Shown here one piece after another: positions 1 through 64,000 of a stretch of 64,000 nucleotides of DNA; positions within the stretch are counted from its first letter, which is position 1, and each line of letters begins with the position of its first letter. Made by a program: the position numbers and the translations under genes. The DNA lies in IMG/VR virus record IMGVR_UViG_3300036971_000130; one strand, given 5' to 3'. Source of the stretch: a virus. Its lineage: Duplodnaviria; Caudoviricetes. The notes under the pieces were generated by a model, which saw only the letters and a list, made by a program, of their open reading frames with translations, ran no database searches and was not told where the DNA came from.

Positions 1-17
1 AACTGGCCTACCTTCTC

Positions 18-121
18 GGGGAGGTTGGATACTGGCAAATCCAGCCTTGGCACCCAAACCAACGGTCAGCATGTGACATCGAAGTCGCTGCATGGGGGTT
101 CGAGTCCCTCCCTCCCCGCCA
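18..121 (+). tRNA. atypical tRNA-like gene (class II-like, aberrant anticodon arm)
   Basis: 7-bp acceptor GGGGAGG/CCTCCCC, discriminator G plus CCA, D-arm GGAT/ATCC, T-arm GGGGG-TTCGAGT-CCCTC. Anticodon arm is extended with an 8-nt loop CACCCAAA lacking U33; variable arm is long. Confidence 0.7.
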
Positions 122-128
122 GACTCAC

Positions 129-158
129 GAAGACCCGGACCGATCGGTCCGGGTCTTC
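129..158. terminator. perfect 30-bp palindrome, probable terminator
   Basis: gaagacccggaccgatcggtccgggtcttc directly after the tRNA-like gene. Confidence 0.7.
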
Positions 159-168
159 TCGTTCCAGT

Positions 169-203
169 TGGACATCCGTTTGGGTCCCACCCATACTGAA
201 GGC
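169..203 (+). promoter_or_regulatory. sigma-A-like leaderless promoter
   Basis: TGGACA-N17-CATACT-N6-ATG(204). Confidence 0.7.
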
Positions 204-455
204 ATGTCCCGCACCCTCGCTCACGCACCCAAGCAGGTCCAGCGCCGTCGAGCCGATCGAACTGGTCAGATCACCGATCGGACCAAGCTCGTCGAACTCG
301 ATGATGCCACCACGCCTGCATGGAACAAGGCGGAGCGGAAGGTGCGCTACAGCGCATTCAAGTGCGGAGCTATCGACGCTCGGAGCCGCAACCGGACCCG
401 TCGCCAGAAGGACCGTCAGGACCACATCAACGGCAATCTCGGAGAATGGGCTTGA
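204..455 (+). CDS. small basic hypothetical protein
   Basis: ORF 168..455; ATG 204 fits leaderless promoter geometry. Confidence 0.6.
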   Translation: MSRTLAHAPKQVQRRRADRTGQITDRTKLVELDDATTPAWNKAERKVRYSAFKCGAIDARSRNRTRRQKDRQDHINGNLGEWA

Positions 456-668
456 CACCAGTTGTCAGACCTGTAGGATGGCCGACATGAACACCGCAGC
501 CCGCACCCTATCGAAGACTGGACGCCTGACCGGCGTTCGACTTCTGTGCGTCCTGCCGGGCCGCTTGTATCGCTGATCTCTGACGCTCTCGTCGGGATTC
601 GACGATAGAGCGAACGGGCAGGACGACAGTCCACGTTGGACCGAGCAGAAGCTCGTCGACCAACTCAT

Positions 669-744
669 GTCTGCGTAGCCCAATGGCAGAGGCAACGGTC
701 TGAGGGGCCGTTCAGTGGAGGTTCGAGTCCTCTCGCAGACACCA
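669..744 (+). tRNA. tRNA-Leu(GAG), short variable loop
   Basis: cloverleaf, ACGGT-CT GAG GG-GCCGT, A73, CCA. Confidence 0.9.
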
Positions 745-745
745 A

Positions 746-821
746 GCTCACGTAGCCCAACGGCAGAGGCAGCAGGTTCAGGACTTGTTCAGTGGAGGTT
801 CGAATCCTCTCGTGAGCACCA
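746..821 (+). tRNA. tRNA-Leu(CAG), short variable loop
   Basis: GCAGG-TT CAG GA-CTTGT, CCA. Confidence 0.9.
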
Positions 822-854
822 CACATAGGCCGAGGAAACCCGGTCGTAGATCAA

Positions 855-939
855 GCTGATGTATCCAAGAGGCGAAGGGCGCTGGCTGTAAACCAGTTAC
901 GAAGACACACCGGGGGTTCGACTCCCTCCATCAGCACCA
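855..939 (+). tRNA. tRNA-Tyr(GTA)
   Basis: GCTGG-CT GTA AA-CCAGT, long variable arm, CCA. Confidence 0.9.
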
Positions 940-973
940 ACACATAGACCGAGAACACCCGGTCGCAGATCAT

Positions 974-1059
974 GCTTCGGTAACCAAGCGGACGAAGGTA
1001 GCTGGCTGTAAACCAGTGACGTAGACACATCGCAGGTTCGAATCATGCCCGGAGCACCA
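974..1059 (+). tRNA. tRNA-Tyr(GTA), one T-stem mismatch
   Basis: same anticodon arm as 855-939; T-stem GCAGG/CATGC. Confidence 0.85.
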
Positions 1060-1060
1060 A

Positions 1061-1138
1061 GCCTGTGTAGCCCAATCGGCAGAGGCACCGGATTCAAACC
1101 CCGGAAAGGTGTGGGTTCAAGTCCCACTACAGGCACCA
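1061..1138 (+). tRNA. tRNA-Leu(CAA)
   Basis: CCGGA-TT CAA AC-CCCGG, CCA. Confidence 0.85.
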
Positions 1139-1149
1139 CATCACATCTA

Positions 1150-1226
1150 GCTCACGTAGCCCAATCGGCAGAGGCGACGGTCTGAGAGGCCGTTCAGTGG
1201 AGGTTCGAGTCCTCTCGTGAGCACCA
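1150..1226 (+). tRNA. tRNA-Leu(GAG), second copy
   Basis: ACGGT-CT GAG AG-GCCGT, CCA. Confidence 0.9.
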
Positions 1227-1227
1227 A

Positions 1228-1300
1228 GCCTGCGTAGCCCAATGGCAGAGGCACCGGTTTTAGGTACCGGCCAGTGAGGGTTCGACCCCCTCCGCAGGTA
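1228..1300 (+). tRNA. tRNA-Leu(TAG), no encoded CCA
   Basis: CCGGT-TT TAG GT-ACCGG; acceptor GCCTGCG/CGCAGGT. Confidence 0.85.
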
Positions 1301-1320
1301 CTCCGACCCATGATGGGACA

Positions 1321-1851
1321 ATGGACATCGAACGCCGCCCGAGGGCGACAACCATCATCAAGAACTTCACCCTGCCGCCGCTGGCGATCGCCGTCATCGT
1401 GGTCGGCCTGTTCGGGTTCCTGTCCGGGTCGTTCTCGTCGGAGCGGCTCAAAGCAGTGAGCTACGGCAAGAACAACAACATCGTGGTCGAGTCGACGAAG
1501 GGCGACACGATGACCTTCACGTCCAACGGCGTTCGATGTGCTGCGAAGTTCAGCACCACGAGCGGGAGCTACGTCTTCCGTGACTCGAAGTGCGAGGATG
1601 GTTCGACGCCGAGCCTGAAGCCGTCCAAGGTCGAGTACGTGTTCAACTTCGCCTCGTTGGTCTTCGGTGGGGTGGTTGCGCTCATCGGGGTGGTGCTTCT
1701 GGCGCTGACCCTACCGAGCCCACTTCGTGAGACGGGGGCGATCATCGCTCTGCTCATCGTCTTCATCCTCATAACGATCGTTGCGGAGATCGGTGTCGGC
1801 ACGTCCATCAGGTACTACGAGAGCGGCGACATCATCACCACGAACGAGTGA
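1321..1851 (+). CDS. membrane protein (about 3 TM)
   Basis: hydrophobic stretches; preceded by CC-CATGAT-N6-ATG. Confidence 0.75.
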   Translation: MDIERRPRATTIIKNFTLPPLAIAVIVVGLFGFLSGSFSSERLKAVSYGKNNNIVVESTKGDTMTFTSNGVRCAAKFSTTSGSYVFRDSKCEDGSTPSLKPSKVEYVFNFASLVFGGVVALIGVVLLALTLPSPLRETGAIIALLIVFILITIVAEIGVGTSIRYYESGDIITTNE

Positions 1852-2199
1852 TCAGTCGGTGACGGCTTCTCGGAACACCCCGACGATGGCGACGAACAGC
1901 TTGTCCTTCAACTTCTGGTCCTCGGGAAGCTCGTCGTAGGGGACCAGGGACGGATGCGTTCTCGCTTCCTCGTCCTTGGTCGGTCCGTAGACCCACCCGT
2001 CAGCGATCCTCTGGTCCATCCAGAGTTCGTGGGAAGCCTCCGGGTCGAGTGGGCCTTGGACGCCAGCCATCGTGAGCAGGCGGTCTTCTTCGCCCGTCTC
2101 GTCCCATCCAGCGGACACACCGATTGTCTCGTCCTTCTGGGACATCTGGATCGCACGGTTGGCTTCGTGAAGGACTCTGGCTGCCTGGTCGATGTCCAT
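1852..2199 (-). CDS. RyR-domain protein (phage/plasmid type)
   Basis: HELWMDQRIADGWVYG..THPSLVPYDELPEDQK matches the RyR repeat motif. Confidence 0.85.
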   Translation of the reverse strand: MDIDQAARVLHEANRAIQMSQKDETIGVSAGWDETGEEDRLLTMAGVQGPLDPEASHELWMDQRIADGWVYGPTKDEEARTHPSLVPYDELPEDQKLKDKLFVAIVGVFREAVTD

Positions 2200-2281
2200 G
2201 AACGGAACCGTACCATCCTGGTTGGTCCAACCGTTGACAACGGGTGTAACATGAGTGCGACCACGTCAAAGGAATGACCAG

Positions 2282-3559
2282 ATGAAGATTCTCAACCGGG
2301 GCTTCGGCGCTGCCGCCATCACCGCCGCTGTTCTTCTCGGAACCGCCTGCCCGAGTTCTGCGGTCGATGCCGTACCGAAGGACCAGTGGCAGAAGAAGGA
2401 GACGCTGATCTCCGCCAACCTCTACAGCAAGCGCAACACCAACTTCGAGGCCGACCCGGTCGTGGCGATCTACGCCCGTCAGGAGGCGAAGCTGTGGGCC
2501 ACCACGCTCGCCAACAACACCCCGAAGGTGGAGCAGTCCAGGATCAACACCTGGCGCTCGGGCCTCGGGGCCAGCAACATCAAGATGAACGTCGTCAAGA
2601 TCGCCGCTGACCAGTCGCCGGCCGCTGTCCACGCAGCGAAGGCTTCTGCCGCCGGAACCTTCCGTGACAACGCCATGTGGTCCTCCGGTCGCCGGTTCGG
2701 CATCGGCGTCTACCCCCACAAGAACGGCGGCTGGATTCTCGTCGAACTGTTCGTGGACGGTGGACCGACCTCGTCGAACCGGAGGATCAGTCAGTTCCGC
2801 ACCGCTGATGGGTTCCTCGCCCAGAACTACACCGACTTCTACGTCAAGGACGGCAACTGGACGATGGGCCGGGCACAGCCTGGCGTGAAGAACTCCGATG
2901 GACGTGACTGGGGCAACATCACCGGATCCATCTCCGGCAACACCGGGCGTGGCTCGAACGACGGTGCTCCCTACGCCCTCTGGGCCGACATCATCCTCGC
3001 TGGTCAGTCCGCTGGTGCCCAGTCGGTCGTGACGAAGTGCGCCGTGGGCAACACGAAGGCGATCCTCGCCACCACCGGTACCGCACCGAACAAGGCTGCG
3101 TACAACGACATGGTGAACTCCTGCCGTTCGGTGGCCCAGACCGTCCAGAACTACTCGGGCACCAACGCCTACAAGACGAAGTACCCGGCCTCGATGACGA
3201 ACGCCCAGTTCGTCATCGCCGTCTACAAGACCGTGAATCAGAACCAGACGCCGTCGACCGCATGGGTCAACGCTTCGGTCGCCAAGCTGAACGCTGGCAA
3301 GACCCGTCAGGCGTTCATCTCCGAGTTCGTGGTCTCCGCTGACGCCAAGAACGGCGGTCAGGCTCTCGTCTCGATCCTGACCGCCACGATGCTCGATCGT
3401 CCGGCCACCGCCGCCGAGCGGTCCAACGTCGACGTTCGGTCCTTTGACAACAACGGCAAGTGGAACCTCGCAAGCTGGGGCTTCGCCAAGCCGGTTCTGA
3501 ACAAGGTGCTCACCTCGAACGAGTACGCCACTCGGGCGAGCAACCTCGGCCTCCGGTAA
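2282..3559 (+). CDS. secreted protein, possible CAP/SCP-like N-domain and DUF4214-like C-domain
   Basis: signal peptide; RRFGIGVY..WILVELF; TNAQFVIAVY..W..KLNAGKTR..F. Confidence 0.65.
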   Translation: MKILNRGFGAAAITAAVLLGTACPSSAVDAVPKDQWQKKETLISANLYSKRNTNFEADPVVAIYARQEAKLWATTLANNTPKVEQSRINTWRSGLGASNIKMNVVKIAADQSPAAVHAAKASAAGTFRDNAMWSSGRRFGIGVYPHKNGGWILVELFVDGGPTSSNRRISQFRTADGFLAQNYTDFYVKDGNWTMGRAQPGVKNSDGRDWGNITGSISGNTGRGSNDGAPYALWADIILAGQSAGAQSVVTKCAVGNTKAILATTGTAPNKAAYNDMVNSCRSVAQTVQNYSGTNAYKTKYPASMTNAQFVIAVYKTVNQNQTPSTAWVNASVAKLNAGKTRQAFISEFVVSADAKNGGQALVSILTATMLDRPATAAERSNVDVRSFDNNGKWNLASWGFAKPVLNKVLTSNEYATRASNLGLR

Positions 3560-4343
3560 CCAGATCGACCTCTCCCGGTAAAGGGCCGGGAGAGGTCGAG
3601 GTCAACCGTCGACGCATGACCTCGATGGCTTCCGGGTTCGAGTCGATGAGCGTGAATGGCAGACCCCGCTTCTTCGCTGCGACCCCGGCCGTTCCCGAAC
3701 CGGCACAGAAGTCGAGCACCTCGCCGTCTGAAGCTGAAGCGGAAAGCGCCCTGTCGACAAGCTCCACCGGCTTCTGCGTCGGGTAGCCGGTCCTCTCGCT
3801 GCTCCTGGTCGGCACAATCGTCTGCCACCACACGTCGGTCGGAAGCTTCCCGGCTGCCAAGCGTTCCTCGGACTGCCAGCCCGGCGACATGTACGGGATG
3901 CGATCAACCGCCCCCTGGTCGAAGTGGTGGTCGCCCATCGACCTCGTGTACACGAGGATGCTGTCGTGCTTCCGAGGCCACGATGACCTGCCTCGACCGC
4001 CGAAGTCGTAGGCCCATATGATCTTGTTCAGGAAGTTCTCCCGACCGAAGACCTCGTCGAGCCAGACCTTGCAGTAATGCGACTCACGCTGGTCGATGTG
4101 GAAGTAGAGCGTGCCGTCGTTGCGAAGAAGACGCCGAGCTTCGATCATCAGCGGAACGATGAAGGACCGGAAGTCTCCGAAGCTGTCCTCGTAGGACGCC
4201 CCAGACGCCCCTGTCTGCCTCTGTCCGGTGTGGAACGGAGGATCGACGTAGATCACCTGGTAACGGCCGTCAGCAAGCTCAGGAAGCACCTGAGCGGCAT
4301 CACCGAGGATGATCTGGTCAGCCGCCCTTGTTCGGTCGGCCAC
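3510..4343 (-). CDS. site-specific DNA methyltransferase (N4/N6, beta class), orphan
   Basis: YVDPPF catalytic motif, YPTQKP, DFCAGSG SAM-binding motif; no REase nearby. Confidence 0.9.
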   Translation of the reverse strand: MADRTRAADQIILGDAAQVLPELADGRYQVIYVDPPFHTGQRQTGASGASYEDSFGDFRSFIVPLMIEARRLLRNDGTLYFHIDQRESHYCKVWLDEVFGRENFLNKIIWAYDFGGRGRSSWPRKHDSILVYTRSMGDHHFDQGAVDRIPYMSPGWQSEERLAAGKLPTDVWWQTIVPTRSSERTGYPTQKPVELVDRALSASASDGEVLDFCAGSGTAGVAAKKRGLPFTLIDSNPEAIEVMRRRLTSTSPGPLPGEVDLVTGGRGCSPEWRTRSR

Positions 4344-4482
4344 TGTTGCGCTTGTGGGTCTTGGACTGGCGCTTCCGCTTCGTCTGAGGGTGAAGCGTCT
4401 GCCCTACCCATTCCTCCGGGATCTCGACGAGCTTGCTTCGCCGCATCCGGTAGAACTTGCCGTCCTTCTCGATCCGCTTCAT
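4318..4482 (-). CDS. small basic hypothetical protein
   Basis: MKRIEKDGKFY...; ATGA coupling with upstream gene. Confidence 0.6.
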   Translation of the reverse strand: MKRIEKDGKFYRMRRSKLVEIPEEWVGQTLHPQTKRKRQSKTHKRNSGRPNKGG

Positions 4483-4763
4483 CCGTACTCCTTGATCCTC
4501 TCGATGTCGTTCAGCAGAGCGTCCCCTTCCGGACCGATGAAGGTCACCGTGCGGATCTTCCGGACCATCAGGCACCCGCCGGAGAGCTTCACCGGCTCCG
4601 AGGTCGGCAGGAACCGGTAGAGGACCATGTGGATGCGGAGGCCCTCGTAGTAGCACGACGCCGAGAACCCCCGGCTGTCCCCTCGGTCCAGTCCGAACTC
4701 GTAGACCGAGTCGAAGATGGACCGGCGAGTCCTCATGTTCAGCTTGATCATTACGACCTTCAT
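4479..4763 (-). CDS. hypothetical protein
   Basis: stop/start-coupled member of the operon. Confidence 0.65.
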   Translation of the reverse strand: MKVVMIKLNMRTRRSIFDSVYEFGLDRGDSRGFSASCYYEGLRIHMVLYRFLPTSEPVKLSGGCLMVRKIRTVTFIGPEGDALLNDIERIKEYG

Positions 4764-4969
4764 GCCGCCTCCTGAATCGACCTCATCAGAGGATACGGGT
4801 CAGGGCCATCCTCGTCCACACGGAGCTTTCGGCCCGTCAGGACCAGCGTCTCACCTCCGGAGAGTCGGAGCCGATCTCCCTCAGCAGTCGTAGGAGGATG
4901 CCTCAGACCGCCGTAGCACGCCGAGTAGACCGAGAAGAAGTTCTTGCCGGTGATCTTGACCGACTTCAT
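4760..4969 (-). CDS. hypothetical protein
   Basis: MKSVK start coupled to the AlkB stop. Confidence 0.6.
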   Translation of the reverse strand: MKSVKITGKNFFSVYSACYGGLRHPPTTAEGDRLRLSGGETLVLTGRKLRVDEDGPDPYPLMRSIQEAA

Positions 4970-5556
4970 CAGACCGCCCGGTAACCACGGTAGGTGAGGC
5001 TGATCCGGGGACCGCACTTGAACGACGCCTTCGGGATGCGGTGGTAGTGCGTCTGCTGCATGCCGGGGAGCATGAACATGGCGGAGCCCGACCCGAGGCG
5101 GAAGCTCTCGATCAGCGGGCTGCCGATCCTCAGCATCCCGTCACGGTTGGCTTCGATCGAGGACACGAGGATGTCCCGCTCGGCACCGAAGGACACGGTG
5201 ACGACGGAACGCTCCGGGTCCATCTCGGGCGAATCGTCAGCGTGCCACCCGAGGGCGTTGCGCTCGTTCTCGTAGAGGTTGGCGAAGCAGACCTCGTATT
5301 CCTCACCTCGGACGCCAGAGAGCATGTCCCCGATCAAGGTGACGAGCGGGTGCGGGTCCTGCTGCTCGTAGGTGCGTGCTCGTTCGCCGGTGCCGTAGGT
5401 GTACGGGACCGGGACCTTGTTCGTGTACCACTCCCGACGAGCAGGGGTGACGCTCACCCACGGAAGCTCGTGGTACAGCGTCTCGAACGCCTGCTCGGCG
5501 TTCGGGTAGAAGTCGGGGACGTAGAGGACTGGGGCGGGTGGGTATTCGGTGCTCAT
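4969..5556 (-). CDS. AlkB-family 2OG-Fe(II) dioxygenase
   Basis: GWHADD (HxD), QTHYHRIPK, RISLTYR. Confidence 0.9.
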   Translation of the reverse strand: MSTEYPPAPVLYVPDFYPNAEQAFETLYHELPWVSVTPARREWYTNKVPVPYTYGTGERARTYEQQDPHPLVTLIGDMLSGVRGEEYEVCFANLYENERNALGWHADDSPEMDPERSVVTVSFGAERDILVSSIEANRDGMLRIGSPLIESFRLGSGSAMFMLPGMQQTHYHRIPKASFKCGPRISLTYRGYRAV

Positions 5557-5885
5557 GGGTTCTGGTTCTGGTTCTGGTTCAGGATTCGGTCGATGTCAGC
5601 CTGCAAGGCTTCTTCCCGATCGCTGCGACCCTGGGTCATGCGGGTGATGCGGATGGTGTGCTTCTCGAAGAAGGTGTCACGGGAGTGGATGCGGAGCTTC
5701 CACATGAACGCAGCGTCGAGGTAGAAGGACGGGTCGATGTTGCCTTCGCAACGCTCGCTGTCTCGAAGCCAGTCCATGAAGATGTCGAAGGTCTGCTCGT
5801 TCATCTCGAAGGTGGTTCTGATCAACTCGGTGAACTCGGCGTTCTCCGAGGCGAGGGGCTTCTGCGTCTTGCGGTTGCGGAACAT
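5553..5885 (-). CDS. hypothetical protein
   Basis: MFRNRK start at a TGATG overlap. Confidence 0.6.
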   Translation of the reverse strand: MFRNRKTQKPLASENAEFTELIRTTFEMNEQTFDIFMDWLRDSERCEGNIDPSFYLDAAFMWKLRIHSRDTFFEKHTIRITRMTQGRSDREEALQADIDRILNQNQNQNP

Positions 5886-6071
5886 CAGTTGACCTCGTGG
5901 TTGTTCAGGGCGGCGACGATGAAGTCGGCCCTGGCTTCCTTGGCGATCACGACGGGGTCCGTCAGATCGAGCGGTCCACGGTGGCGGTGGACGATGACGG
6001 CGAACTCGTCGTCGTCCTGGAGATCGTGATGATGGACTTGTTCGGGAGGGCAACTTCTCGATGTGCTTCAC
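5885..6071 (-). pseudogene. small gene with an apparent +1 frameshift near 6048-6051
   Basis: GTG start overlaps upstream TGA. The shifted frame (PPEQVHHHDLQDDDEF...HEVN*) ends in TGATG coupling with the next gene. Confidence 0.55.
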
Positions 6072-6310
6072 GAGAAGACCCCGGTCGGGATCGGCCACTT
6101 CAGGTTCCACCGGTCCGTGAAGGTCTTGGCCTGGTGATCGAACTTCCCGAAGTAGTCGGAGCCCGAGTAGACCATGTCCTTCTCGCCGGGAGCGCCGACG
6201 GCCGACGGGGTCTTCAGGAGGTACACGTACCCGTGGGGGTTCGGGCGGTTGCCGACGCTGCGGTCGACGTTGCCGAGGAACTCGTTGAGGGCTGCCTGGT
6301 CGATCTTCAT
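6068..6310 (-). CDS. hypothetical protein
   Basis: TGGACA-N17-CATGAT-N6-ATG(6310). Confidence 0.7.
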   Translation of the reverse strand: MKIDQAALNEFLGNVDRSVGNRPNPHGYVYLLKTPSAVGAPGEKDMVYSGSDYFGKFDHQAKTFTDRWNLKWPIPTGVFS

Positions 6311-6317
6311 GGCACCA

Positions 6318-6704
6318 TCATGGGTCGGTTCTCGTGGGCTGTCCAATCCTTCGTCCGAGATGCGACACGAAGGGACGGAGCGTGTCAGGACTCTGCTTCC
6401 GACCGATGAACCCGAACGACTGGACCGGTTCCCCGTCGAAGGAGATGGTTCCTCCGGTCTGGGAAGCCCACTTCACCTTGTCGAGCAACCTGACGACCTT
6501 CGACCACGCCTTCGTCCGGTAGAGCGATGCAGGTGTGCCATCGAAGGACAAGGAGAGCGTCCTCATCCGCCGGTCCATCGAGACCTCGAACCTGTCGGAC
6601 TTCCACCAGGAAGCCCCGACGTAGGGGGTCATCTCACGATCGAAGACCTTGTTGAGTTCGATCCGAAGTCTCGGAGCGTCGCTGTCGGGAACGACGAGCA
6701 TCAT
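6318..6704 (-). CDS. hypothetical protein, possibly 5'-truncated
   Basis: protein-like ORF abutting the RtcB truncation point. Confidence 0.45.
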   Translation of the reverse strand: MMLVVPDSDAPRLRIELNKVFDREMTPYVGASWWKSDRFEVSMDRRMRTLSLSFDGTPASLYRTKAWSKVVRLLDKVKWASQTGGTISFDGEPVQSFGFIGRKQSPDTLRPFVSHLGRRIGQPTRTDP

Positions 6705-7404
6705 CGACGAGGACGATCGTGTCTGGTTGGTCCTGCACTCGGGTTCCCGTGGGCCGGGCAACCAGTTGGCTTCCGGCCACATCGCCAACGCCAAGCTCAT
6801 CGAGCGGCTCTACGCCGACGGCACCGAGGTCGACCCCGACCTCCGCTGGTTCGTGGAGAGCACGCCGGAGTTCGCTCACTACGTGGCCGACCTCCGTTGG
6901 GCTCAGGCGTTCGCCTGGGAGAACCGGGAGATCATGCTGGACAACGCTCTGGCATCGCTGTTCCGCTTCATCGGTCACGGTGAGGCTGACGAGCGGGTCT
7001 CCTGCCACCACAACTACGCCGAGTGCGAGAACCACGGTGGCCGTGACATGTGGATCACCCGCAAGGGTGCGATCCGTGTCGCAGAGGGCCAGCTTGGCAT
7101 CATCCCCGGCTCGATGGGCACGGAGACCTTCATCGTGCGTGGCCTCGGCAACCCCGAGTCCTACGAGTCGGCGTCGCATGGCGCTGGCCGTGTGCTCTCC
7201 CGCAACCAGGCTCGCAAGATCCTGACGGTGGAGTCGCTGCACGAGGCGATGGCGGGTCGTACGTGGCTCGACGGCAAGGCCGAGAAGCTGCTCGATGAGC
7301 ACCCGAAGGCGTACAAGGACATCCGGAAGGTCATCGCCCGCCAGGCGGACCTGGTGACCCCGGTCCACACGCTGAAGGCGGTGCTGAACTACAAGGGCGC
7401 TTGA
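6705..7404 (+). pseudogene. rtcB: RtcB RNA ligase, C-terminal part only
   Basis: HSGSRG, CHHNY, RKGA, IIPGSMG, SHGAGR, AYKDI, NYKG present. N-terminal PD/DIGCG/GNHF motifs absent. Confidence 0.85.
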
Positions 7405-7439
7405 TGTTGGGATGGGGTCTCCACTCAGGAGGCCCCATC

Positions 7440-7859
7440 TTGACCACCCCAAGACCCGTGTGTTCATGGCTGTCGCTGTTGCAGCGATCGCCGTTCTCGT
7501 GTCGGCGTGTTCGCCGTCCGGCGACTCGATCGAGAACGCCACCCTCGACCGTGTGATCTCTTGACGGAACCTCCCGGCGAGGTCGAACTGGGAGTACACC
7601 CAGACGAAGAACACCGTCTCGAACGGAGTCGGAACCCTGCTCCGGCAGTGCAAGCTGAAGTCCGATCCGTCCGAGACCATCTTCCTCGCCACCTTCTACG
7701 AGGGGCCGGGCAAGAGGACGCAGTCCCAGGCCGGATGGCACAACGACCCCGAGGGCTACGGCATCATCTTTGACTGGTCTCGTTCGGACGCTTCCGGCGA
7801 GCCAGGTCTACACGATGATCCCGAGAGGCGACTACCAGGGTTGCTCCTTCACCAGCTAG
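7440..7859 (+). pseudogene. decayed lipoprotein gene
   Basis: KTRVFMAVAVAAIAVLVSAC lipobox, in-frame TGA at 7562-7564, frameshifts near both ends. Confidence 0.6.
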
Positions 7860-8230
7860 AAGTCCCTCGGGGCGCAGCGGTAGAGCGACGTGCCCTTGTA
7901 GATGCAGTACGACTCGGTGTTCGTGTTGGCCTTCGGGGCGACGTACACCTCGTTGCCTCTGGTCGGGTTGTAGCCTGACGAGAAGAACCTGCGTCCCCAT
8001 GACGTGTCGCAGTACCCCTGGTACTCGATCTTGTAGTCCGTCGGCCGTGCTGCGGTCCGTCGGTTGCCGGTGACCTTGCAGTTCTTCGGTGTCCCGCCGT
8101 AGAAGAAGTCGATGGTGCGCTTCTCCAAGCCGAAGTTGTTGGGTGGCGTCGTCTTCTCGTACTTGGGTTCGCAGGCTGCGAGACCGGCGACGACGAGCAG
8201 GGCCATGAGCGGAACGATGAGCTTCTTCAT
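7856..8230 (-). CDS. lipoprotein
   Basis: MKKLIVPLMALLVVAGLAAC lipobox. Confidence 0.8.
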   Translation of the reverse strand: MKKLIVPLMALLVVAGLAACEPKYEKTTPPNNFGLEKRTIDFFYGGTPKNCKVTGNRRTAARPTDYKIEYQGYCDTSWGRRFFSSGYNPTRGNEVYVAPKANTNTESYCIYKGTSLYRCAPRDF

Positions 8231-8241
8231 GGCGTTCGAGC

Positions 8242-8508
8242 CTACCATTCGGTGAAGTTGGAGGCCCATCGTGCGAGGTTCATGGTGTCGGCATCTTCTC
8301 CGAGCAGGGATGCGGCTTCGTTGAGCGACATCGCTTCGGTGTTCTTGACGGCGTTGTACGGGCAGCGGATCATCGCTGTGAGGAACATCATCTCGTGCCT
8401 GGTGAGACGATCGACGTTGAGGGCCGACCCGGTCATCCGCCGGTCGAAGATGATCGAACCGAGCTTGTCGTAGTCGATGGTGAACAGGACGTTCTTGTGC
8501 TCCGCCAT
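8242..8508 (-). CDS. hypothetical protein
   Basis: ORF with typical codon usage. Confidence 0.6.
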   Translation of the reverse strand: MAEHKNVLFTIDYDKLGSIIFDRRMTGSALNVDRLTRHEMMFLTAMIRCPYNAVKNTEAMSLNEAASLLGEDADTMNLARWASNFTEW

Positions 8509-8564
8509 GCACGTTCTATCGGCACCTGAACCACTCTATGTGAGGTTTTCTCGCAGAAAGTGGT

Positions 8565-9335
8565 TCAGGCGACGGTGTGGATGCCGTAACCCGGTCCGTC
8601 CGTGAGGATGACGCCGACAGCACCCGGCAACGTGTTGGCCGACATCGTCTCGACCCTCGTGCCCTCGAAGAAGTTGGTGCGGCGCTGGTGCCAGTGACCG
8701 GTCACGAACAGCTTCGGCCTCGTGTTCCTGACCGCCTGCTGAAGCAGGTCGTTGACTGCATGGAGATCGTCGACGCAGTCCGCTGGGGGCCAGAAGGTCC
8801 GCTGAGGGAGAGCCCCGGTGATCGCTTCGTGAGCGATCAGGATGTCGAGCGGCTCATGGCCGAGACGTGCCAGGTCGCCACGGTGAGGCGCTTCATCGAG
8901 GAACACGCTGACTCCGAGAGGCCGACGGTTCCGGTCAGCGGACACCGCACCTCCGAGTCCACCGAAGCGGTGACCGTCGATGGTGAACCTGCCACCCCGA
9001 CGGATGTGGAACACCCCTGGAACGATCTCGCTCAGGTCTCGGTCGTGAGATCCGATGATCGGCCCGAGAAGGTCGTGGTTCTCGTGGTTGCCGTCGACCC
9101 AGTAGAAGGTGATCCCGTGCTCGACGCAGAAGTCCGAGATGTCGGTGATGTACGAAACGGGGATCTTCGGCATGGCGAACCCGAAGTCACCGACCTGGAC
9201 GACGTGCTTGACACCGAACGGAAGCAGGGCATCAAGGGAGCGCATCATGTCGACTCCGTTGCCGTGCATGTCTCCGATGACTCCGGCAACAACCTGATGG
9301 GTCTGGTCCATCTTGCTCTCTCGATTCGGCGGCAA
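8565..9335 (-). CDS. calcineurin-like metallophosphoesterase
   Basis: GDMHG, GDFG, GNHE, GHWH. Confidence 0.9.
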   Translation of the reverse strand: MPPNRESKMDQTHQVVAGVIGDMHGNGVDMMRSLDALLPFGVKHVVQVGDFGFAMPKIPVSYITDISDFCVEHGITFYWVDGNHENHDLLGPIIGSHDRDLSEIVPGVFHIRRGGRFTIDGHRFGGLGGAVSADRNRRPLGVSVFLDEAPHRGDLARLGHEPLDILIAHEAITGALPQRTFWPPADCVDDLHAVNDLLQQAVRNTRPKLFVTGHWHQRRTNFFEGTRVETMSANTLPGAVGVILTDGPGYGIHTVA

Positions 9336-9437
9336 AGCGACATGGTAGCCTATCTGGACAAAGGCGACACGGACATGAAATGCCTGAGTTGTCCGTCATC
9401 GTCTTCTATGTCCGGTTAGGCCACCCATAGTGTAGGC

Positions 9438-10181
9438 ATGAAGAAGATCATCCCAGTCCTCATCGCTCTCGTCGCCATCACGATGACGGCAGCAGCATGT
9501 CAGCCCGGCAGCGCAGGACAGTCCTCGGTCGACAGGCCACCGAGTGGTGGAGCGAGGGTTCTCGTCCTCGGTGACTCGCTCACCGCCGAAGCCTGGAAGT
9601 CCGGCAGGCCCGAACTCACCCTGAAGTCCTGGAAGATGGACTGGGCCGGGTCGAAGTTCGGATCAACGGCATGCGACGGGTACGCCGTTGCCCGCAGCGT
9701 CCCGCTCCCCGATGTCGTCATCGTCTCCTACTCCGGCAACGCCGGTCTGTACTCCTGCGTGACGAAGGGCAACACCCTCTCGGAGAAGTACCAGTACGAC
9801 CTCAACCGGATCATCGACTTCTACAAGGGCAAGGGTGTCCGGATCGTCGTGGTCGGAGCACCGAAGCGTGCGACCGAGGGAACCGAGGCCGTGTACAAGG
9901 CGATGAAGTCGACGGCTGCCGCCAGAGGCGTGCCGTGGATGGACGGCGGCAACACGATCACCCCGAACCGAGCAGCAACCGTGCCTCGCACCGCAACCTG
10001 CCTCGCCGGTGAACCGTCGTGCCGGAGCAACGGCACGAACATCATCCGGAACGCCGACCTCACCCACTTCTGCCCAACGGATGTGGACTTCTACGGTCGC
10101 TGTGGTACATACTCGTCGGGTGCGTACCGTTTCAACCTCGCTCTCAACCACGCCGTGACCATCTCCAAGGCCGTGAAGTGA
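9438..10181 (+). CDS. SGNH/GDSL-family lipoprotein
   Basis: lipobox AAAC, LGDSL, DLTH. Confidence 0.8.
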   Translation: MKKIIPVLIALVAITMTAAACQPGSAGQSSVDRPPSGGARVLVLGDSLTAEAWKSGRPELTLKSWKMDWAGSKFGSTACDGYAVARSVPLPDVVIVSYSGNAGLYSCVTKGNTLSEKYQYDLNRIIDFYKGKGVRIVVVGAPKRATEGTEAVYKAMKSTAAARGVPWMDGGNTITPNRAATVPRTATCLAGEPSCRSNGTNIIRNADLTHFCPTDVDFYGRCGTYSSGAYRFNLALNHAVTISKAVK

Positions 10182-10882
10182 CCGGACATCCGTTCCCCGG
10201 ATTCCAAGCCGAGATCACCTACTTGGGCGACCGTGTGCTGAAGCGGCATCACCACCACGGTGCGGCGCTCGCTGAGGTCGATGGTCTCCGTCGGTTCGAG
10301 CCCACCGGTGACTTCGTTCCCGTCCTGGACTTCGACGGCGACCGTCTGATCACGCTGGACTACGTCGAGCCGTTCCCCTACGAAGCTGCCAGCATCGGAG
10401 CGAACGTCTCCAACCTGATCCGCAAGATGTCGGAGGTCGACCCTCACGATCTCATGGAGACCCCGTGGCCGTTCCAGATTCCTGTGCTGAACTCGGAGTT
10501 CCACGTCAAGCTCGTGAACCAGGTGATGCGCCAGATCAAGGTCCCGAAGCAGAAGCCGGTCCCCGCTCACGGCGATCTGTGGCAGGGCAACATCATCATG
10601 GACGCCGACGGTGTGCTCCGCCTCATCGACCCGATCGCCTGCCTCCGCAAGCCGATCTTCTCGAAGGCGGAGTTCGCCGCTCGGGTCGTCGCCTATGACG
10701 GCATCAGCTACGCCGAGTTCGAGAAGCTGGCCGAGGACATGGGGGTCAGCGACATGCGGACCTTCAGCGATCTCGTCCTGGCGTTCTCCCTCGCCTCCTA
10801 CTTCTCGTACCAGCAGATGGACTGGATCGAGAAGATGAAGTCCTGGTCCACGGCTGTCGAGACCGTTCAGGGTTTGACCTGA
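10178..10882 (+). CDS. APH/fructosamine kinase-like phosphotransferase
   Basis: HGDLWQGNI, LIDP; GTGA coupling. Confidence 0.8.
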   Translation: MTGHPFPGFQAEITYLGDRVLKRHHHHGAALAEVDGLRRFEPTGDFVPVLDFDGDRLITLDYVEPFPYEAASIGANVSNLIRKMSEVDPHDLMETPWPFQIPVLNSEFHVKLVNQVMRQIKVPKQKPVPAHGDLWQGNIIMDADGVLRLIDPIACLRKPIFSKAEFAARVVAYDGISYAEFEKLAEDMGVSDMRTFSDLVLAFSLASYFSYQQMDWIEKMKSWSTAVETVQGLT

Positions 10883-10908
10883 CCGTTCCAGCGACCCATG
10901 TTGACGAC

Positions 10909-11283
10909 ATGGCTTACTCGACGCTCACCAAGACCAACAACTTCGCTTCCGTCGGAGCCGTCAACCAGAAGGACGGCAGCAAGCGCATCCACATCTGCGA
11001 CCGCTGCCACTCCGAGGTCGTCTGGGTGAAGTCCGAGAAGACCGGGAAGTCCTACCTCTGCCTCGTCAGCAAGGGCTACCACGACCAGCGGTTCTACGTC
11101 GGCCGCAACTTCCACAACTGCGACGAGATCGTCGCCCGTCAGGAAGCGGAGACGGCCTTCTACGGTCGTGCGGAGAAGTCGGCTGAGTTCGTCACCGCCA
11201 TCCAGAAGGCGAACGCCGAAGGCGACACCGCCGAGGTGGAGCGCCTCATGGCCGAGTACGACGAGTGGGTCGAGTCGCTCTGA
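10909..11283 (+). CDS. hypothetical protein with CxxC motif
   Basis: TTGACC-N17-CATGTT-N6-ATG; CDRC...HNC. Confidence 0.75.
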   Translation: MAYSTLTKTNNFASVGAVNQKDGSKRIHICDRCHSEVVWVKSEKTGKSYLCLVSKGYHDQRFYVGRNFHNCDEIVARQEAETAFYGRAEKSAEFVTAIQKANAEGDTAEVERLMAEYDEWVESL

Positions 11284-11288
11284 CGAAG

Positions 11289-11314
11289 AACGCCCGGCCG
11301 ATCGGCCGGGCGTT
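11289..11314. terminator. bidirectional terminator
   Basis: perfect palindrome aacgcccggccgatcggccgggcgtt between convergent genes. Confidence 0.75.
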
Positions 11315-11315
11315 G

Positions 11316-11714
11316 TCAGTTCTGGGCGATGACGTGGGTCAGGTGGGAGATCGAGGCTGAGAGAAGCCACTCGACTCGGTCGTAGCCGTGGTCTCCGTGG
11401 TAGTCGCACTCGTGGCTGAGAGCGCATCGTTCGAGGTACTCGACCATGTGCGGGAAGTACCCGATCGCCTCGTCGAGATCCTTCTGACGGTTCGCCGGAT
11501 GGAACGCCACCAGGTTCACCCCGAGAGCCGAAGCGGCCACCATGAGGTTCATCCGAGCCTTCACCGGGTCGTCGTTCTTGACGGCATCGACGACCGCCGG
11601 GATCGAGATGACGGCCAGAGCGAGACCTTCTTCTCCGGTCAGCGTCTCGTCGATCTTCCTCATGGCCTCGGCTGACTCGTTCAGCTTCTTCGACCTGATG
11701 TCCAGTGGGATCAT
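11316..11714 (-). CDS. hypothetical protein
   Basis: CATGAT-N6-ATG(11714). Confidence 0.7.
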   Translation of the reverse strand: MIPLDIRSKKLNESAEAMRKIDETLTGEEGLALAVISIPAVVDAVKNDDPVKARMNLMVAASALGVNLVAFHPANRQKDLDEAIGYFPHMVEYLERCALSHECDYHGDHGYDRVEWLLSASISHLTHVIAQN

Positions 11715-11767
11715 GTCACCATCATGGGTTGTGGTCGGACGACCTCGTTGTCGCCCGACCACTCACC

Positions 11768-12436
11768 CTACCGCATGACGTAGACGACTGCCGGACGGCC
11801 GCTGCCCGCCGGGTTCGGCCAGGTCTGACCGTTCGGCTCGATCCAGTCGAGCGAGTCCATCTTGCGACGGACGTTCGACGGGTCGACATCGGCTCTGGTC
11901 AGGACACGCTGGACCATCGCCACCCGGCTCGCTGTGGTGATCGGGTTCCCGTCGTCGTCGACCCCGATGTGTGTCAGGGAACGGAACAGGTCCGACTCGT
12001 TCCAGAACCGATCCCGGTACCAGGACATCACGTCGTCGACGATCCGGTGATGGTCGAACGCCAGACCGCTGTTGCGGTAGACGTTCTTCCAGAACCCCGT
12101 CTGCACTCCGGTTCCGACCTTCGGTGCGGTCACCACCGAGATCGACAGGACGTGACCTCGTGGGTCCCGGTCGTCACAGTCAGAGACCCCGACCTGCCGA
12201 ACCGACAGGAGGTTCTCGGGGCACAGACCGGCCTTGTTCAAGACCGCCCGATCGCTGGCGTTGACGATGGACTCACCACGGCCGAGGTAGACGCCGGGGA
12301 GGGCGTGAACACCGGCGAAGGGCTCCTGGTCACGGATGACGGTCAGGAACTCCAAGCGGTTGAGCCGCTCGTTGAACCTGAGGACCACAGCGTCGACGGT
12401 CACGATCGGACCGACGTAGGTGTCGTGCCCGCTCAT
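11768..12436 (-). CDS. Nudix / NrtR-like protein (ADP-ribose-binding Nudix + wHTH)
   Basis: TVDAVV, ALPG, RDPRG, LAFDH, DPSNVRRK, GRPA; Nudix box degenerate. Confidence 0.85.
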   Translation of the reverse strand: MSGHDTYVGPIVTVDAVVLRFNERLNRLEFLTVIRDQEPFAGVHALPGVYLGRGESIVNASDRAVLNKAGLCPENLLSVRQVGVSDCDDRDPRGHVLSISVVTAPKVGTGVQTGFWKNVYRNSGLAFDHHRIVDDVMSWYRDRFWNESDLFRSLTHIGVDDDGNPITTASRVAMVQRVLTRADVDPSNVRRKMDSLDWIEPNGQTWPNPAGSGRPAVVYVMR

Positions 12437-13956
12437 CCGAGGGTTCCGTTGTGCAGGCCGACCCGGTCGACCACGTCCTCCCAGTCCTGCCACATCTTGA
12501 ACTTGCCGTTCTCGTAGGCCACGATGAACTGGTCGTCGGGGTCGTAGAAGGGCTGATCGGCCTGGTGCAGCGTGTAGACGCCGTCGTTCAGGTGGACGGT
12601 GAGGTAGCCACGGCCCGACTTCTTCGTGCCGTTGTCGGTGGCCGGGTCCTTGAAGATCGGCTTCCAGACGCCGTCGATCTTGACGAGGGTGGCCTTCATG
12701 GCGAAGCCGAAGGTGTCACGGGTGACGTACTGGTACGTGTAGCTGCCGATGCCGAAGACGACGTTGGTGCTGGCGTACCCGAGAGCCATGAGACCTTCGC
12801 AGATGGCCGTGGCCCGGTCGTAGGTGATGCTGTCGCCGTAGATGAGGCCGATGTGGGGGTCGAGTTCCTTGTACCCCTTGCTGTTGACGGTCGATCCGAA
12901 GATGCCGTCGAGCACCTGGATGCTACCGAGACGAGCGGGGCTGCCATCGGGGGCGTCGGGGTCACCGCAGATGATCTTGACCGGATCGCCCGAGTCGGGG
13001 CGGATGACGAGCTTGCCGTCACGGGCCATGATCGTGTCCTTGATGTCCGGGAGAAGCTCGGTGAGCACCTTCCAGTAGTCCCAGGTGTCCGAGACGACCG
13101 AGAGGATGCCAGCCGGGTAGGTGGCGAGCAGACGGAGGTACGTCTCCTTCTCGTCGTCCTTGCCACCGGCGCACATCACGGCGTGCTCGGTGGCCGGGAC
13201 GGTGATGCCGACGAGCCGATCGAGGTGGTTCCGGCCGTAGTAGTAGTCGATGTAGTCGACCGCTGCGACATCATCGGTGCCGATGAAGGCGGTGAGGTGA
13301 CCGACCGCCGATGCGACACCGGCTTCGCTGCCAGCCATCCCTCGGGCCGAGAAGTCGTGGCCCTGGATCGCCGCCAGGAACGGCACGTCCGAGGTCTTCT
13401 CGGCGTAGCCATCGAGCAGGGTCCGGAAGCGGTACGCCTGTGTGGCCGTGGTGATCGGCTGCCAGAGTTCCTGCGAGAGCCAGGTCTCGATGTAGTTCGT
13501 GAGCCAGAAGGTCTCGGGGACCGTGTTGCGGACCTTCAGCATCGGGACACCGATGGGTAGCTTCGTGCCGTCGGGCAGCACCTCGAAGCGAAGGGGAAGC
13601 TCCTGAAGGTCCCAGAGGAACTTGATGTGGTCGACCGGGAACTCGGCATCGCCCAGCATGTTCAGGCAGCGAGCCTTGTAGCGGGCCTCGACGACCTCCC
13701 ACGGGGTCTCGAAGAACCGTCGCCAGCCCTTGTCGAGTTTGACGAGGGTCGGCTGGACCATCGTGATGATGTAGTCGATCCCGGTGATCCGGCTGGTCCG
13801 GGCCGTGAAGTTCGACTCCACTACCTCGGTGCCCTCCGGGTACTGTAAGATGTGACCGAGCTTGTAGGCGTCGATCAGCATTTCGATGGGGAGGAAGAAG
13901 TCCTCGTCCAGCCGTGCCGGGCGGAGGTCTGCTTCGGGGTTGGTGGTGATCTGCAT
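12433..13956 (-). CDS. nicotinamide phosphoribosyltransferase family (NadV / Namat-like)
   Basis: DAYKLGH, HDFSARG, PATEH, VSDTWD, RPDSGDP, YGDSIT, GIGSYTYQ, RDTFGFAMKAT. Confidence 0.95.
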   Translation of the reverse strand: MQITTNPEADLRPARLDEDFFLPIEMLIDAYKLGHILQYPEGTEVVESNFTARTSRITGIDYIITMVQPTLVKLDKGWRRFFETPWEVVEARYKARCLNMLGDAEFPVDHIKFLWDLQELPLRFEVLPDGTKLPIGVPMLKVRNTVPETFWLTNYIETWLSQELWQPITTATQAYRFRTLLDGYAEKTSDVPFLAAIQGHDFSARGMAGSEAGVASAVGHLTAFIGTDDVAAVDYIDYYYGRNHLDRLVGITVPATEHAVMCAGGKDDEKETYLRLLATYPAGILSVVSDTWDYWKVLTELLPDIKDTIMARDGKLVIRPDSGDPVKIICGDPDAPDGSPARLGSIQVLDGIFGSTVNSKGYKELDPHIGLIYGDSITYDRATAICEGLMALGYASTNVVFGIGSYTYQYVTRDTFGFAMKATLVKIDGVWKPIFKDPATDNGTKKSGRGYLTVHLNDGVYTLHQADQPFYDPDDQFIVAYENGKFKMWQDWEDVVDRVGLHNGTLG

Positions 13957-13988
13957 GGTGTTGCTCTTTCTGTTTGGGTTGGTTGGGA

Positions 13989-14807
13989 TTACAGGTAGTC
14001 GGCCGGGTTGAGGTTCACGACCTGGATGTCGACGCCGACGACATCGGCAGCACCCATGTCATCGGCGCTCTGGAACGAGTCGGTGCAGGCGATGGTGCTG
14101 AACCGTTCTGCGAGGGAATCGAAGCCCTGCGAGAAGATCCCGTGGGTGACCCACAGGGCGGTGTTCTCCCACGGGTGGTTCATGGCGTCGGCCAGACCGA
14201 GGAAGGTGCCGCCGCCGTCGCAGATGTCGTCGACGACGAGGACCAGACGGCCGGGGTCGATCTCGGGGCACGAGAAGCCGGTGAGCTTCCCGGTGAGACG
14301 GTCACGGATCTTGTCGGCCTGCACGGTCTCCACACCGAAGTGGTTGGCGACTCGGGTGGCCCGCTTCACCGCTCCCTTGTCGGGGATGACGATGACGGTG
14401 TCGGGCGTGACGAGGTCGGCGGGGATCACGGTCTCCGGCTCGATGACCTTGCGGCCGAGGATGCGACCAGGCATGTAGTCGCTGTGGGGGTCGACGCAGA
14501 TGACCTCGTCGAACTCGACGGTGTTGATGATCTTGGCGTAGACCTTGGCCGAGAGCGACGGGGCGTGGTCGCCTCGTGCGGCGGGGAGGTAGGGGGCGAA
14601 CAGGACGACCCGCTCGGCTCCGAGTTGGCGAACGGTCTCACCTGCGAGGCAGGCCGAGACGATCTCGTGCGAGTTGGCTCCACGGAGGTCGACGATGACG
14701 GTCTGACCGGTGAGGTCGGTGGCGGGGTCGACGTTGTAGTGGGGCTCCCCGGCGGGGAAGGTGACGTGCTCCATGTCGAGCGGAGCTTCGGTGATGATGG
14801 TGAGCAT
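13989..14807 (-). CDS. ribose-phosphate pyrophosphokinase-like (Prs / Adps-like)
   Basis: FPAGE, PYLPAAR, DPHS, PDKGA, VDDICDGGGTF, VTHGIFS. Confidence 0.9.
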   Translation of the reverse strand: MLTIITEAPLDMEHVTFPAGEPHYNVDPATDLTGQTVIVDLRGANSHEIVSACLAGETVRQLGAERVVLFAPYLPAARGDHAPSLSAKVYAKIINTVEFDEVICVDPHSDYMPGRILGRKVIEPETVIPADLVTPDTVIVIPDKGAVKRATRVANHFGVETVQADKIRDRLTGKLTGFSCPEIDPGRLVLVVDDICDGGGTFLGLADAMNHPWENTALWVTHGIFSQGFDSLAERFSTIACTDSFQSADDMGAADVVGVDIQVVNLNPADYL

Positions 14808-14872
14808 GGCGTGTTCCTTTCGGTCGGGGTGACCTTATCATGGGTGGCGGGTAATGGTCAAGCTGACTGTTA

Positions 14873-14924
14873 TTCCTAACATGGGTGGTGTGACACGGCC
14901 GGTCCAACCGCCCATGATGAAGGC
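14873..14924. promoter_or_regulatory. overlapping divergent sigma-A-like promoters
   Basis: + strand GTGACA-N17-CATGAT-N6-ATG(14925); - strand TGGACC-N17-CATGTT toward prs. Confidence 0.7.
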
Positions 14925-15389
14925 ATGAGCATCCACATCAGCGACACCGAAGACCTGACCGCCGAACGAGAGATCGTCGGGGCTCTCGCCTCGGTCGCCT
15001 CCCTGATCGGTGAGGTCGAGAAGCGCAGCAACCCGACGAACGCCGCCAAGATCGAGAAGCTCCGCACCTCGATCCTGGCCTTCATCGAGAGGGGAGCGGG
15101 CTTCCGCAACGTCAGCGACCTCTCCGAAGAACTCGGAGACGGCTCCTGGACCCAGGGCACCGCCGAGCAGAACTCGACCGCCCTCGCCGCCATCGACATC
15201 CGAGAGATCGGGTTCTACGTCTCGAAGCAGGTCCGCAAGATCGCTCACCGTCGAGGTGTCCGGGCCAAGCAGCGTGACCAGATCATCACCATCGCTGACG
15301 AGATGAAGGCGTTGGCTCGTGAAGGCTTCGCTGCGATCCAGCCCGGCAACTACACGGGGACGATCTCCTGGGCCAAGGAGGAAGCGTGA
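14925..15389 (+). CDS. hypothetical protein
   Basis: leaderless promoter; good codon bias. Confidence 0.75.
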   Translation: MSIHISDTEDLTAEREIVGALASVASLIGEVEKRSNPTNAAKIEKLRTSILAFIERGAGFRNVSDLSEELGDGSWTQGTAEQNSTALAAIDIREIGFYVSKQVRKIAHRRGVRAKQRDQIITIADEMKALAREGFAAIQPGNYTGTISWAKEEA

Positions 15390-15808
15390 ACATCTACATC
15401 CGGTGCACCAACGGAACGCACCTCGATCAGTGGGGCCTTCCCCAGCAGGTCAAGGTCATCGAGGAAATCGACCTGTTCACGTACGGTCGAGACGACAACA
15501 ACGAGTCGATCGCCACGAGCGTGACCAACGGGAAGGTCATCCACACCTTCTCGATGTACGCCTACCACGATGGGGTCCGAGGTGAGACGTGGCAGCAGCC
15601 GATGTTCGAGCGGTACGTGTTCTTCGGCAAGCCGATGTCGTGCTTCGACATCCACCAGTTCGTCCGGGTGACCTTCGGCATCGAAGATCCGGAGCCGACG
15701 AACCTCCACGATCTCCGTCAAGCTCTTGTTGACGAAGCGCCCGAAGACACCTGGGTCGACTGTGTGAAGGTCCGTTGGCCGGACCTGGTGATCGAGGACT
15801 TGACCTGA
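15386..15808 (+). CDS. hypothetical protein
   Basis: GTGA coupled to previous gene. Confidence 0.7.
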   Translation: MNIYIRCTNGTHLDQWGLPQQVKVIEEIDLFTYGRDDNNESIATSVTNGKVIHTFSMYAYHDGVRGETWQQPMFERYVFFGKPMSCFDIHQFVRVTFGIEDPEPTNLHDLRQALVDEAPEDTWVDCVKVRWPDLVIEDLT

Positions 15809-15834
15809 CCTTCGAGGTCAGGTACCTTGTCCTG

Positions 15835-15987
15835 CAATCCGGAGCCGTCATGGGCTAAGGAGGGCCTACGGGCCACATCGGTACTCCAAAGCCGCCCCGC
15901 TTCTACTCACGATCTTGGGATGCTTGCCGGGTGAGTGTTCAGTGCCGAGAGGAAGGGAAGGCCACGGATGCGTCCGGGCCTTTTCTT
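15835..15987 (+). ncRNA. candidate structured small RNA
   Basis: promoter TTGACC-N17-TACCTT (15800-15828), no credible ORF, nested stems with cUACGg loop, terminator hairpin plus T-run. Confidence 0.5.
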
Positions 15988-16101
15988 CGTTTTCCGGTAT
16001 GTCCGAACTGCCCAAGATGGATGTTCTGAGCGGTTCGTCCGGTCTGCTATGCTGGCTCGATCCACCCCACCAGACGAGCCACCCCTCTCGTCCTCATCGC
16101 C

Positions 16102-16548
16102 ATGTTCCTCGTGTGCCTTCTTTCGGCATGCGACCCCGGCGTTGGGGACCCAAGCACCCGAGCACGGGCAGCTATCAACGTTCACGTTCCCCAGCGGCTT
16201 CGAGATAGCACCCCGTACCGACTGATGAACGTCCCCGGCCAGACCTCGTACTCGAACACGAACGGCACGATCAGTGTCAGCTACGGCCAGTTCGACGACA
16301 CCTGGGATCACGCCCGCTTCATCGCCTTGCACGAGTTCGGTCATCAGGTGGCGTTCCGTCACGGCGCTGGCCGATACCTCGGAGATCCACCAGCCGGGTT
16401 CCCGTACCGTGGTGTGAAGCCAGAGGAAGTCTGGGGCGAATGCTTCGCCACCGCACTCACCGGCGTTGTCTGGCCGAGCTACGGGTACCCGGCGTGCGAC
16501 TCCACGTCGCTCAGATGGACTCGCCAGTGGATCGACCGCTGGCGCTGA
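16102..16548 (+). CDS. lipoprotein zinc metallopeptidase (HExxH); true start probably upstream
   Basis: LLSAC lipobox, LHEFGH, PEEVWGECFA. Confidence 0.7.
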   Translation: MFLVCLLSACDPGVGDPSTRARAAINVHVPQRLRDSTPYRLMNVPGQTSYSNTNGTISVSYGQFDDTWDHARFIALHEFGHQVAFRHGAGRYLGDPPAGFPYRGVKPEEVWGECFATALTGVVWPSYGYPACDSTSLRWTRQWIDRWR

Positions 16549-16563
16549 GGAAATCGTCGACCG

Positions 16564-17025
16564 TCAGGTCCCAACCTTGGCTCCGAGCCGATCGAGATGG
16601 GCCAGGACGGCTTCGATCTGATAGTGGGGGTCCTCGTGGTCCGAGCCGTAGCCACAGGAGCAGAAGGACGATGTGGTGTAGTCCTCGTTGGCGACGACCT
16701 CGATCCTGTGGCTCCGCATGAAGGAGGCGACCTTCTTGGTGATCTCGGAGGCACGGACCTTCTCGTCGATCAGGTTGTAGCGGTCCGCTGACGGCACCTC
16801 GGTCCACCGGAATCCAGGCTCATCCGGGCAGACGAAGAACGTGCCGTCTCGGACGAACTTCCGTCCTGGGTGGTCTCGGTCCACGATCTCCGTCTTGTCG
16901 GTCGTCGGGTCCCAATCGAATGCGAGGTGAGCGAGATCGACGATCTCCACGACGGGAACGGATACACCCCACTCATCGTGGTCGATGGTCGTGAATGACC
17001 TGACGATCGTTGGCGGCTGGTTCAT
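16564..17025 (-). CDS. DxWG / H-CxCG-H paralog family member
   Basis: DEWGVSVPV; H..FCSCG..AH. Confidence 0.75.
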   Translation of the reverse strand: MNQPPTIVRSFTTIDHDEWGVSVPVVEIVDLAHLAFDWDPTTDKTEIVDRDHPGRKFVRDGTFFVCPDEPGFRWTEVPSADRYNLIDEKVRASEITKKVASFMRSHRIEVVANEDYTTSSFCSCGYGSDHEDPHYQIEAVLAHLDRLGAKVGT

Positions 17026-17486
17026 GCGTCCCCCTCGGATCGGTGGGCCTCGACTTCTTCGACGATCTGCTCGTAGGTCCGAGACTCGTAGAAGGCAGGA
17101 TGCCATCCGCAGGAGCAGACCAGGACGTAGTACCCGTCATCGTCGAGTTCGACCACGACCTGATGGCTGTCCTTGTACGCCCAGATCGCTTCGTAGACCG
17201 GCTTCACGTCAAGGACAGGTTCGCCCTTGTAGGAGTACCTGCTGTTCTCGAAGTCAGGTTCCTCCCAGCGGTCGATCGAGTAGTCGCCGGGCACATCCCA
17301 GACACCTTCGTCGACGCCTGCGAGTGTGACACCGTGTCGAGTCGTCACCAGTTGAGGTACGGCGTAGTTGGTCTGCTTGACGATGTCGTCGTCCTCGATG
17401 AAGTCCATGTCCTCGATGACCGTGACCGGGACTCGAACGCCGAACTCGTCTGGTGTCCATTCGGTGTGGCCTTGGATGATGAACAT
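17022..17486 (-). CDS. DxWG / H-CxCG-H paralog family member
   Basis: DEFGVRVPV; H..VCSCGW..AH. Confidence 0.75.
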   Translation of the reverse strand: MFIIQGHTEWTPDEFGVRVPVTVIEDMDFIEDDDIVKQTNYAVPQLVTTRHGVTLAGVDEGVWDVPGDYSIDRWEEPDFENSRYSYKGEPVLDVKPVYEAIWAYKDSHQVVVELDDDGYYVLVCSCGWHPAFYESRTYEQIVEEVEAHRSEGDA

Positions 17487-17496
17487 GGCGGTCCTT

Positions 17497-18090
17497 TCAG
17501 GTCCACTCGGTCAAGGTCGACTCGGCAGACTCCTTAATCGCCTGGATGGCGACCAGACGACCTTTCGTGAGGCGTTCCTTGCTCTCGAACCCCATGAAGC
17601 AGTTGTAGGCGTAGCGCAGGAACCCGAGGTAGAAGTCGGCGGTCGTTGTGAGGTGCAGCTTCAGACCATCGGCAGACATCCCGTCAGCGATCTTGACGAT
17701 GCGACGATCGGTGTTGCCGACGATGGTCGTCCAACCATCGAAGTCGAGGTCGGACGGCGGGTTCCAGGTCGTTTCGAGGTCCATCAGGCCGTTGGCTGAG
17801 GCTGACGGTGACGAGAACCGGATGCCGGTGTTCAGGAAGTCGGTGAACTCGACCATGACGAGCCGCATGGCCTCGCTGCGCCCCTTGCCGAGCTTCGTGC
17901 GGACCGACTTCACCGAGAGCATCTCGCCCATGAACTCGACCATCATCTCGATCACCGATGCGGTGGCGGAGATCGGGTTCTCACCGAGCGGGAGTTCCGA
18001 ATCACCTACGGACACGGGTTCGTCGGAGTGCCAGTCGACGAAGACTCGCTCGAAGGACTCAGCATCATGGATCTTGGTCGTGAACTGCAT
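17497..18090 (-). CDS. hypothetical protein
   Basis: CATGAT promoter just upstream. Confidence 0.7.
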   Translation of the reverse strand: MQFTTKIHDAESFERVFVDWHSDEPVSVGDSELPLGENPISATASVIEMMVEFMGEMLSVKSVRTKLGKGRSEAMRLVMVEFTDFLNTGIRFSSPSASANGLMDLETTWNPPSDLDFDGWTTIVGNTDRRIVKIADGMSADGLKLHLTTTADFYLGFLRYAYNCFMGFESKERLTKGRLVAIQAIKESAESTLTEWT

Positions 18091-18110
18091 GTCCGTCATC
18101 ATGGGTCGGA

Positions 18111-18572
18111 TCAGCCGACCTGTCCTGCGTGCAGGTTCGCCTCACGGACAGCGTCCTGGTTGTTGCCGAAGCTGAACAGGTAGGCGAAGTCACCACATGA
18201 GCACTGGAACCGGTGGGTGAACCCAGAGTCGTCCCGCTTGATGAGGGCGATCTCGTGGATGGACGAGCAAACCCGTTCGAGTTCTTCCTGAAGGCAGCGA
18301 CCATCCAACGGCCTCCCGTCGAACATGTACCTGTCTTCCTTTGGGAAGACCCACACCCCGTCGGCCTCGTCTTCTGGGACCAGGACGCCACCACCGTCGG
18401 GGAACGGTTCCAGGTGGAAGGCTCGGCCGACCGAGTTCACGTACAGGAGCGGATCATCGAAGTCGAACTGGTCGGCCTGTTCCAGCCGAGTGATCTTGGT
18501 GATCCGACGGACCTCGACGGTGCGCCCCCACGCATCGGTGTGATTGGAGAGGTCGAACTGGACAACGAACAT
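18111..18572 (-). CDS. DxWG / H-CxCG-H paralog family member
   Basis: DAWGRTVEV; H..QCSCG..LH. Confidence 0.75.
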   Translation of the reverse strand: MFVVQFDLSNHTDAWGRTVEVRRITKITRLEQADQFDFDDPLLYVNSVGRAFHLEPFPDGGGVLVPEDEADGVWVFPKEDRYMFDGRPLDGRCLQEELERVCSSIHEIALIKRDDSGFTHRFQCSCGDFAYLFSFGNNQDAVREANLHAGQVG

Positions 18573-18601
18573 GGTGGCACCTTAGCCGTGGGGTGTGACG
18601 G

Positions 18602-18787
18602 TCAGCGGTCGAGCGCCTGACGTTCTGCGACCTCACAGTCGTGCTCACGGAGAGCCACAGAGATCCGGAGAACGTCGTAGATCCTCGCCCATCCGCAGAG
18701 ATCGCAGCGAACGAAGAACTGCTCCTGACCGACGATCACGAGGTGATCCCCAGGCTCAGGGTAATCGCTGGCGATGATCGTGCTCAT
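18602..18787 (-). CDS. small Zn-finger-like protein
   Basis: H..RCDLCGW..EH, resembling the family C-domain. Confidence 0.55.
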   Translation of the reverse strand: MSTIIASDYPEPGDHLVIVGQEQFFVRCDLCGWARIYDVLRISVALREHDCEVAERQALDR

Positions 18788-18796
18788 CGCTCGATC

Positions 18797-19774
18797 CTAG
18801 CTCGGGTGCTTCACCCAGTCCACCTCGAAGGTGGACGTGCGAGGGTCGTTCCAATCGACTCGACGGATGTTGGCGGTCGGGCAGTTCGGCGGGAACTTGC
18901 CCCATGTCGAGCACCGGTTCAGGTTCGGGAGCAGCCCGAGTTCACCGTCAGGTTCGCCAGCCCAGTTGCCGCCCACGGCCATGTTGACGGCCATGTCCCA
19001 GGACTCGTTCGGGTCAGCGGTGTTCCACTTCCATGCGCTGTAGTCGACGTAGCGCATGGTCTCGACGCCATCGGTGTAGAAGATGAACCGGATGGCGTTG
19101 CCCTCGACCTTGCGGATGTCGACCGCCCAGGTGTGCCATCCGGGGCTCACCGTCGGAGCCTCGAAGGCGTCGTTGGTCTTGGCGATGTTCTGCTGACCGG
19201 CGAGGTGGAGCGTCTGGCTGGTCCTGCCGGGCGCTGCGCTGTGGAAGTATTCCATCACGTCGACCTCGGCAGTGGAAGCTCCGTAGCGGTGACGAAGCCA
19301 GAAGGCGGGCCACATGCCCTGTGCGTGAGGCACCTTCGCCCGGATCTCGTAGCGTCCCTCCAACGGGTAGTAGTTCCCGGTCTCACGGGAGCCGATGAAC
19401 CCGGACGTGTAGTTCCGCACCGCCCCGGAGGGGCACTTGACGGTCTCCTTCTTCGCTGCGATCTTCAGCGTTCCTCCGCTGACGATGAGGTTGTCCGGCG
19501 TCAGGCAGGCCATCTCCTTGTTTCCGTCGCCGTAGGTGTTGTGGTACGGCTTCCACTTCGACGTGTCCAGGGAGTCGCCGGAGAAGTCGATGGTCGTGGT
19601 CTGGCCTGGTGCCGAGGTCACGATCGTGGTCGTCGTCGCTGGTGCCGCTGTTGTCGTTGTGACCTGCGGCTTCGTTGTCGTCGACGGCGTCCCCGTCTTC
19701 GGCTGGCAGGCGGTGGTCGCTGCGACTCCGAGAACCAGAGCGAGCGAGATCAACTTCGACTTCAGGGCGGTCAT
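18797..19774 (-). CDS. GH16 glycoside hydrolase lipoprotein
   Basis: lipobox TTAC, Thr-rich linker, WPAFW, EVDVME catalytic motif, FEVDWV. Confidence 0.9.
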   Translation of the reverse strand: MTALKSKLISLALVLGVAATTACQPKTGTPSTTTKPQVTTTTAAPATTTTIVTSAPGQTTTIDFSGDSLDTSKWKPYHNTYGDGNKEMACLTPDNLIVSGGTLKIAAKKETVKCPSGAVRNYTSGFIGSRETGNYYPLEGRYEIRAKVPHAQGMWPAFWLRHRYGASTAEVDVMEYFHSAAPGRTSQTLHLAGQQNIAKTNDAFEAPTVSPGWHTWAVDIRKVEGNAIRFIFYTDGVETMRYVDYSAWKWNTADPNESWDMAVNMAVGGNWAGEPDGELGLLPNLNRCSTWGKFPPNCPTANIRRVDWNDPRTSTFEVDWVKHPS

Positions 19775-19973
19775 CGTGCGATGGTACTCCCATCCATGTT
19801 GAGATTCAACTACCGTCTGGACAAGTCGTCTCTGACCAGCAAGGATGGGGACGGTTTTGCCGTCCGCATGGAGGGTTTGACCTGTCCAGGTCGCCAACCC
19901 ATGTTGGGTAGGCCAGCGCAGCTACCTGCTGCATCCGTACCGATGCTCACCAAGAACGAAAGGAGGGAGCATC

Positions 19974-20489
19974 ATGTCAGTCCTCGTCCTCAACGCAGAC
20001 GGAACGCCGATCAACGTCGTCTCCGACCAGCGTGCCGTCGTCATGGTCCACGAAGACATCGTCTTCGTGATCGCCAAGAGCGACAAGGTGTTCCGCTCCC
20101 CGTCGACCACGATCGAGGTCCCCTCGGTCGTGATGGTGACCCGGTACATCCCGAAGCCCTACCGCCCCCTCGCCAACCTCACTCGGAAGAACCTGCTCGC
20201 CAGGGACAACTACGAGTGCTGCTACTGCGAGGCTCGGCGGGGTACCACCGTCGACCACGTCATCCCAAGAGCCAAGGGCGGCAAGCACGAGTGGGACAAC
20301 GTCGTTGCTGCATGCGAGCCGTGCAACAACAAGAAGTCCGACACCTTGCTGAAGGATCTCGGCTGGAAGATGCGGTTCTCGCCGTACCGCCCGACCCCGC
20401 TCGACGAGGTCAGGTGGGGGCGTGGCTGGACCAACCCGGACTGGCTGCCGTACCTGCCCGAGACGCAGAGGCCCAAGGTCAAGGCGTAA
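19974..20489 (+). CDS. HNH endonuclease (McrA-like, actinobacterial type)
   Basis: VLVLNA, RDNYECCYC, TVDHVIP, NVVAACEPCNNKK. Confidence 0.9.
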   Translation: MSVLVLNADGTPINVVSDQRAVVMVHEDIVFVIAKSDKVFRSPSTTIEVPSVVMVTRYIPKPYRPLANLTRKNLLARDNYECCYCEARRGTTVDHVIPRAKGGKHEWDNVVAACEPCNNKKSDTLLKDLGWKMRFSPYRPTPLDEVRWGRGWTNPDWLPYLPETQRPKVKA

Positions 20490-20491
20490 CG

Positions 20492-20527
20492 AAGAAGTCC
20501 CCGGTCGATGGCCGGGGGCTTCTTGTT
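20492..20527. terminator. bidirectional terminator
   Basis: aagaagtccccggtc...gccgggggcttctt hairpin. Confidence 0.7.
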
Positions 20528-20950
20528 TCAGGGCTTGGCGACTGCATCCTTCGGGGTCGACTTGGCGTGCTCACGCACCTTCGCTTCGACATCGCTGAAC
20601 ATCGTCGACTCAACGGTGAACTTCCACCCGCACATGCAGTTGAGGTAGGTCTTGCCGTTGCGGGTGCCGATCGACAGCGGATGGGAACGATCCAGATGGC
20701 GGAAGATCCGGTAGATGTCCGACTTCGTTTTCGGGTCACCCCGGTAGACGTAGTCGACTCCTGAGCGCACGGTCGTCCACTCACCGTCACCACGAACGAG
20801 ATCGTCATGGTCGTACTGGTTGCCGTTGTCGTCGTACTGGAATCCGTCTTCGTCCATCTCCACGTTCTTCGCTTCGAGCACGTCGAGAACATCAACTTCG
20901 ACGCCCCATCGGTCGACGAAGGTGGCGTGGTTGGTTCGGATGATCAGCAT
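20528..20950 (-). CDS. DxWG / H-CxCG-H paralog family member
   Basis: DRWGVEVDV; H..NCMCGW..EH. Confidence 0.75.
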   Translation of the reverse strand: MLIIRTNHATFVDRWGVEVDVLDVLEAKNVEMDEDGFQYDDNGNQYDHDDLVRGDGEWTTVRSGVDYVYRGDPKTKSDIYRIFRHLDRSHPLSIGTRNGKTYLNCMCGWKFTVESTMFSDVEAKVREHAKSTPKDAVAKP

Positions 20951-21402
20951 GGCATCGACTTCCAGGTCGGGAGTCCACAGCGTGACAGGTGAGCGTTGGC
21001 GGACTCAATGATGCTGTCCAAGCTCTCCATGTCAATCTCGATGGAGAGGTCATGGAACGACCCACAGGAGCACCAGAGGCCGTTGGGAGAGAGGCGGATG
21101 GAGTGGGGAGCGACGTTCGCATCGAGATGGGCCAACAGGTCGTCGTAGACGATCGGTCGACCATCGAGCGAGTAGCGAACCTCTCTGCTGGGGGGCTTCC
21201 ACCTCGGCACCGGACTGACCCAGACGCCGTTCTCGACCCAGTCTCCGGTTCGATCGTCCCGTGAGAAGGCTCGTCCATGATCGGAGATGAGGCCGGACTT
21301 GGGCATCTCAACGATGCGGACCCAGGAGATCACGACGGCTTCGGTCGTCCTCCGGCCCCACTGGTCTTTGGTCTCTCTCGCGACTGAGTGAATCAGGTGC
21401 AT
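20944..21402 (-). CDS. DxWG / H-CxCG-H paralog family member
   Basis: DQWGRRTTE; H..WCSCG..AH; CATGAT-N6-ATG(21402). Confidence 0.75.
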   Translation of the reverse strand: MHLIHSVARETKDQWGRRTTEAVVISWVRIVEMPKSGLISDHGRAFSRDDRTGDWVENGVWVSPVPRWKPPSREVRYSLDGRPIVYDDLLAHLDANVAPHSIRLSPNGLWCSCGSFHDLSIEIDMESLDSIIESANAHLSRCGLPTWKSMPC

Positions 21403-21409
21403 GCCATCA

Positions 21410-22300
21410 TCATGGGTGGTCGAAGGTGATGATCTCATTCGTGAGCGGATGACGGCCTGACACGAACTTCTCCATCCCGTCGAATCTGTCGGGGCCGTGG
21501 ACTGCGCCGACGAGAGCACCGGCGATCGCAGCGACCGTATCGGTGTCTCCGCCTGCCATGATTGCCAACCTGATCGACTGAACGGGATGGCCTTGTGCTG
21601 TCTCGATCGCTCTCCAAGCTCCGATGAACGCCCCGAGAGCGGAGCCGTTGCCGGGGACCCGGAACTCCGGATCGAAGATCCTCGGCCAGACAGGATCGTT
21701 GACGAGATCGAAGGCCACCTCGGGGTGGTGGAACCGTCCGGTGGTGTGTCCGAGCCGGACCAACTCGGACCAGATGATGCACGCTTCGACAGCGTGAGGG
21801 TCAGGGTGGGTGAGTTTCGAGACTGCTGCGGCTGCGGCAGCGGTCTTCTCCCGGTCGTGTGGGTGACGGTACCCGACAGGCCAGGTCCGCATCAGGGAGC
21901 CGTTGCCGCTCTTGGCGAACCGCTTCTTCGAGTGGATGACCTCCGAGACCTCGGTCATCTTCGACGGGTCCTCTGTTCCACGGAAGACCGACTTGATGGT
22001 GCTCCCGATGTCGGGCGGGCCGTGGGACCGCCAGGTCAGGAAGTTCTCAGCGACCTTGGTGAGCGACTCCGGGGAGATCAGGTCACCTTCAGCTTCGAGG
22101 ACGCAGATCGACATGGCGGTGTCGTCGGTGAAGGTGCCAGCGGGATCGCCGGAGAGCCGCCCTGGCAGGAACACCGGGTTGCTCGTCCTCTCCCGTAGGC
22201 CCTCGTATCCAGCGCCGAGAGCGTCCCCGACAGCGCATCCGATGAGACTTCCTGAATGAGAAATTTCACCAGCGTATCTCACATATGTGATAGCGTCCAT
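21410..22300 (-). CDS. ADP-ribosylglycohydrolase (DraG/ARH family); start uncertain
   Basis: AVGDALG, TDDT, GNGSLMR, GGDTDT. Confidence 0.9.
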   Translation of the reverse strand: MDAITYVRYAGEISHSGSLIGCAVGDALGAGYEGLRERTSNPVFLPGRLSGDPAGTFTDDTAMSICVLEAEGDLISPESLTKVAENFLTWRSHGPPDIGSTIKSVFRGTEDPSKMTEVSEVIHSKKRFAKSGNGSLMRTWPVGYRHPHDREKTAAAAAAVSKLTHPDPHAVEACIIWSELVRLGHTTGRFHHPEVAFDLVNDPVWPRIFDPEFRVPGNGSALGAFIGAWRAIETAQGHPVQSIRLAIMAGGDTDTVAAIAGALVGAVHGPDRFDGMEKFVSGRHPLTNEIITFDHP

Positions 22301-22303
22301 CGG

Positions 22304-22726
22304 ATGAAGAAGACCGTGATCGTTCTCGTTGCTCTCGTCGCTGCTGTGACTCTCGCATCCTGTCGTCAGGACAAGATCCCGGTCAACGACAACGTCGCCT
22401 TCAGTGCGATGAAGACCGTCGAGAAGAAGCACGCTCTGGCGAATGCCAAGTGCTCATTCAAGTCCGAGAGGGCCACCGGCGATTACGTCGAAGTTCTGTA
22501 CTCGTGTGTTCGAGGCTCCGACAAGAACATCTCTATCCGAGCCCACTTCTACGCAGCGAAGCAACGTGGTTTCACGATCCAGGTCAGCGGCCAGAAGATC
22601 CCTGACCACCACGTCAGTGTCAACGTCTCGGCGTGGCGGGGGTCGACCAGAGACATCGGGGAGACCTGCTGGTACAACCGGGTCTCACCGACCTCCTTCT
22701 CGTTCATCCGCTGCGAACGGTTGTGA
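22304..22726 (+). CDS. lipoprotein
   Basis: MKKTVIVLVALVAAVTLASC. Confidence 0.8.
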   Translation: MKKTVIVLVALVAAVTLASCRQDKIPVNDNVAFSAMKTVEKKHALANAKCSFKSERATGDYVEVLYSCVRGSDKNISIRAHFYAAKQRGFTIQVSGQKIPDHHVSVNVSAWRGSTRDIGETCWYNRVSPTSFSFIRCERL

Positions 22727-22950
22727 TCAAGTACCTGGGATCGAAGCGTCGCCTGGTCAACGTGATCGGTGCTGCCGCTGAAGGATCTTCGACGGCCCTC
22801 GATCTGTTCACGGGGACGACAAGGGTCGCCCAGCAGTTCAAGAAGCAGGGGATCGAAACAACCGCATGTGACATCGCCACCTACTCGGAGATGTTCGGGC
22901 GGTGCTACTCGGACCATTTCGTCGGTGAGCCGCCAATAGTTCTATTGTGA
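22723..22950 (+). pseudogene. adenine DNA methylase (D12 class), N-terminal fragment
   Basis: IKYLGSKRRL, DLFTGTTRV; no DPPY domain; ends at the next promoter. Confidence 0.8.
22930..22946 (+). promoter_or_regulatory. GCC-AATAGT-T promoter, copy 1
   Basis: ccgccAATAGTtctatt; motif shared with 29624, 31240, 52531. Confidence 0.7.
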
Positions 22951-22974
22951 CGACCACCAGGACGAGGTGCTGAG

Positions 22975-24111
22975 ATGCCGCAGGTACGAGGAACGGATAT
23001 CGGGCTGGTTCGTCCGGGCGTGAGCGGTGGAGCTTTCGCCCCTGGGATGAAGGCCGACGGTCAGGTCGGCAACCTCGGAGGGCCATCGACGATCTACGTG
23101 ACCGACCCGGCCAAGATCAGCGACCTCATGGACTTCGAGCACGTCATCGTCGTCGACAACAACGGTGCCACGGACTACGACGGTCAGGACCCGAGGTTCC
23201 CGAACATCTACGCCCCCGAGGTCTACGGGGACGAGTTCTCAGACCCGGACTGGGAGCCAGTCACCGGCTACAGCAACCAGTACAGCTACAGCGGTCCGCT
23301 CATGCATCCGTCGGAGTTCATCGGCAGGGGAATGGGGGCGAGCATCCTCGATGAGCCTGGCGTTTACGTCACCGTCGTCGTGGAGTGCGACGGCTCCGAA
23401 TGCGACCCAGATGTCCATGACGAAGGTGGCTGCGATGCTGACGGCTGGATGCTCCTTCGCCACAAGAGGTACGGCGATGTGTCGCCGGAGGTGGCCGAGT
23501 TGATCGGCCCGGACGCATACGACCTCGAAGGTCAGTACGAGAAGCTCACGGAGCTTCGGGACTCCATCTTGGTCGACGCTCGCACCAACGAGGATCGGGC
23601 GATGCGCCAGGAGGCGTACTATCACGTCGTGGACAACACCGCTCGGATGTTCGCTCGCTACAACCTCGACTGCGACAGCCGTCTTCTTGCCGCCAGGGCT
23701 GCAATCACCGACCCGGCGGTCGTGCAGAAGCAAGCCGAGGTGGCAGCGGGCAAGGAAACTCTCCGTGCGATCAGGATGGCTGGCTCCGATGACGAAGCAA
23801 GGGACATCGCTCTGCGTCACGGACTGCTCCACCCATCTGCCGTAGCTGGCATGTCGAAGAACGAGATCGTCGACAGGGCAGAAGCATCTCTCGCATCGTC
23901 CAGGGACCCCGAGTCGTACCGTGAAGCCCTCGCTTCGATCATCGACCCAGTCGAGCGTCCTGGCTCTCCCCGCAAGGGTGACAGGGCGGCCTTCTTGTCC
24001 GGATACCAGCCTGTATGGGCAAGCGTCAGCGACGAAGACCACAGCAGTCTGAGTGAAGCTGTCCGTGCTCTCCCGATCGACGTGTTCGTTCGTCTGACGG
24101 AGGATCACTGA
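22975..24111 (+). CDS. hypothetical protein with conserved N-terminal tag (paralog A)
   Basis: GLVRPGVSGGAFAP; contains GYSNQYSYSGPLMHPSEFIG. Confidence 0.8.
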   Translation: MPQVRGTDIGLVRPGVSGGAFAPGMKADGQVGNLGGPSTIYVTDPAKISDLMDFEHVIVVDNNGATDYDGQDPRFPNIYAPEVYGDEFSDPDWEPVTGYSNQYSYSGPLMHPSEFIGRGMGASILDEPGVYVTVVVECDGSECDPDVHDEGGCDADGWMLLRHKRYGDVSPEVAELIGPDAYDLEGQYEKLTELRDSILVDARTNEDRAMRQEAYYHVVDNTARMFARYNLDCDSRLLAARAAITDPAVVQKQAEVAAGKETLRAIRMAGSDDEARDIALRHGLLHPSAVAGMSKNEIVDRAEASLASSRDPESYREALASIIDPVERPGSPRKGDRAAFLSGYQPVWASVSDEDHSSLSEAVRALPIDVFVRLTEDH

Positions 24112-24112
24112 G

Positions 24113-24880
24113 ATGCCACCGATCAGAGGTAAGGATGTCGGGCTCGTCAGGCCCGGCGTGAGCGGGGGTGCGTTCGCCCCAACCGGCCACGGCTTCGGCC
24201 CCGTCCCCGATCTCGGCAACCATGACCCTGAACACGTCAGGATCGTTGCTCTCTTGCAGCCCGGTTACATGGTTGTCGTCTCGGACGTCTTCACCGGCGG
24301 GTACGGCCAGGGCAACGAAGATCCCCGGTTCGTCGGTGCCTTCGTCCCCACAGCCGAGAACGGCAGTGTCCACGATGAGGACTGGAAGGTCGTAGCCGAC
24401 TTGGTCGGTTCCGACGGCATCACCGATCGGGTGACCGACGAGATGAGGGCGAACCCCGGCCTCTACGCTCTGACCGAGAGCTTCAACAACCTCGGTGTCG
24501 AGGGATACGTCCTGGTCCGCCATGAGCGTTACAGGAACATCTCGCCGGAAGCAGCCGAGATCCTCGGACCGGACAATCACTACCGACCAGACCAGTACAA
24601 GTTGATCGAGAATCTCGCCGGACGGGATGACCCTGCTGGCCGAGAAGCGCACGACCAGGCGGTCAAGGACGCTGTCCGGATGATCGAGTCGGACATCCCG
24701 GATGCTGCTTCCCGAATCCGTGCAGCCGTGGATGCCATCGACAATCCGGGCATGGTTCGTAGACTTCGGGCCGCATCCGAAGCTCGGAAGATCATCTCGA
24801 AGGTGCAGTCCACTTCCGATCTGGAAGATGCAGCGGGTGTCGCTCGTGACTACGGACTCTCCCAGCACGACACGGAATGA
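24113..24880 (+). CDS. paralog B, N-terminal part (probably frameshift-split)
   Basis: GLVRPGVSGGAFAP; LVRHERY aligns with LLRHKRY of paralog A. Confidence 0.75.
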   Translation: MPPIRGKDVGLVRPGVSGGAFAPTGHGFGPVPDLGNHDPEHVRIVALLQPGYMVVVSDVFTGGYGQGNEDPRFVGAFVPTAENGSVHDEDWKVVADLVGSDGITDRVTDEMRANPGLYALTESFNNLGVEGYVLVRHERYRNISPEAAEILGPDNHYRPDQYKLIENLAGRDDPAGREAHDQAVKDAVRMIESDIPDAASRIRAAVDAIDNPGMVRRLRAASEARKIISKVQSTSDLEDAAGVARDYGLSQHDTE

Positions 24881-25119
24881 ACCACGACGAGGTGGTCCGG
24901 TTGGTCGTGAGGGAAGCTGAGTCAAGGGACAACCCGGAGAGGGCAGATCACATTCTCGCCATCTCCGTCAGTGAAATCCTCGAACCGGGATCTGGGTCCG
25001 GCTACACGAGGTACCGATCGACTGTCGGTCTGATCGACGAGGTTGACGACAAGCAACTCAGCCAAGAGGTGAAGAAGATGCCGACTTCGGTGTTCCGCAA
25101 GATGATGGAGGGTGATTGA
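24877..25119 (+). CDS. paralog B, C-terminal part
   Basis: LSQEVKKMPTSVFRKM aligns with the C-termini of paralogs A and C. Confidence 0.65.
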   Translation: MNHDEVVRLVVREAESRDNPERADHILAISVSEILEPGSGSGYTRYRSTVGLIDEVDDKQLSQEVKKMPTSVFRKMMEGD

Positions 25120-25120
25120 G

Positions 25121-26137
25121 ATGGCTCAGGTACGAGGCAACGAGGTTGGTCTGGTCCGACCGGGCGTGAGTGGTGGCGCTTTCGCTCCGGGGATGAAGGC
25201 CGACGGTCAGGTCGGTGATCTCACGACCGGTGTGAAGGACCAGGCGACCGACTGGACTGAACTCGAAGCGTTCATGTCCTTCGATCGGGTCGTGGTCAGG
25301 AACTCGGATGGCTCTCTTACCGAGTACGACGGGGAGGATGCCAGGTTCCCCGACCTCGAAGGTCCGTTCGACTACGACCGCTACACCGACGATGACGAGT
25401 TCATCACCGGTCGTGATTGGGTGCCTGTGAGGGTCCCCAATGCGACCTTCGACGGGAGGATGTCCGGCTCTGGCTCCGATCGTGACCAGCACTTCTACGA
25501 ACTCGGAGGGGCGATCCTGGATTCTCCGGCCAACGGGGTCTACGTCCGCATCGCTCTGGCAGGCGACGAATGGATGGTCCTCCGTCACCGCAGTGCTGGC
25601 GTCTACCCCTACGAGGTCACCGAGCTTCTCGGCCCTGAGCCGAAGACGATCGACGAGCACTTCGATCGGGTGAACCGGCTGCCGACCGAGTGGAAGAACA
25701 CCCCGGAGGATGTTGCTGGCAAGCTCGCTGTCGAAGGCGCAGAGCAGGCGATCCTCGATGAGTACCCGAACATCGACTCCGTCTACTGGGACGCCAGAAA
25801 CGGGCTGAACGACCCGTGGTCGACCATGTACCTCCGAGACGTTCAGAACTTCCGTGACGCCGAGGAAGCGGTCGTGATGAAGGCACGAGGTCTGGGTGTC
25901 GATGGCAACATCCGGGGCGGTCTGAACGCTCCCGACCTGGATCTCGACGACGAAGCTGCGGTCTCAGCAGCCATCCACCGCAGGGGTCGTGAGATCCACG
26001 ATCCGAAGGTCATCAGGGCCTTCCAGTCGCTCATGGCCGACCAGATGGACAGCCACGGAGACCATGACGAGGCACACGTCGTCCGACATGCTCCCTACGA
26101 CGTGTTCCGGAAGATCATGCTCTACTCGATGGGCTGA
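25121..26137 (+). CDS. hypothetical protein with conserved N-terminal tag (paralog C)
   Basis: GLVRPGVSGGAFAPGMKADGQVG identical to paralog A. Confidence 0.8.
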   Translation: MAQVRGNEVGLVRPGVSGGAFAPGMKADGQVGDLTTGVKDQATDWTELEAFMSFDRVVVRNSDGSLTEYDGEDARFPDLEGPFDYDRYTDDDEFITGRDWVPVRVPNATFDGRMSGSGSDRDQHFYELGGAILDSPANGVYVRIALAGDEWMVLRHRSAGVYPYEVTELLGPEPKTIDEHFDRVNRLPTEWKNTPEDVAGKLAVEGAEQAILDEYPNIDSVYWDARNGLNDPWSTMYLRDVQNFRDAEEAVVMKARGLGVDGNIRGGLNAPDLDLDDEAAVSAAIHRRGREIHDPKVIRAFQSLMADQMDSHGDHDEAHVVRHAPYDVFRKIMLYSMG

Positions 26138-26150
26138 ATGTCTGATTCTC

Positions 26151-26188
26151 CCATGGCGACAGGCTAGAAGTCACACGTTCAAGTAGAC
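26151..26188 (+). promoter_or_regulatory. CCATGG-N10-GAAGTCACA motif, copy 1
   Basis: ccatgg cgacaggcta gaagtcaca cgttcaa gtagac upstream of the FtsK-like gene. Confidence 0.7.
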
Positions 26189-26204
26189 CGTCTTAGGAGA
26201 TTCC

Positions 26205-28982
26205 GTGGCTACTGAACGTGCATCGTTGCCGATCCCGTCGAACTTCGACCCTGAAGTCCACATGGCTGCACTTCAGGAGCACGTCCTGAAGACGGCTGGT
26301 GAAGGCTGGAAGATCACGACCGTCGACATCGAGAACCACAAGGTGATGATCGAGCGTCCGTCCTCGGTCACGATGACCGACAAGGGCACCGGGCAGCAGC
26401 GCAAGGCCACGCTTCAGGAAGGCGTTAAGAAGACCGACGCCGAGAAGTGGAACGCCATCTTCGCAGCCGACAACCCCGGCTACTACATGGTCTCCTTCGA
26501 CCCTCATAACCGCCAGGCGATCTTGGAGCAGATGTCCCCGGAAGCTCACCGGTGCCGTCAGTCCATCGCCAACGCCCTCGGGGTGAAGGAGTGGGAGGTC
26601 TACATCCGGCAGCGCAAGGACGGCTTCGAGTTCAAGCTCCCGCCGAACTACGTACCGTCGAAGCACCTCGACAAGATCACCGAGGTCGCCCACGACGTGA
26701 TCGGCAACATCGGTTGGCGTGTCGTGGTCAACGCCGAGAAGTTGCAGGGTCGGTTCATCATCGGTGATCCGCCGATCTTCCCGAACATGATCCCGTACCC
26801 CTTCCCGAAGGAGGCTTGGCCCTTCGATCCGAAGGGCAACTGGGCGAGCCACGGCGTCGGCCACGTCCTCGGTGGCGAGGAATTCTCCATCGACTTCAGC
26901 GCCACCCCTCACGTCGCCGTCGCCGGTACCTCCGGTGGTGGTAAGTGGCAGCCATCGCACACTCCGATCCCGGTGCCGGTCTCGGAGAAGTTCCGGAGCG
27001 GATGGGCGACGATGGGTGAGATCGAGCCAGGTGACTACGTCTTCGACCAGTTCGGCGTTCCGACGCTGGTGATCGCCAAGACCCCCGAGACCGAGCACGA
27101 GATCATCGAGGTGTCTCTCGACGATGGTCAGGTCATCGAGGTCTCCGAAGGCCACCTGTGGCGTGTCAGCACCCAGAAGGACCGGATCAACGAACTCGAC
27201 AGGGTGATGGCTCTCCGAGGCCACAACCCGACCGCCGAAGCCATCAAGCTCGTCGGCTACGGCCACCAGATGATCGAGGCGTCCCACGAGTTCGCCGGGC
27301 GATGCCTGGACGGAACCCTCGACGATCTCGTCTCGGCGCTGCCGGACGAGATCCAGCCGATCGCCCTCGAAGCTCTCAGCGGCTCCGAGTTGGACAACGA
27401 TGGCGTTGTGTCCGTGTCCGAGTGCCTCTGGACGGTCGGCACCTACCTGACGAGGACGATCCCGAACGGTGACGAGAAGACCCGTGTCGTCTCGACCAAG
27501 AACCTCTCCCCGTCGATGGGCCACGCCATCCGCCTTCCTCGTGAGGCGCTCGGCAAGCGTGCGGTGCAAGTCCCGAGCGTCTTCGAGATCAAGTCCTGGC
27601 TCTCCGCCGGGAACCTGTCCGAGAACCCCGTTCACGGCATCTACGACCGTTCCGAGATTCTCGACTCGATCGTGGCGTCCTACCGCAAGGCCACGTCCGA
27701 CGGTTCGATGATTCTGGTGTTCGAGACCGCTGAGATCGCCAGGGACGTTGTCCGCTTCGTCCGTTCTCTCGGTCGGAAGGCTCTCGTTCAGGACTGCACG
27801 GTCGAGATCGTCCAGCCACAGACCGTCGAGAGCAACACGACGATGCGAGGCCCGGTTCTCAGCCGCACCTCCGTCGGAGCTTCCTCGGCAACTCACCTCC
27901 ACATCACCGACGTTCACGCCACCGGACGCACTGCCTCCGGTCACTGCATCATGGTCGCCAACCCGTCCGGCGTCTACCTGACCAACGACTACGTGCCGAC
28001 CCACAACTCCATCCTGGTGCAGTCGCTCATCGTCTCGGCCCTCACGAAGCAGTGGGGCCTCGTCATCGTCGACCCGGTCAAGGGTGGTGTCGACTTCGCC
28101 CCGTTCCAGCAGTACGTCCGTGACAGCGGATGGGGCTGTGAGTCCCTCGAAGAAGCGGTCACCGCTCTCGACATCGTCTACCAGGAGGGCGTCAAGCGGA
28201 AGAAGATGGTCAAGGACGCCGGGGTCCAGAAGTGGTCTGAGCTTCCGCTCTCCCTCGGCATCCGTCCGATCCTGGTCGTGACCGATGAGGTCTCGTCCAT
28301 GCTCATCCCGGAGACGGTTCCGAAGCTTCCGAAGGACGACCCCATGGTGATCGAGGTCACCAACCGCAACGCCTGCAAGTCCAAGATCGGCATTCTCATG
28401 GGCAAGATCGCCCGTGAGCTTCGATTCGTCGGAGTCCACCTCGTCGTGTCCTCCCAGGTCTCCCAGTCCGCAACCGGTGTCTCCACCGAGCTTCGATCGA
28501 ACCTCGGTACCAAGCTCCTGCTCGGCGTGAACCCGACCGACGGCACCCGTGCCCTGTCGCTCAACAACAAGGACGCTGTCCCGAAGGTCCCGCAGCACAT
28601 CGCTGAGGACAAGGTGATGAACCGTGGTGTCGGTGTTTTCGAGCGTGAAGGCACGCCGCCGGTCGGCGTGATGAAGGGCTACTTCGCCAGCATGGACGAC
28701 TTCACGAACTTCCTCGTGTCCATCGGCACGAAGAAGACGGCTGTGCCACGCCCCAGTGCCCGTGAGATCCAGAGGTCGTCTCCTGGTGGCATCTCGTCGA
28801 TGGACGAGGACTACAGTGGAGGCGGGGACGATGAGCCGCCGACCAGAACGTCCGGCTCCAAGCCGATCATGGCTTCGGTGTCCGCCCCGAAGCCCGAGGC
28901 CCTTGCACGTCCAGCCGAAGTCTGCTCGACTTGCGACGGCCCCATCAACCCGCTAACCGGTGAGTGCAACTGCTCAATCTAA
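26205..28982 (+). CDS. FtsK/SpoIIIE-family ATPase (possible coupling protein or DNA translocase), intein-containing
   Basis: PHVAVAGTSGGGK|S Walker A, DPVKG, VVTDE Walker B, RELRFVGVH; C-terminal CxxC..CxC. Confidence 0.88.
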   Translation: MATERASLPIPSNFDPEVHMAALQEHVLKTAGEGWKITTVDIENHKVMIERPSSVTMTDKGTGQQRKATLQEGVKKTDAEKWNAIFAADNPGYYMVSFDPHNRQAILEQMSPEAHRCRQSIANALGVKEWEVYIRQRKDGFEFKLPPNYVPSKHLDKITEVAHDVIGNIGWRVVVNAEKLQGRFIIGDPPIFPNMIPYPFPKEAWPFDPKGNWASHGVGHVLGGEEFSIDFSATPHVAVAGTSGGGKWQPSHTPIPVPVSEKFRSGWATMGEIEPGDYVFDQFGVPTLVIAKTPETEHEIIEVSLDDGQVIEVSEGHLWRVSTQKDRINELDRVMALRGHNPTAEAIKLVGYGHQMIEASHEFAGRCLDGTLDDLVSALPDEIQPIALEALSGSELDNDGVVSVSECLWTVGTYLTRTIPNGDEKTRVVSTKNLSPSMGHAIRLPREALGKRAVQVPSVFEIKSWLSAGNLSENPVHGIYDRSEILDSIVASYRKATSDGSMILVFETAEIARDVVRFVRSLGRKALVQDCTVEIVQPQTVESNTTMRGPVLSRTSVGASSATHLHITDVHATGRTASGHCIMVANPSGVYLTNDYVPTHNSILVQSLIVSALTKQWGLVIVDPVKGGVDFAPFQQYVRDSGWGCESLEEAVTALDIVYQEGVKRKKMVKDAGVQKWSELPLSLGIRPILVVTDEVSSMLIPETVPKLPKDDPMVIEVTNRNACKSKIGILMGKIARELRFVGVHLVVSSQVSQSATGVSTELRSNLGTKLLLGVNPTDGTRALSLNNKDAVPKVPQHIAEDKVMNRGVGVFEREGTPPVGVMKGYFASMDDFTNFLVSIGTKKTAVPRPSAREIQRSSPGGISSMDEDYSGGGDDEPPTRTSGSKPIMASVSAPKPEALARPAEVCSTCDGPINPLTGECNCSI
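26946..28007 (+). mobile_element. intein, 354 aa, class-3-like (WCT), Trp at position 1, degenerate LAGLIDADG
   Basis: inserted GK|S; block B EGHLW, block F HCIMV, block G PTHN|S. Confidence 0.85.
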
Positions 28983-29042
28983 CCATGGACCGAGCGTCTG
29001 TGTGTAGAGATACCGGATAGCCACAACTCCACAGGAGAACCC

Positions 29043-29618
29043 ATGTTCATCGCAGCCGAAGACATCAACGCCATCGAGGATCACCCGAAGGGTGGGCTCT
29101 GGCCGTTCATCGTCGCCTTCTCCGACCACATCTACGCCGGTGATGACCGGACCGAACTCATGGGGCTCGTCTACGACGCCCTGGTGGTCGACTCGGTCGC
29201 CTACGGTGACAAGACCGTCGACGAGGCGTTCGAGGCACGCTATGACGTGTCCCTGTTCGCTGCCCAGGCGGTCCAGACGGCCGCTCTGGTCGCCGCAGCC
29301 GAGGCCGACGTGTTCGACCCCGTCGAGTGGGCTGGTGATCCGGTCAAGGACCAGCAGATGCAGGCGTTGTTCGCTCCGAGGACCGACGTGTTCGAGGGCA
29401 CCTGGGACTCGGACGTTCCGCTGACCATCGTCTCGGCCCACTACGCCCCCTTCACGCAGGTTCCGCTTCCCGAGGGCGAGAACGTCATCTGCATCGACCC
29501 TCGCAACGACGAGACGATGCTGAACACCCTCGCCGCAGTCGGCCTCATCGAGTTCTTCGAGCACGAAGACCTCGATGCCGTCTATGACCAGAGCGACCTC
29601 GACGAACCCGGCGAGTAG
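29043..29618 (+). CDS. acidic hypothetical protein
   Basis: SD AGGAG, strong codon bias. Confidence 0.8.
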   Translation: MFIAAEDINAIEDHPKGGLWPFIVAFSDHIYAGDDRTELMGLVYDALVVDSVAYGDKTVDEAFEARYDVSLFAAQAVQTAALVAAAEADVFDPVEWAGDPVKDQQMQALFAPRTDVFEGTWDSDVPLTIVSAHYAPFTQVPLPEGENVICIDPRNDETMLNTLAAVGLIEFFEHEDLDAVYDQSDLDEPGE

Positions 29619-29635
29619 CCTCCAATAGTTCTCAC
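29619..29635 (+). promoter_or_regulatory. GCC-AATAGT-T promoter, copy 2 (leaderless)
   Basis: cctccAATAGTtctcacATG. Confidence 0.7.
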
Positions 29636-31051
29636 ATGGGAACTGATCCGAACCTCGAAGGCCGACGCCGTGGAAACGGCGAGTTCGGCAACGCTGAACA
29701 CGCCGACGGCAACCGACCGAACCTTCTCGGACCTGGTGAAGTCGCCTGTTCCGACTGTGGCACGCCGACGAAGCGGACCTCTGGTCTCTGCCGGAAGTGC
29801 GACCCCGCTCGGAAGAAGGGTGGGGCAGCAGCGGCGACCCCCACGAGGGCTCAGAAGCAGCCGAAGAAGTCGGCCATCGTCGATGACTCCAAGCCGTCCC
29901 TGACCCCCGATCAGGTCAAGCAGTGCGAGTACGGGAACGTCCCTGTCGTACGTCGTGGAGCGATCGTCGAGGGCCAGGTCCACCGGTGCAAGCTGGCGAC
30001 CACCGGAGAGTTCTGCCACCGCCACGGAGGCACATCTGGTGAGTCACTCGGTCGCACCTACGCCAAGGCGATGGCCGAGGCCGAACGAGGCCAGTGCTTC
30101 CCGCTGAAGGACGAGCACTGGGAGCAGACCGAGGAACGGATCGAGCTTGCCGCCGCCGACCTCGTCAACATGCTCGACACCGACTTCAGCGAAAGCATGA
30201 AGGCGATCCTGGCGTTCGCCCATGCCAAGCGCACGAGTGGGAGCGGGCGCTTCTCATACAACAACCAGATGTACATGGTGGTGCAGTACGTCCACCGTGA
30301 GCGCAGGAAGGGCACCGACGAGAGCGAAGCCTGGGATCGGGCGATCGAAGCCTTCTCCGAGCCGCACCACACGAAGAAGGACTGGGAGAAGCTCGGCCGC
30401 ACCGTGAACGATGACGCCCTCGGTGTCGGTGTCGTGTGGACCACGTCGGCACGGATCAAGGAAGAAGAAGACCCGAACGACCCGACGGCTGACCCTGTGC
30501 AGACCTTCATCGGGTCCAAGGTCGGGTACCTCAACCAGTTCCCGCTCTCGGAGACCGAAGGTGAGCCGTTCGACCTTCCCGAGTACCCCGAGTTCGCCAA
30601 CACCCCTGAAGGTCACGGCGACCCGGAAGCTGCCATCGACTCGTTCGTCGACCTCGCCCACGACCTCGGCGTCGAAGTCGAGTTCTCCGACAAGCCCGTC
30701 TACGTCGGGGCGAAGAAGGTCGACGGCTACATGGATGCCGGGGCTAAGAAGATCGTGGTCGACTCCACGGTCGCCGGTGGCCGTGCATACTCCGCTCTGA
30801 CGCTGGCTCACGAACTCTCGCACTTCTGGCTCGAACACGGCACGGACGGCCAGAAGGAAACCACGGTGAAGGACCAGGAGCTTGCCGCTGAGTCGGCCGC
30901 TCACCTCATGTGTCTCCACCACGGGATCGACACATCGGACATGTCCTCCCGCTACCTCTCAGGCCACAGCCGAGGCTACCGGGAGACCGGACTTGGGCCG
31001 TTCCGTTCCGCCCTGAAGCTGTTCGACGACTACCTGACCGCCATCGACTGA
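29636..31051 (+). CDS. ArdC-like antirestriction protein (ssDNA-binding + HExxH peptidase-like) with Zn ribbons
   Basis: FSYNNQ, WEKLGRTV, LAHELSH, ELAAESAA, SSRYL. Confidence 0.8.
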   Translation: MGTDPNLEGRRRGNGEFGNAEHADGNRPNLLGPGEVACSDCGTPTKRTSGLCRKCDPARKKGGAAAATPTRAQKQPKKSAIVDDSKPSLTPDQVKQCEYGNVPVVRRGAIVEGQVHRCKLATTGEFCHRHGGTSGESLGRTYAKAMAEAERGQCFPLKDEHWEQTEERIELAAADLVNMLDTDFSESMKAILAFAHAKRTSGSGRFSYNNQMYMVVQYVHRERRKGTDESEAWDRAIEAFSEPHHTKKDWEKLGRTVNDDALGVGVVWTTSARIKEEEDPNDPTADPVQTFIGSKVGYLNQFPLSETEGEPFDLPEYPEFANTPEGHGDPEAAIDSFVDLAHDLGVEVEFSDKPVYVGAKKVDGYMDAGAKKIVVDSTVAGGRAYSALTLAHELSHFWLEHGTDGQKETTVKDQELAAESAAHLMCLHHGIDTSDMSSRYLSGHSRGYRETGLGPFRSALKLFDDYLTAID

Positions 31052-31069
31052 AAGGCTCTGGTGTGACCC

Positions 31070-31210
31070 ATGAGCGACCTGAACCCAACCACGACCGACC
31101 ACGACGAGTGGACTCCCGAGAACCCCGACTTCAGCGAGCCGTCCGAAGCCCTGAACGAGTTCATCGAAGCCGTATCCCTTGGAGCAGCCGACGGCGAACC
31201 GGACGACTGA
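31070..31210 (+). CDS. 46-aa very acidic peptide
   Basis: MSDLNPTTTDHDEWTPENPDFSEPSEALNEFIEAVSLGAADGEPDD (below ORF-track cutoff). Confidence 0.55.
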   Translation: MSDLNPTTTDHDEWTPENPDFSEPSEALNEFIEAVSLGAADGEPDD

Positions 31211-31234
31211 GAAGCTGACACAGCTTCTCGATCG

Positions 31235-31251
31235 CCGCCAATAGTTCAGGT
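31235..31251 (+). promoter_or_regulatory. GCC-AATAGT-T promoter, copy 3 (leaderless)
   Basis: ccgccAATAGTtcaggtATG. Confidence 0.7.
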
Positions 31252-33213
31252 ATGGCAAAGCACACCACTCGACGCAGGGACAACGGCAAGGTCGGAAACG
31301 GCGGCATGTTCGATAAGAACATGTACGGGTTCGGCAAGCTCGACGTTCTCACCACCGACGAGCTTGCTGCACGTCGCAAGCAGTTGGAGGACCGGGGCTA
31401 CGTTCCCGCTGTGTCGTCCTCGACCAGCCTCGACCCGACCAGCACCAAGCACCTCCGTGCCTGGTGGGACGAGAAGTTCGTGACCGCCGAAGTCGGAGGG
31501 GCGAAGGGCTCCTACGCCGTCATGCCCGACGACTACACGCCCGGCATGACCTCCGGCGAGGCCCTCTCCGGCCACCGTCGCACCCACCGCATGCTGTACG
31601 AGGGTGCTGGCGTCAAGCTTCGGATGCCGTCGGCCACGTCCATCAGGAAGTTCTCGAAGGAGAACGGTGATGGCCGCACCTTCGACGTTCCCGTCTCCGC
31701 CGAGTACGACGGCGGCACCGTGCAGGGCATGGTCCGTGTCACCCGTGTCGGCAAGGAGTACCACGTCGACGGTCTCGGCTTCTCCGACGCCGCCAACGAG
31801 CAGGTCGCTGAGGCTGTCTCGGCCGTCCTCGGTTCCCGCCGGGTGACCACCGCCCTGGCTCACGCTGGCAACCTGGCCGAGCGTCGTCGTGCTCGCATCG
31901 CCGACGAGGGCACCGCTCTCGTCGACCCCAAGTCCTCCTGGATCGAGGGCATGGGCTACGAGGACGACCAGGGCATGATGGTGATGACCACGAAGCCACA
32001 GTCCCGGAAGGACGGAACTCAGAGTGAGGTTCGTCAGTACGGCTTCAGGGTCTCTCGTGCCACCTTCGAGGCCGTCATCGGCAATGAACGTCCCGGAGCC
32101 GCATTCAACGAACTGGTCAAGGGACAGGCCGCCCGCATCGGCGTCTCCAAGTGCGACAAGTGCGCTCGCTTCATGCCCGCCGACGGCTCGAACCACGTCT
32201 GCCCGACCGTCGAGTCCGACCGCCTCACCACGCCGACCGCAGCCAACCGTCTCTACGAGCAGGCTGCCCGTGCACGCCTCGCATCCTACGAGGATGCGAG
32301 CACTCCCGAGGTCAAGAACCCGACCGCTGACGAGGCCGCTGCGGCTCTTGCATCGGTCCCGGAGGCCGACTCCTTCCACGTTCACGAGGACGGGACGAAG
32401 GAGTGGAGGGACGCTGACGGCCAGCCGATCAAGGTCGATGGAACCCCTTCCTTCGATGAGGCCGACCGTGCTGTCGCTGAGGCGGCTGCCGCTTCCAGGA
32501 TGGCCGAGATCGAGGCTGCTGACCGCATCGCCGCAGCGAAGAAGGCCGGTGACGAGGCGAAGGCCACCGTCGCCGCTCGTGAGCGCAAGGAGCGCCAGGA
32601 GAAGCGGACTGCCGAGCGTGCTGCGAAGGAAGCCGCTGAGGCTGCCCGTCACCCCGCTCGTGTGGCTGCCCACACCTTGATCGGCCCTCAGGCTGGCGAC
32701 TCCGACCCGAAGCTCATGGTCTCCCTCGCCGGAGGCACCCCGCTGGCAGGAGCCACGGTCCACGGTCGTCGAGGGTTCATCACCGACTCGATCGGAGTTC
32801 TCGGACCGCACTCTGGCGCTCAGTACGGCCAGGTGCAGCAGCCGAGCAGCGGAATCCTCACGGTCGACGGCATCCCCAACGACGAGGCAAGCCGCCTGCT
32901 CGACACGCTTCCCGCAGGGAACCTGGACGCCTCGCTGAACGCCGCTCCGACGGCCCGTCAGTTCCTCACCGCCGCCCGCAACAGCGGTGGCAAGATCGAG
33001 GTCGGTGGCGTTGTCGTCATGCCGAACATGCGTCACGAGGGGTTCTACCCCGACACCGCCACCGTCTACGCTGAGACCGAGGCGGAGGCCCGTGAGATCA
33101 TCGGGTTCTCCCTCCCCGATGCTCGTCCGAGCGACGTGGTCACCGGGTTCACCGAGACCCCGTGGCGTCCGGGCGAGACCGCCTACCAGTTCGTCTGGAC
33201 TGCGAAGGACTGA
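31252..33213 (+). CDS. multidomain protein with KTSC-like domain and Zn ribbon
   Basis: SSWIEGMGY..YGF.V....FE......PGAAFNELVKG; CDKC..HVC. Confidence 0.75.
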   Translation: MAKHTTRRRDNGKVGNGGMFDKNMYGFGKLDVLTTDELAARRKQLEDRGYVPAVSSSTSLDPTSTKHLRAWWDEKFVTAEVGGAKGSYAVMPDDYTPGMTSGEALSGHRRTHRMLYEGAGVKLRMPSATSIRKFSKENGDGRTFDVPVSAEYDGGTVQGMVRVTRVGKEYHVDGLGFSDAANEQVAEAVSAVLGSRRVTTALAHAGNLAERRRARIADEGTALVDPKSSWIEGMGYEDDQGMMVMTTKPQSRKDGTQSEVRQYGFRVSRATFEAVIGNERPGAAFNELVKGQAARIGVSKCDKCARFMPADGSNHVCPTVESDRLTTPTAANRLYEQAARARLASYEDASTPEVKNPTADEAAAALASVPEADSFHVHEDGTKEWRDADGQPIKVDGTPSFDEADRAVAEAAAASRMAEIEAADRIAAAKKAGDEAKATVAARERKERQEKRTAERAAKEAAEAARHPARVAAHTLIGPQAGDSDPKLMVSLAGGTPLAGATVHGRRGFITDSIGVLGPHSGAQYGQVQQPSSGILTVDGIPNDEASRLLDTLPAGNLDASLNAAPTARQFLTAARNSGGKIEVGGVVVMPNMRHEGFYPDTATVYAETEAEAREIIGFSLPDARPSDVVTGFTETPWRPGETAYQFVWTAKD

Positions 33214-33219
33214 GTCGAC

Positions 33220-33254
33220 AGAGGGGCCGGATCATTGATCCGGCCCCTCTTGTT
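33220..33254. terminator. bidirectional terminator
   Basis: agaggggccggatca-t-tgatccggcccctct. Confidence 0.75.
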
Positions 33255-33535
33255 CACCAGTAGACCACGTCGACGAGAGCGTCCGGGTGACAGTAGATGC
33301 TGTCCTCGGACTCGAATGGGTAGTCGCACCCGTAGACGAAGGTGTAGCCGGGGTCTTCGAGGTCGATCTCGATGGAGCAGGGGACCACGCCGTCGACGAC
33401 GATCTTCCGACCGGCGATCAGGTCAGCGACGACATGACGAGCGGGAACCGAAACCATCTTCTCGATCCGGTACTTCTGGGGGGTTTCGCTGGGTCTGGCC
33501 GAAGGGGACCTTGCTCCTGAATCCATCCTCGTCAC
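33254..33535 (-). CDS. hypothetical protein
   Basis: ORF ending at the terminator; overlaps upstream ORF. Confidence 0.5.
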   Translation of the reverse strand: MTRMDSGARSPSARPSETPQKYRIEKMVSVPARHVVADLIAGRKIVVDGVVPCSIEIDLEDPGYTFVYGCDYPFESEDSIYCHPDALVDVVYW

Positions 33536-34085
33536 CGACCCGCCCCTGCTTCACCAGATAGTCCAGAGCGGTCTTGGTCAGACCGTCCACCGACCGCTGG
33601 TCATGGACCTTGGTCCGGGCGACGAGACCGTCGACCGTGAAGAAGACGCCGTCGATCTCGTTCACGACGACGGAGTTCCCAGCGGAGGTCGTGACGATGT
33701 CACCGGTCTCGAAGTTCTCCGAGTCGAACCAGAAGTCGAAGGAGATCGACTCTCTGTTCGGAGCGTCGAGGAACCCGAGAGCGGAGATGTCAACGCCCTC
33801 TGACGTGACGTTGTCGTCGAGACGGAAGCCCATCGGCGTCATGGACGATCCGACGATCTGACCGTCGATGACGAGGTCACCGGAAGCGGTGAGGCGAACG
33901 TCGCCGTTGACCGGGACGGTACCGGGGTCGTCCATGATGGCAAGACCCCCGTTGTGGTCGAGGGCGACGATCGCCGTGTTCCACTTGGCACCATTCACCT
34001 TGTCGTGCCCTCTGACGAGGGCAGCGAAAGACCCGGTGGAGGGGACGTAGACGACGGGGAGGTTCAGGAGGTCGATCTTGCTCAT
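33423..34085 (-). CDS. hypothetical protein
   Basis: CATGAT-N6-ATG(34085). Confidence 0.7.
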   Translation of the reverse strand: MSKIDLLNLPVVYVPSTGSFAALVRGHDKVNGAKWNTAIVALDHNGGLAIMDDPGTVPVNGDVRLTASGDLVIDGQIVGSSMTPMGFRLDDNVTSEGVDISALGFLDAPNRESISFDFWFDSENFETGDIVTTSAGNSVVVNEIDGVFFTVDGLVARTKVHDQRSVDGLTKTALDYLVKQGRVGDEDGFRSKVPFGQTQRNPPEVPDREDGFGSRSSCRR

Positions 34086-34092
34086 GCCCTCA

Positions 34093-35364
34093 TCATGGGT
34101 GGTCGCTCACATCCACATCGACCCGCCGAATCCACGAGGGGGTCTCCGGGCCGACGCCGCCGACGGACGAGATCAGAGCGACAAGCGGCACCTTGGTAGG
34201 TGCGCCAGGCCACGGGGTCCATCCGTCGGTGAGGACGATGATGGCGGTCAGATCCTTGATCTTCTCCGCTTCTTCGATGCCGACCCTCATGTCGGTTCCT
34301 CCGTACCCCGCTCTCGTCCACAGCTTCTCGGTCTCGTCGGCGGTGTGGACCAACATCTGGGACTCGGAGTCGACGTGGAAGATCGAGATGTCCTCTGGAC
34401 GAGCCCCGGTCTGGGCGACGATCCCGAGCACTTCGGAACGGTACGTGATGGCTTCGTCCTCGTTCACCGAACCCGACTCGTCGATGACGACGGCGTACTT
34501 CGTCTTGGGCTTCTTCGAGCCTGGCATGATGATGCTCGGGAACGACGGGTTCCGACGCCGGGACCGCTTCGTTGCCGTCCTCACACCACGCCCTCTGCGG
34601 CCTACTACGACGCTCAGGAGGCTTCCGAGTAGGACTTTGCGCCAGTCAGCCTGAGAGGCCCTCTGGTGGCGTTCCAGAGCTTCTGAGAGGCCACCGGGGA
34701 CCGTTCCTCGTCCCTTGATGTGGGACTTGATGGCCTCCATCGTCTTGTCGATGACCCCCTGGAACTTCGTCTCGGTCCAAGCAGGAGCCGAAGCGTCCGA
34801 GTCGGGCAACTCGAAGGGGAGCGGGACACCGGTGGCACCCGATCCGCAACCCGAGTCGGGGACCGGACCATCGGGGTCGTCGTTGATCTCACGGAGGTGC
34901 CGCAGGTAGGTCTCGTAGGTCTGGTTGTTGTCGCAGCCGATCAGATGCGGGAGGACCGCATCCTCCATCTTCATGCCCATCTGGACCAGGTCGTCGTTGA
35001 TCTCTGCGTCAGCAGCCAGATTCGAGAGGTAGGCGTCCCTGCCTGGCTTCACGTTCATGCGCTTCCCACGACCTCCGTGCTCACGGACGATGTGGGAGCA
35101 CTCGTGAATCAGATCCTCGATGGCTCGCTGGGGGTCGAAGTAGGAGTCGAAGTCGATGTAGCAGCGGCCCTTGTAGTCCACCGCCATCGTTCCCAGGCCA
35201 GGCGTGTTCACGTACGTGAAGCTGAACAGGATCGTGGCGAAGTACGGCGTGAAGACCGGGGCGTCAGGCCCTCCCGAGACGGCTTGGGTGCGCCAGTTCC
35301 TCAGCTTCGTCACCTGCTCGGGGGAGAGCTTCGTGGTGCTCTGAGTCATGCTGGTTCGGGTCAT
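34093..35364 (-). CDS. metallopeptidase + vWA-like protein (DUF2201 type)
   Basis: IHECSH, NLAADAEIND, DESGS MIDAS, GGTD, LTDG. Confidence 0.88.
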   Translation of the reverse strand: MTRTSMTQSTTKLSPEQVTKLRNWRTQAVSGGPDAPVFTPYFATILFSFTYVNTPGLGTMAVDYKGRCYIDFDSYFDPQRAIEDLIHECSHIVREHGGRGKRMNVKPGRDAYLSNLAADAEINDDLVQMGMKMEDAVLPHLIGCDNNQTYETYLRHLREINDDPDGPVPDSGCGSGATGVPLPFELPDSDASAPAWTETKFQGVIDKTMEAIKSHIKGRGTVPGGLSEALERHQRASQADWRKVLLGSLLSVVVGRRGRGVRTATKRSRRRNPSFPSIIMPGSKKPKTKYAVVIDESGSVNEDEAITYRSEVLGIVAQTGARPEDISIFHVDSESQMLVHTADETEKLWTRAGYGGTDMRVGIEEAEKIKDLTAIIVLTDGWTPWPGAPTKVPLVALISSVGGVGPETPSWIRRVDVDVSDHP

Positions 35365-35416
35365 CTTGCTATCATGGGTTGTCGGGTGCCGGACGGTGGC
35401 TACCCATGATAGGACG

Positions 35417-36481
35417 ATGGACGTGGACGGTCACGATACCCCCGAACTCAGGATGGAGTTCTGCCCGATTCAGCGGAGGGACATCTACGACGGGTACAGA
35501 GCAGGCAGGCTGACGGTCAAGGCGCAGACGATCGCTGCCTGGATGACCAACGGCAACCTGTTCATGGCCGATATGGCTGACGGGGCACCGTTCACCATCG
35601 ACCCGATCGAGTTCGAGGAACGATTCCCAGCCGACCTTCGCATCGTGATGTCGAGCTACCAGGCGATGGAAGCCGTCATCAACGCCTGCACGATCGCTGG
35701 GGTCAGTGACGCTCGTCGTCGACTCACCGTGTTCGCTGATCTCGCTGTGAGCAACAGCTTCCTGACCCTCGAAGACATCGTCTCGAACCGGTGGATGATC
35801 CCCGGCATCGAACGGCCGACGATGACGGAGTGGAAGCAGGCGTTCGGCATCGTCTCGTCCGGGGTCAATGGGATCGTGCAGATGTTCGACAAGGCCACCG
35901 ACTCGACTTCGTCGGTGCAGGCGAACAAGGCCGACTGGCGAAGAAACCTCAGCGACTACGAGACAAGGATCTGGCGTTCGTCGAAGTACACCGGCGTCCG
36001 CTCGGCAATGAACGTCTACTCGGGGATGCTGGCGATCCACTCGATCTGGTCCGCACAGTGCCGTCTCGATCCGATCAGGTACCGGGAGTCCCTCGTCACC
36101 GGAGACACCGTCGTCTGGACCCCGACGTTGACCGTCGGACGTGAGCACATCGGCACAGTCACCACCCCATGCAAGATGAGGCCAGGGCGGTCGGTCTGGT
36201 GCTACGTTCCCGACTCGGAGAGGTGGTACTTCGACGGGGTGTCTCAGTCCTTCGACATCGACGATCACGGCAACACGCTCATGTCGGTGAAGTTCAAGAC
36301 CAACGAGCCGCCGAACGGCACCCAGATGTTCGTCTCCGAGAAGCCCTACATCGCCATCGACTTCAGCAAGATGGAGGGGCCGAAGTGGGACGACACCCGA
36401 TCGTCGATCCACCGGACTGGCGGTCGGACCATCCCGACTCACGTCGTCGTTGCAGGAGGCTCCGGTGCTAAGTCTCGCTGA
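35417..36481 (+). CDS. hypothetical protein
   Basis: CATGAT-N6-ATG(35417), divergent from the vWA gene. Confidence 0.75.
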   Translation: MDVDGHDTPELRMEFCPIQRRDIYDGYRAGRLTVKAQTIAAWMTNGNLFMADMADGAPFTIDPIEFEERFPADLRIVMSSYQAMEAVINACTIAGVSDARRRLTVFADLAVSNSFLTLEDIVSNRWMIPGIERPTMTEWKQAFGIVSSGVNGIVQMFDKATDSTSSVQANKADWRRNLSDYETRIWRSSKYTGVRSAMNVYSGMLAIHSIWSAQCRLDPIRYRESLVTGDTVVWTPTLTVGREHIGTVTTPCKMRPGRSVWCYVPDSERWYFDGVSQSFDIDDHGNTLMSVKFKTNEPPNGTQMFVSEKPYIAIDFSKMEGPKWDDTRSSIHRTGGRTIPTHVVVAGGSGAKSR

Positions 36482-37769
36482 AGCCAAGTCCATCGTCCCT
36501 GGGATCACCGGGAAAACCAAGGACCGACCAGCCTCCTACCGCAACGCTGGTCCCCGCCTGAGGGACCTGGAAGCTGGCTCTGTCGCCGCCAAGGCCCTCT
36601 ACGACGTGTGGTCTGGCAACCCGTTGGTCATCATCGACTCGCCTCCTGGCGCTGGCAAGACCGAGACGATCGCAACCATCGTCTCGCACCTCGTCATGCA
36701 CTCGAACCCGCCTCTGCGGATCGGTGTTGTCGCTGGGACCAAGAACCAGATCGTGGGCATCGCAAACCGCCTGACAAACCACCTCAGCACGGACTTCATC
36801 CACCTGTTCATGTCCGGCGACGTACCCGGAGACATCGACCCGATGATCCCGGTGTTCTCGTCGAAGGGCACCGTCTACGACCTCGAAGTCGAACGCATGG
36901 GGAACGACATCGACCGCTGTGTGAAGCTGCGGACGCTGGCGTCGGTGTCGAAGTCCAAGGACGAGTTCGACATCCTCGTTGTCGACGAAGCGTACCAGGC
37001 GACCTGCTACAGCGTCCTCCTGGCGTCCCGCAAGACTGAGCAGCTTCTCCTTGTCGGTGATCCCGGCCAGATCGGTCCTGTGCAGCCCATCGACGATCGG
37101 CACTGGTCCGATCGAGACATGAACGTCTCCGATCGAGCGCCGACCCAGATGAAGCGTCGCCCCGAAGCCATCGTCCATCATCTCCGCAACTCGTACCGTC
37201 TCGGATCAGATACGGTCGACTGCATTCGTCCGCTCTACGGGTTCTCCTTCGACTCGGCCAACGTCGATCGTGAGGTCATCGGGAAGGCTGAGATCGAAGC
37301 GATCGAAGTGCCGGAAGCTGAAACGCTCACCGATCCGATCCTGATGTCCAAGGTCGCTTCTCACGCCGCTTCCCTGATCGGTTCAGTGATCCGAGACGAG
37401 GATGACGAGCGTCCGGCGACCACCGACGACATCGCCATCGTCGTACCGCAGAACGACCAGATCACGGCTCTCAGCAGCTACCTGAGCAAGCTGAAGATCC
37501 GTCGCATCACGATCGGGACCGCCAACTCGTTGCAGGGCGGCGAGTGGCCCATCGTGATCGCTGTCGACCCGATCCTCGGCGGGGAGGTGTCCGAGCACGC
37601 CATCGAGCCAGGGCGGCTCTGCGTCATGGCTTCCCGGCACTCGCACCACCTCTCCTGGTTCCACGACGGCACCTGGGAGGCCGCTCTCACCGAGGAACAG
37701 GAGCGCCTGACCGACCGGGACCGTGACCTGCTGATCGAGGTTCGGCGGAGGCTCTGCGCCCATCCATGA
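36450..37769 (+). CDS. superfamily 1 (Upf1/DNA2-like) helicase/ATPase
   Basis: SPPGAGKT, VDEAYQ, VGDPGQ, SYR, SLQGGE, VMASR. Confidence 0.85.
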   Translation: MQEAPVLSLAEAKSIVPGITGKTKDRPASYRNAGPRLRDLEAGSVAAKALYDVWSGNPLVIIDSPPGAGKTETIATIVSHLVMHSNPPLRIGVVAGTKNQIVGIANRLTNHLSTDFIHLFMSGDVPGDIDPMIPVFSSKGTVYDLEVERMGNDIDRCVKLRTLASVSKSKDEFDILVVDEAYQATCYSVLLASRKTEQLLLVGDPGQIGPVQPIDDRHWSDRDMNVSDRAPTQMKRRPEAIVHHLRNSYRLGSDTVDCIRPLYGFSFDSANVDREVIGKAEIEAIEVPEAETLTDPILMSKVASHAASLIGSVIRDEDDERPATTDDIAIVVPQNDQITALSSYLSKLKIRRITIGTANSLQGGEWPIVIAVDPILGGEVSEHAIEPGRLCVMASRHSHHLSWFHDGTWEAALTEEQERLTDRDRDLLIEVRRRLCAHP

Positions 37770-37776
37770 TGGGTGC

Positions 37777-38334
37777 ATGGCACTCAACGGCACCATCCAA
37801 CTTCCGTGGTCTGCGGGCAGCGACTTCGTGTCCAAGCTCCGCTGGGAGATGAACCTCGTCGGCATCGAGGATGTGAGGCTCTCACGGAAGATCGTGAAGT
37901 CGAACCAGGCCCGTCGTCGGCGTCTCCGGTCCATCCACAAGTTCCGGTCCCTCCCGGCCACCGGAGATCGTCCGGTTCGCTGGGATGGGGAGACCTCCTT
38001 CACCTACGGCGACATCACGGTGGCCTTCGATCGTTCGACATCCAAGATCACCGTGTCGGTCGACGGCCCTCGGACTCAGATCGACGACTTCCTCCTGCGT
38101 GGAGCGAACCCGCTCTGGAAGGCCCTCGTGCGTTCGCTCTCGGACGTGACGTGGACTCGCACCTCCGGCGGCACCATCGTGAACGGCAACGGACGGCCGA
38201 TCGTCCACTTCGGACCGAACGGTCCCGAGTTCCCGACGCCAGAGTGGATCTCCCGGACCCGGAAGTCCGGCCTGCACAAGCGCCGGACCGTGGTCACGAA
38301 GAAGCCCGGCTACAGCACCATCTACGGCGCTTGA
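37777..38334 (+). CDS. basic hypothetical protein
   Basis: CATGAT-N6-ATG(37777). Confidence 0.7.
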   Translation: MALNGTIQLPWSAGSDFVSKLRWEMNLVGIEDVRLSRKIVKSNQARRRRLRSIHKFRSLPATGDRPVRWDGETSFTYGDITVAFDRSTSKITVSVDGPRTQIDDFLLRGANPLWKALVRSLSDVTWTRTSGGTIVNGNGRPIVHFGPNGPEFPTPEWISRTRKSGLHKRRTVVTKKPGYSTIYGA

Positions 38335-38336
38335 AC

Positions 38337-38373
38337 GAAGAAGCCCCGGTCGCTGTGACCGGGGCTTCTTCTT
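38337..38373. terminator. bidirectional terminator
   Basis: gaagaagccccggtc-gctgt-gaccggggcttcttc. Confidence 0.8.
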
Positions 38374-38392
38374 GTTCAGGCGCTAGCCCGGA

Positions 38393-41300
38393 TCACTCTC
38401 CGGCGTCGTTCTTCCGACGGCGGACGAGGACCAGACCTCCGAGGATCGAACCGAGGCCGATGAGCCCGATGAGTGCGATGCCAGCACCGGTCACCGGAAC
38501 CGGGATGCCCGGCTTGGAGGTGATCGGCGGAGCAGGCGTCGTCGGGGTGACGGGGACCGTCGTCGGCGGGTTCGTCGTCGGCGTGACCGGAGGAACCGTT
38601 GTCGGGGTGACCGGCGGCTCGACCGGCGGGACGACACCGGTGTAGTTGGCCGGGTCGTCGTCGGTCACCGACTCGTCGGGGTCGAGCGAGTTGGTGCCGG
38701 TGACGGTTCCGACGTTGGTGTACTGACCCTTGGTGACCACACCGGTGAGTTCGCAGGTGAACGACTCGCCAGCGGGCAGGTCCGTTGCGGGGCAGGTGAT
38801 GTCACCCTCGATGTCGTCGGTGACCTTCACGTCCACCAGGTCGGTCTCACCGACGTTGGTGACCACGTAGGTCCAGGTGACCTCGTCACCGACCGTGAGT
38901 TCGACACCGGGTGCCTCGTTGGCGTCGTCACCGTTGACGTACTTGACGATGGCGATGCCGACCTTCGGGCGGATGAGACCGAGGTCGATGGTGAGGTCCG
39001 ACTGACCGGAGGTCAGGGTCACCGTGGTCGTGAGGCCGTTGGAGTCGATCGTGCGATCGTCACCGGTCTCGGTCGACGTGATGACCATGCCAGCGGGGAG
39101 GTTGCTGAACGTGACCGTGTAGGTGCCGGGGATGAGTCCGGTGAACAGGTACTTGCCGTCGGCGTCGGTGGTCGTGGTAGCGACCTGATCGCCGTTGGCG
39201 TTGGTCAGCGTGACCGTGACACCCTGAACACCCGGCTCGTCGTTGTCCTGCTGGCCGTTGCCGTTCTCGTCAGCCCATACGGTGTCTCCGAGGGAGACGG
39301 GGCGAACGAGACCGAAGTCGATGGTGGTGTTGTTCTCACCGTCGGTGAGGGTCACATCATCGCTCGGACCGTTCGAGTCGGTGGCCGGATCGCCAACGTT
39401 GGTGTGCGTCGGGATCATGCCCTCGGGAGCCTCGAAGGTGACGGTGTAGTCGCCAGGAGGCAGGTTCTCGAACAGGTACTTGCAGTCGTCACCGGTGGTG
39501 GTGCGAGCAACCTCGTTGCCGTCGGCGTCGGTGAGGATGACGACGACACCAGGAACACCAGCTTCGCCTTCGTCCTGCTGGCCGTTGCCGTTCACGTCCT
39601 CCCAGACGCAGTCTCCGAGGGAGACGGGACGGTAGAGACCCAGGTCGATCGAGAGGTCCGTGTCCTCATCGGTCGGGAGGTTGACGGTGGTCATCAGGCC
39701 GTTGGAGTCGACCTCGGTGTCCGAACCAGCGGTGGTCGGGGAGAGGACGAACCCGTCGGGCGTGTCGCTGAAGGTGATGATGTACTCGCCGGGGGCGAGG
39801 CCCTCGAAGATGTACTTGCCGTCAGCGTCGGTGGTCGTGGTGGCCGTGTAGTTGTCCGGACCCTCGATGGTCACGGTGACGCCCTCGATGCCGGGCTCAT
39901 TCTCGTCCTGCACGCCGTTGGCGTTGAGGTCGTGCCAGACGAAGTCACCGACCGAGATCGGACGGTAGAGGCCGAGGTCGACGGTGCGGATGCGATCGCC
40001 GGAGACCAGCGTCAGGTCAGTGTTCTCGCCGTTCGAGTCGACTGCCCGATCCGTTCCGACCAGAGCCGGGGAGAGAGCGTAGCCATCGGGAGCGGTGAAG
40101 GTGACGGTGTAGTCGCCGGGGATCAGACCGGTGAAGATGTACAGGCCATCCTCGTCGGTGGTGGTCGTGTCGGTGAAGCCGTCAGCCCCGACGATGGTCA
40201 CGGTGACACCCTCGATGCCGTTCTCACCCTCGTCCTGCACGCCGTTGGCGTTGGAGTCACGCCAGACGTAGTCACCGACCGAAGCCGGACGGTAGAGGCC
40301 GAGGTCGACGGAGAGGTCCGACTCACCCATCGGCAGTTCGACCGTGGAGGTCACGCCGTTGGAGTCGGTTCCGGGATCGCCCACGTTGACCGGGGAGATG
40401 TTGTAGCCGTCGGGGACCGTGAAGGTCACCGTGTACTCACCGGGAGCGAGGTCGTCGAACAGGTACTCGCCGTTCTCGTCCGTGGTGGCCGTGGCGGTGA
40501 AGCCGTCGGGACCGGAGATGGTCACCGTGACACCCTCGATGCCAGGCTCGCCAGCATCCTGCACGCCGTTGGCGTTGGTGTCCTGCCACACGAAGTCACC
40601 GATGGTGCCGGGGACCCAGAGGCCGAGGTCGATGGTGTCGTCCTCATCGCCCGATTCGAGGGTCACCGTGGTGGTGAGACCGTCCGAGTCGGTGGCCGGG
40701 GTTCCAGCGCCCTCAGGCGACAGGTTGTGCGTGTCGGGCTTCGTGAAGGTGACGGTGTACTCACCCGGCACGAGGCCGGTGAAGGAGTACGCACCATCAG
40801 CGTCGGTGGTCGTGGTGGCGGTGAAGCCATCGGGACCGGTGACGGTCACGGTGACACCCTCGATGCCAGGCTCACCAGCATCCTGCACGCCGTTGGCGTT
40901 CGTGTCCTGCCAGACGAAGTCACCGATCGAAGCCGGGCGGTAGAGGCCCAGGTCGACGGTCAGGTTCGACTCGGAGTCGGCCAGGGTGACATCGACGCTG
41001 GTGCCATCGGAGTCGACAGCGTCGTCGGTGCCGACGTTGACCGGCGATGCGACGTAGCCAGCGGGGGCAACGAAGACGACCCGGTAGTCACCGGGGATGA
41101 GGCCGGTGAACAGGTACTCGCCGTTCTCGTCGGTGGTGGTCGTGGCGACCGTGAGGTTGCCGGACATGAGGTTCACGGTGACACCCTCGATGCCAGGCTC
41201 GTCAGCGTCCTGCACGCCGTTGGCGTTCAGATCCTCCCAGACGAAGTCTCCGACCTCGGCCGGGACGAAGGCACCGAGGTCGATGGTGTCGTCCTCGTCG

Positions 41301-44300
41301 CCCGATTCGAGGGTCACCGTGGTGGTGAGACCGTTCGAGTCGGTGGCCGGGGTACCAGCACCGAGCGGCGACAGGCTGTAGCCATCCGGGGTGGTGAAGG
41401 TGACCGTGTAGGTGCCGGGCACGAGTCCGGTGAACTCGTAGGCACCGTTCTCGTCGGTGGTGGTCGTGTCGGTGAAGCCGTCGGGACCGGTGACGGTGAC
41501 GGTGACACCCTCGATGCCAGGCTCGCCAGCATCCTGCACGCCGTTGGCGTTGAGGTCGTGCCAGACGAAGTCACCAACCGATGCGGGAAGGTACGCACCG
41601 AGGTCGATGGTGTCGTCCTCGTCGCCCGATTCGAGGGTCACCGTGGTGGTGAGACCGTTCGAGTCGGTGGCCGGGGTACCAGCGCCCTCAGGCGACAGTT
41701 CGTAGCCGTCCGACGTGGTGAAGGTGACCGTGTACTCACCAGGAACGAGATCGGTGAACTCGTAGGCACCGTTCTCGTCGGTGGTGGTCGTGTCGGTGAA
41801 GCCGTCGGGACCGGAGATGGTCACCGTGACACCCTCGATGCCAGGCTCGCCAGCATCCTGCACGCCGTTGGCGTTGAGGTCGTTCCAGACGAAGTTGCCG
41901 ACGGTGGCCGGACGGTAGAGACCGAGGTCGATCGTCGGATCGTTGTCACCAGCGGACAGGACCACCGAGGTGACGAGTCCGTTGGAATCGACGGTCCGGT
42001 CGGTGCCGACCGCAGTCGGGGACGGGGTCCACGACGGGGACAGGAAGGTCACCTGATAGGTGCCGGGCACGAGATCGGTGAACTCGTAGGCACCGTTCGA
42101 GTCGGTGACGACATCGGCGGTGAACCCAGCCGGTCCGAGGACACGGACGGTGACACCAGCGATGCCCGGCTCACCGGCATCCTGGATGCCGTTGGCGTTC
42201 AGGTCGTGCCAGACGAAGTCACCGAAGGAGGCGAGTTCGTAGACGCCGAGGTCGATGGTCGGGTTGTTCTCACCGGAAGCGAGGACGATCGTGGTCGTGA
42301 GACCGTTGGAGTCGACCGCACGATCGGTTCCGACAGCCGTCGGGGAGATGACGTGACCAGCAGGCGTCGTGAACGTGACGGTGTACGAGCCGGGGACGAG
42401 GTCCGTGAACTCGTAGGCACCATCGGCGTCAGTGGCCGTCGTGTCGGTGAAGCCAGCCGGACCGGTGATGGTCACGGTGACACCCTCGACACCGTTCTCG
42501 CCAGCATCCTGCACGCCGTTGGCGTTCGTGTCGTACCAGACGAAGTCACCGACCGAAGCGAACTCGTAGAGACCGAGGTCGACGGTCGAGTTCGTGACGC
42601 CGCCAGCGAGAGCGACCGTGGTCGTGAGACCGTTGGAGTCGACCGCACGGTCGGTGCCAACCAGAGCCGGGGACAGGTTGTAGCCGTCCGGCGTGGTGAA
42701 GGTGACCGTGTAGGTGCCGGGCACGAGATCGGTGAACTCGTAGGCACCGTTCTCGTCGGTGGTGGTCGTGTCGGTGAAGCCGTCGGGACCGGAGATGGTC
42801 ACCGTGACACCTTCGATGCCAGGCTCGCCAGCGTCCTGCACGCCGTTGGCGTTGAGGTCGTTCCAGACGAAGTCACCAACGGTTGCGACCTGGTAGACGC
42901 CGAAGTCGATCGTCGGGTCGCTCTGACCGCCGGTCAGCGTGACCGTCGAGGTGAGACCGTTCGAGTCGTTGTCGTCGTCGCCGGTGTTGGCCGGGGACTC
43001 GGTGTAGCCGTCGGGCGTGGTGAACGTGACGGTGTAGGTGCCCGGCGGAAGGTCGATGAACGAGTAGTTGCCGTTGGCGTCGGTGACGACCGAAGCAGCC
43101 TCGTCATCGGAGTTCGTCAGGGTCACCGTGACACCAGCGAGACCGGGCTCGCCAGCATCCTGGATGCCGTTGGCGTTCAGGTCGTTCCAGACCCGGTCAC
43201 CGAGCGAGGCAAGCTGGAAGATGCCGTAGTCGATGGAGAGGTTCGTCTCGGCGTTGCCGAGGACGACCGTGACAGCGGCACCGTCGGAGTCGACCTCATC
43301 GTCGGTTCCGGCGTTGTACGGAGCAGCGATCCAGCCGGTCGGCTCGGTGAAGGTCACCACGTAGGTGCCAGGCGGGAGGTCGCTGAACAGGTACTTGCCG
43401 TCGGCATCGGTCACCGTGTTGACGGTCCCGTCGGGGCCGTTGAGGGAGACACCGACACCGGGGACACCAGGCTCACCGGCATCCTGGATGCCGTTGCCGT
43501 TCAGGTCGTTCCAGACCGTGTCACCGATGGCCCCGGTCTGGTAGATGCCGAGGTCGATCGTGCCGTTGTGCTCACCAGCCGCCAGCGTGACGTTGGAGTT
43601 GGCACCGTTGGAGTCGACAGCCGTGTCCGTTCCAGCGTTGGTCGGGGAGGCCGAGTAGCCGGTCGGGATGATGAAGTCGACGGTGTAGGAACCGGGAGCG
43701 AGACCGGTGAACTCGTAGGAGCCGTCGGAGCCGGTCGTGGTGATGGCTACGACGAGACCGTCACGAAGGAGGGTCACGACGACACCTTCGACGCCGTCCT
43801 CGGTTCCATCCTGGATGCCGTCGCTGTTGGTGTCGAGCCAGACCCAGTCACCGAGCGAAGCAGGTTCGTAGAAGCCGTAGTCGATCGAGAGGTCTTCGTC
43901 GCCCGAAGCGAGGGTCACCTCGTAGTCGTTCGGGTTGGAGTCGTTCTCCGGGTCGTCGCCAACGCCGATGGGCGAAGCAACGAAGCCGTCGGGGGCCGTG
44001 ACGTGCACCGTGTAGGTGCCGGGGTCCACCTCGAACTGGTACCAGCCGTCACCATCGGTCTGCGTGGAGTCGATCACGTTGCCGTCGGCATCGAGCAGTT
44101 CGACGGTGACGTTCGGGATACCGAACTCGCCTTCCTCCTGGATGCCGTTGGCGTTCGTGTCGTTCCAGACGACATCACCGAGCAGAGCGGTCGAGTAGAA
44201 GCCGGTGTCGATGGTCGGGTTGTCCTCGCCAGCGGTGAGGGTGACCGGGACACCGTTGCCGTCGGAGTCGATGGTGTTGTCGTCTCCGACCTGGTAGCCG

Positions 44301-47300
44301 GTCGGACGGCAGCGGCCGGGAACGATCCGGTTTTGACCACCATTGTCGCCGGGGTCGAACGGTGGGGTGCAGCCGTTCGGGACATCGAAGACGATGACGT
44401 ACTCACCGGGAGCGAGGTCGTGGAAGTAGTAGTTGCCGTTGGCGTCGGTCACCATCGAGGTGACGACGGAGCCATCGGGACGGGTGAGCCAGACGGTGGC
44501 ACCTTCGATGCCGGGCTCGCCGTCATCCTGGATGCCGTTGGCGTTGATGTCTTCCCACACGAGGTTGCCGACCGAAGCGGTCTGGTACATGCCGAGGTCG
44601 ATCGTCATGTTGTGGGTGTTCTCGGGGAGCGTCACGTTGGAGGTGAGACCGTTCGAGTCGTTCGCCGGGTCGCCACCAACACCAGACGGGGAGACCGTCC
44701 AGCCGGAGGGACGAACGAAGTTCACCGTGTAGGCACCGGGAGCCAGATTGTCGAACAGGTAGGCACCGTTGGCATCGGTCGTCGTCGTTGCGACAGTGAG
44801 GCCATCACGGACCAGGTTGACGGTGACGTTCGGGATTCCGACCTCACCGGCGTTCTGGACACCGTTGCCGTTGACATCGTTCCAGACGAAGTCACCGATG
44901 GACGACGGACGGTAGAGGCCGAGGTCGATCGTCGGGTTGTTGTTGCCGTTGATCGTCACCGTCGAGGTGAGACCGTTGGAGTCGACCGAACGATCGGTGC
45001 CGACAGCCGTCGGGGATGCGACGTAGCCGGACGGAGCGGTGAAGGTGACGGTGTAGTCGCCAGCCGGGAGGTTCGTGAACGAGTAGGCACCGTTGGCGTC
45101 GGTCGTGCGGGTCTCGCTGTAGCCGTTCGGGCCGGTAGCGGTGACCGTGACACCGGAGATGTTCGGCTCCCCGGCATCCTGGATGCCGTTGGCGTTCACG
45201 TCGTGCCAGACCCGGTCACCGATGGAGCCGGGGACCCAGAGGCCGAGGTCGATCGACATGTTGGCTTCGCCGTTGCCGATCTCGACGGTCGTGGTGAGGC
45301 CGTTCGAGTCAGCTTCACGATCGGTCCCAACGGCCGTCGGAGACAGCGTGTAGCCGGACGGCATCACGAAGGTGACGGTGTACTCGCCGGGAGTGAGGTC
45401 GTAGAAGCCGTAGACGCCTGTGGCGTCAGTGGTGGTCGTGGCGGTGACCCCACCGGGGCCAGCCAGGTTCACGGTCACACCAGCGATGCCGGGCTCACCG
45501 GCGTCCTGGATGCCGTTGGCGTTGAGGTCGTTCCAGACGAGGTCACCGACAGCGGCGGTCTGGTAGAAGCCAGCGTCGATGGTCAGGTTCGTGTCGTTGA
45601 CCTCGGTGCCGGTGATGGTCACCGGGGCGTTGCCACCAACCGGGTTGGAGTCGACAGCACGATCGGAACCGACAGCCGAAGGCGAAGGGACGTGACCAGC
45701 GGGGGTCACGAACTGGACCGTGTAGGAGCCGATGCGGAGGTTCTCGAACAGGTAGTTGCCGTTGGCGTCGGTCGTCGTCGTGGCGATGACCGCACCGGTC
45801 GAGTTCAGCAGGCGGACGGTGGCGTTCGGGATGCCGTTCTCGCCAGCGTCCTGGATGCCGTCACGGTCGTCGTCGTACCAGACACGGTCACCGAGCGAGA
45901 AGGCACGGATGACCACGGTCACGTCGTTCGACCGGATCGGGAGGATCGGTCCGTCGGTACCGTTCCGGATCGAGCCACCGACATCGTTCGTGTAGATGTC
46001 GCCAGCAGCGTTGCCAGCCGTCGTCATCTGAACGGTGTAGGTCCGGGTCTCGCCGGAGCCGAGAGCGTTCGAGTCCTTGATGCGGACAGCGGTGACGGCA
46101 CCCCAGTTGGTGATGCCAGCGGCAGCGACCCAGGTGGTCGATCCGCCGGTCTGGTTGGAGGCAGCCAGCGGGTTGTAGGAGATCGAGGCCGGGGCGGCGG
46201 TCGTGTACTGGTAGGTGCGACCAGCGACAGCGGTGAGCGGCCCGGAGAGTCCGACGGTGCCGGAGAAGTCCGAGGCAGGTTCACGGTCGACGGAGTCGTC
46301 GCCGTTCCACGGGAGAATGTCGATCACGTCGATGGCGGCGATCGTGGTCTCACCCTGGTTGGTGAGGATCAGGTCCCACGGGATCGTCGAGTTCGGGTAG
46401 TTGATCGCCGGAGCGGAGGTGCCCTTGGTGATGTTCAGTTCGTAGCGACCGACACGGAACGAGACGGCCTGCGTGTCGACCATCGGGTTCTGGGCGTCGG
46501 TTGCGCCGGTCGGCTGGACGATGCCTCCACCGACGACACGAGCGGTGTTGGTCCAGGAACCACCCGGCGTTGCGACGCCGACCTTGGCCCTGGCCGTGAA
46601 CTCGATCTTGACGATCGAGTTGTTCGGGATCTTCGGGAGGGTCCAGACACGGTGGTTGGATGCGTTCAGGGTCGGCTCGATGTTCGAGGTCACGCCGTTG
46701 ATGGTGACGACCGACGAACCAGCCTGGTAGTTGAACGGGGACGAGGTCTGGCTGACCGACTCATCTCGGACCTGAAGGCCGGAGATGTTGCCGCCGGAGA
46801 TGCCGGAGGTGTCGACATCGAGGCAGAACTGGACGGGAGCGCCGACAGCGATCTCTGGGGTTCCGGTCTCGCCACAGACGGTCTTGTCGAAGGCTGCGAC
46901 AGCGTTCGTGGTGATGATCCGGTCACCGGAGCGGGAGTCACCGGTGTTGGCGGGGACGTTGTAGATGTCTGCCTTTCCATCGGGAGCGGTGTTCGTACCA
47001 ATCCAGTAGGAGTCGTAGGCGTTCAGGTTGGTGTTACGGGTGAAGCCGTTGATACCGAGCGCCGTGTTGCCGTAGAAGCCGTTGGAGGAAGCGTTCCAGA
47101 AGCCGAGGACGGTTCCGTTGGTGTAGGAGCCGATGGTGAACGGGACACGGAGAGCGAGGACGATGGTCCGGTTCTCGTTGGTGGTCGCCGTGACAGCCGG
47201 GCGCATGTCGCCCCACGCACGAACGGCGTTGAACGTTGCCGGACGGGTGTCGGACCACGTTGCGTCGGAGTCGTCGCACTGGGTGGTGGCCGAGATGCCC

Positions 47301-48814
47301 GAGATCGTGGCGTACTGGATGCGGATGGCACCGTGAGCCGGAGTCGTCAGCGTCGGGTTGCCGGTGAGGGACGATCCGTGGACATCAGCCACAGCGTTGC
47401 CGGAAGCAGTCATCGTCTGACGGAACTTCATGCAGACGGCGGTGCCCTGGATGTCGCCGGTGAAGCGGGACGGGTTGACGGCCGAGTAGGCGACAGCGTT
47501 CACCTGAGCGCCGGTGAAGGTCCGCTGCTCACCGCCGGTGCCGTAGTTCTGCGGGACGAACTGCGGGTAGAGGAAGGTCGAATACTGACCTTCGAGGGTG
47601 CCCGCTCCGGGGCCGAGGCCATAGGAACTGTTCACCCACGCCGAGAACTGGTTGCGGTACCCGAACTCGACGACCTTGAAGAACGAGGACGCTGCGGAGT
47701 TGTTGGTCGTGTTGAAATCGGAGACGTTCGCTCCGCCACCACGGGGGACACCGACGACGTTCGTGATGTTCAGGGTGAAGGGGGTCGTGCCGACCGGGAT
47801 GTCGGTCTCCGGCACGAAGATCGTGAGAGCGCCGGAGGTTACGACTCGGTTCGACATGCCCGAAGCGGAGAGCGTCTCGTTGTTGAACCCGGTGACGGAG
47901 GTGTCGACCGTGGTGTCACCCGAAGACGAGAAGGTGCCAGCCCAGGCACCGGAGCCGGGGATGATCCACTCGGCCGAGTTGAACGCCACCGAGGAACCGC
48001 CGGGAGCAGCCTGCGAACGGAAGGGACCGGACGAGTTCAGACCGAGAGGTGTCGTCTGGTGAGGGAACGCCATGTTGGTGTTCGTGGTCAGACGAGCGTT
48101 CGGGAACTGGGTCTGGATGTTCGCCCAGTTGGCGACGAAGGAGACCGACGACAGCGGCAGGGAACCGAAGGCACCGTCAGCGGACGTGCGAACGTCGATG
48201 GCGTAGGTCAGGAAGCGACCGGGAGTGCCACCAGCACTCGGGGTCTGTGTCGAAGCGATGAGACGGGTGGACACGTCGACACGGGGAACACCGGTGATTC
48301 GGATGGTCGGAGCGGACACGGGCGCTCCGCCGACGGTCACCGACTGCGAGAGCAGGTCGTTGTTTTTCACGTCGCCGCTCGCCTGCACGGCGTAGTCGAG
48401 AGCGATCGTGGTTCCCTGTGTCATCGGTCCGAGGTTGCAGGTGAGGGTCTTCTGGTTTGCAGAGACCGACGACCCCGGCATGTTGCAGGCCTTCGGCGGG
48501 TTGATCCCGTCGTCGTTGGCGGAACCATCAAGGAACCGGCCGTTGGTCAGGGTGATGACCGAGACCACGTTGCCGACCGAATCGGCCCCGTTCTGGGAGA
48601 CGTTGAGACGGAACTGAGCCTTGTCGTAGGTCGGGATCACACCGTCGGTTGGCGACCCGGATGACGAGTCGGAGACGATGGAGAGCACAGCATCCGTTCG
48701 TGGAGGTCCGGTCTCCGCAGAAGCGATTGTTGCGAAGCTCGAAGCTCCGATCAGAACTGCGAGGATCGGCAGGAGCCGACGCACTCGCTTGTCGGATGTG
48801 ACCCGTGCAGTCAT
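38393..48814 (-). CDS. giant cell-surface adhesin with 21 SdrD B-like repeats and sortase-like anchor
   Basis: signal peptide; 21 G[DN]xVWxDxNxxGxQD repeats; Pro/Thr linker; VPVTG + TM + RRRK tail. Confidence 0.92.
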   Translation of the reverse strand: MTARVTSDKRVRRLLPILAVLIGASSFATIASAETGPPRTDAVLSIVSDSSSGSPTDGVIPTYDKAQFRLNVSQNGADSVGNVVSVITLTNGRFLDGSANDDGINPPKACNMPGSSVSANQKTLTCNLGPMTQGTTIALDYAVQASGDVKNNDLLSQSVTVGGAPVSAPTIRITGVPRVDVSTRLIASTQTPSAGGTPGRFLTYAIDVRTSADGAFGSLPLSSVSFVANWANIQTQFPNARLTTNTNMAFPHQTTPLGLNSSGPFRSQAAPGGSSVAFNSAEWIIPGSGAWAGTFSSSGDTTVDTSVTGFNNETLSASGMSNRVVTSGALTIFVPETDIPVGTTPFTLNITNVVGVPRGGGANVSDFNTTNNSAASSFFKVVEFGYRNQFSAWVNSSYGLGPGAGTLEGQYSTFLYPQFVPQNYGTGGEQRTFTGAQVNAVAYSAVNPSRFTGDIQGTAVCMKFRQTMTASGNAVADVHGSSLTGNPTLTTPAHGAIRIQYATISGISATTQCDDSDATWSDTRPATFNAVRAWGDMRPAVTATTNENRTIVLALRVPFTIGSYTNGTVLGFWNASSNGFYGNTALGINGFTRNTNLNAYDSYWIGTNTAPDGKADIYNVPANTGDSRSGDRIITTNAVAAFDKTVCGETGTPEIAVGAPVQFCLDVDTSGISGGNISGLQVRDESVSQTSSPFNYQAGSSVVTINGVTSNIEPTLNASNHRVWTLPKIPNNSIVKIEFTARAKVGVATPGGSWTNTARVVGGGIVQPTGATDAQNPMVDTQAVSFRVGRYELNITKGTSAPAINYPNSTIPWDLILTNQGETTIAAIDVIDILPWNGDDSVDREPASDFSGTVGLSGPLTAVAGRTYQYTTAAPASISYNPLAASNQTGGSTTWVAAAGITNWGAVTAVRIKDSNALGSGETRTYTVQMTTAGNAAGDIYTNDVGGSIRNGTDGPILPIRSNDVTVVIRAFSLGDRVWYDDDRDGIQDAGENGIPNATVRLLNSTGAVIATTTTDANGNYLFENLRIGSYTVQFVTPAGHVPSPSAVGSDRAVDSNPVGGNAPVTITGTEVNDTNLTIDAGFYQTAAVGDLVWNDLNANGIQDAGEPGIAGVTVNLAGPGGVTATTTTDATGVYGFYDLTPGEYTVTFVMPSGYTLSPTAVGTDREADSNGLTTTVEIGNGEANMSIDLGLWVPGSIGDRVWHDVNANGIQDAGEPNISGVTVTATGPNGYSETRTTDANGAYSFTNLPAGDYTVTFTAPSGYVASPTAVGTDRSVDSNGLTSTVTINGNNNPTIDLGLYRPSSIGDFVWNDVNGNGVQNAGEVGIPNVTVNLVRDGLTVATTTTDANGAYLFDNLAPGAYTVNFVRPSGWTVSPSGVGGDPANDSNGLTSNVTLPENTHNMTIDLGMYQTASVGNLVWEDINANGIQDDGEPGIEGATVWLTRPDGSVVTSMVTDANGNYYFHDLAPGEYVIVFDVPNGCTPPFDPGDNGGQNRIVPGRCRPTGYQVGDDNTIDSDGNGVPVTLTAGEDNPTIDTGFYSTALLGDVVWNDTNANGIQEEGEFGIPNVTVELLDADGNVIDSTQTDGDGWYQFEVDPGTYTVHVTAPDGFVASPIGVGDDPENDSNPNDYEVTLASGDEDLSIDYGFYEPASLGDWVWLDTNSDGIQDGTEDGVEGVVVTLLRDGLVVAITTTGSDGSYEFTGLAPGSYTVDFIIPTGYSASPTNAGTDTAVDSNGANSNVTLAAGEHNGTIDLGIYQTGAIGDTVWNDLNGNGIQDAGEPGVPGVGVSLNGPDGTVNTVTDADGKYLFSDLPPGTYVVTFTEPTGWIAAPYNAGTDDEVDSDGAAVTVVLGNAETNLSIDYGIFQLASLGDRVWNDLNANGIQDAGEPGLAGVTVTLTNSDDEAASVVTDANGNYSFIDLPPGTYTVTFTTPDGYTESPANTGDDDNDSNGLTSTVTLTGGQSDPTIDFGVYQVATVGDFVWNDLNANGVQDAGEPGIEGVTVTISGPDGFTDTTTTDENGAYEFTDLVPGTYTVTFTTPDGYNLSPALVGTDRAVDSNGLTTTVALAGGVTNSTVDLGLYEFASVGDFVWYDTNANGVQDAGENGVEGVTVTITGPAGFTDTTATDADGAYEFTDLVPGSYTVTFTTPAGHVISPTAVGTDRAVDSNGLTTTIVLASGENNPTIDLGVYELASFGDFVWHDLNANGIQDAGEPGIAGVTVRVLGPAGFTADVVTDSNGAYEFTDLVPGTYQVTFLSPSWTPSPTAVGTDRTVDSNGLVTSVVLSAGDNDPTIDLGLYRPATVGNFVWNDLNANGVQDAGEPGIEGVTVTISGPDGFTDTTTTDENGAYEFTDLVPGEYTVTFTTSDGYELSPEGAGTPATDSNGLTTTVTLESGDEDDTIDLGAYLPASVGDFVWHDLNANGVQDAGEPGIEGVTVTVTGPDGFTDTTTTDENGAYEFTGLVPGTYTVTFTTPDGYSLSPLGAGTPATDSNGLTTTVTLESGDEDDTIDLGAFVPAEVGDFVWEDLNANGVQDADEPGIEGVTVNLMSGNLTVATTTTDENGEYLFTGLIPGDYRVVFVAPAGYVASPVNVGTDDAVDSDGTSVDVTLADSESNLTVDLGLYRPASIGDFVWQDTNANGVQDAGEPGIEGVTVTVTGPDGFTATTTTDADGAYSFTGLVPGEYTVTFTKPDTHNLSPEGAGTPATDSDGLTTTVTLESGDEDDTIDLGLWVPGTIGDFVWQDTNANGVQDAGEPGIEGVTVTISGPDGFTATATTDENGEYLFDDLAPGEYTVTFTVPDGYNISPVNVGDPGTDSNGVTSTVELPMGESDLSVDLGLYRPASVGDYVWRDSNANGVQDEGENGIEGVTVTIVGADGFTDTTTTDEDGLYIFTGLIPGDYTVTFTAPDGYALSPALVGTDRAVDSNGENTDLTLVSGDRIRTVDLGLYRPISVGDFVWHDLNANGVQDENEPGIEGVTVTIEGPDNYTATTTTDADGKYIFEGLAPGEYIITFSDTPDGFVLSPTTAGSDTEVDSNGLMTTVNLPTDEDTDLSIDLGLYRPVSLGDCVWEDVNGNGQQDEGEAGVPGVVVILTDADGNEVARTTTGDDCKYLFENLPPGDYTVTFEAPEGMIPTHTNVGDPATDSNGPSDDVTLTDGENNTTIDFGLVRPVSLGDTVWADENGNGQQDNDEPGVQGVTVTLTNANGDQVATTTTDADGKYLFTGLIPGTYTVTFSNLPAGMVITSTETGDDRTIDSNGLTTTVTLTSGQSDLTIDLGLIRPKVGIAIVKYVNGDDANEAPGVELTVGDEVTWTYVVTNVGETDLVDVKVTDDIEGDITCPATDLPAGESFTCELTGVVTKGQYTNVGTVTGTNSLDPDESVTDDDPANYTGVVPPVEPPVTPTTVPPVTPTTNPPTTVPVTPTTPAPPITSKPGIPVPVTGAGIALIGLIGLGSILGGLVLVRRRKNDAGE
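38970..45903 (-). repeat. tandem ~330-bp SdrD-B coding repeats (21 units)
   Basis: counted in the translation; several units near-identical in DNA (about 40500-42900). Confidence 0.85.
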
Positions 48815-48918
48815 GTGTTCCCTTGGTGGATGATCCGTCATCGGAGACCGATCGTGTGACACTAGTACGTTTGCGTGGCGATGTCACCACACTCTGTCAA
48901 AATTCTCTCAGGTTGCTC

Positions 48919-49608
48919 TCAGAGAAGGCCGGTGACCAGGGCAGAAGCCCATCGTCGAGCACCGGCATCGTAGGTTCCGTGAGCAACCGTCTGGAAGTGA
49001 ACGAGGTCGTCGGACCGAACGGCGATACGGCCGTCCCGCCCGCAGTACGTCTTCTCCACAGACAGGCAGGGAAGGGTCTTGGTCCAAGCCCCTTCCGCTG
49101 AGACAGCCCTGCTGCCAGACTCGTCGACGCTCCACCCGAATCCCCGAGCCATCGCTGCGAGGCGATCGTTCAGGGCCGGATCGGGGTCGGTGTGGTGGCG
49201 AGGCGGAGGCACCGCCCACGTCACCGGGACCAACTGCTCCTTGGCGATCTTCGCCACACCGGCCAGAGCGGTCCGGTAGTTGTCGATGAATGCCTTGGAG
49301 CCAACCGCCAGGCCAGGTTCACCGGTGACCGGAGCACCCATGCAGGGCGTGAGGGAGTTGCCGTAGAACTCGATCACGAGACGATCGACCTTCGGCTTCG
49401 AGCGGAGCCTCTTGGTGATCGACGGGACCATGTCGCAGGGGGCGGTGCCGCCGAGGGCGTTGACCTCGGCCTTCCCGAGACCCTGAGCGGCGGTTTCCCA
49501 CTCCAACTGAGCCCTGGCCTGCCAGGTGATCGAGTCACCGTAGAAGGCGACCATGATGGCGATGGATGCCCTCACCGAAGCATCGAGTCCGAGAACTCGT
49601 CCGGCCAC
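48919..49608 (-). CDS. SGNH-like protein, paralog of 9438..10181, no signal peptide (start uncertain)
   Basis: YGDSIT; VRSDDLVHF..GTYDAGARRW vs IRNADLTHF..GTYSSGAYRF. Confidence 0.7.
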   Translation of the reverse strand: MAGRVLGLDASVRASIAIMVAFYGDSITWQARAQLEWETAAQGLGKAEVNALGGTAPCDMVPSITKRLRSKPKVDRLVIEFYGNSLTPCMGAPVTGEPGLAVGSKAFIDNYRTALAGVAKIAKEQLVPVTWAVPPPRHHTDPDPALNDRLAAMARGFGWSVDESGSRAVSAEGAWTKTLPCLSVEKTYCGRDGRIAVRSDDLVHFQTVAHGTYDAGARRWASALVTGLL

Positions 49609-50684
49609 ACGCTGCCAGCCGGGCGGAGAGCTTCGACGTGAGGCACCAGACGTGCGCTGATCACATCGGACCGTCCAGCTTCGACAGCGGAGATCATCAC
49701 CTTGACCGTGCGGTTCCAGATGTTGACGAAGCTGTCGCTGTGGGTCTTGGACCGGAGGAAGGATTCGAGGCCCTGAGCCAGAGCGAACAGGCGATCGTCG
49801 CCGCTGTTCCAGTTCACGATCGAGGGGTCACGCAGGACCGACGGGATGTCGTAGAGGTCGTTGGCCTCGTACCACTGCATGAACTCGGTCGCAGCGCCTC
49901 GACCGACAGCACCGGCGAAGATCAGCGACATCGCCTCATGGTCCTTCGGCCGAAGTTCGACGGCCGCACGAGCGGCGTTGGTCCACGAACGAGGGGACGG
50001 CCAGATCACCGGGTCCTCGTGGTGCGTGGGGAGGTCACCTTCGAGCAGGTGGTTGCCACGGAGGAAGGTCGTGATGCCAGACCGAAATCGCATCCGGTGA
50101 GACTTCATCTCGTCGCCTTCGAGGTTGTGGATGAACTTCTCCATCGGCTCGTACTCCATCTGCTCGAAGTCGATGGCGAAGCCGTCCAACCATGCCTCGG
50201 TCTGGAAGTCCCAGGTGAGATGGACGAAGCGGTTGGCGACCGGCATCGAGAGGGTCCAGCCGTCCGTGGCGATCCTTGCGGGGTTGGCGATGGCGACCAT
50301 CCGCACACCTTCGAGGTGAAGCTCACCAACCCACCGCTCCTGCACAACACGCTGCTGGGCACGCTGGATTTCTGGGGCACCACCGAACTCGTCGAGCAGG
50401 AGGACCGAGCGTGGTTCGCTGGTTCCTGCCGCCCTCTCAGCGAGACGTGCTGCCCACTTGATCGGAGTGTAGGAGCCGTCCTCGGTGGCGAAACCGAGGA
50501 AGTCGGTCGCCTCACGGTTGGACCCGACGACAGTTTCGACGTAGAGGCCCCATCCTCGAAGCACCGACTCCAAGGTGGCGGTCTTTGCGATACCGGGGTT
50601 GCCCCACAGTAGGACGGGTACGTCAGCCTTGACGCACGCAGCGATCGCTCTCATCATCGGCTGGTTCGAGTAGTTGACTTTCAT
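49572..50684 (-). CDS. MoxR-like AAA+ ATPase
   Basis: LWGNPGIAKT, LLDEF, AIANP, ANRFVH, PSPRSW. Confidence 0.88.
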   Translation of the reverse strand: MKVNYSNQPMMRAIAACVKADVPVLLWGNPGIAKTATLESVLRGWGLYVETVVGSNREATDFLGFATEDGSYTPIKWAARLAERAAGTSEPRSVLLLDEFGGAPEIQRAQQRVVQERWVGELHLEGVRMVAIANPARIATDGWTLSMPVANRFVHLTWDFQTEAWLDGFAIDFEQMEYEPMEKFIHNLEGDEMKSHRMRFRSGITTFLRGNHLLEGDLPTHHEDPVIWPSPRSWTNAARAAVELRPKDHEAMSLIFAGAVGRGAATEFMQWYEANDLYDIPSVLRDPSIVNWNSGDDRLFALAQGLESFLRSKTHSDSFVNIWNRTVKVMISAVEAGRSDVISARLVPHVEALRPAGSVWPDEFSDSMLR

Positions 50685-50782
50685 CGTACTCCTGGTGGTC
50701 GGGACGGCCTACCCAACCATCATGGGTTGGCGAAGAACCCCTCCGAGGAAGGGTGCCGGTCCGTCAGTTCACCAGGAACCTA

Positions 50783-51664
50783 TCAGCCGGGGGTGACACT
50801 CCCAAGCGGCTCGCCGTAATTGTCGAACTCGGGCATCTCTCCGTAGCGGTGGAGAGGGAAGCTGTCACCGTCACGCTTCTTACGCCAGACCGTCGGGATA
50901 CTCACCTCGGTGAATCCGTGCTTGGTCATGGTCCCACGGCGCTTGGGGGACGGTGTAATCCATCTCACCGAATCGCCGTCATCGTCCTTGACGCACCACT
51001 TCGATCCGTACTGCGTCGACACCATCCGGATGTCATCTCGGACCTGCCCAGTTTCGAGATCGACGAGGTAGGTCTTGTCGTAGCTGAAGTACCTGTCGTC
51101 GGATTCGATGATCCCCAGCGAGCATTCCTCGCAGGTGCAGCCACCGAGGTACTTCGTCGGGTGGCCGTGAGGTGCAACGAACGCACAGTCCTCGCAGGTG
51201 CAGCCGTACTCCAACCGAGAAAGCGTTCCGTGTTCACCGTACTCAGCGGTGATCGCTGCTTCACGAGCTTCCGTCTCGGCGTCCCACTTCCTCCGACGGG
51301 CTTCAGCTTCGTCGAGTCGACGGGCGGCACGCCAGTCTCGCCAGTGCCGAGCGAGTTCCTCCCTGTTCATTCCGACTCGCTCGGCGCAGTCGGACCCGAT
51401 GTCATGGACCGTTCCCGTCTTCGTGTCCTCGACGACGTAGCAGTTGATGATGGCGGTGCCACAGTTCGCACAGGTACCGCCCGGTTGGACCGGAGCGTCA
51501 GGGGCAGCCTGGAACACCTTGCGGGTGAAGCCCTTGATCTTGCACTGCGACAGCCAAGGGAGCGTCGACCCGAGGTCGACATCGGACTTCGAGTGCTCGA
51601 CCGTCCCGAACTGGCCGTCGTTGCCAGCCTCTCCGGTGTGCTTCTTGCGGATCTTCTCGCTCAC
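50783..51664 (-). CDS. hypothetical Cys-rich protein with N-terminal tag
   Basis: GTG start at TAGTG overlap; KKHTGEAGNDGQFGTVEH; CANCG..IGSDCA; two GCTCxxC. Confidence 0.75.
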   Translation of the reverse strand: MSEKIRKKHTGEAGNDGQFGTVEHSKSDVDLGSTLPWLSQCKIKGFTRKVFQAAPDAPVQPGGTCANCGTAIINCYVVEDTKTGTVHDIGSDCAERVGMNREELARHWRDWRAARRLDEAEARRRKWDAETEAREAAITAEYGEHGTLSRLEYGCTCEDCAFVAPHGHPTKYLGGCTCEECSLGIIESDDRYFSYDKTYLVDLETGQVRDDIRMVSTQYGSKWCVKDDDGDSVRWITPSPKRRGTMTKHGFTEVSIPTVWRKKRDGDSFPLHRYGEMPEFDNYGEPLGSVTPG

Positions 51665-52524
51665 TACGACCTCGTCACGCTGTCGATGCCGTCGAAGAAC
51701 ATCTTGGCGAACCAGCGAACAGGTCGGAGAGACGACCTGAAGGCCCGCTCCTTCCACATGTCTCGGCGGTTCTGCTTGGCCTGCTTCTCAGCTTCGATGT
51801 TCCGCTCCCGGAACGCCCGGTCCTGGTCCACTAGCTTCTGCTCGTTCACCTGGTGGCGTTCGAGGTGCCGCTGCATCGCTTCGACAGCGTTCGAGTCGAT
51901 GTAGGGGTCGCCGTAGTCGTCGACGCTCGTGACGATGTACCCGCTCCATCCAGCGGCCCTGGCCTTGTTGTGGAGGTCGATGATGCCGGGGAGGTTCCGG
52001 GCTGGGACCATCTGCGACTTCCGAGGCGAGTCGATCAACTGGTCCGGGTTGTTGTCCTCGATGTGGTGAAGGGACCGGATGATGTAGTCCCGGTTCTCGT
52101 CACCTCGGTCGTAGAAGTCGTCGTCAGCGAGAGGTCGGACCGGGAACCCGTCCTCAGGCTCGACCAGCGGAGCCCTCTGCTCCATGTCGGCCAGCAGTGC
52201 TTCTCTCGCTCGGTCCGCCCGAGCCCAGTCGGGTTCGTTCGGGTAGTCGTCTGCGGTGATGTCGCTGACACCATCCCAGAGGTCTCCTTCTGGTGCGGAG
52301 CGATCCAGCCACTCCCCGAACTCGGGGTCGTCCATGAGGATGTCGTCGTAGTTGTCGTCGTCGTCGTCGGTGAGGTCGCTGGTGAGGTCGAGTTCGGGTC
52401 CTCGACCGAAGTCCGTCCTGTCGAACCGGCCACGGTCTCGGTTCTGGCTGTGGCTGTGATGAGCGTCGCCGTGATGGCGGCTACCATCCTGCGGAGGTCG
52501 GAACGAGGGGGAGAATCCAGGCAT
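51664..52524 (-). CDS. acidic hypothetical protein with N-terminal tag-like motif
   Basis: QNRDRGRFDRTDFGRGPELDL. Confidence 0.75.
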   Translation of the reverse strand: MPGFSPSFRPPQDGSRHHGDAHHSHSQNRDRGRFDRTDFGRGPELDLTSDLTDDDDDNYDDILMDDPEFGEWLDRSAPEGDLWDGVSDITADDYPNEPDWARADRAREALLADMEQRAPLVEPEDGFPVRPLADDDFYDRGDENRDYIIRSLHHIEDNNPDQLIDSPRKSQMVPARNLPGIIDLHNKARAAGWSGYIVTSVDDYGDPYIDSNAVEAMQRHLERHQVNEQKLVDQDRAFRERNIEAEKQAKQNRRDMWKERAFRSSLRPVRWFAKMFFDGIDSVTRS

Positions 52525-52541
52525 ACTCCAACTATTGGCGG
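52525..52541 (-). promoter_or_regulatory. GCC-AATAGT-T promoter, copy 4 (leaderless)
   Basis: reverse complement reads ccgccAATAGTtggagtATG. Confidence 0.7.
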
Positions 52542-52607
52542 CTGGCTGGTCAACCCGCCACCCATGATGATCTGGAAGTACTCACCCGAATAGGACATTC
52601 CACCCAA

Positions 52608-53078
52608 ATGCTCAACCGCATGAAAACCGAGACACACGAAGAAATCTCCCGTCGATGGTTCCCCGAGGGAACGTTCGTTCGGTCGGATGGTGGCGTCTTC
52701 TTCAGCCCTGTCGTCGGTGGCCGTTGGGAGGTCCACCTGAATGATGGGACCTACATCCTCTACGACAGCGTGGGACGCTTCTCGACAGCCCCGTGCCCCA
52801 TCTCAGGCATCTACCCGATCGTCTCGAAGCTCGAAGCTCGGATGGTCCACTGCTCCGGTCTGAACCTCGAAGACTACGACCTCGCTGTCCTGCCGTCGGG
52901 GGTTATCGACCTCAACATCGAGATGGTGAACGGCAACGTCGATCTCCTGGCGATGGTCTCGAAGCATGACAGGTCGGTCGAGACCATCGGTCTGTTCGGT
53001 ACCTACCAGGGGGCGGTCTCACTCGCCAGCCTCGTCGGCTACAGTCGAGACGACTGGGAAGGCGTCCTCGTATCGTGA
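52608..53078 (+). CDS. hypothetical protein
   Basis: downstream of CCCATGAT promoter (about 52561). Confidence 0.65.
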   Translation: MLNRMKTETHEEISRRWFPEGTFVRSDGGVFFSPVVGGRWEVHLNDGTYILYDSVGRFSTAPCPISGIYPIVSKLEARMVHCSGLNLEDYDLAVLPSGVIDLNIEMVNGNVDLLAMVSKHDRSVETIGLFGTYQGAVSLASLVGYSRDDWEGVLVS

Positions 53079-53371
53079 GCGACAACGAAGTGGAAGTCGA
53101 AGCGAGCCAAGCCGATCTCGAAACGATGCTGGTGCAGAACCGGCCGTTGAGGATCGAGGCGATCGACAGATCAACCATGTTCGTTGTCGGCTCCGAGCCG
53201 AACTCGTCCCACTGCTACCGAGAGGTCGACGGCCAGGTTGTCTGGTCCGCCAACATCAGCGGACGAGATCACAGCAGGCAGTTGGCTGCGTTGTTCGACG
53301 TGTTCACGTCCCGGCCTGTCGTGTTCTGGTCCTTCGACCCGTCGAGGACTTTTTCCTTCGGACGACCCTGA
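53075..53371 (+). CDS. hypothetical protein
   Basis: GTGA coupled. Confidence 0.6.
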   Translation: MSDNEVEVEASQADLETMLVQNRPLRIEAIDRSTMFVVGSEPNSSHCYREVDGQVVWSANISGRDHSRQLAALFDVFTSRPVVFWSFDPSRTFSFGRP

Positions 53372-53583
53372 TCCTCCACGTCGTTGTCAGCCCCCTCCGG
53401 TAAGGTGGCGGCAACAACTACGGATGAGGGGATCATCACCATGAGAGAGCGTTGCTCTGTCTTTTTCAACACCAAGATCATGTACGAGTACCACCCGGTG
53501 ATCGTGCGCCAACGTCGTCGGGCCCGTCTGGCTGCGGCGGCGATGATCGCTTCCAAGTCAACGAGCGTGTAGTATGGGTGGGT

Positions 53584-53886
53584 ATGTCCGATCACCCCAT
53601 CACACGGACCGTCTACCGACACACCGTCGACCACCTCTCAGGTGATCGTTCGGCCAAAGGCCGATGCCTCGAAGTGCTCCGGTTCTTCGGTCATGGGGAA
53701 GCCACGTTCGAGGCCATCTGCGCCGCCGTCCTCCAAGCACGGAACGCTGCTGTCGATGCCAGCCCGCTCTACGAGGGGCCTTCGACGCTCATGCTCTCGA
53801 TCTCACGTTTCGAGCGTGAGACGATGAAGCAGCAGATGTCCGTCGATGCCGTCTGCTCGTTCCTGACTCGACTCGCACCAGCCTGA
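53584..53886 (+). CDS. hypothetical protein
   Basis: MSDHP start within ORF 53452..53886. Confidence 0.5.
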   Translation: MSDHPITRTVYRHTVDHLSGDRSAKGRCLEVLRFFGHGEATFEAICAAVLQARNAAVDASPLYEGPSTLMLSISRFERETMKQQMSVDAVCSFLTRLAPA

Positions 53887-53925
53887 CCTCTACCGATCCG
53901 TCAGTCGACGGGCTACGCTGAGGAC

Positions 53926-54123
53926 ATGCCAGCCACACCACAGCAACACAAGGTCAGGCAGGATCGTCCCCTCGGCGTCATGTTCCGTGCCTGCACAAGA
54001 TGCAAGGAAGTGAAGCGGACGAGGACCGACTTCAGATGGATGCCCGGCCGGGTCAGGTTCCACCCGTGGTGCCTGCGGTGTGAAGCAGACCGTCGGAAGT
54101 TCAGGTCACACCGGAAGCAGTAG
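53926..54123 (+). CDS. small Zn-finger protein
   Basis: CTRC..F..CLRC. Confidence 0.55.
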   Translation: MPATPQQHKVRQDRPLGVMFRACTRCKEVKRTRTDFRWMPGRVRFHPWCLRCEADRRKFRSHRKQ

Positions 54124-54354
54124 CTTCGGTTCGTCGCCAGGCCAGTAGATGTCTTCGCAAGGCCACGGGCGAGGCTCGTTGCCGTCGAAGGACACCCATG
54201 CCTTCGGGAACCCACCCTTCATCGTGACCGCCGTCGAATCGCCAGAGCGATGCTTCTGCGGCACCTCAGCGACGACAGCAAGGTGGTGGACACCTGAAGC
54301 GTCCACCACCACGATCACGTCATCGACAGATAGCCGTCCCCAGCCGAAGCGCAT
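54106..54354 (-). CDS. hypothetical protein
   Basis: follows the 54358 ORF on the same strand. Confidence 0.55.
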   Translation of the reverse strand: MRFGWGRLSVDDVIVVVDASGVHHLAVVAEVPQKHRSGDSTAVTMKGGFPKAWVSFDGNEPRPWPCEDIYWPGDEPKLLLPV

Positions 54355-54357
54355 CGG

Positions 54358-54876
54358 TCAGTGGTCAAGCCAATCGGGAACCATCTCACTCGGCCCCCAA
54401 CCGATGAAGGAAGGCTCGTTCTGAACGTCCCACCATTCGAGAGCGTCGTACGGGGTGAAGACCCGGTCCGGCTCACCGACCTTGGATGGGAACGGAACCG
54501 GGTACGCCCGCATCCGACGCTTGTCTTCTTCGGTGAGAATGTCCTCGTGACGAAGCATCATCTCGCATCGAGCAAGCATCCGGGCTTCCTCGGAGATGAT
54601 GTTGTCCGGACCACCGAGGCGTGCGGTGACCACGTCGATCACGTCGTCGGGAACATCGACCGTGGTCCAGAACCCGACGTATTCCTCCACCGACCGGAAG
54701 TGGGGAGGGTAGACGAAACTCCCCTTCTCGACCGGCATCCGGAGGTTGTCCATCGGCTCGTGGTAGTTGGCGGTGAACTGACCGCCCTGGGGTGTTCCTG
54801 CCGCCAGACGGGCACGTCGAGCGCCAGGGGTCGTCGCCTCCCGGACGAACCGGGCAAACTTCTGTCCAAAGTTCAC
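54358..54876 (-). CDS. hypothetical protein with N-terminal GGQF tag
   Basis: ARLAAGTPQGGQFTANYHEP. Confidence 0.75.
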   Translation of the reverse strand: MNFGQKFARFVREATTPGARRARLAAGTPQGGQFTANYHEPMDNLRMPVEKGSFVYPPHFRSVEEYVGFWTTVDVPDDVIDVVTARLGGPDNIISEEARMLARCEMMLRHEDILTEEDKRRMRAYPVPFPSKVGEPDRVFTPYDALEWWDVQNEPSFIGWGPSEMVPDWLDH

Positions 54877-55982
54877 CAGTCGACTCCATCCAGGTCGTTC
54901 ACGATCTCATCGGGGCGGTAGCGCACACCTTCACGTCCGACGCTGAAGGGGTCGATACCGGTGGTGTCGGACTCCATCGCCTCCATGACCACATGGGTGA
55001 TCGTGGTGCTGATTTCTTCCAGGCGTTCGACGATCGCCTGGACAGGTCCGTATAGGAGTTCCTCCATCGTCACCGAGTCCGAGAAGTTCTCCCCGATCTC
55101 GGAACCGACCATCCGCCACCACTCGGCTTCGGCGTCCATCCCGCTGTAGGAGATGGCTCCGAGGTCGGCCAGGGTGCGAGTTCCGTTGATGGCTCGCATC
55201 CGGTCGATCGGCACGAGTTCCTCGTCTTCCTCGGCCATCTTGATGATGACCGAATCGGACGTGTCGGACTCAGGAACACCGTCGGTGATGCCGAGAGCGA
55301 GACCCTCAGCGATGTCACGGAGCGCCTCAGTGTGGACCGCCCAGGTCATCTGGTAGACGAGGCCGATCCACCCTTCCGCTTCGATCATCCCCTGGTCGGG
55401 GTTGTCGGAGTTCGAGTCGATGGCGACACCGAGGTCGATGGCGTCGAGAACCTCATCGGGTTCACCGTCGAGCCACCGGGCGACACGCTCCATGTCTTCG
55501 GCGTTCGTGATGTCGAGGCCAGCCCCAGCCAGCACGTTGTACCACTCGCCGGTCTCGACGTTGTAGAAGCCGGTCGACATCATCTCACCAGCGACACGAA
55601 CAGCCCACAGGTCGTCCGATTCGAGGGTGTAGGTCGTCTCGATCTCCTGAGCGGTGAAGGTCATCATCTCGTCGACCTCGACCTCCACCTCGTAGCGGTG
55701 GGCGAGCTTCGGCGGAAGCCACATGAGCGGGTGCGCCATCATCCGAGGGTCGATCCCGGCCCAGCGACGACGGGAACCGCCGAACGCACCCTCCGCCGGG
55801 TAAGCGGGAGGGTAGAGCGGAATCGGAGTCGAGATCAGCGGGGTCGAAACCAGGTCGGACGGGTCCATGAGGGAGACTTCCGTCCAACGGTAGAACCGGT
55901 TGACGACCTCCAACGGATCGGCGCTGACGAACAGGGTCTCACCAGGCTCGTGGAACCAGCGAATCCATGGACTTGCGGTCAT
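54873..55982 (-). CDS. acidic hypothetical protein
   Basis: long ORF with SD, downstream of motif copy 2. Confidence 0.8.
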   Translation of the reverse strand: MTASPWIRWFHEPGETLFVSADPLEVVNRFYRWTEVSLMDPSDLVSTPLISTPIPLYPPAYPAEGAFGGSRRRWAGIDPRMMAHPLMWLPPKLAHRYEVEVEVDEMMTFTAQEIETTYTLESDDLWAVRVAGEMMSTGFYNVETGEWYNVLAGAGLDITNAEDMERVARWLDGEPDEVLDAIDLGVAIDSNSDNPDQGMIEAEGWIGLVYQMTWAVHTEALRDIAEGLALGITDGVPESDTSDSVIIKMAEEDEELVPIDRMRAINGTRTLADLGAISYSGMDAEAEWWRMVGSEIGENFSDSVTMEELLYGPVQAIVERLEEISTTITHVVMEAMESDTTGIDPFSVGREGVRYRPDEIVNDLDGVDW

Positions 55983-56011
55983 ACCTCGCTCCTTCTTGTA
56001 GTCGGGTGGCT

Positions 56012-56049
56012 GCTACCTTGAAACTGTGACTTCGATGGACCCTCCATGG
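56012..56049 (-). promoter_or_regulatory. CCATGG-N10-GAAGTCACA motif, copy 2
   Basis: reverse complement: ccatgg agggtccatc gaagtcaca gtttcaag gtagca. Confidence 0.7.
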
Positions 56050-56066
56050 TCGGAAAGTCCGTTTGG

Positions 56067-56702
56067 CTACTCGAACCCGACGCTTCCGACAGCGAAGTCG
56101 GAGACGGAGAAGGTCCCGTTGGCCTCGGACAGCCGCACCCAGGTGGGCGTGAGCGTGTCTTCGTTGGTCAGCTTCCCGTCCTTGTTGTAGCTGTAGGTGC
56201 CACAGGAGACCCGCCAGGTGCCGGGCTTCGTCTCCGCTGCGACGAGGAACCTGGAATCGGTCCGCCCCTCATCTGGGGTGACTCGCAGAGCGGAGAGCTT
56301 GGTGACCGCCTCGGGGGTCATCAGCGACGAGAGGCGTGCGGTGAAGGCCGTCGAGTTCTCGTTGGAGACCGAGGCAGCGTAGGCACAAGCCCAGCGGGTT
56401 GCGACCGCTTCAGCGTTCGACCGATCGACGTTCGAGAGGTCGAGATCCGACGGCGTCCACACGTCTTCGGTCTCGTCGTGCTCACCGCCGTTCTCGTTTT
56501 CCTCGGACTCGTAGTCGATGACAACGTCATCGACCTTCGTTGGCGACGTGACCTCGTTGTCGATCGTCGTCGTCGGTTTGGCCGACTTCTGGCTCACGAT
56601 CGCTTCTTCGGCGTTGCGAGACTGGCGGTTCAGGAACACGAACCCGAGGATTACGAGGATGGCGACGCAGAACATCATCATCCGGCGATCGTTCAGTGAC
56701 AT
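56067..56702 (-). CDS. bitopic membrane protein, possible VirB8/TcpC-like
   Basis: N-terminal TM; NTF2-like pattern; position in the transfer operon. Confidence 0.6.
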   Translation of the reverse strand: MSLNDRRMMMFCVAILVILGFVFLNRQSRNAEEAIVSQKSAKPTTTIDNEVTSPTKVDDVVIDYESEENENGGEHDETEDVWTPSDLDLSNVDRSNAEAVATRWACAYAASVSNENSTAFTARLSSLMTPEAVTKLSALRVTPDEGRTDSRFLVAAETKPGTWRVSCGTYSYNKDGKLTNEDTLTPTWVRLSEANGTFSVSDFAVGSVGFE

Positions 56703-56703
56703 G

Positions 56704-59700
56704 TCAGCTTCCTGTCGTTGACCAGTGCCAAGACTCGCTCGGCAGGTTCTTCAGTCCGTACTTGGCTGCGTTCTGAGCCAGCCACTTGTAGCAGGCGGTT
56801 GCCCGAGTCGAGCAGTTCGCCCAGTCGATCGCAAGACCCTTCTGGTGCTGGGACTGTCCCGGCTTGGCAGTCGGGGGACGGCACGAACCGGACGGCATCT
56901 CGTAGATGGCGTACTGGGACGTACCGCAGTGCTTCTTGCGGAGTTCGATCTGGAGGGTGACGGACCGGTAGGAGTTACCGACAGCCATCGGCACACCGTC
57001 AGCGGCAGCGTCAGCGATCAACTGGTTGATGATCGGCACCATCTGGCAGTTCGTCTCTGCGTTGCCGATCGGGCAGACAGCGACCGGAGCACCAGAGTCG
57101 ATGTTCACGATCATCCCGTCGCCTCCACCGCTCACCGAGCAGTCGGTCGCCGGAGTGGCGGGGAGCCCGGTTGCGAGCCCCTTCAGGAACTCGGCATACA
57201 CCTTGTAGCCCTCAACGGTGTAGTGGATGCCGTCATCGGCCCGCTTGCCCTCCATCGAGGTCTTCGCAGCGGCGTCCCAGTCGGCCACCTTCAGGTTCGG
57301 GTAGGTGCTCGTCGCTTCGGTCAGGGCGGCGTTGACCCCGTCCTTGGCGGCACCGAGCTTCGTGGAGCCGGTGTCGACGTTCACCCACTGGACCTGCTTG
57401 GTCGTGCCGACCATGTCCATGACCGACTTGATCTTGGCGGCGAAGTCTTCCTTCGTGCTCGTGTAGTCGTTCGTGCCGAGAGCGATGATGATGGCGTCGG
57501 AGTTCGGAGCTTCCTTCGTCACGATCTCCGGGGCCTCCGAAGTCGGACGACCGACCTTGGCGTCGACCGTCCACTCGCTCGGCAGCCCGGCGGTCTTCGC
57601 TCCATCGGTGAGAGAGTCACCGATGAGAAGGACTCGGGCGGGAGTTGCAGGGGTGCCTGCGACCGTCGTGGTCGTGGCCTCACCGCCAGTCGTCGTTGCA
57701 CCGGCGGCAGTCGTGGTGGTAGCTCCTGCGGCCGTCGTCGTGGTAGCCCCGGACCCGGACGTGTCACTCGGAGTGCCGTTCGGGAGAGGACTGCTGTCGG
57801 AGTCGATGATGGGGAACCAGCCGACAGGGGTCGACTGGGTCACGCCGTAGGTGGCGTTGCTCTCCTTGATGGTGGCGAGGATCGCCGCAGCATCCGGGAT
57901 GGCCTCGGCGTACTTCCCAGGGTAGGCGGAGACCTGAACGTCCTGAGCGGCAACACCCGGCTCCATCGCCTCCCAACCAGCGTGATCGAGAAGACCAGGA
58001 GGGTTGCCCTTGTTCGGTCCGGTCGGACCACCGTAGAACGCCCTCGACGAGTAGATGGCGTCACCGACCTGCTCCTTGGTGCCCCATCCAGATGCGGGAC
58101 GCTGCTGGAACAGACCAACCGAGTCGTGGTCGACAGCGACCTGACCGTTCAGGAGGTTGAGTTCGACGATGGCCGTCGCCAGAGCGATGATCTGTCCACG
58201 CTCGGGGACACCCATCGACTTGCCGACATCGACGATAAGGACGGCGTTCGCCCAACGCTGCTGGGTCAGCGGGATGTTGTGCCCCTTGTAGGCGAGGATG
58301 TCACCGATCTTCAGCGGACCGCTCGTGGGAAGCGGGATGCCGGAGACACCGCTCTGCGAACCCGAACCACACGCTGGGGTCTGGTTCATCCATGCGAGCG
58401 CCGTGTTGTAGATGGTTCCGGCAACGATGTCGGAGTTCTGTCCGTCCGAGAGGCCCTTCAGTGGGAGAGCCTTGATGACGGCGAGCCAGCCCTCCTTCTC
58501 CATCTCGAAGGAACCATCGGGGCCGAACTTCTGCTCGACCTTGATGGCGTTGATCTGGCGTGCGACGTAGACCGTCGAGTCGTACGGCTTCTGGACATCG
58601 ACCTCAGCCTTGTCGCTGATCGCCTTCTGTTCCTCGACGTATGTGTTCCAAGCTTCTTCTTCGACCAGCATCATCCCGTACCACGGACCACCCTGGACCT
58701 TGATGTCCTGCTGGGTGGTGGTGGTCACCGGAGCGGTCGTCGTGGTTGCGACCGTCGTGGTCGTGTCACCTCGAACCGTGATCGGAGTTTCCGTCGTCGA
58801 CGTTGCACCTTCAGCGGTGGTGGTCGTCGTCATCGACTCCGAAGCGACGTTGGTCGGGGCCATGTTCGAGATCGGCGTGTCATCCACGATCGGCGGGTCG
58901 GTGATCGGGAAGACATCGCCGTCGTGGGGGACTTCGGTGGTCGTGGTTGCGCCTTCGGGCTCGACGAACTCCACGGTCGTTGCCGTGGCGAGAGGGTGAT
59001 CCTTCTCGTAGTCGTCGGGGTTGTAGTCGTTGGCGTAGTCCTCCATCATCTTGCCGTCGGCGTCGTACGGCCAGATGCGGACCTTGCCGTCTGGGGCAGC
59101 CATTCCGTGGTTGGTCTCGTACCGTCCGATGGCGGCGAGGATCTGCCACTGGACATCGTTGTCGTTGCCGATCTGCTGGTACATCATCAGAGCGGAACCG
59201 GGCGTTCCATCACGCATGGCGTACTGTCCGGAAGCAACGTCGTTCTGCGACATCGACATCGACATGCCGCTCACGCTGATCAGGACCATGACCAGCAGGA
59301 GCCCGACCATGAGTAGCGGAGACAGGAGAGCGAGAGCGGGCTTGATGAACTCCTTCAGGCCCTTCTTCGCCGCACCTCCGATGCCGTCCTTCTTCATCGA
59401 CTTGGCGAACTTCTTGCCGCCCTTGATGCCGGAGGCAACCAGGCGAGCGGGCGGTGGGGCAGCCTTCGAAACGGCGTCGAGGCCCTTGTCTGCGGCAGCT
59501 TCAGCGCCACCCTTCTTCGCTGCACCGGCAGCGGCACCGGCTGCACCTGCGGCAGCGGCCTTGCCTCCCGACTTCCCGCCCTTCTTGTCCTTGCCTGAGC
59601 GGTCGGGCGTCTCAACGCCCTTCTTGTCGTCCTTCTTGTCCTTGCCGATGCTGGTGAGCGCACTCGTGCCCTTGGCTGAGTCCTTCTTGTCGTCGGAGGA

Positions 59701-60102
59701 CTCGCCGGACTTCTTCCCCTTCTTCCCGCTGCCGGTGGCGGAGACCTCGGCCTCCCCTCCACCTTCGGCTCCGGTCTCGTTGCCGTGCTCAGGAGGGTTC
59801 TCGTCGCTGTGGTCACCACTGTCGCTGTCGTCGTCGGCTTCGACACCACGAAGTGCGGCGCTCTTGCGCTCACGTTCCTTGGCCGTCATCGTGCGACCAC
59901 GACCGGACTTCGACCAGTCACGGGACGGACCACGACGGGGGACAGCCGGGGTTTCCGGTTCGGGAGTTGGCTCCGGGGTCTGATCCTCGGAGGTCTTCTC
60001 CGGTGTCCGGTCCTCGGGCTTCTCGACAGGATCGCCCGAAGGCTGAGGACGATCCTGGTCCTCAGCCTTCTGGTCTTCTGGCTTCTCGTTCATCTCACTC
60101 AT
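56704..60102 (-). CDS. conjugation-associated multidomain cell-wall hydrolase (2 lysozyme-like + SGNH + M15 peptidase)
   Basis: WQILAAIGRYETNHG; ALATAIVE..DSVGLFQQR; IGDSL..GTND..DGIHY; SYRS..PGQSQHQKGLAID..ESWHW; start 60102 by ATGA coupling. Confidence 0.85.
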   Translation of the reverse strand: MSEMNEKPEDQKAEDQDRPQPSGDPVEKPEDRTPEKTSEDQTPEPTPEPETPAVPRRGPSRDWSKSGRGRTMTAKERERKSAALRGVEADDDSDSGDHSDENPPEHGNETGAEGGGEAEVSATGSGKKGKKSGESSDDKKDSAKGTSALTSIGKDKKDDKKGVETPDRSGKDKKGGKSGGKAAAAGAAGAAAGAAKKGGAEAAADKGLDAVSKAAPPPARLVASGIKGGKKFAKSMKKDGIGGAAKKGLKEFIKPALALLSPLLMVGLLLVMVLISVSGMSMSMSQNDVASGQYAMRDGTPGSALMMYQQIGNDNDVQWQILAAIGRYETNHGMAAPDGKVRIWPYDADGKMMEDYANDYNPDDYEKDHPLATATTVEFVEPEGATTTTEVPHDGDVFPITDPPIVDDTPISNMAPTNVASESMTTTTTAEGATSTTETPITVRGDTTTTVATTTTAPVTTTTQQDIKVQGGPWYGMMLVEEEAWNTYVEEQKAISDKAEVDVQKPYDSTVYVARQINAIKVEQKFGPDGSFEMEKEGWLAVIKALPLKGLSDGQNSDIVAGTIYNTALAWMNQTPACGSGSQSGVSGIPLPTSGPLKIGDILAYKGHNIPLTQQRWANAVLIVDVGKSMGVPERGQIIALATAIVELNLLNGQVAVDHDSVGLFQQRPASGWGTKEQVGDAIYSSRAFYGGPTGPNKGNPPGLLDHAGWEAMEPGVAAQDVQVSAYPGKYAEAIPDAAAILATIKESNATYGVTQSTPVGWFPIIDSDSSPLPNGTPSDTSGSGATTTTAAGATTTTAAGATTTGGEATTTTVAGTPATPARVLLIGDSLTDGAKTAGLPSEWTVDAKVGRPTSEAPEIVTKEAPNSDAIIIALGTNDYTSTKEDFAAKIKSVMDMVGTTKQVQWVNVDTGSTKLGAAKDGVNAALTEATSTYPNLKVADWDAAAKTSMEGKRADDGIHYTVEGYKVYAEFLKGLATGLPATPATDCSVSGGGDGMIVNIDSGAPVAVCPIGNAETNCQMVPIINQLIADAAADGVPMAVGNSYRSVTLQIELRKKHCGTSQYAIYEMPSGSCRPPTAKPGQSQHQKGLAIDWANCSTRATACYKWLAQNAAKYGLKNLPSESWHWSTTGS

Positions 60103-62909
60103 GGCGTGGTACCTCCACCGGAACCGCCCCCGCCGGAACCTCCGGAACCACCAGTGCCGCCAGAGCCGCCGCCACCAGCGGGACGGCCACCGCCACCATG
60201 ACGACCGCCACCACCGTGATGACGGCCACCACCGTGATGACGGCGACCGTTCGAGCCAGCACCGCCGCCACCACCAGCCGGGCGAGGACGGTGATGCGGT
60301 CGAGGCGTGCCACCACCGCCGCCAGCGGGGTTGTTGCCGGGGTTGTTGTTGTTCCCATGGTTCCGAGCGTAGCTGTCCACGGCAGTGCGCTGGTGATCCA
60401 TGAAGTACCTGGACGTGGTCCTCTGGTCGCCATCGGGGTTCCGACGACGTTCCATCATGTTGCGTCGAGCACGGTTCAGGGACCGAGCACCGGCAGCCGC
60501 AGCCACCGGAACAGCGATCGGAGCAGCGAACGCCGAAGCGCCGAACGCAAGGCCAGCACCAGCGAGGATGGCACCTCGGGTAGCCATGCGCTTCATGCCG
60601 CCGCCCTTCTTCCAGTTCGACAGGCCGTTCTTCGCTGCGCCACCGAGAGCGCCGAGGCCGTACTTGGCACCAGCCCAAGCCTGACCGATGCCAGGTGCGC
60701 TCCGGACCTTGTTATAGAACCCGGACATGAACTTCGTGTTCGAAAGCTGACCCGCACGATGCGTCGAGAACGGAGCCCGGAGGTTCGCCAGAGCGCCGTG
60801 CTTCTGACGAGCAGGCTTCGCAGCCGCAGCACCAGCAGCAGCAGCACCAGCGGCAGCACCGGCAGCGGCGGATGCACCAGCGGCCTTCCGCTTGTTCCTG
60901 ACCGCAGTGTTCTTGCCGTAGGAACGACGATCGAGACGACGATCGACGGCCCGACGGGCGGAACTCGTACCACGACGAGCGAGACGATCGACACCGGCGA
61001 CGGTGGCTCCGCCAGCAGCACCAGCCAGAGCACCGTAAGCCATGGCCGACGACGGCGAGAACGGCGACGGCATGCCCATGGCATCCTTCATAATCTTCTG
61101 AAGGATGATGATGGCGGTGATCGGAGCGAAGCCCATCCACAGGAGTTGCAGGAAGGAGCCAGGCCCGAAGGACTCAATGCCGATCTGGTTCAGGAACCCG
61201 GTCACGATCGTGACGAGGCCGAGGATCAGCATGAGGCCAGACGAGTAGATCGTCATGCCGAGCAGGAACTTCACGAACTTGGCAAGCTTCGAGTCCCCGC
61301 CCCCGGACCCGAACAAGGCGAAGACGAGCATCGGGAAGATCATCACGATCATCACGACCGAGACCGTCTTGGCGATGATGACACCACCAGCGATGAGACC
61401 GAAGACGATCATAATGAACAGGGCCGAGATCACGTAGATGAAGGCGACCGCCATCGAGTTGGCGTAGGCGTCACCGTGCCAGGTCATCAGGAAGTCACGG
61501 GCGCTCGACGATTCCTTGGTGTTGTCGTTGATGTAGCCGGACGAGTCGGTCCACTCGAATCGGGTGTCCTCGGCGTTCCAGTCGTCCCAGACGCTCTCGC
61601 AGGATTCGGCCCACGAAGTTCCGTCCTCGCCTCGGGTGACCTCGGGCCAGGAATCCTTGCCTCCACCTTCGGCGGACTCGTCCGAGGTCGGCTCACCCTT
61701 GACGTTCACGGTCGTGAAGTTGCCCTTGGAGTCGAGAGCACAGCTAGCCCACCAGATGCCAGCCTGGTCCCTCGTCTTGTTGTTGCCGCCGGTGAACAGT
61801 TCCGTCGACGGGATCTGAGACTCGAACTTGTTGAACACCATCGTCGAAGCAGCGATGCGGTCACGCTCACGGGTGGCGTCGAAGCCTGCACCCTTCGCCT
61901 TGTTCTTGTAGCCAGCGATGTACTTGGCGTCGACCAGCTTGTACCCGGCGTTGCGATCGAGCAGGCGGCAGTAGACACGCTCGCCGTAGTTGTTCTTGGT
62001 GCCGAACTGGACCCGGATGTAGGAGGACAGGCCAGACTGCTCCCACATCGACGAGATGACGAGAGGCAGCGAGGCAGCGTCCGGGTTGCGGACGTTGTTG
62101 GTGTAGCGGGCACGCAGGTTCGCCACGTACATCCGGCACGAGAGCGGATCGTTGGCAGAACTGTTCCCGGAGGTTCCGTAGGCACCCGGACCAGGCATCT
62201 GGTTCACCAAGGCGTTCGTCGGCATCGACGCCACCGAGGTGACGATGTTCTCCGTCTTCTGGGCGAACCAGGCGGGCGAACCACCTGCCACCTTGTTCGT
62301 CTGGTTCGTCTGGATGGCACCGTTCATCAGGACGATGAAGACGGTCAGCGTCATCACGGTCTGGACGAGCTTCTTCTTCGGGTTCTCGGCGGTCTTGTTC
62401 GCCTTCCAGAGAGCGCCGATGATGGCGCACGCAGCGGCGAAGGAGACGAGCCCGGAGTCCAGCATGGCGTTGCCGAGGGACGCCGACACCCGGTCGGCCG
62501 CACAGCCGCCGGAGTCGAGCAACGTGTAGTCGGAGGCGAACATGATGAAGCCACCGGCGACGGACCAGAACGTGTCACCCCAGGTCAGGGAGACCGACTG
62601 GATGAAGCTTCGGTTCAGCTTCTTGTCGATGTCGTCGGTGACGCCAGCGCCAAGACGGGAGTGAAGCTGGGACGTGGAGCCAGCCCAGCGGGTCAGCGGC
62701 AGGTACTTCTCGGCCTTGACCTTGCTGTCGGTCTCGTCGCTGAGAGTGGCGTCTTCCGCCTGGACATCGTCGAATCGACGGCATTCGCCGTTGGCCGACG
62801 CCTGGGCGGCAACGGCGTCAGGGGTCTGGGCATGGGCCGCACCGGAGAACGCCCCGAACAGCATCACGGCCGTGAACATCACGACCAGGATCTTGGAGAT
62901 GAGCTTCAC
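60099..62909 (-). CDS. polytopic membrane protein, VirB6/TrbL-like
   Basis: multiple TM segments, Gly/Ala/Arg-rich C-tail, operon context. Confidence 0.7.
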   Translation of the reverse strand: MKLISKILVVMFTAVMLFGAFSGAAHAQTPDAVAAQASANGECRRFDDVQAEDATLSDETDSKVKAEKYLPLTRWAGSTSQLHSRLGAGVTDDIDKKLNRSFIQSVSLTWGDTFWSVAGGFIMFASDYTLLDSGGCAADRVSASLGNAMLDSGLVSFAAACAIIGALWKANKTAENPKKKLVQTVMTLTVFIVLMNGAIQTNQTNKVAGGSPAWFAQKTENIVTSVASMPTNALVNQMPGPGAYGTSGNSSANDPLSCRMYVANLRARYTNNVRNPDAASLPLVISSMWEQSGLSSYIRVQFGTKNNYGERVYCRLLDRNAGYKLVDAKYIAGYKNKAKGAGFDATRERDRIAASTMVFNKFESQIPSTELFTGGNNKTRDQAGIWWASCALDSKGNFTTVNVKGEPTSDESAEGGGKDSWPEVTRGEDGTSWAESCESVWDDWNAEDTRFEWTDSSGYINDNTKESSSARDFLMTWHGDAYANSMAVAFIYVISALFIMIVFGLIAGGVIIAKTVSVVMIVMIFPMLVFALFGSGGGDSKLAKFVKFLLGMTIYSSGLMLILGLVTIVTGFLNQIGIESFGPGSFLQLLWMGFAPITAIIILQKIMKDAMGMPSPFSPSSAMAYGALAGAAGGATVAGVDRLARRGTSSARRAVDRRLDRRSYGKNTAVRNKRKAAGASAAAGAAAGAAAAGAAAAKPARQKHGALANLRAPFSTHRAGQLSNTKFMSGFYNKVRSAPGIGQAWAGAKYGLGALGGAAKNGLSNWKKGGGMKRMATRGAILAGAGLAFGASAFAAPIAVPVAAAAGARSLNRARRNMMERRRNPDGDQRTTSRYFMDHQRTAVDSYARNHGNNNNPGNNPAGGGGGTPRPHHRPRPAGGGGGAGSNGRRHHGGGRHHGGGGRHGGGGRPAGGGGSGGTGGSGGSGGGGSGGGTTP

Positions 62910-63322
62910 TGGCGGCTGCTCCGAACGTAGTAGGGGACGGTCCCGTTGACGGGGACCGACGACCGAGAGATGACGTAGTACCGGCAGAAGATCGGCTCGA
63001 CAGGCTGACCTGCGACGACCCAGGTTCCGACGTTCGACTTCTTCTTGGTCCTGATGTGATCCCAGAGAGGAAGCCGGAGACCTGACTGGACTCGGTAGTT
63101 GATGAAGAAGAAGAAGATCCCGATGACCAGCGGGATGCAGAGGATGGAGTTGATCCCGAAGAACGGGAAGGCCAACAGCGTGACGAACACACCAGGGAGG
63201 AACCCTGCGATGCAGATGATGAAGGTCTTCTGCTGGATCTCGAACCCAGAGATCGTGACACGACGAGACTCGTTGAGGTCTCGGGTCAGGTGGGTGAGGG
63301 TGAATACCTCGTAGTCGCTCAT
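62906..63322 (-). CDS. small 2-TM protein, VirB3/PrgI/TcpE-like
   Basis: two TM helices, between pilin-like and VirB6-like genes. Confidence 0.55.
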   Translation of the reverse strand: MSDYEVFTLTHLTRDLNESRRVTISGFEIQQKTFIICIAGFLPGVFVTLLAFPFFGINSILCIPLVIGIFFFFINYRVQSGLRLPLWDHIRTKKKSNVGTWVVAGQPVEPIFCRYYVISRSSVPVNGTVPYYVRSSRQ

Positions 63323-63342
63323 CTTTTCCTCCTGGTCAGACG

Positions 63343-63373
63343 AGAAGGGCGACACCCGGAGGTGTCGCCCTTC
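63343..63373. other. intra-operon hairpin after the pilin-like gene
   Basis: gaagggcgacacc-cgga-ggtgtcgcccttc. Confidence 0.6.
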
Positions 63374-63397
63374 GATGTGGTGGGCTGCGGACGACGC

Positions 63398-63736
63398 CTA
63401 CGAAGCGTTCTTCGAGATGATCTTGGCGAGGGCGTTGGCGAGAAGGTCGATGATCGTGAGGATGTTCGGGATGATCAGACCCGGAGCCGACAGGATCGCA
63501 CCGATGAGGATGGCGTAGCCGATGTTCGATCCGCTACCACCACCACCGCCGCCACCGCCGGACTTGCGCTTGTCCCACAGCATCTTGACGACAGCGAAGA
63601 CGACGATCAGCATGCCGACGACGTTCATCAGGGTGGTGATGCCACCCAACGTCCCCGAGATCGTCTCCCAGAAGTCCTTCCAGCCTCCTGCGAGGTTCAC
63701 GGTATCGCCGGTTGCTCCGAAGATGGTGCTCAACAT
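63398..63736 (-). CDS. pilin-like (VirB2/TrbC-like) small membrane protein
   Basis: 112 aa, two hydrophobic helices joined by a basic/Gly loop, first gene of the operon. Confidence 0.6.
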   Translation of the reverse strand: MLSTIFGATGDTVNLAGGWKDFWETISGTLGGITTLMNVVGMLIVVFAVVKMLWDKRKSGGGGGGGGSGSNIGYAILIGAILSAPGLIIPNILTIIDLLANALAKIISKNAS

Positions 63737-63755
63737 GTCTTGGCCCTCCTAGGCT

Positions 63756-63794
63756 GTCTACTGAGAAACTGTGACTTCCCCCATCACCCCATGG
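63756..63794 (-). promoter_or_regulatory. CCATGG-N10-GAAGTCACA motif, copy 3
   Basis: reverse complement: ccatgg ggtgatgggg gaagtcaca gtttctca gtagac. Confidence 0.7.
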
Positions 63795-63803
63795 TGAAAT
63801 AGG

Positions 63804-64000
63804 TCAGGATGCCCGGACGAGCATCTCCATCTCCCGAACTTCGGGATCGCTGAGAATCCTCTCCCGCTGCTCATTGGAGAGCGGGAAGCGGAGAAGATGA
63901 CGAAGAACGATCGGGGACGAATCGCCAGCGAGCAGGTCGTTGATCTTCGGATCGCCACGATCGGCAAGCTCGAAACGGACCATCGGAGACGGGTCGTCGA
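63804..64000 (-). CDS. 3' end of a HEAT/LRV-like repeat protein (partial)
   Basis: DDPSPMVRFELA..LAGDSSPIVLRHL..LSDPEVR..*. Confidence 0.55.
   Translation of the reverse strand, partial: DDPSPMVRFELADRGDPKINDLLAGDSSPIVLRHLLRFPLSNEQRERILSDPEVREMEMLVRAS

Follow-up and report, generated by a model that had tools for sequence, protein, structure and literature searches.

A peptide module shared by unrelated proteins of actinobacterial mobile elements, and its possible role as an address for effectors that accompany mobile DNA

Why should proteins with unrelated bodies, encoded on one 64 kb stretch of DNA (hereafter the window) from a very large, plasmid-like element of actinobacteria, begin with a similar short peptide? 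The first-pass annotation had quoted eight such peptides, and we found each of them at the start of its gene (22975, 24113, 25121, 29636, 31252, 52524, 51664 and 54876, named by start position); an independent gene caller, run on the same DNA, placed the last three starts identically. Three of the tagged genes are paralogues on the plus strand, at 22975..24111 (378 aa), 24113..24880 (255 aa) and 25121..26137 (338 aa), and an untagged gene of 80 aa (24877..25119, plus strand) lies within the same unit. The 22975 protein has no family in Pfam, NCBIfam or PHROG; its tag, at about residues 5-33 (RGTDIGLVRPGVSGGAFAPGMKADGQVGNL), is similar to those of loci L031 and L032. The plus strand also encodes tagged proteins at 29636..31051 (471 aa; tag residues 9-33, GRRRGNGEFGNAEHADGNRPNLLG) and 31252..33213 (653 aa; residues 6-33, TRRRDNGKVGNGGMFDKNMYGFGKLDVL). 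The minus strand encodes an acidic protein at 51664..52524 (286 aa; residues 27-47, NRDRGRFDRTDFGRGPELDL), a Cys-rich protein at 50783..51664 (293 aa; residues 6-31, RKKHTGEAGNDGQFGTVEHSKSDVDL) and a protein at 54358..54876 (172 aa; residues 19-45, ARRARLAAGTPQGGQFTANYHEPMDNL). The KTSC label given earlier to 31252 is borne out by its fold, and this family is the core tagged family, present in 28 loci with tagged homologues. An ArdC-like label does not suit 29636, in which family searches found no ArdC-N domain. Instead, the protein has a Zn-ribbon-like CxxC pair and a C-terminus that is weakly metallopeptidase-like (phrog_87 metalloprotease, residues 338-420, 4.8e-5). Its orthologue L008:2410-3915, which carries a canonical tag at the same position (18 bits), is the likely source of a weak MPTase-PolyVal match.

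The resemblance could reflect chance or composition, as in Gly/Arg-rich N-termini of a high-GC genome, or RNA-level conservation for leaderless translation. The consensus proposed earlier, [RK]-x(1-8)-G-x-F-x4-[HKYF], matches 8 of 65 N-terminal segments of 55 residues, exactly the eight, and 3 of 271 internal segments (Fisher p = 1.4e-4), and none of 2000 shuffles of the N-termini reached eight matches; the test is post hoc, as the matches themselves had supplied the pattern. The earlier observation holds; the consensus itself captures the real motif only loosely. An independent profile, made with 48 tags from other elements and no window sequence, was scored against every six-frame segment of the window and placed 54876 (11.3 bits; range 11.3-13.4) and 51664 (10.5 bits; range 10.5-13.9) at the top, while reversed-sequence controls from the window gave nothing at >=8 bits. 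The other six tags fall below its pass level, and their membership is based on orthology or on similarity by eye. At least 25 of 29 orthologues of 31252 carry a canonical tag at the same position. The paralogue tag RG.D[IV]GLVRPGVSGGAFAP resembles RGKDIGITPGEGTPGSFA on Pseudoclavibacter orthologues of 31252. The weakest of the eight is 52524, which fails the independent profile and was matched only by eye (RDRGRF...GPELDL against GKF..K..SAPEV.L). A chance likeness is favoured by the looseness of the consensus and the six tags that fail the profile, and also by the relaxed form [RK]x1-10GxF, whose enrichment is only about twofold.

Against it stands the behaviour of the motif at larger scale. 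In a six-frame translation of about 0.65 Mb, the non-window profile found 93 matches at >=8 bits versus 3 in reversed sequences, and 91 of the 93 have an in-frame start no more than 25 residues away. A search of 1.84 billion (1.84e9) representative proteins returned 1861 matches at E<=1e-3. Among the best 150 of these, 132 have a single copy at residues 1 to about 37, 130 have Met at the first position, and those of at least 120 aa fall into 73 body families; the list is skewed to N-terminal copies, since the profile contains the start Met and a plasmid-type C-terminal half. Moreover, orthologues keep the tag, and its conserved residues are encoded by synonymous codons. For the family as a whole, these observations refute a chance origin, and a role confined to the 5' end of the mRNA is ruled out by the copies found inside long ORFs, so that we consider neither chance nor RNA-level conservation credible as an explanation. 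Judged by sequence, the eight window peptides form a local, diverged dialect of an N-terminal module, widespread and about 30-37 residues long, with the consensus (F/W-D/N-E-S-x-H)-P-R-x(2-8)-G-[QKRE]-[FW]-A-x3-H-x-E-x-x-V-x-L. The module is anchored by an Arg, a Gly-x-aromatic and a distal E..V.L, and it has no description in Pfam, NCBIfam, PHROGs or the literature searched. The proteins that carry it are mostly orphan and effector-type, encoded by actinobacterial megaplasmids and integrated elements.

The bodies of the three paralogues are 28-38% identical, while their tags, counted by hand from the peptides, are about 85% identical. Together with the synonymous codons, this indicates that the tag is under selection at the protein level. 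The idea of a shared N-terminal tag on unrelated proteins can therefore be retained: profile matches, orthologues and codon use show it to be real, selected and portable. Tag identity is 0.45 within an element, where the bodies are unrelated, and 0.28 between elements, where the bodies are homologous, which argues for concerted evolution of the tags inside elements; intra-element recombination or adaptation to a host factor could alternatively account for this similarity. Element-specific dialects are strong, and one class carries a 5-residue insertion. In a model of 31252 the tag region is disordered (pLDDT about 35), and the tag is predicted to be intrinsically disordered, as docking motifs are.

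The tagged genes of the window are co-regulated. The hexamer AATAGT occurs at four sites on the two strands of the 64 kb (22935+, 29624+, 31240+ and 52536-), always as GCC[GT]CCAATAGTT. The corresponding promoter-like boxes are GCCGCCAATAGTT at 22929..22941 (plus strand, unit 1), GCCTCCAATAGTT at 29618..29630 (plus strand, unit 2), GCCGCCAATAGTT at 31234..31246 (plus strand, unit 3) and GCCGCCAATAGTT at 52530..52542 (minus strand, unit 4). The first lies 35 nt upstream of the ATG of 22975 and the others 5 nt upstream of the ATG of a tagged gene, a leaderless arrangement in the case of unit 2. These four units contain seven of the eight tagged genes. The remaining one, 54876, is coupled to an untagged gene of 369 aa (54873..55982, minus strand), and this 55982-54358 unit is headed by the 'transfer-gene' box AAGTCACAGTTTCAAGGTAGC at 56010..56034 (minus strand). 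Three copies of this motif type are present in the window, the others being upstream of 63736 and of the FtsK-like gene 26205 (AAGTCACACGTTCAAGTAGAC, 26166..26190, plus strand). The association of tag and promoter proposed earlier was confirmed: all four AATAGT units are tagged, compared with none of about 13 CCCATGAT-N5-ATG genes in the window (p ~4e-4). A fifth AATAGT box just beyond the window heads a gene starting MKTWDEARHPRNVVGEF, and analogous private boxes with a different promoter sequence are tied to tagged genes in the Glaciihabitans plasmid and locus L009. The window's tagged genes form a regulon with its own leaderless promoter (GCCGCCAATAGTT-N5-ATG), beside a putative FtsK/SpoIIIE-like transfer module.

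This module includes an untagged ATPase of 925 aa (26205..28982, plus strand), which clusters with Glaciihabitans proteins matching Pfam FtsK_SpoIIIE. It has no Pfam match of its own at E<1e-3; in the alignment, Walker A (GT.GSGKT) and VVDE are retained. The most widely conserved neighbour of tagged genes (16 of 28 loci) is a small untagged acidic protein of 191 aa (29043..29618, plus strand), with a confident AF2 model (pLDDT 87) and no structural match in PDB or Atlas. Between the window and the whole Glaciihabitans plasmid only four families are shared, namely the tagged KTSC protein, the FtsK-like ATPase, a small protein of 181 aa and the 369-aa protein. All four occur in one operon in Agromyces, where the gene of the 369-aa family lies directly upstream of the FtsK-like gene (L017). 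The synteny of tagged genes with the ATPase is thus conserved, and the ATPase is a candidate reader or motor for the tag. In PLSDB, MOB-suite typing classed all nine matching megaplasmids as non-mobilizable.

A private promoter combined with a private peptide would also suit a regulatory handle, by which the tag binds an element-encoded chaperone, an anti-sigma-like regulator or a protease adaptor (as a degron) and sets stability or timing in the donor, without transfer. The conserved acidic neighbour, with no known fold match, would fit such a role, as would the MoxR-AAA and VWA/metallopeptidase genes present on several elements and a tagged sigma-like protein in a relative. However, MoxR and DUF2201 are missing from the Glaciihabitans plasmid despite its 9 tags at >=8 bits, and the copies in phage-head polyvalent proteins would be left unexplained, so that we regard a handle of this kind as very improbable.

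Long proteins with 3-7 internal tag copies make up 14 of the best 150 library matches; the multi-copy matches are polyvalent proteins with ART, ART-PolyVal, GNAT, NUDIX and Phage_Mu_F (MuF) domains, and the motif stands 20-110 residues upstream of each domain. One of them is encoded in a phage locus with a portal gene on one side and a capsid gene on the other, and a neighbouring Zeta_toxin/Peptidase_S78_2 fusion (prohead-protease family) carries the motif as well. In the window itself, we noticed no capsid, portal or terminase gene. The same core precedes the domains of polyvalent proteins as described by Iyer, Burroughs, Anand, de Souza and Aravind in 2017 (PMC5512222), and tagged solo proteins, which include Fic, GNAT, MPTase-PolyVal and Sigma70_r2 domains, share part of the repertoire (MPTase-PolyVal, Fic, GNAT). 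Both groups are encoded by mobile elements, and an early role in a new host is assumed for both, whereas the window proteins have one body each instead of 2-15 domains per chain. The motif is not mentioned in the searched part of that text, where a folded ArdC-N 'header' and processing by MPTase are put forward in place of a short tag (PMC5512222). The internal copies also mean that the core does not require a free N-terminus.

Since one address per polypeptide should suffice for delivery, the multiple copies argue for a role per module, such as processing or target docking. In the case of processing, a protease (an MPTase-type zincin, a prohead protease or a host enzyme) would cut polyvalent precursors, and the solo N-terminal copies would be module boundaries left over after gene splitting. 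The position of the motif between domains fits this, as do the tagged MPTase-like protein of the window (29636), the Peptidase_S78_2 fusion adjoining the polyvalent protein of the phage locus, and the proposal of Iyer et al. 2017 (PMC5512222) that polyvalent proteins are processed into units by their MPTase domains. Nevertheless, the motif of solo proteins begins 0-10 residues past the Met, where a cut would do little; conservation extends over all 30 residues of the module, E..V.L included, although a scissile site would need less; and the dedicated promoter and the concerted evolution would remain unexplained. We consider a processing site improbable.

The machines of phage heads differ from those of FtsK-type plasmids, and one machine-specific reader cannot explain both settings. 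What the two have in common is the DNA or the cell that is invaded, and the tag might therefore be no export signal at all, taking effector modules after entry to a conserved hub of the recipient or host, or to DNA. Examples of such hubs are the nucleoid or incoming DNA, RNA polymerase and the ribosome. One copy per domain would suit localisation of each module, and a disordered tag with Arg and aromatic anchors is in keeping with docking. The strong element dialects, including the class with the 5-residue insertion, would be unexpected for a conserved host hub or DNA, and the tight synteny with the FtsK-like module also speaks against it. Docking to a hub is possible but, in our view, unlikely.

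Phage heads package ejection proteins, among them the T4 internal proteins of the CTS type, Alt, and proteins of the MuF/SPP1 gp7 type. Like capsid-targeting sequences, the tag is a short N-terminal peptide common to unrelated cargo, and it occurs in proteins encoded within a phage head module; its sequence is unrelated to that of the T4 CTS. T4SS signals are positively charged C-terminal tails read by a VirD4-type coupling protein, and in T7SS the FtsK/SpoIIIE-family ATPase EccC reads the C-terminal tail of its substrate. The tag shares with them an unstructured peptide on diverse cargo and an adjoining FtsK/SpoIIIE-family ATPase gene, but it is N-terminal and has neither WXG nor a YxxxD/E hairpin. 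In Tat and type IV prepilin leaders, too, Gly and Phe follow basic residues close to the N-terminus, yet on reading the sequences none of the eight tagged proteins has a hydrophobic h-region or transmembrane segment after the motif. Real prepilin-like N-termini are found on other proteins of related plasmids.

Overall, we favour a docking or address tag for effectors that accompany mobile DNA, and give this address role a probability of roughly one half. The tag would let one shared partner handle many cargo proteins, which may enter a new cell with the mobile DNA or act jointly right after entry. The earlier proposal of cargo acting on entry into a new host gains indirect support, as the motif precedes the effector domains of polyvalent proteins, one of these proteins being encoded within a phage head module. 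Tagged solo genes would then be the single-gene equivalent of the modules in phage and plasmid polyvalent proteins, in which the same core stands before every enzymatic domain. The tag stands at the head of far more than a thousand proteins with unrelated bodies, encoded by related mobile elements, and its probable role is to mark proteins that travel with mobile DNA or act together with it.

The eight peptides occur exactly as the first-pass annotation had quoted them, all within about the first 45 residues of the proteins starting at 22975, 24113, 25121, 29636 and 31252 (plus strand) and at 52524, 51664 and 54876 (minus strand). The consensus given there is indeed enriched at N-termini, matching 8 of 65 as against 3 of 271 internal segments, a result that none of 2000 shuffles reached. 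Since this pattern test is circular, profiles were then built from other elements only. A first profile, made of orthologue tags only, was weak, yet it already had 51664 and 54876 on top. With the other-element profile, whose forms are R-x-P-x-G-x-P-x-G-G-Q-F-A...H-x-E-x-x-V-x-L or a short H-P-R-x3-G-K-F, 54876 and 51664 ranked first in the window at 11.3 and 10.5 bits (E about 1e-4 for a search space of 64 proteins); the other six window tags scored below 2 bits and failed it.

Orthologues provide a second line of comparison. Nearly all homologues of 31252 begin with (Q)PR-x3-G-xPxGG-[QR]-[FWY]...E...L or with a shorter R-D-x2-G-K-F, and at least 25 of 29 orthologues have the canonical tag at the same position as the window protein. 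The same is true of the 29636 orthologue in a related locus (L008:2410). No orthologues of the paralogue trio (22975, 24113, 25121), 52524, 51664 or 54876 were found among the related loci compared. The trio tags resemble a Pseudoclavibacter form, RGKDIGITPGEGTPGSFA, and a paralogue from Curtobacterium carries TRVRKKDNGTPGNGGEFDHD, to be set beside RRRDNGKVGNGGMFDK of the window. Moreover, a gene starting MKTWDEARHPRNVVGEF lies just past the right edge of the window in the same element, behind a fifth CCAATAGTT-N5-ATG box. From the profile ranking, the tagged orthologues, the likeness to the Curtobacterium and Pseudoclavibacter forms and the gene behind the fifth box, we conclude that the window tags are a divergent dialect of a real tag. 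The least certain of the eight members is 52524.

On the complete Glaciihabitans plasmid, at least nine different proteins begin M-T-x-F-x-E-x-x-H-P-R-x2-4-G-K-F-x-D-K-x-Q-S-A-P-E-x-x-L, with the Arg at residue 10-11 every time, and 9 of the 18 genes of a metagenome locus (L009) are tagged. A profile of 48 tags gave 93 matches of at least 8 bits in a six-frame translation of about 0.65 Mb, as against 3 in reversed sequences. All but two of the 93 lie no more than 25 residues from a start codon, their position relative to the open frame has a median of 0.10, and the 89 tagged proteins recognised in this way comprise 52 body families. Chance resemblance can be ruled out for the whole family. Other searches had less reach: tblastn with tags of 32-33 residues, a query too short to prove absence, returned two to three plasmid records and no phage at E<=10; a homologue search with residues 1-40 of a tagged protein gave 2 candidates and is uninformative, as the method needs shared 5-mers; and a narrow DNA pattern for the MTFNE...GKF dialect had 6 matches in non-actinobacterial genomes, where about 2 are expected by chance, and none in viral contigs.

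When 1.84 billion representative proteins were searched with a profile of the tag, 1861 matches at E<=1e-3 were obtained. Because the profile holds the start Met and the plasmid-type second half, the best 150 of these 1861 favour N-terminal copies: 132 have a single copy at residues 1 to about 37 (130 of them beginning with Met), and the 106 of at least 120 aa among these 132 fall into 73 body families. Two to seven copies were counted, at a cut-off of 5 bits, in 14 further proteins of 126-2256 residues. The remaining four of the best 150 have at most one stretch at that cut-off; they include P0095 (2503 aa) and P0162 (815 aa), in which the library search showed 19 and 11 weak stretches. Twelve of the 14 multi-copy proteins are long (at least 688 aa) and contain three to seven internal copies restricted to the core, such as KYDPNQPRHPAGSPEGGRFA or WDESKHPRxxxGKFA. 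The long multi-copy proteins scanned with Pfam are polyvalent (GNAT and NUDIX, ADPrib_exo_Tox, ART-PolyVal, Phage_Mu_F), with the motif 20-110 residues upstream of each domain. One such protein is encoded with a phage portal gene on one side and a capsid gene on the other, and the motif is also present in a Zeta_toxin/Peptidase_S78_2 fusion adjoining it.

As had been proposed, the bodies of the window proteins are unrelated apart from the paralogue trio, with no mutual similarity at E<1e-4, and neither Pfam nor NCBIfam has a family match in any of the eight. ArdC consists of an ArdC-N single-stranded DNA-binding domain and a C-terminal zincin metallopeptidase. The ArdC-like label given to 29636 could not be upheld, as Pfam finds neither ArdC-N nor another family there; what remains is a weak metalloprotease match in PHROG (phrog_87, 4.8e-5), found in this one of the eight. 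MPTase-PolyVal was matched at 8e-4 in a single tagged protein, most likely the 29636 orthologue. In the searched text of Iyer et al. 2017 (PMC5512222), polyvalent proteins are described as having two to fifteen effector domains per polypeptide, from a repertoire of MPTase, ART, GNAT and others, with ArdC-N proposed as header and MPTase as processing enzyme; the motif is not mentioned in that text. The tagged window proteins differ in having at most one recognisable domain each. That the tag itself is a processing site appears quite unlikely to us.

The conserved tag residues are written with different synonymous codons, which, together with the internal copies in long open reading frames, rules out RNA-level conservation for leaderless translation. 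Within the paralogue trio, tag identity is about 85% (counted by hand from the peptides) versus 28-38% for the bodies. Tags on unrelated proteins within one element are more alike (identity 0.45) than tags on orthologues across elements (0.28), each element has its own dialect, and one class shows a five-residue insertion. The tag region is disordered in the structure model. A role as a stability or regulatory handle is very improbable.

No model in Pfam, NCBIfam or PHROGs covers the tag, and literature and full-text searches gave no description of the motif. Tat signal peptides have a twin-arginine, a hydrophobic h-region and an AxA cleavage site; here the residues after RRR are polar and Gly-rich, without a hydrophobic run, and no NCBIfam signal model matched. 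In type IV prepilin leaders, Gly stands directly before Phe or Met, and a hydrophobic helix about 20 residues long, with Glu at +5, comes next; the G-x-F of the motif is followed by polar residues and no hydrophobic segment. The double-glycine bacteriocin leader and the beta-clamp-binding motif were rejected as pattern misfits. Substrates of T4SS carry a C-terminal signal tail and those of T7SS a WXG/YxxxD/E helical hairpin, both dependent on a coupling ATPase. Our tag is N-terminal and its region is modelled as disordered.

The proposed link to a dedicated promoter was borne out: AATAGT is found four times in the 64 kb, each time as GCC[GT]CCAATAGTT, heading the four units with seven of the tagged genes. 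Likewise, no tag is present on any of the approximately 13 genes with the leaderless box CCCATGAT-N5-ATG (the CATGAT class), and the unit of the eighth tag (55982-54358) is headed, as stated, by a third, transfer-gene box, AAGTCACAnnTTC..GTAG, which also stands ahead of the FtsK-like gene and of the membrane-protein cluster at 63736. This third promoter-like class, AAGTCACA-nn-TTC-n2-4-GTAG and then a leader with a Shine-Dalgarno site, is located at 26168 (plus strand) before the FtsK-like gene, at 56032 (minus strand) before the 369-aa gene, and at 63777 (minus strand) before the membrane/cell-wall-hydrolase cluster (56704-63736). Three promoter codes thus appear to be in use in the element, of the CCCATGAT, CCAATAGTT and AAGTCACA types. 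Because tags are paired with an own box, GCCGCACAC-N-TA-NNT, on the Glaciihabitans plasmid and with CCTACA-N7-ATG in L009, the pairing of private promoter and tag recurs, while the promoter sequence varies by element.

The window has a GC content of about 62%, and megablast against deposited plasmids and phages gave no near match. By exact matches of its proteins, it belongs to metagenome contigs as long as 233 kb. Relatives at the protein level are found on Micrococcales megaplasmids of 150-600 kb (Pseudarthrobacter pACHL01, Arthrobacter, Curtobacterium, Glaciihabitans), every one of which is typed 'non-mobilizable', as well as at 23 loci, chromosomal ones among them, in genomes of Actinomycetota. 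Among the recognisable genes of the window are those for a VanY plus GDSL cell-wall hydrolase, an ADP-ribosylglycohydrolase, an HNH endonuclease, a superfamily-1 helicase and a DUF2201 metallopeptidase/VWA protein adjoining a MoxR-like ATPase. The ADP-ribosylglycohydrolase gene (21410-22432, minus strand) lies directly upstream of the first tagged unit, and this enzyme is also encoded in a phage locus (L041:1-703) with a motif-bearing ART polyvalent protein; that the invariant Arg of the tag is a modification site is pure speculation.

A giant secreted surface protein of SdrD/SpaA type (3489 aa; 38393-48862, minus strand) has a signal or transmembrane N-terminus, 21 SdrD-B/CarboxypepD_reg repeats, SpaA-type prealbumin domains and a DUF7507 end, and might serve the element as a mating or surface adhesin. 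In the region 15386-21519, small proteins of about 140-200 aa (15386, 17022, 18111, 20528, 20944, 16564) share by eye an N-terminal pattern M-F/L-I/V-I/V-x...D-x-W-G-V/R-x-V; BLAST at 1e-4 found no link among them, and they may be paralogues that have diverged very far. Just outside the window on the right, at about 65.6-66.7 kb in its coordinates (L042:1-1056), a DnaE-type DNA polymerase III alpha subunit with an intein (PHP, DNA_pol3_alpha, Intein_splicing) is encoded; DnaE, an unusual plasmid cargo, was found in L009 too. On the Glaciihabitans plasmid (L006/L007), large RCC1-repeat, BspA-LRR and other proteins with type IV pilin-like hydrophobic N-termini (..AIDLASIMVGVLVIG..; record coordinates 96419-98020, 112188-113663, 128766-130805 and 137860-139437) adjoin Tad/T4P ATPases and an A24 peptidase; a possible role is that of giant minor pilins acting as mating adhesins.

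The gene order of the window, 22975-26137, 26205 (FtsK-like), 29043 (small protein), 29636 and 31252, is the same in Glaciihabitans and Agromyces. The window and the whole Glaciihabitans plasmid have just four families in common: the tagged KTSC protein, the FtsK/SpoIIIE-like ATPase and two others, one small and acidic (about 181 aa) and one of about 310-370 aa. In Agromyces, all four lie in one operon with two tagged genes. Neither MoxR nor DUF2201 is present on the Glaciihabitans plasmid, so that neither is a universal reader. The small acidic protein (29043-29618 and orthologues, alignment A4) adjoins the FtsK-like ATPase in 16 of 28 loci. Its 191-aa window version gave a confident AF2 model (pLDDT 87), for which fold searches of Foldseek/PDB, VIA wide and ESM-Atlas returned no convincing relative (best Z 3.7). 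The protein may have a new fold and is a candidate adaptor. In the tagged KTSC protein (31252-33213, plus strand), an invariant block MPDDYTP...GG.ALSGHRRTHRM...MPSATSIKRF with a CxxC...HxC knuckle occupies residues ~85-340, N-terminal to the KTSC domain, and has no family or fold match. Since it is universal beside the FtsK-like motor, this core tagged family could be a core DNA-processing or pilot protein.

The reading that we favour, at roughly one chance in two, is that of a portable peptide for docking or addressing, carried by effector-type modules which travel with mobile DNA or act immediately upon its entry. Docking to a recipient hub or to DNA is doubtful. It is unlikely that the FtsK/SpoIIIE-like motor of the element reads the tag as a protein-export signal, which it would perhaps do via the conserved small acidic protein of possibly novel fold. 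Complex prediction with three components from Agromyces L017 (the FtsK-like ATPase, the small protein and a tag of 36 residues), scored 0.00 without controls, speaks neither for nor against binding.

Shared address peptides are the means by which cells and viruses route many cargoes via one machine. To our knowledge, none is known for the transfer systems of high-GC Gram-positive megaplasmids, be they FtsK-type or otherwise uncharacterised. More than 1800 protein clusters, mostly orphans, can be picked out by sequence through the tag. It predicts which genes of these elements, and which modules of phage polyvalent proteins, make up one functional set, and it pairs them with a private promoter. 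It is suited to a directly testable reporter design. If the export reading were true, this family of 'non-mobilizable' megaplasmids of actinobacteria would have a conjugation machine of its own, by which a promoter-defined set of effector proteins is pumped together with DNA into the recipient, and phages would have reused the same peptide for loading effector modules into their heads. If the tag is an address, it would offer a portable tag for protein delivery between actinobacteria and would explain how these plasmids pre-arm against the defences of the recipient.
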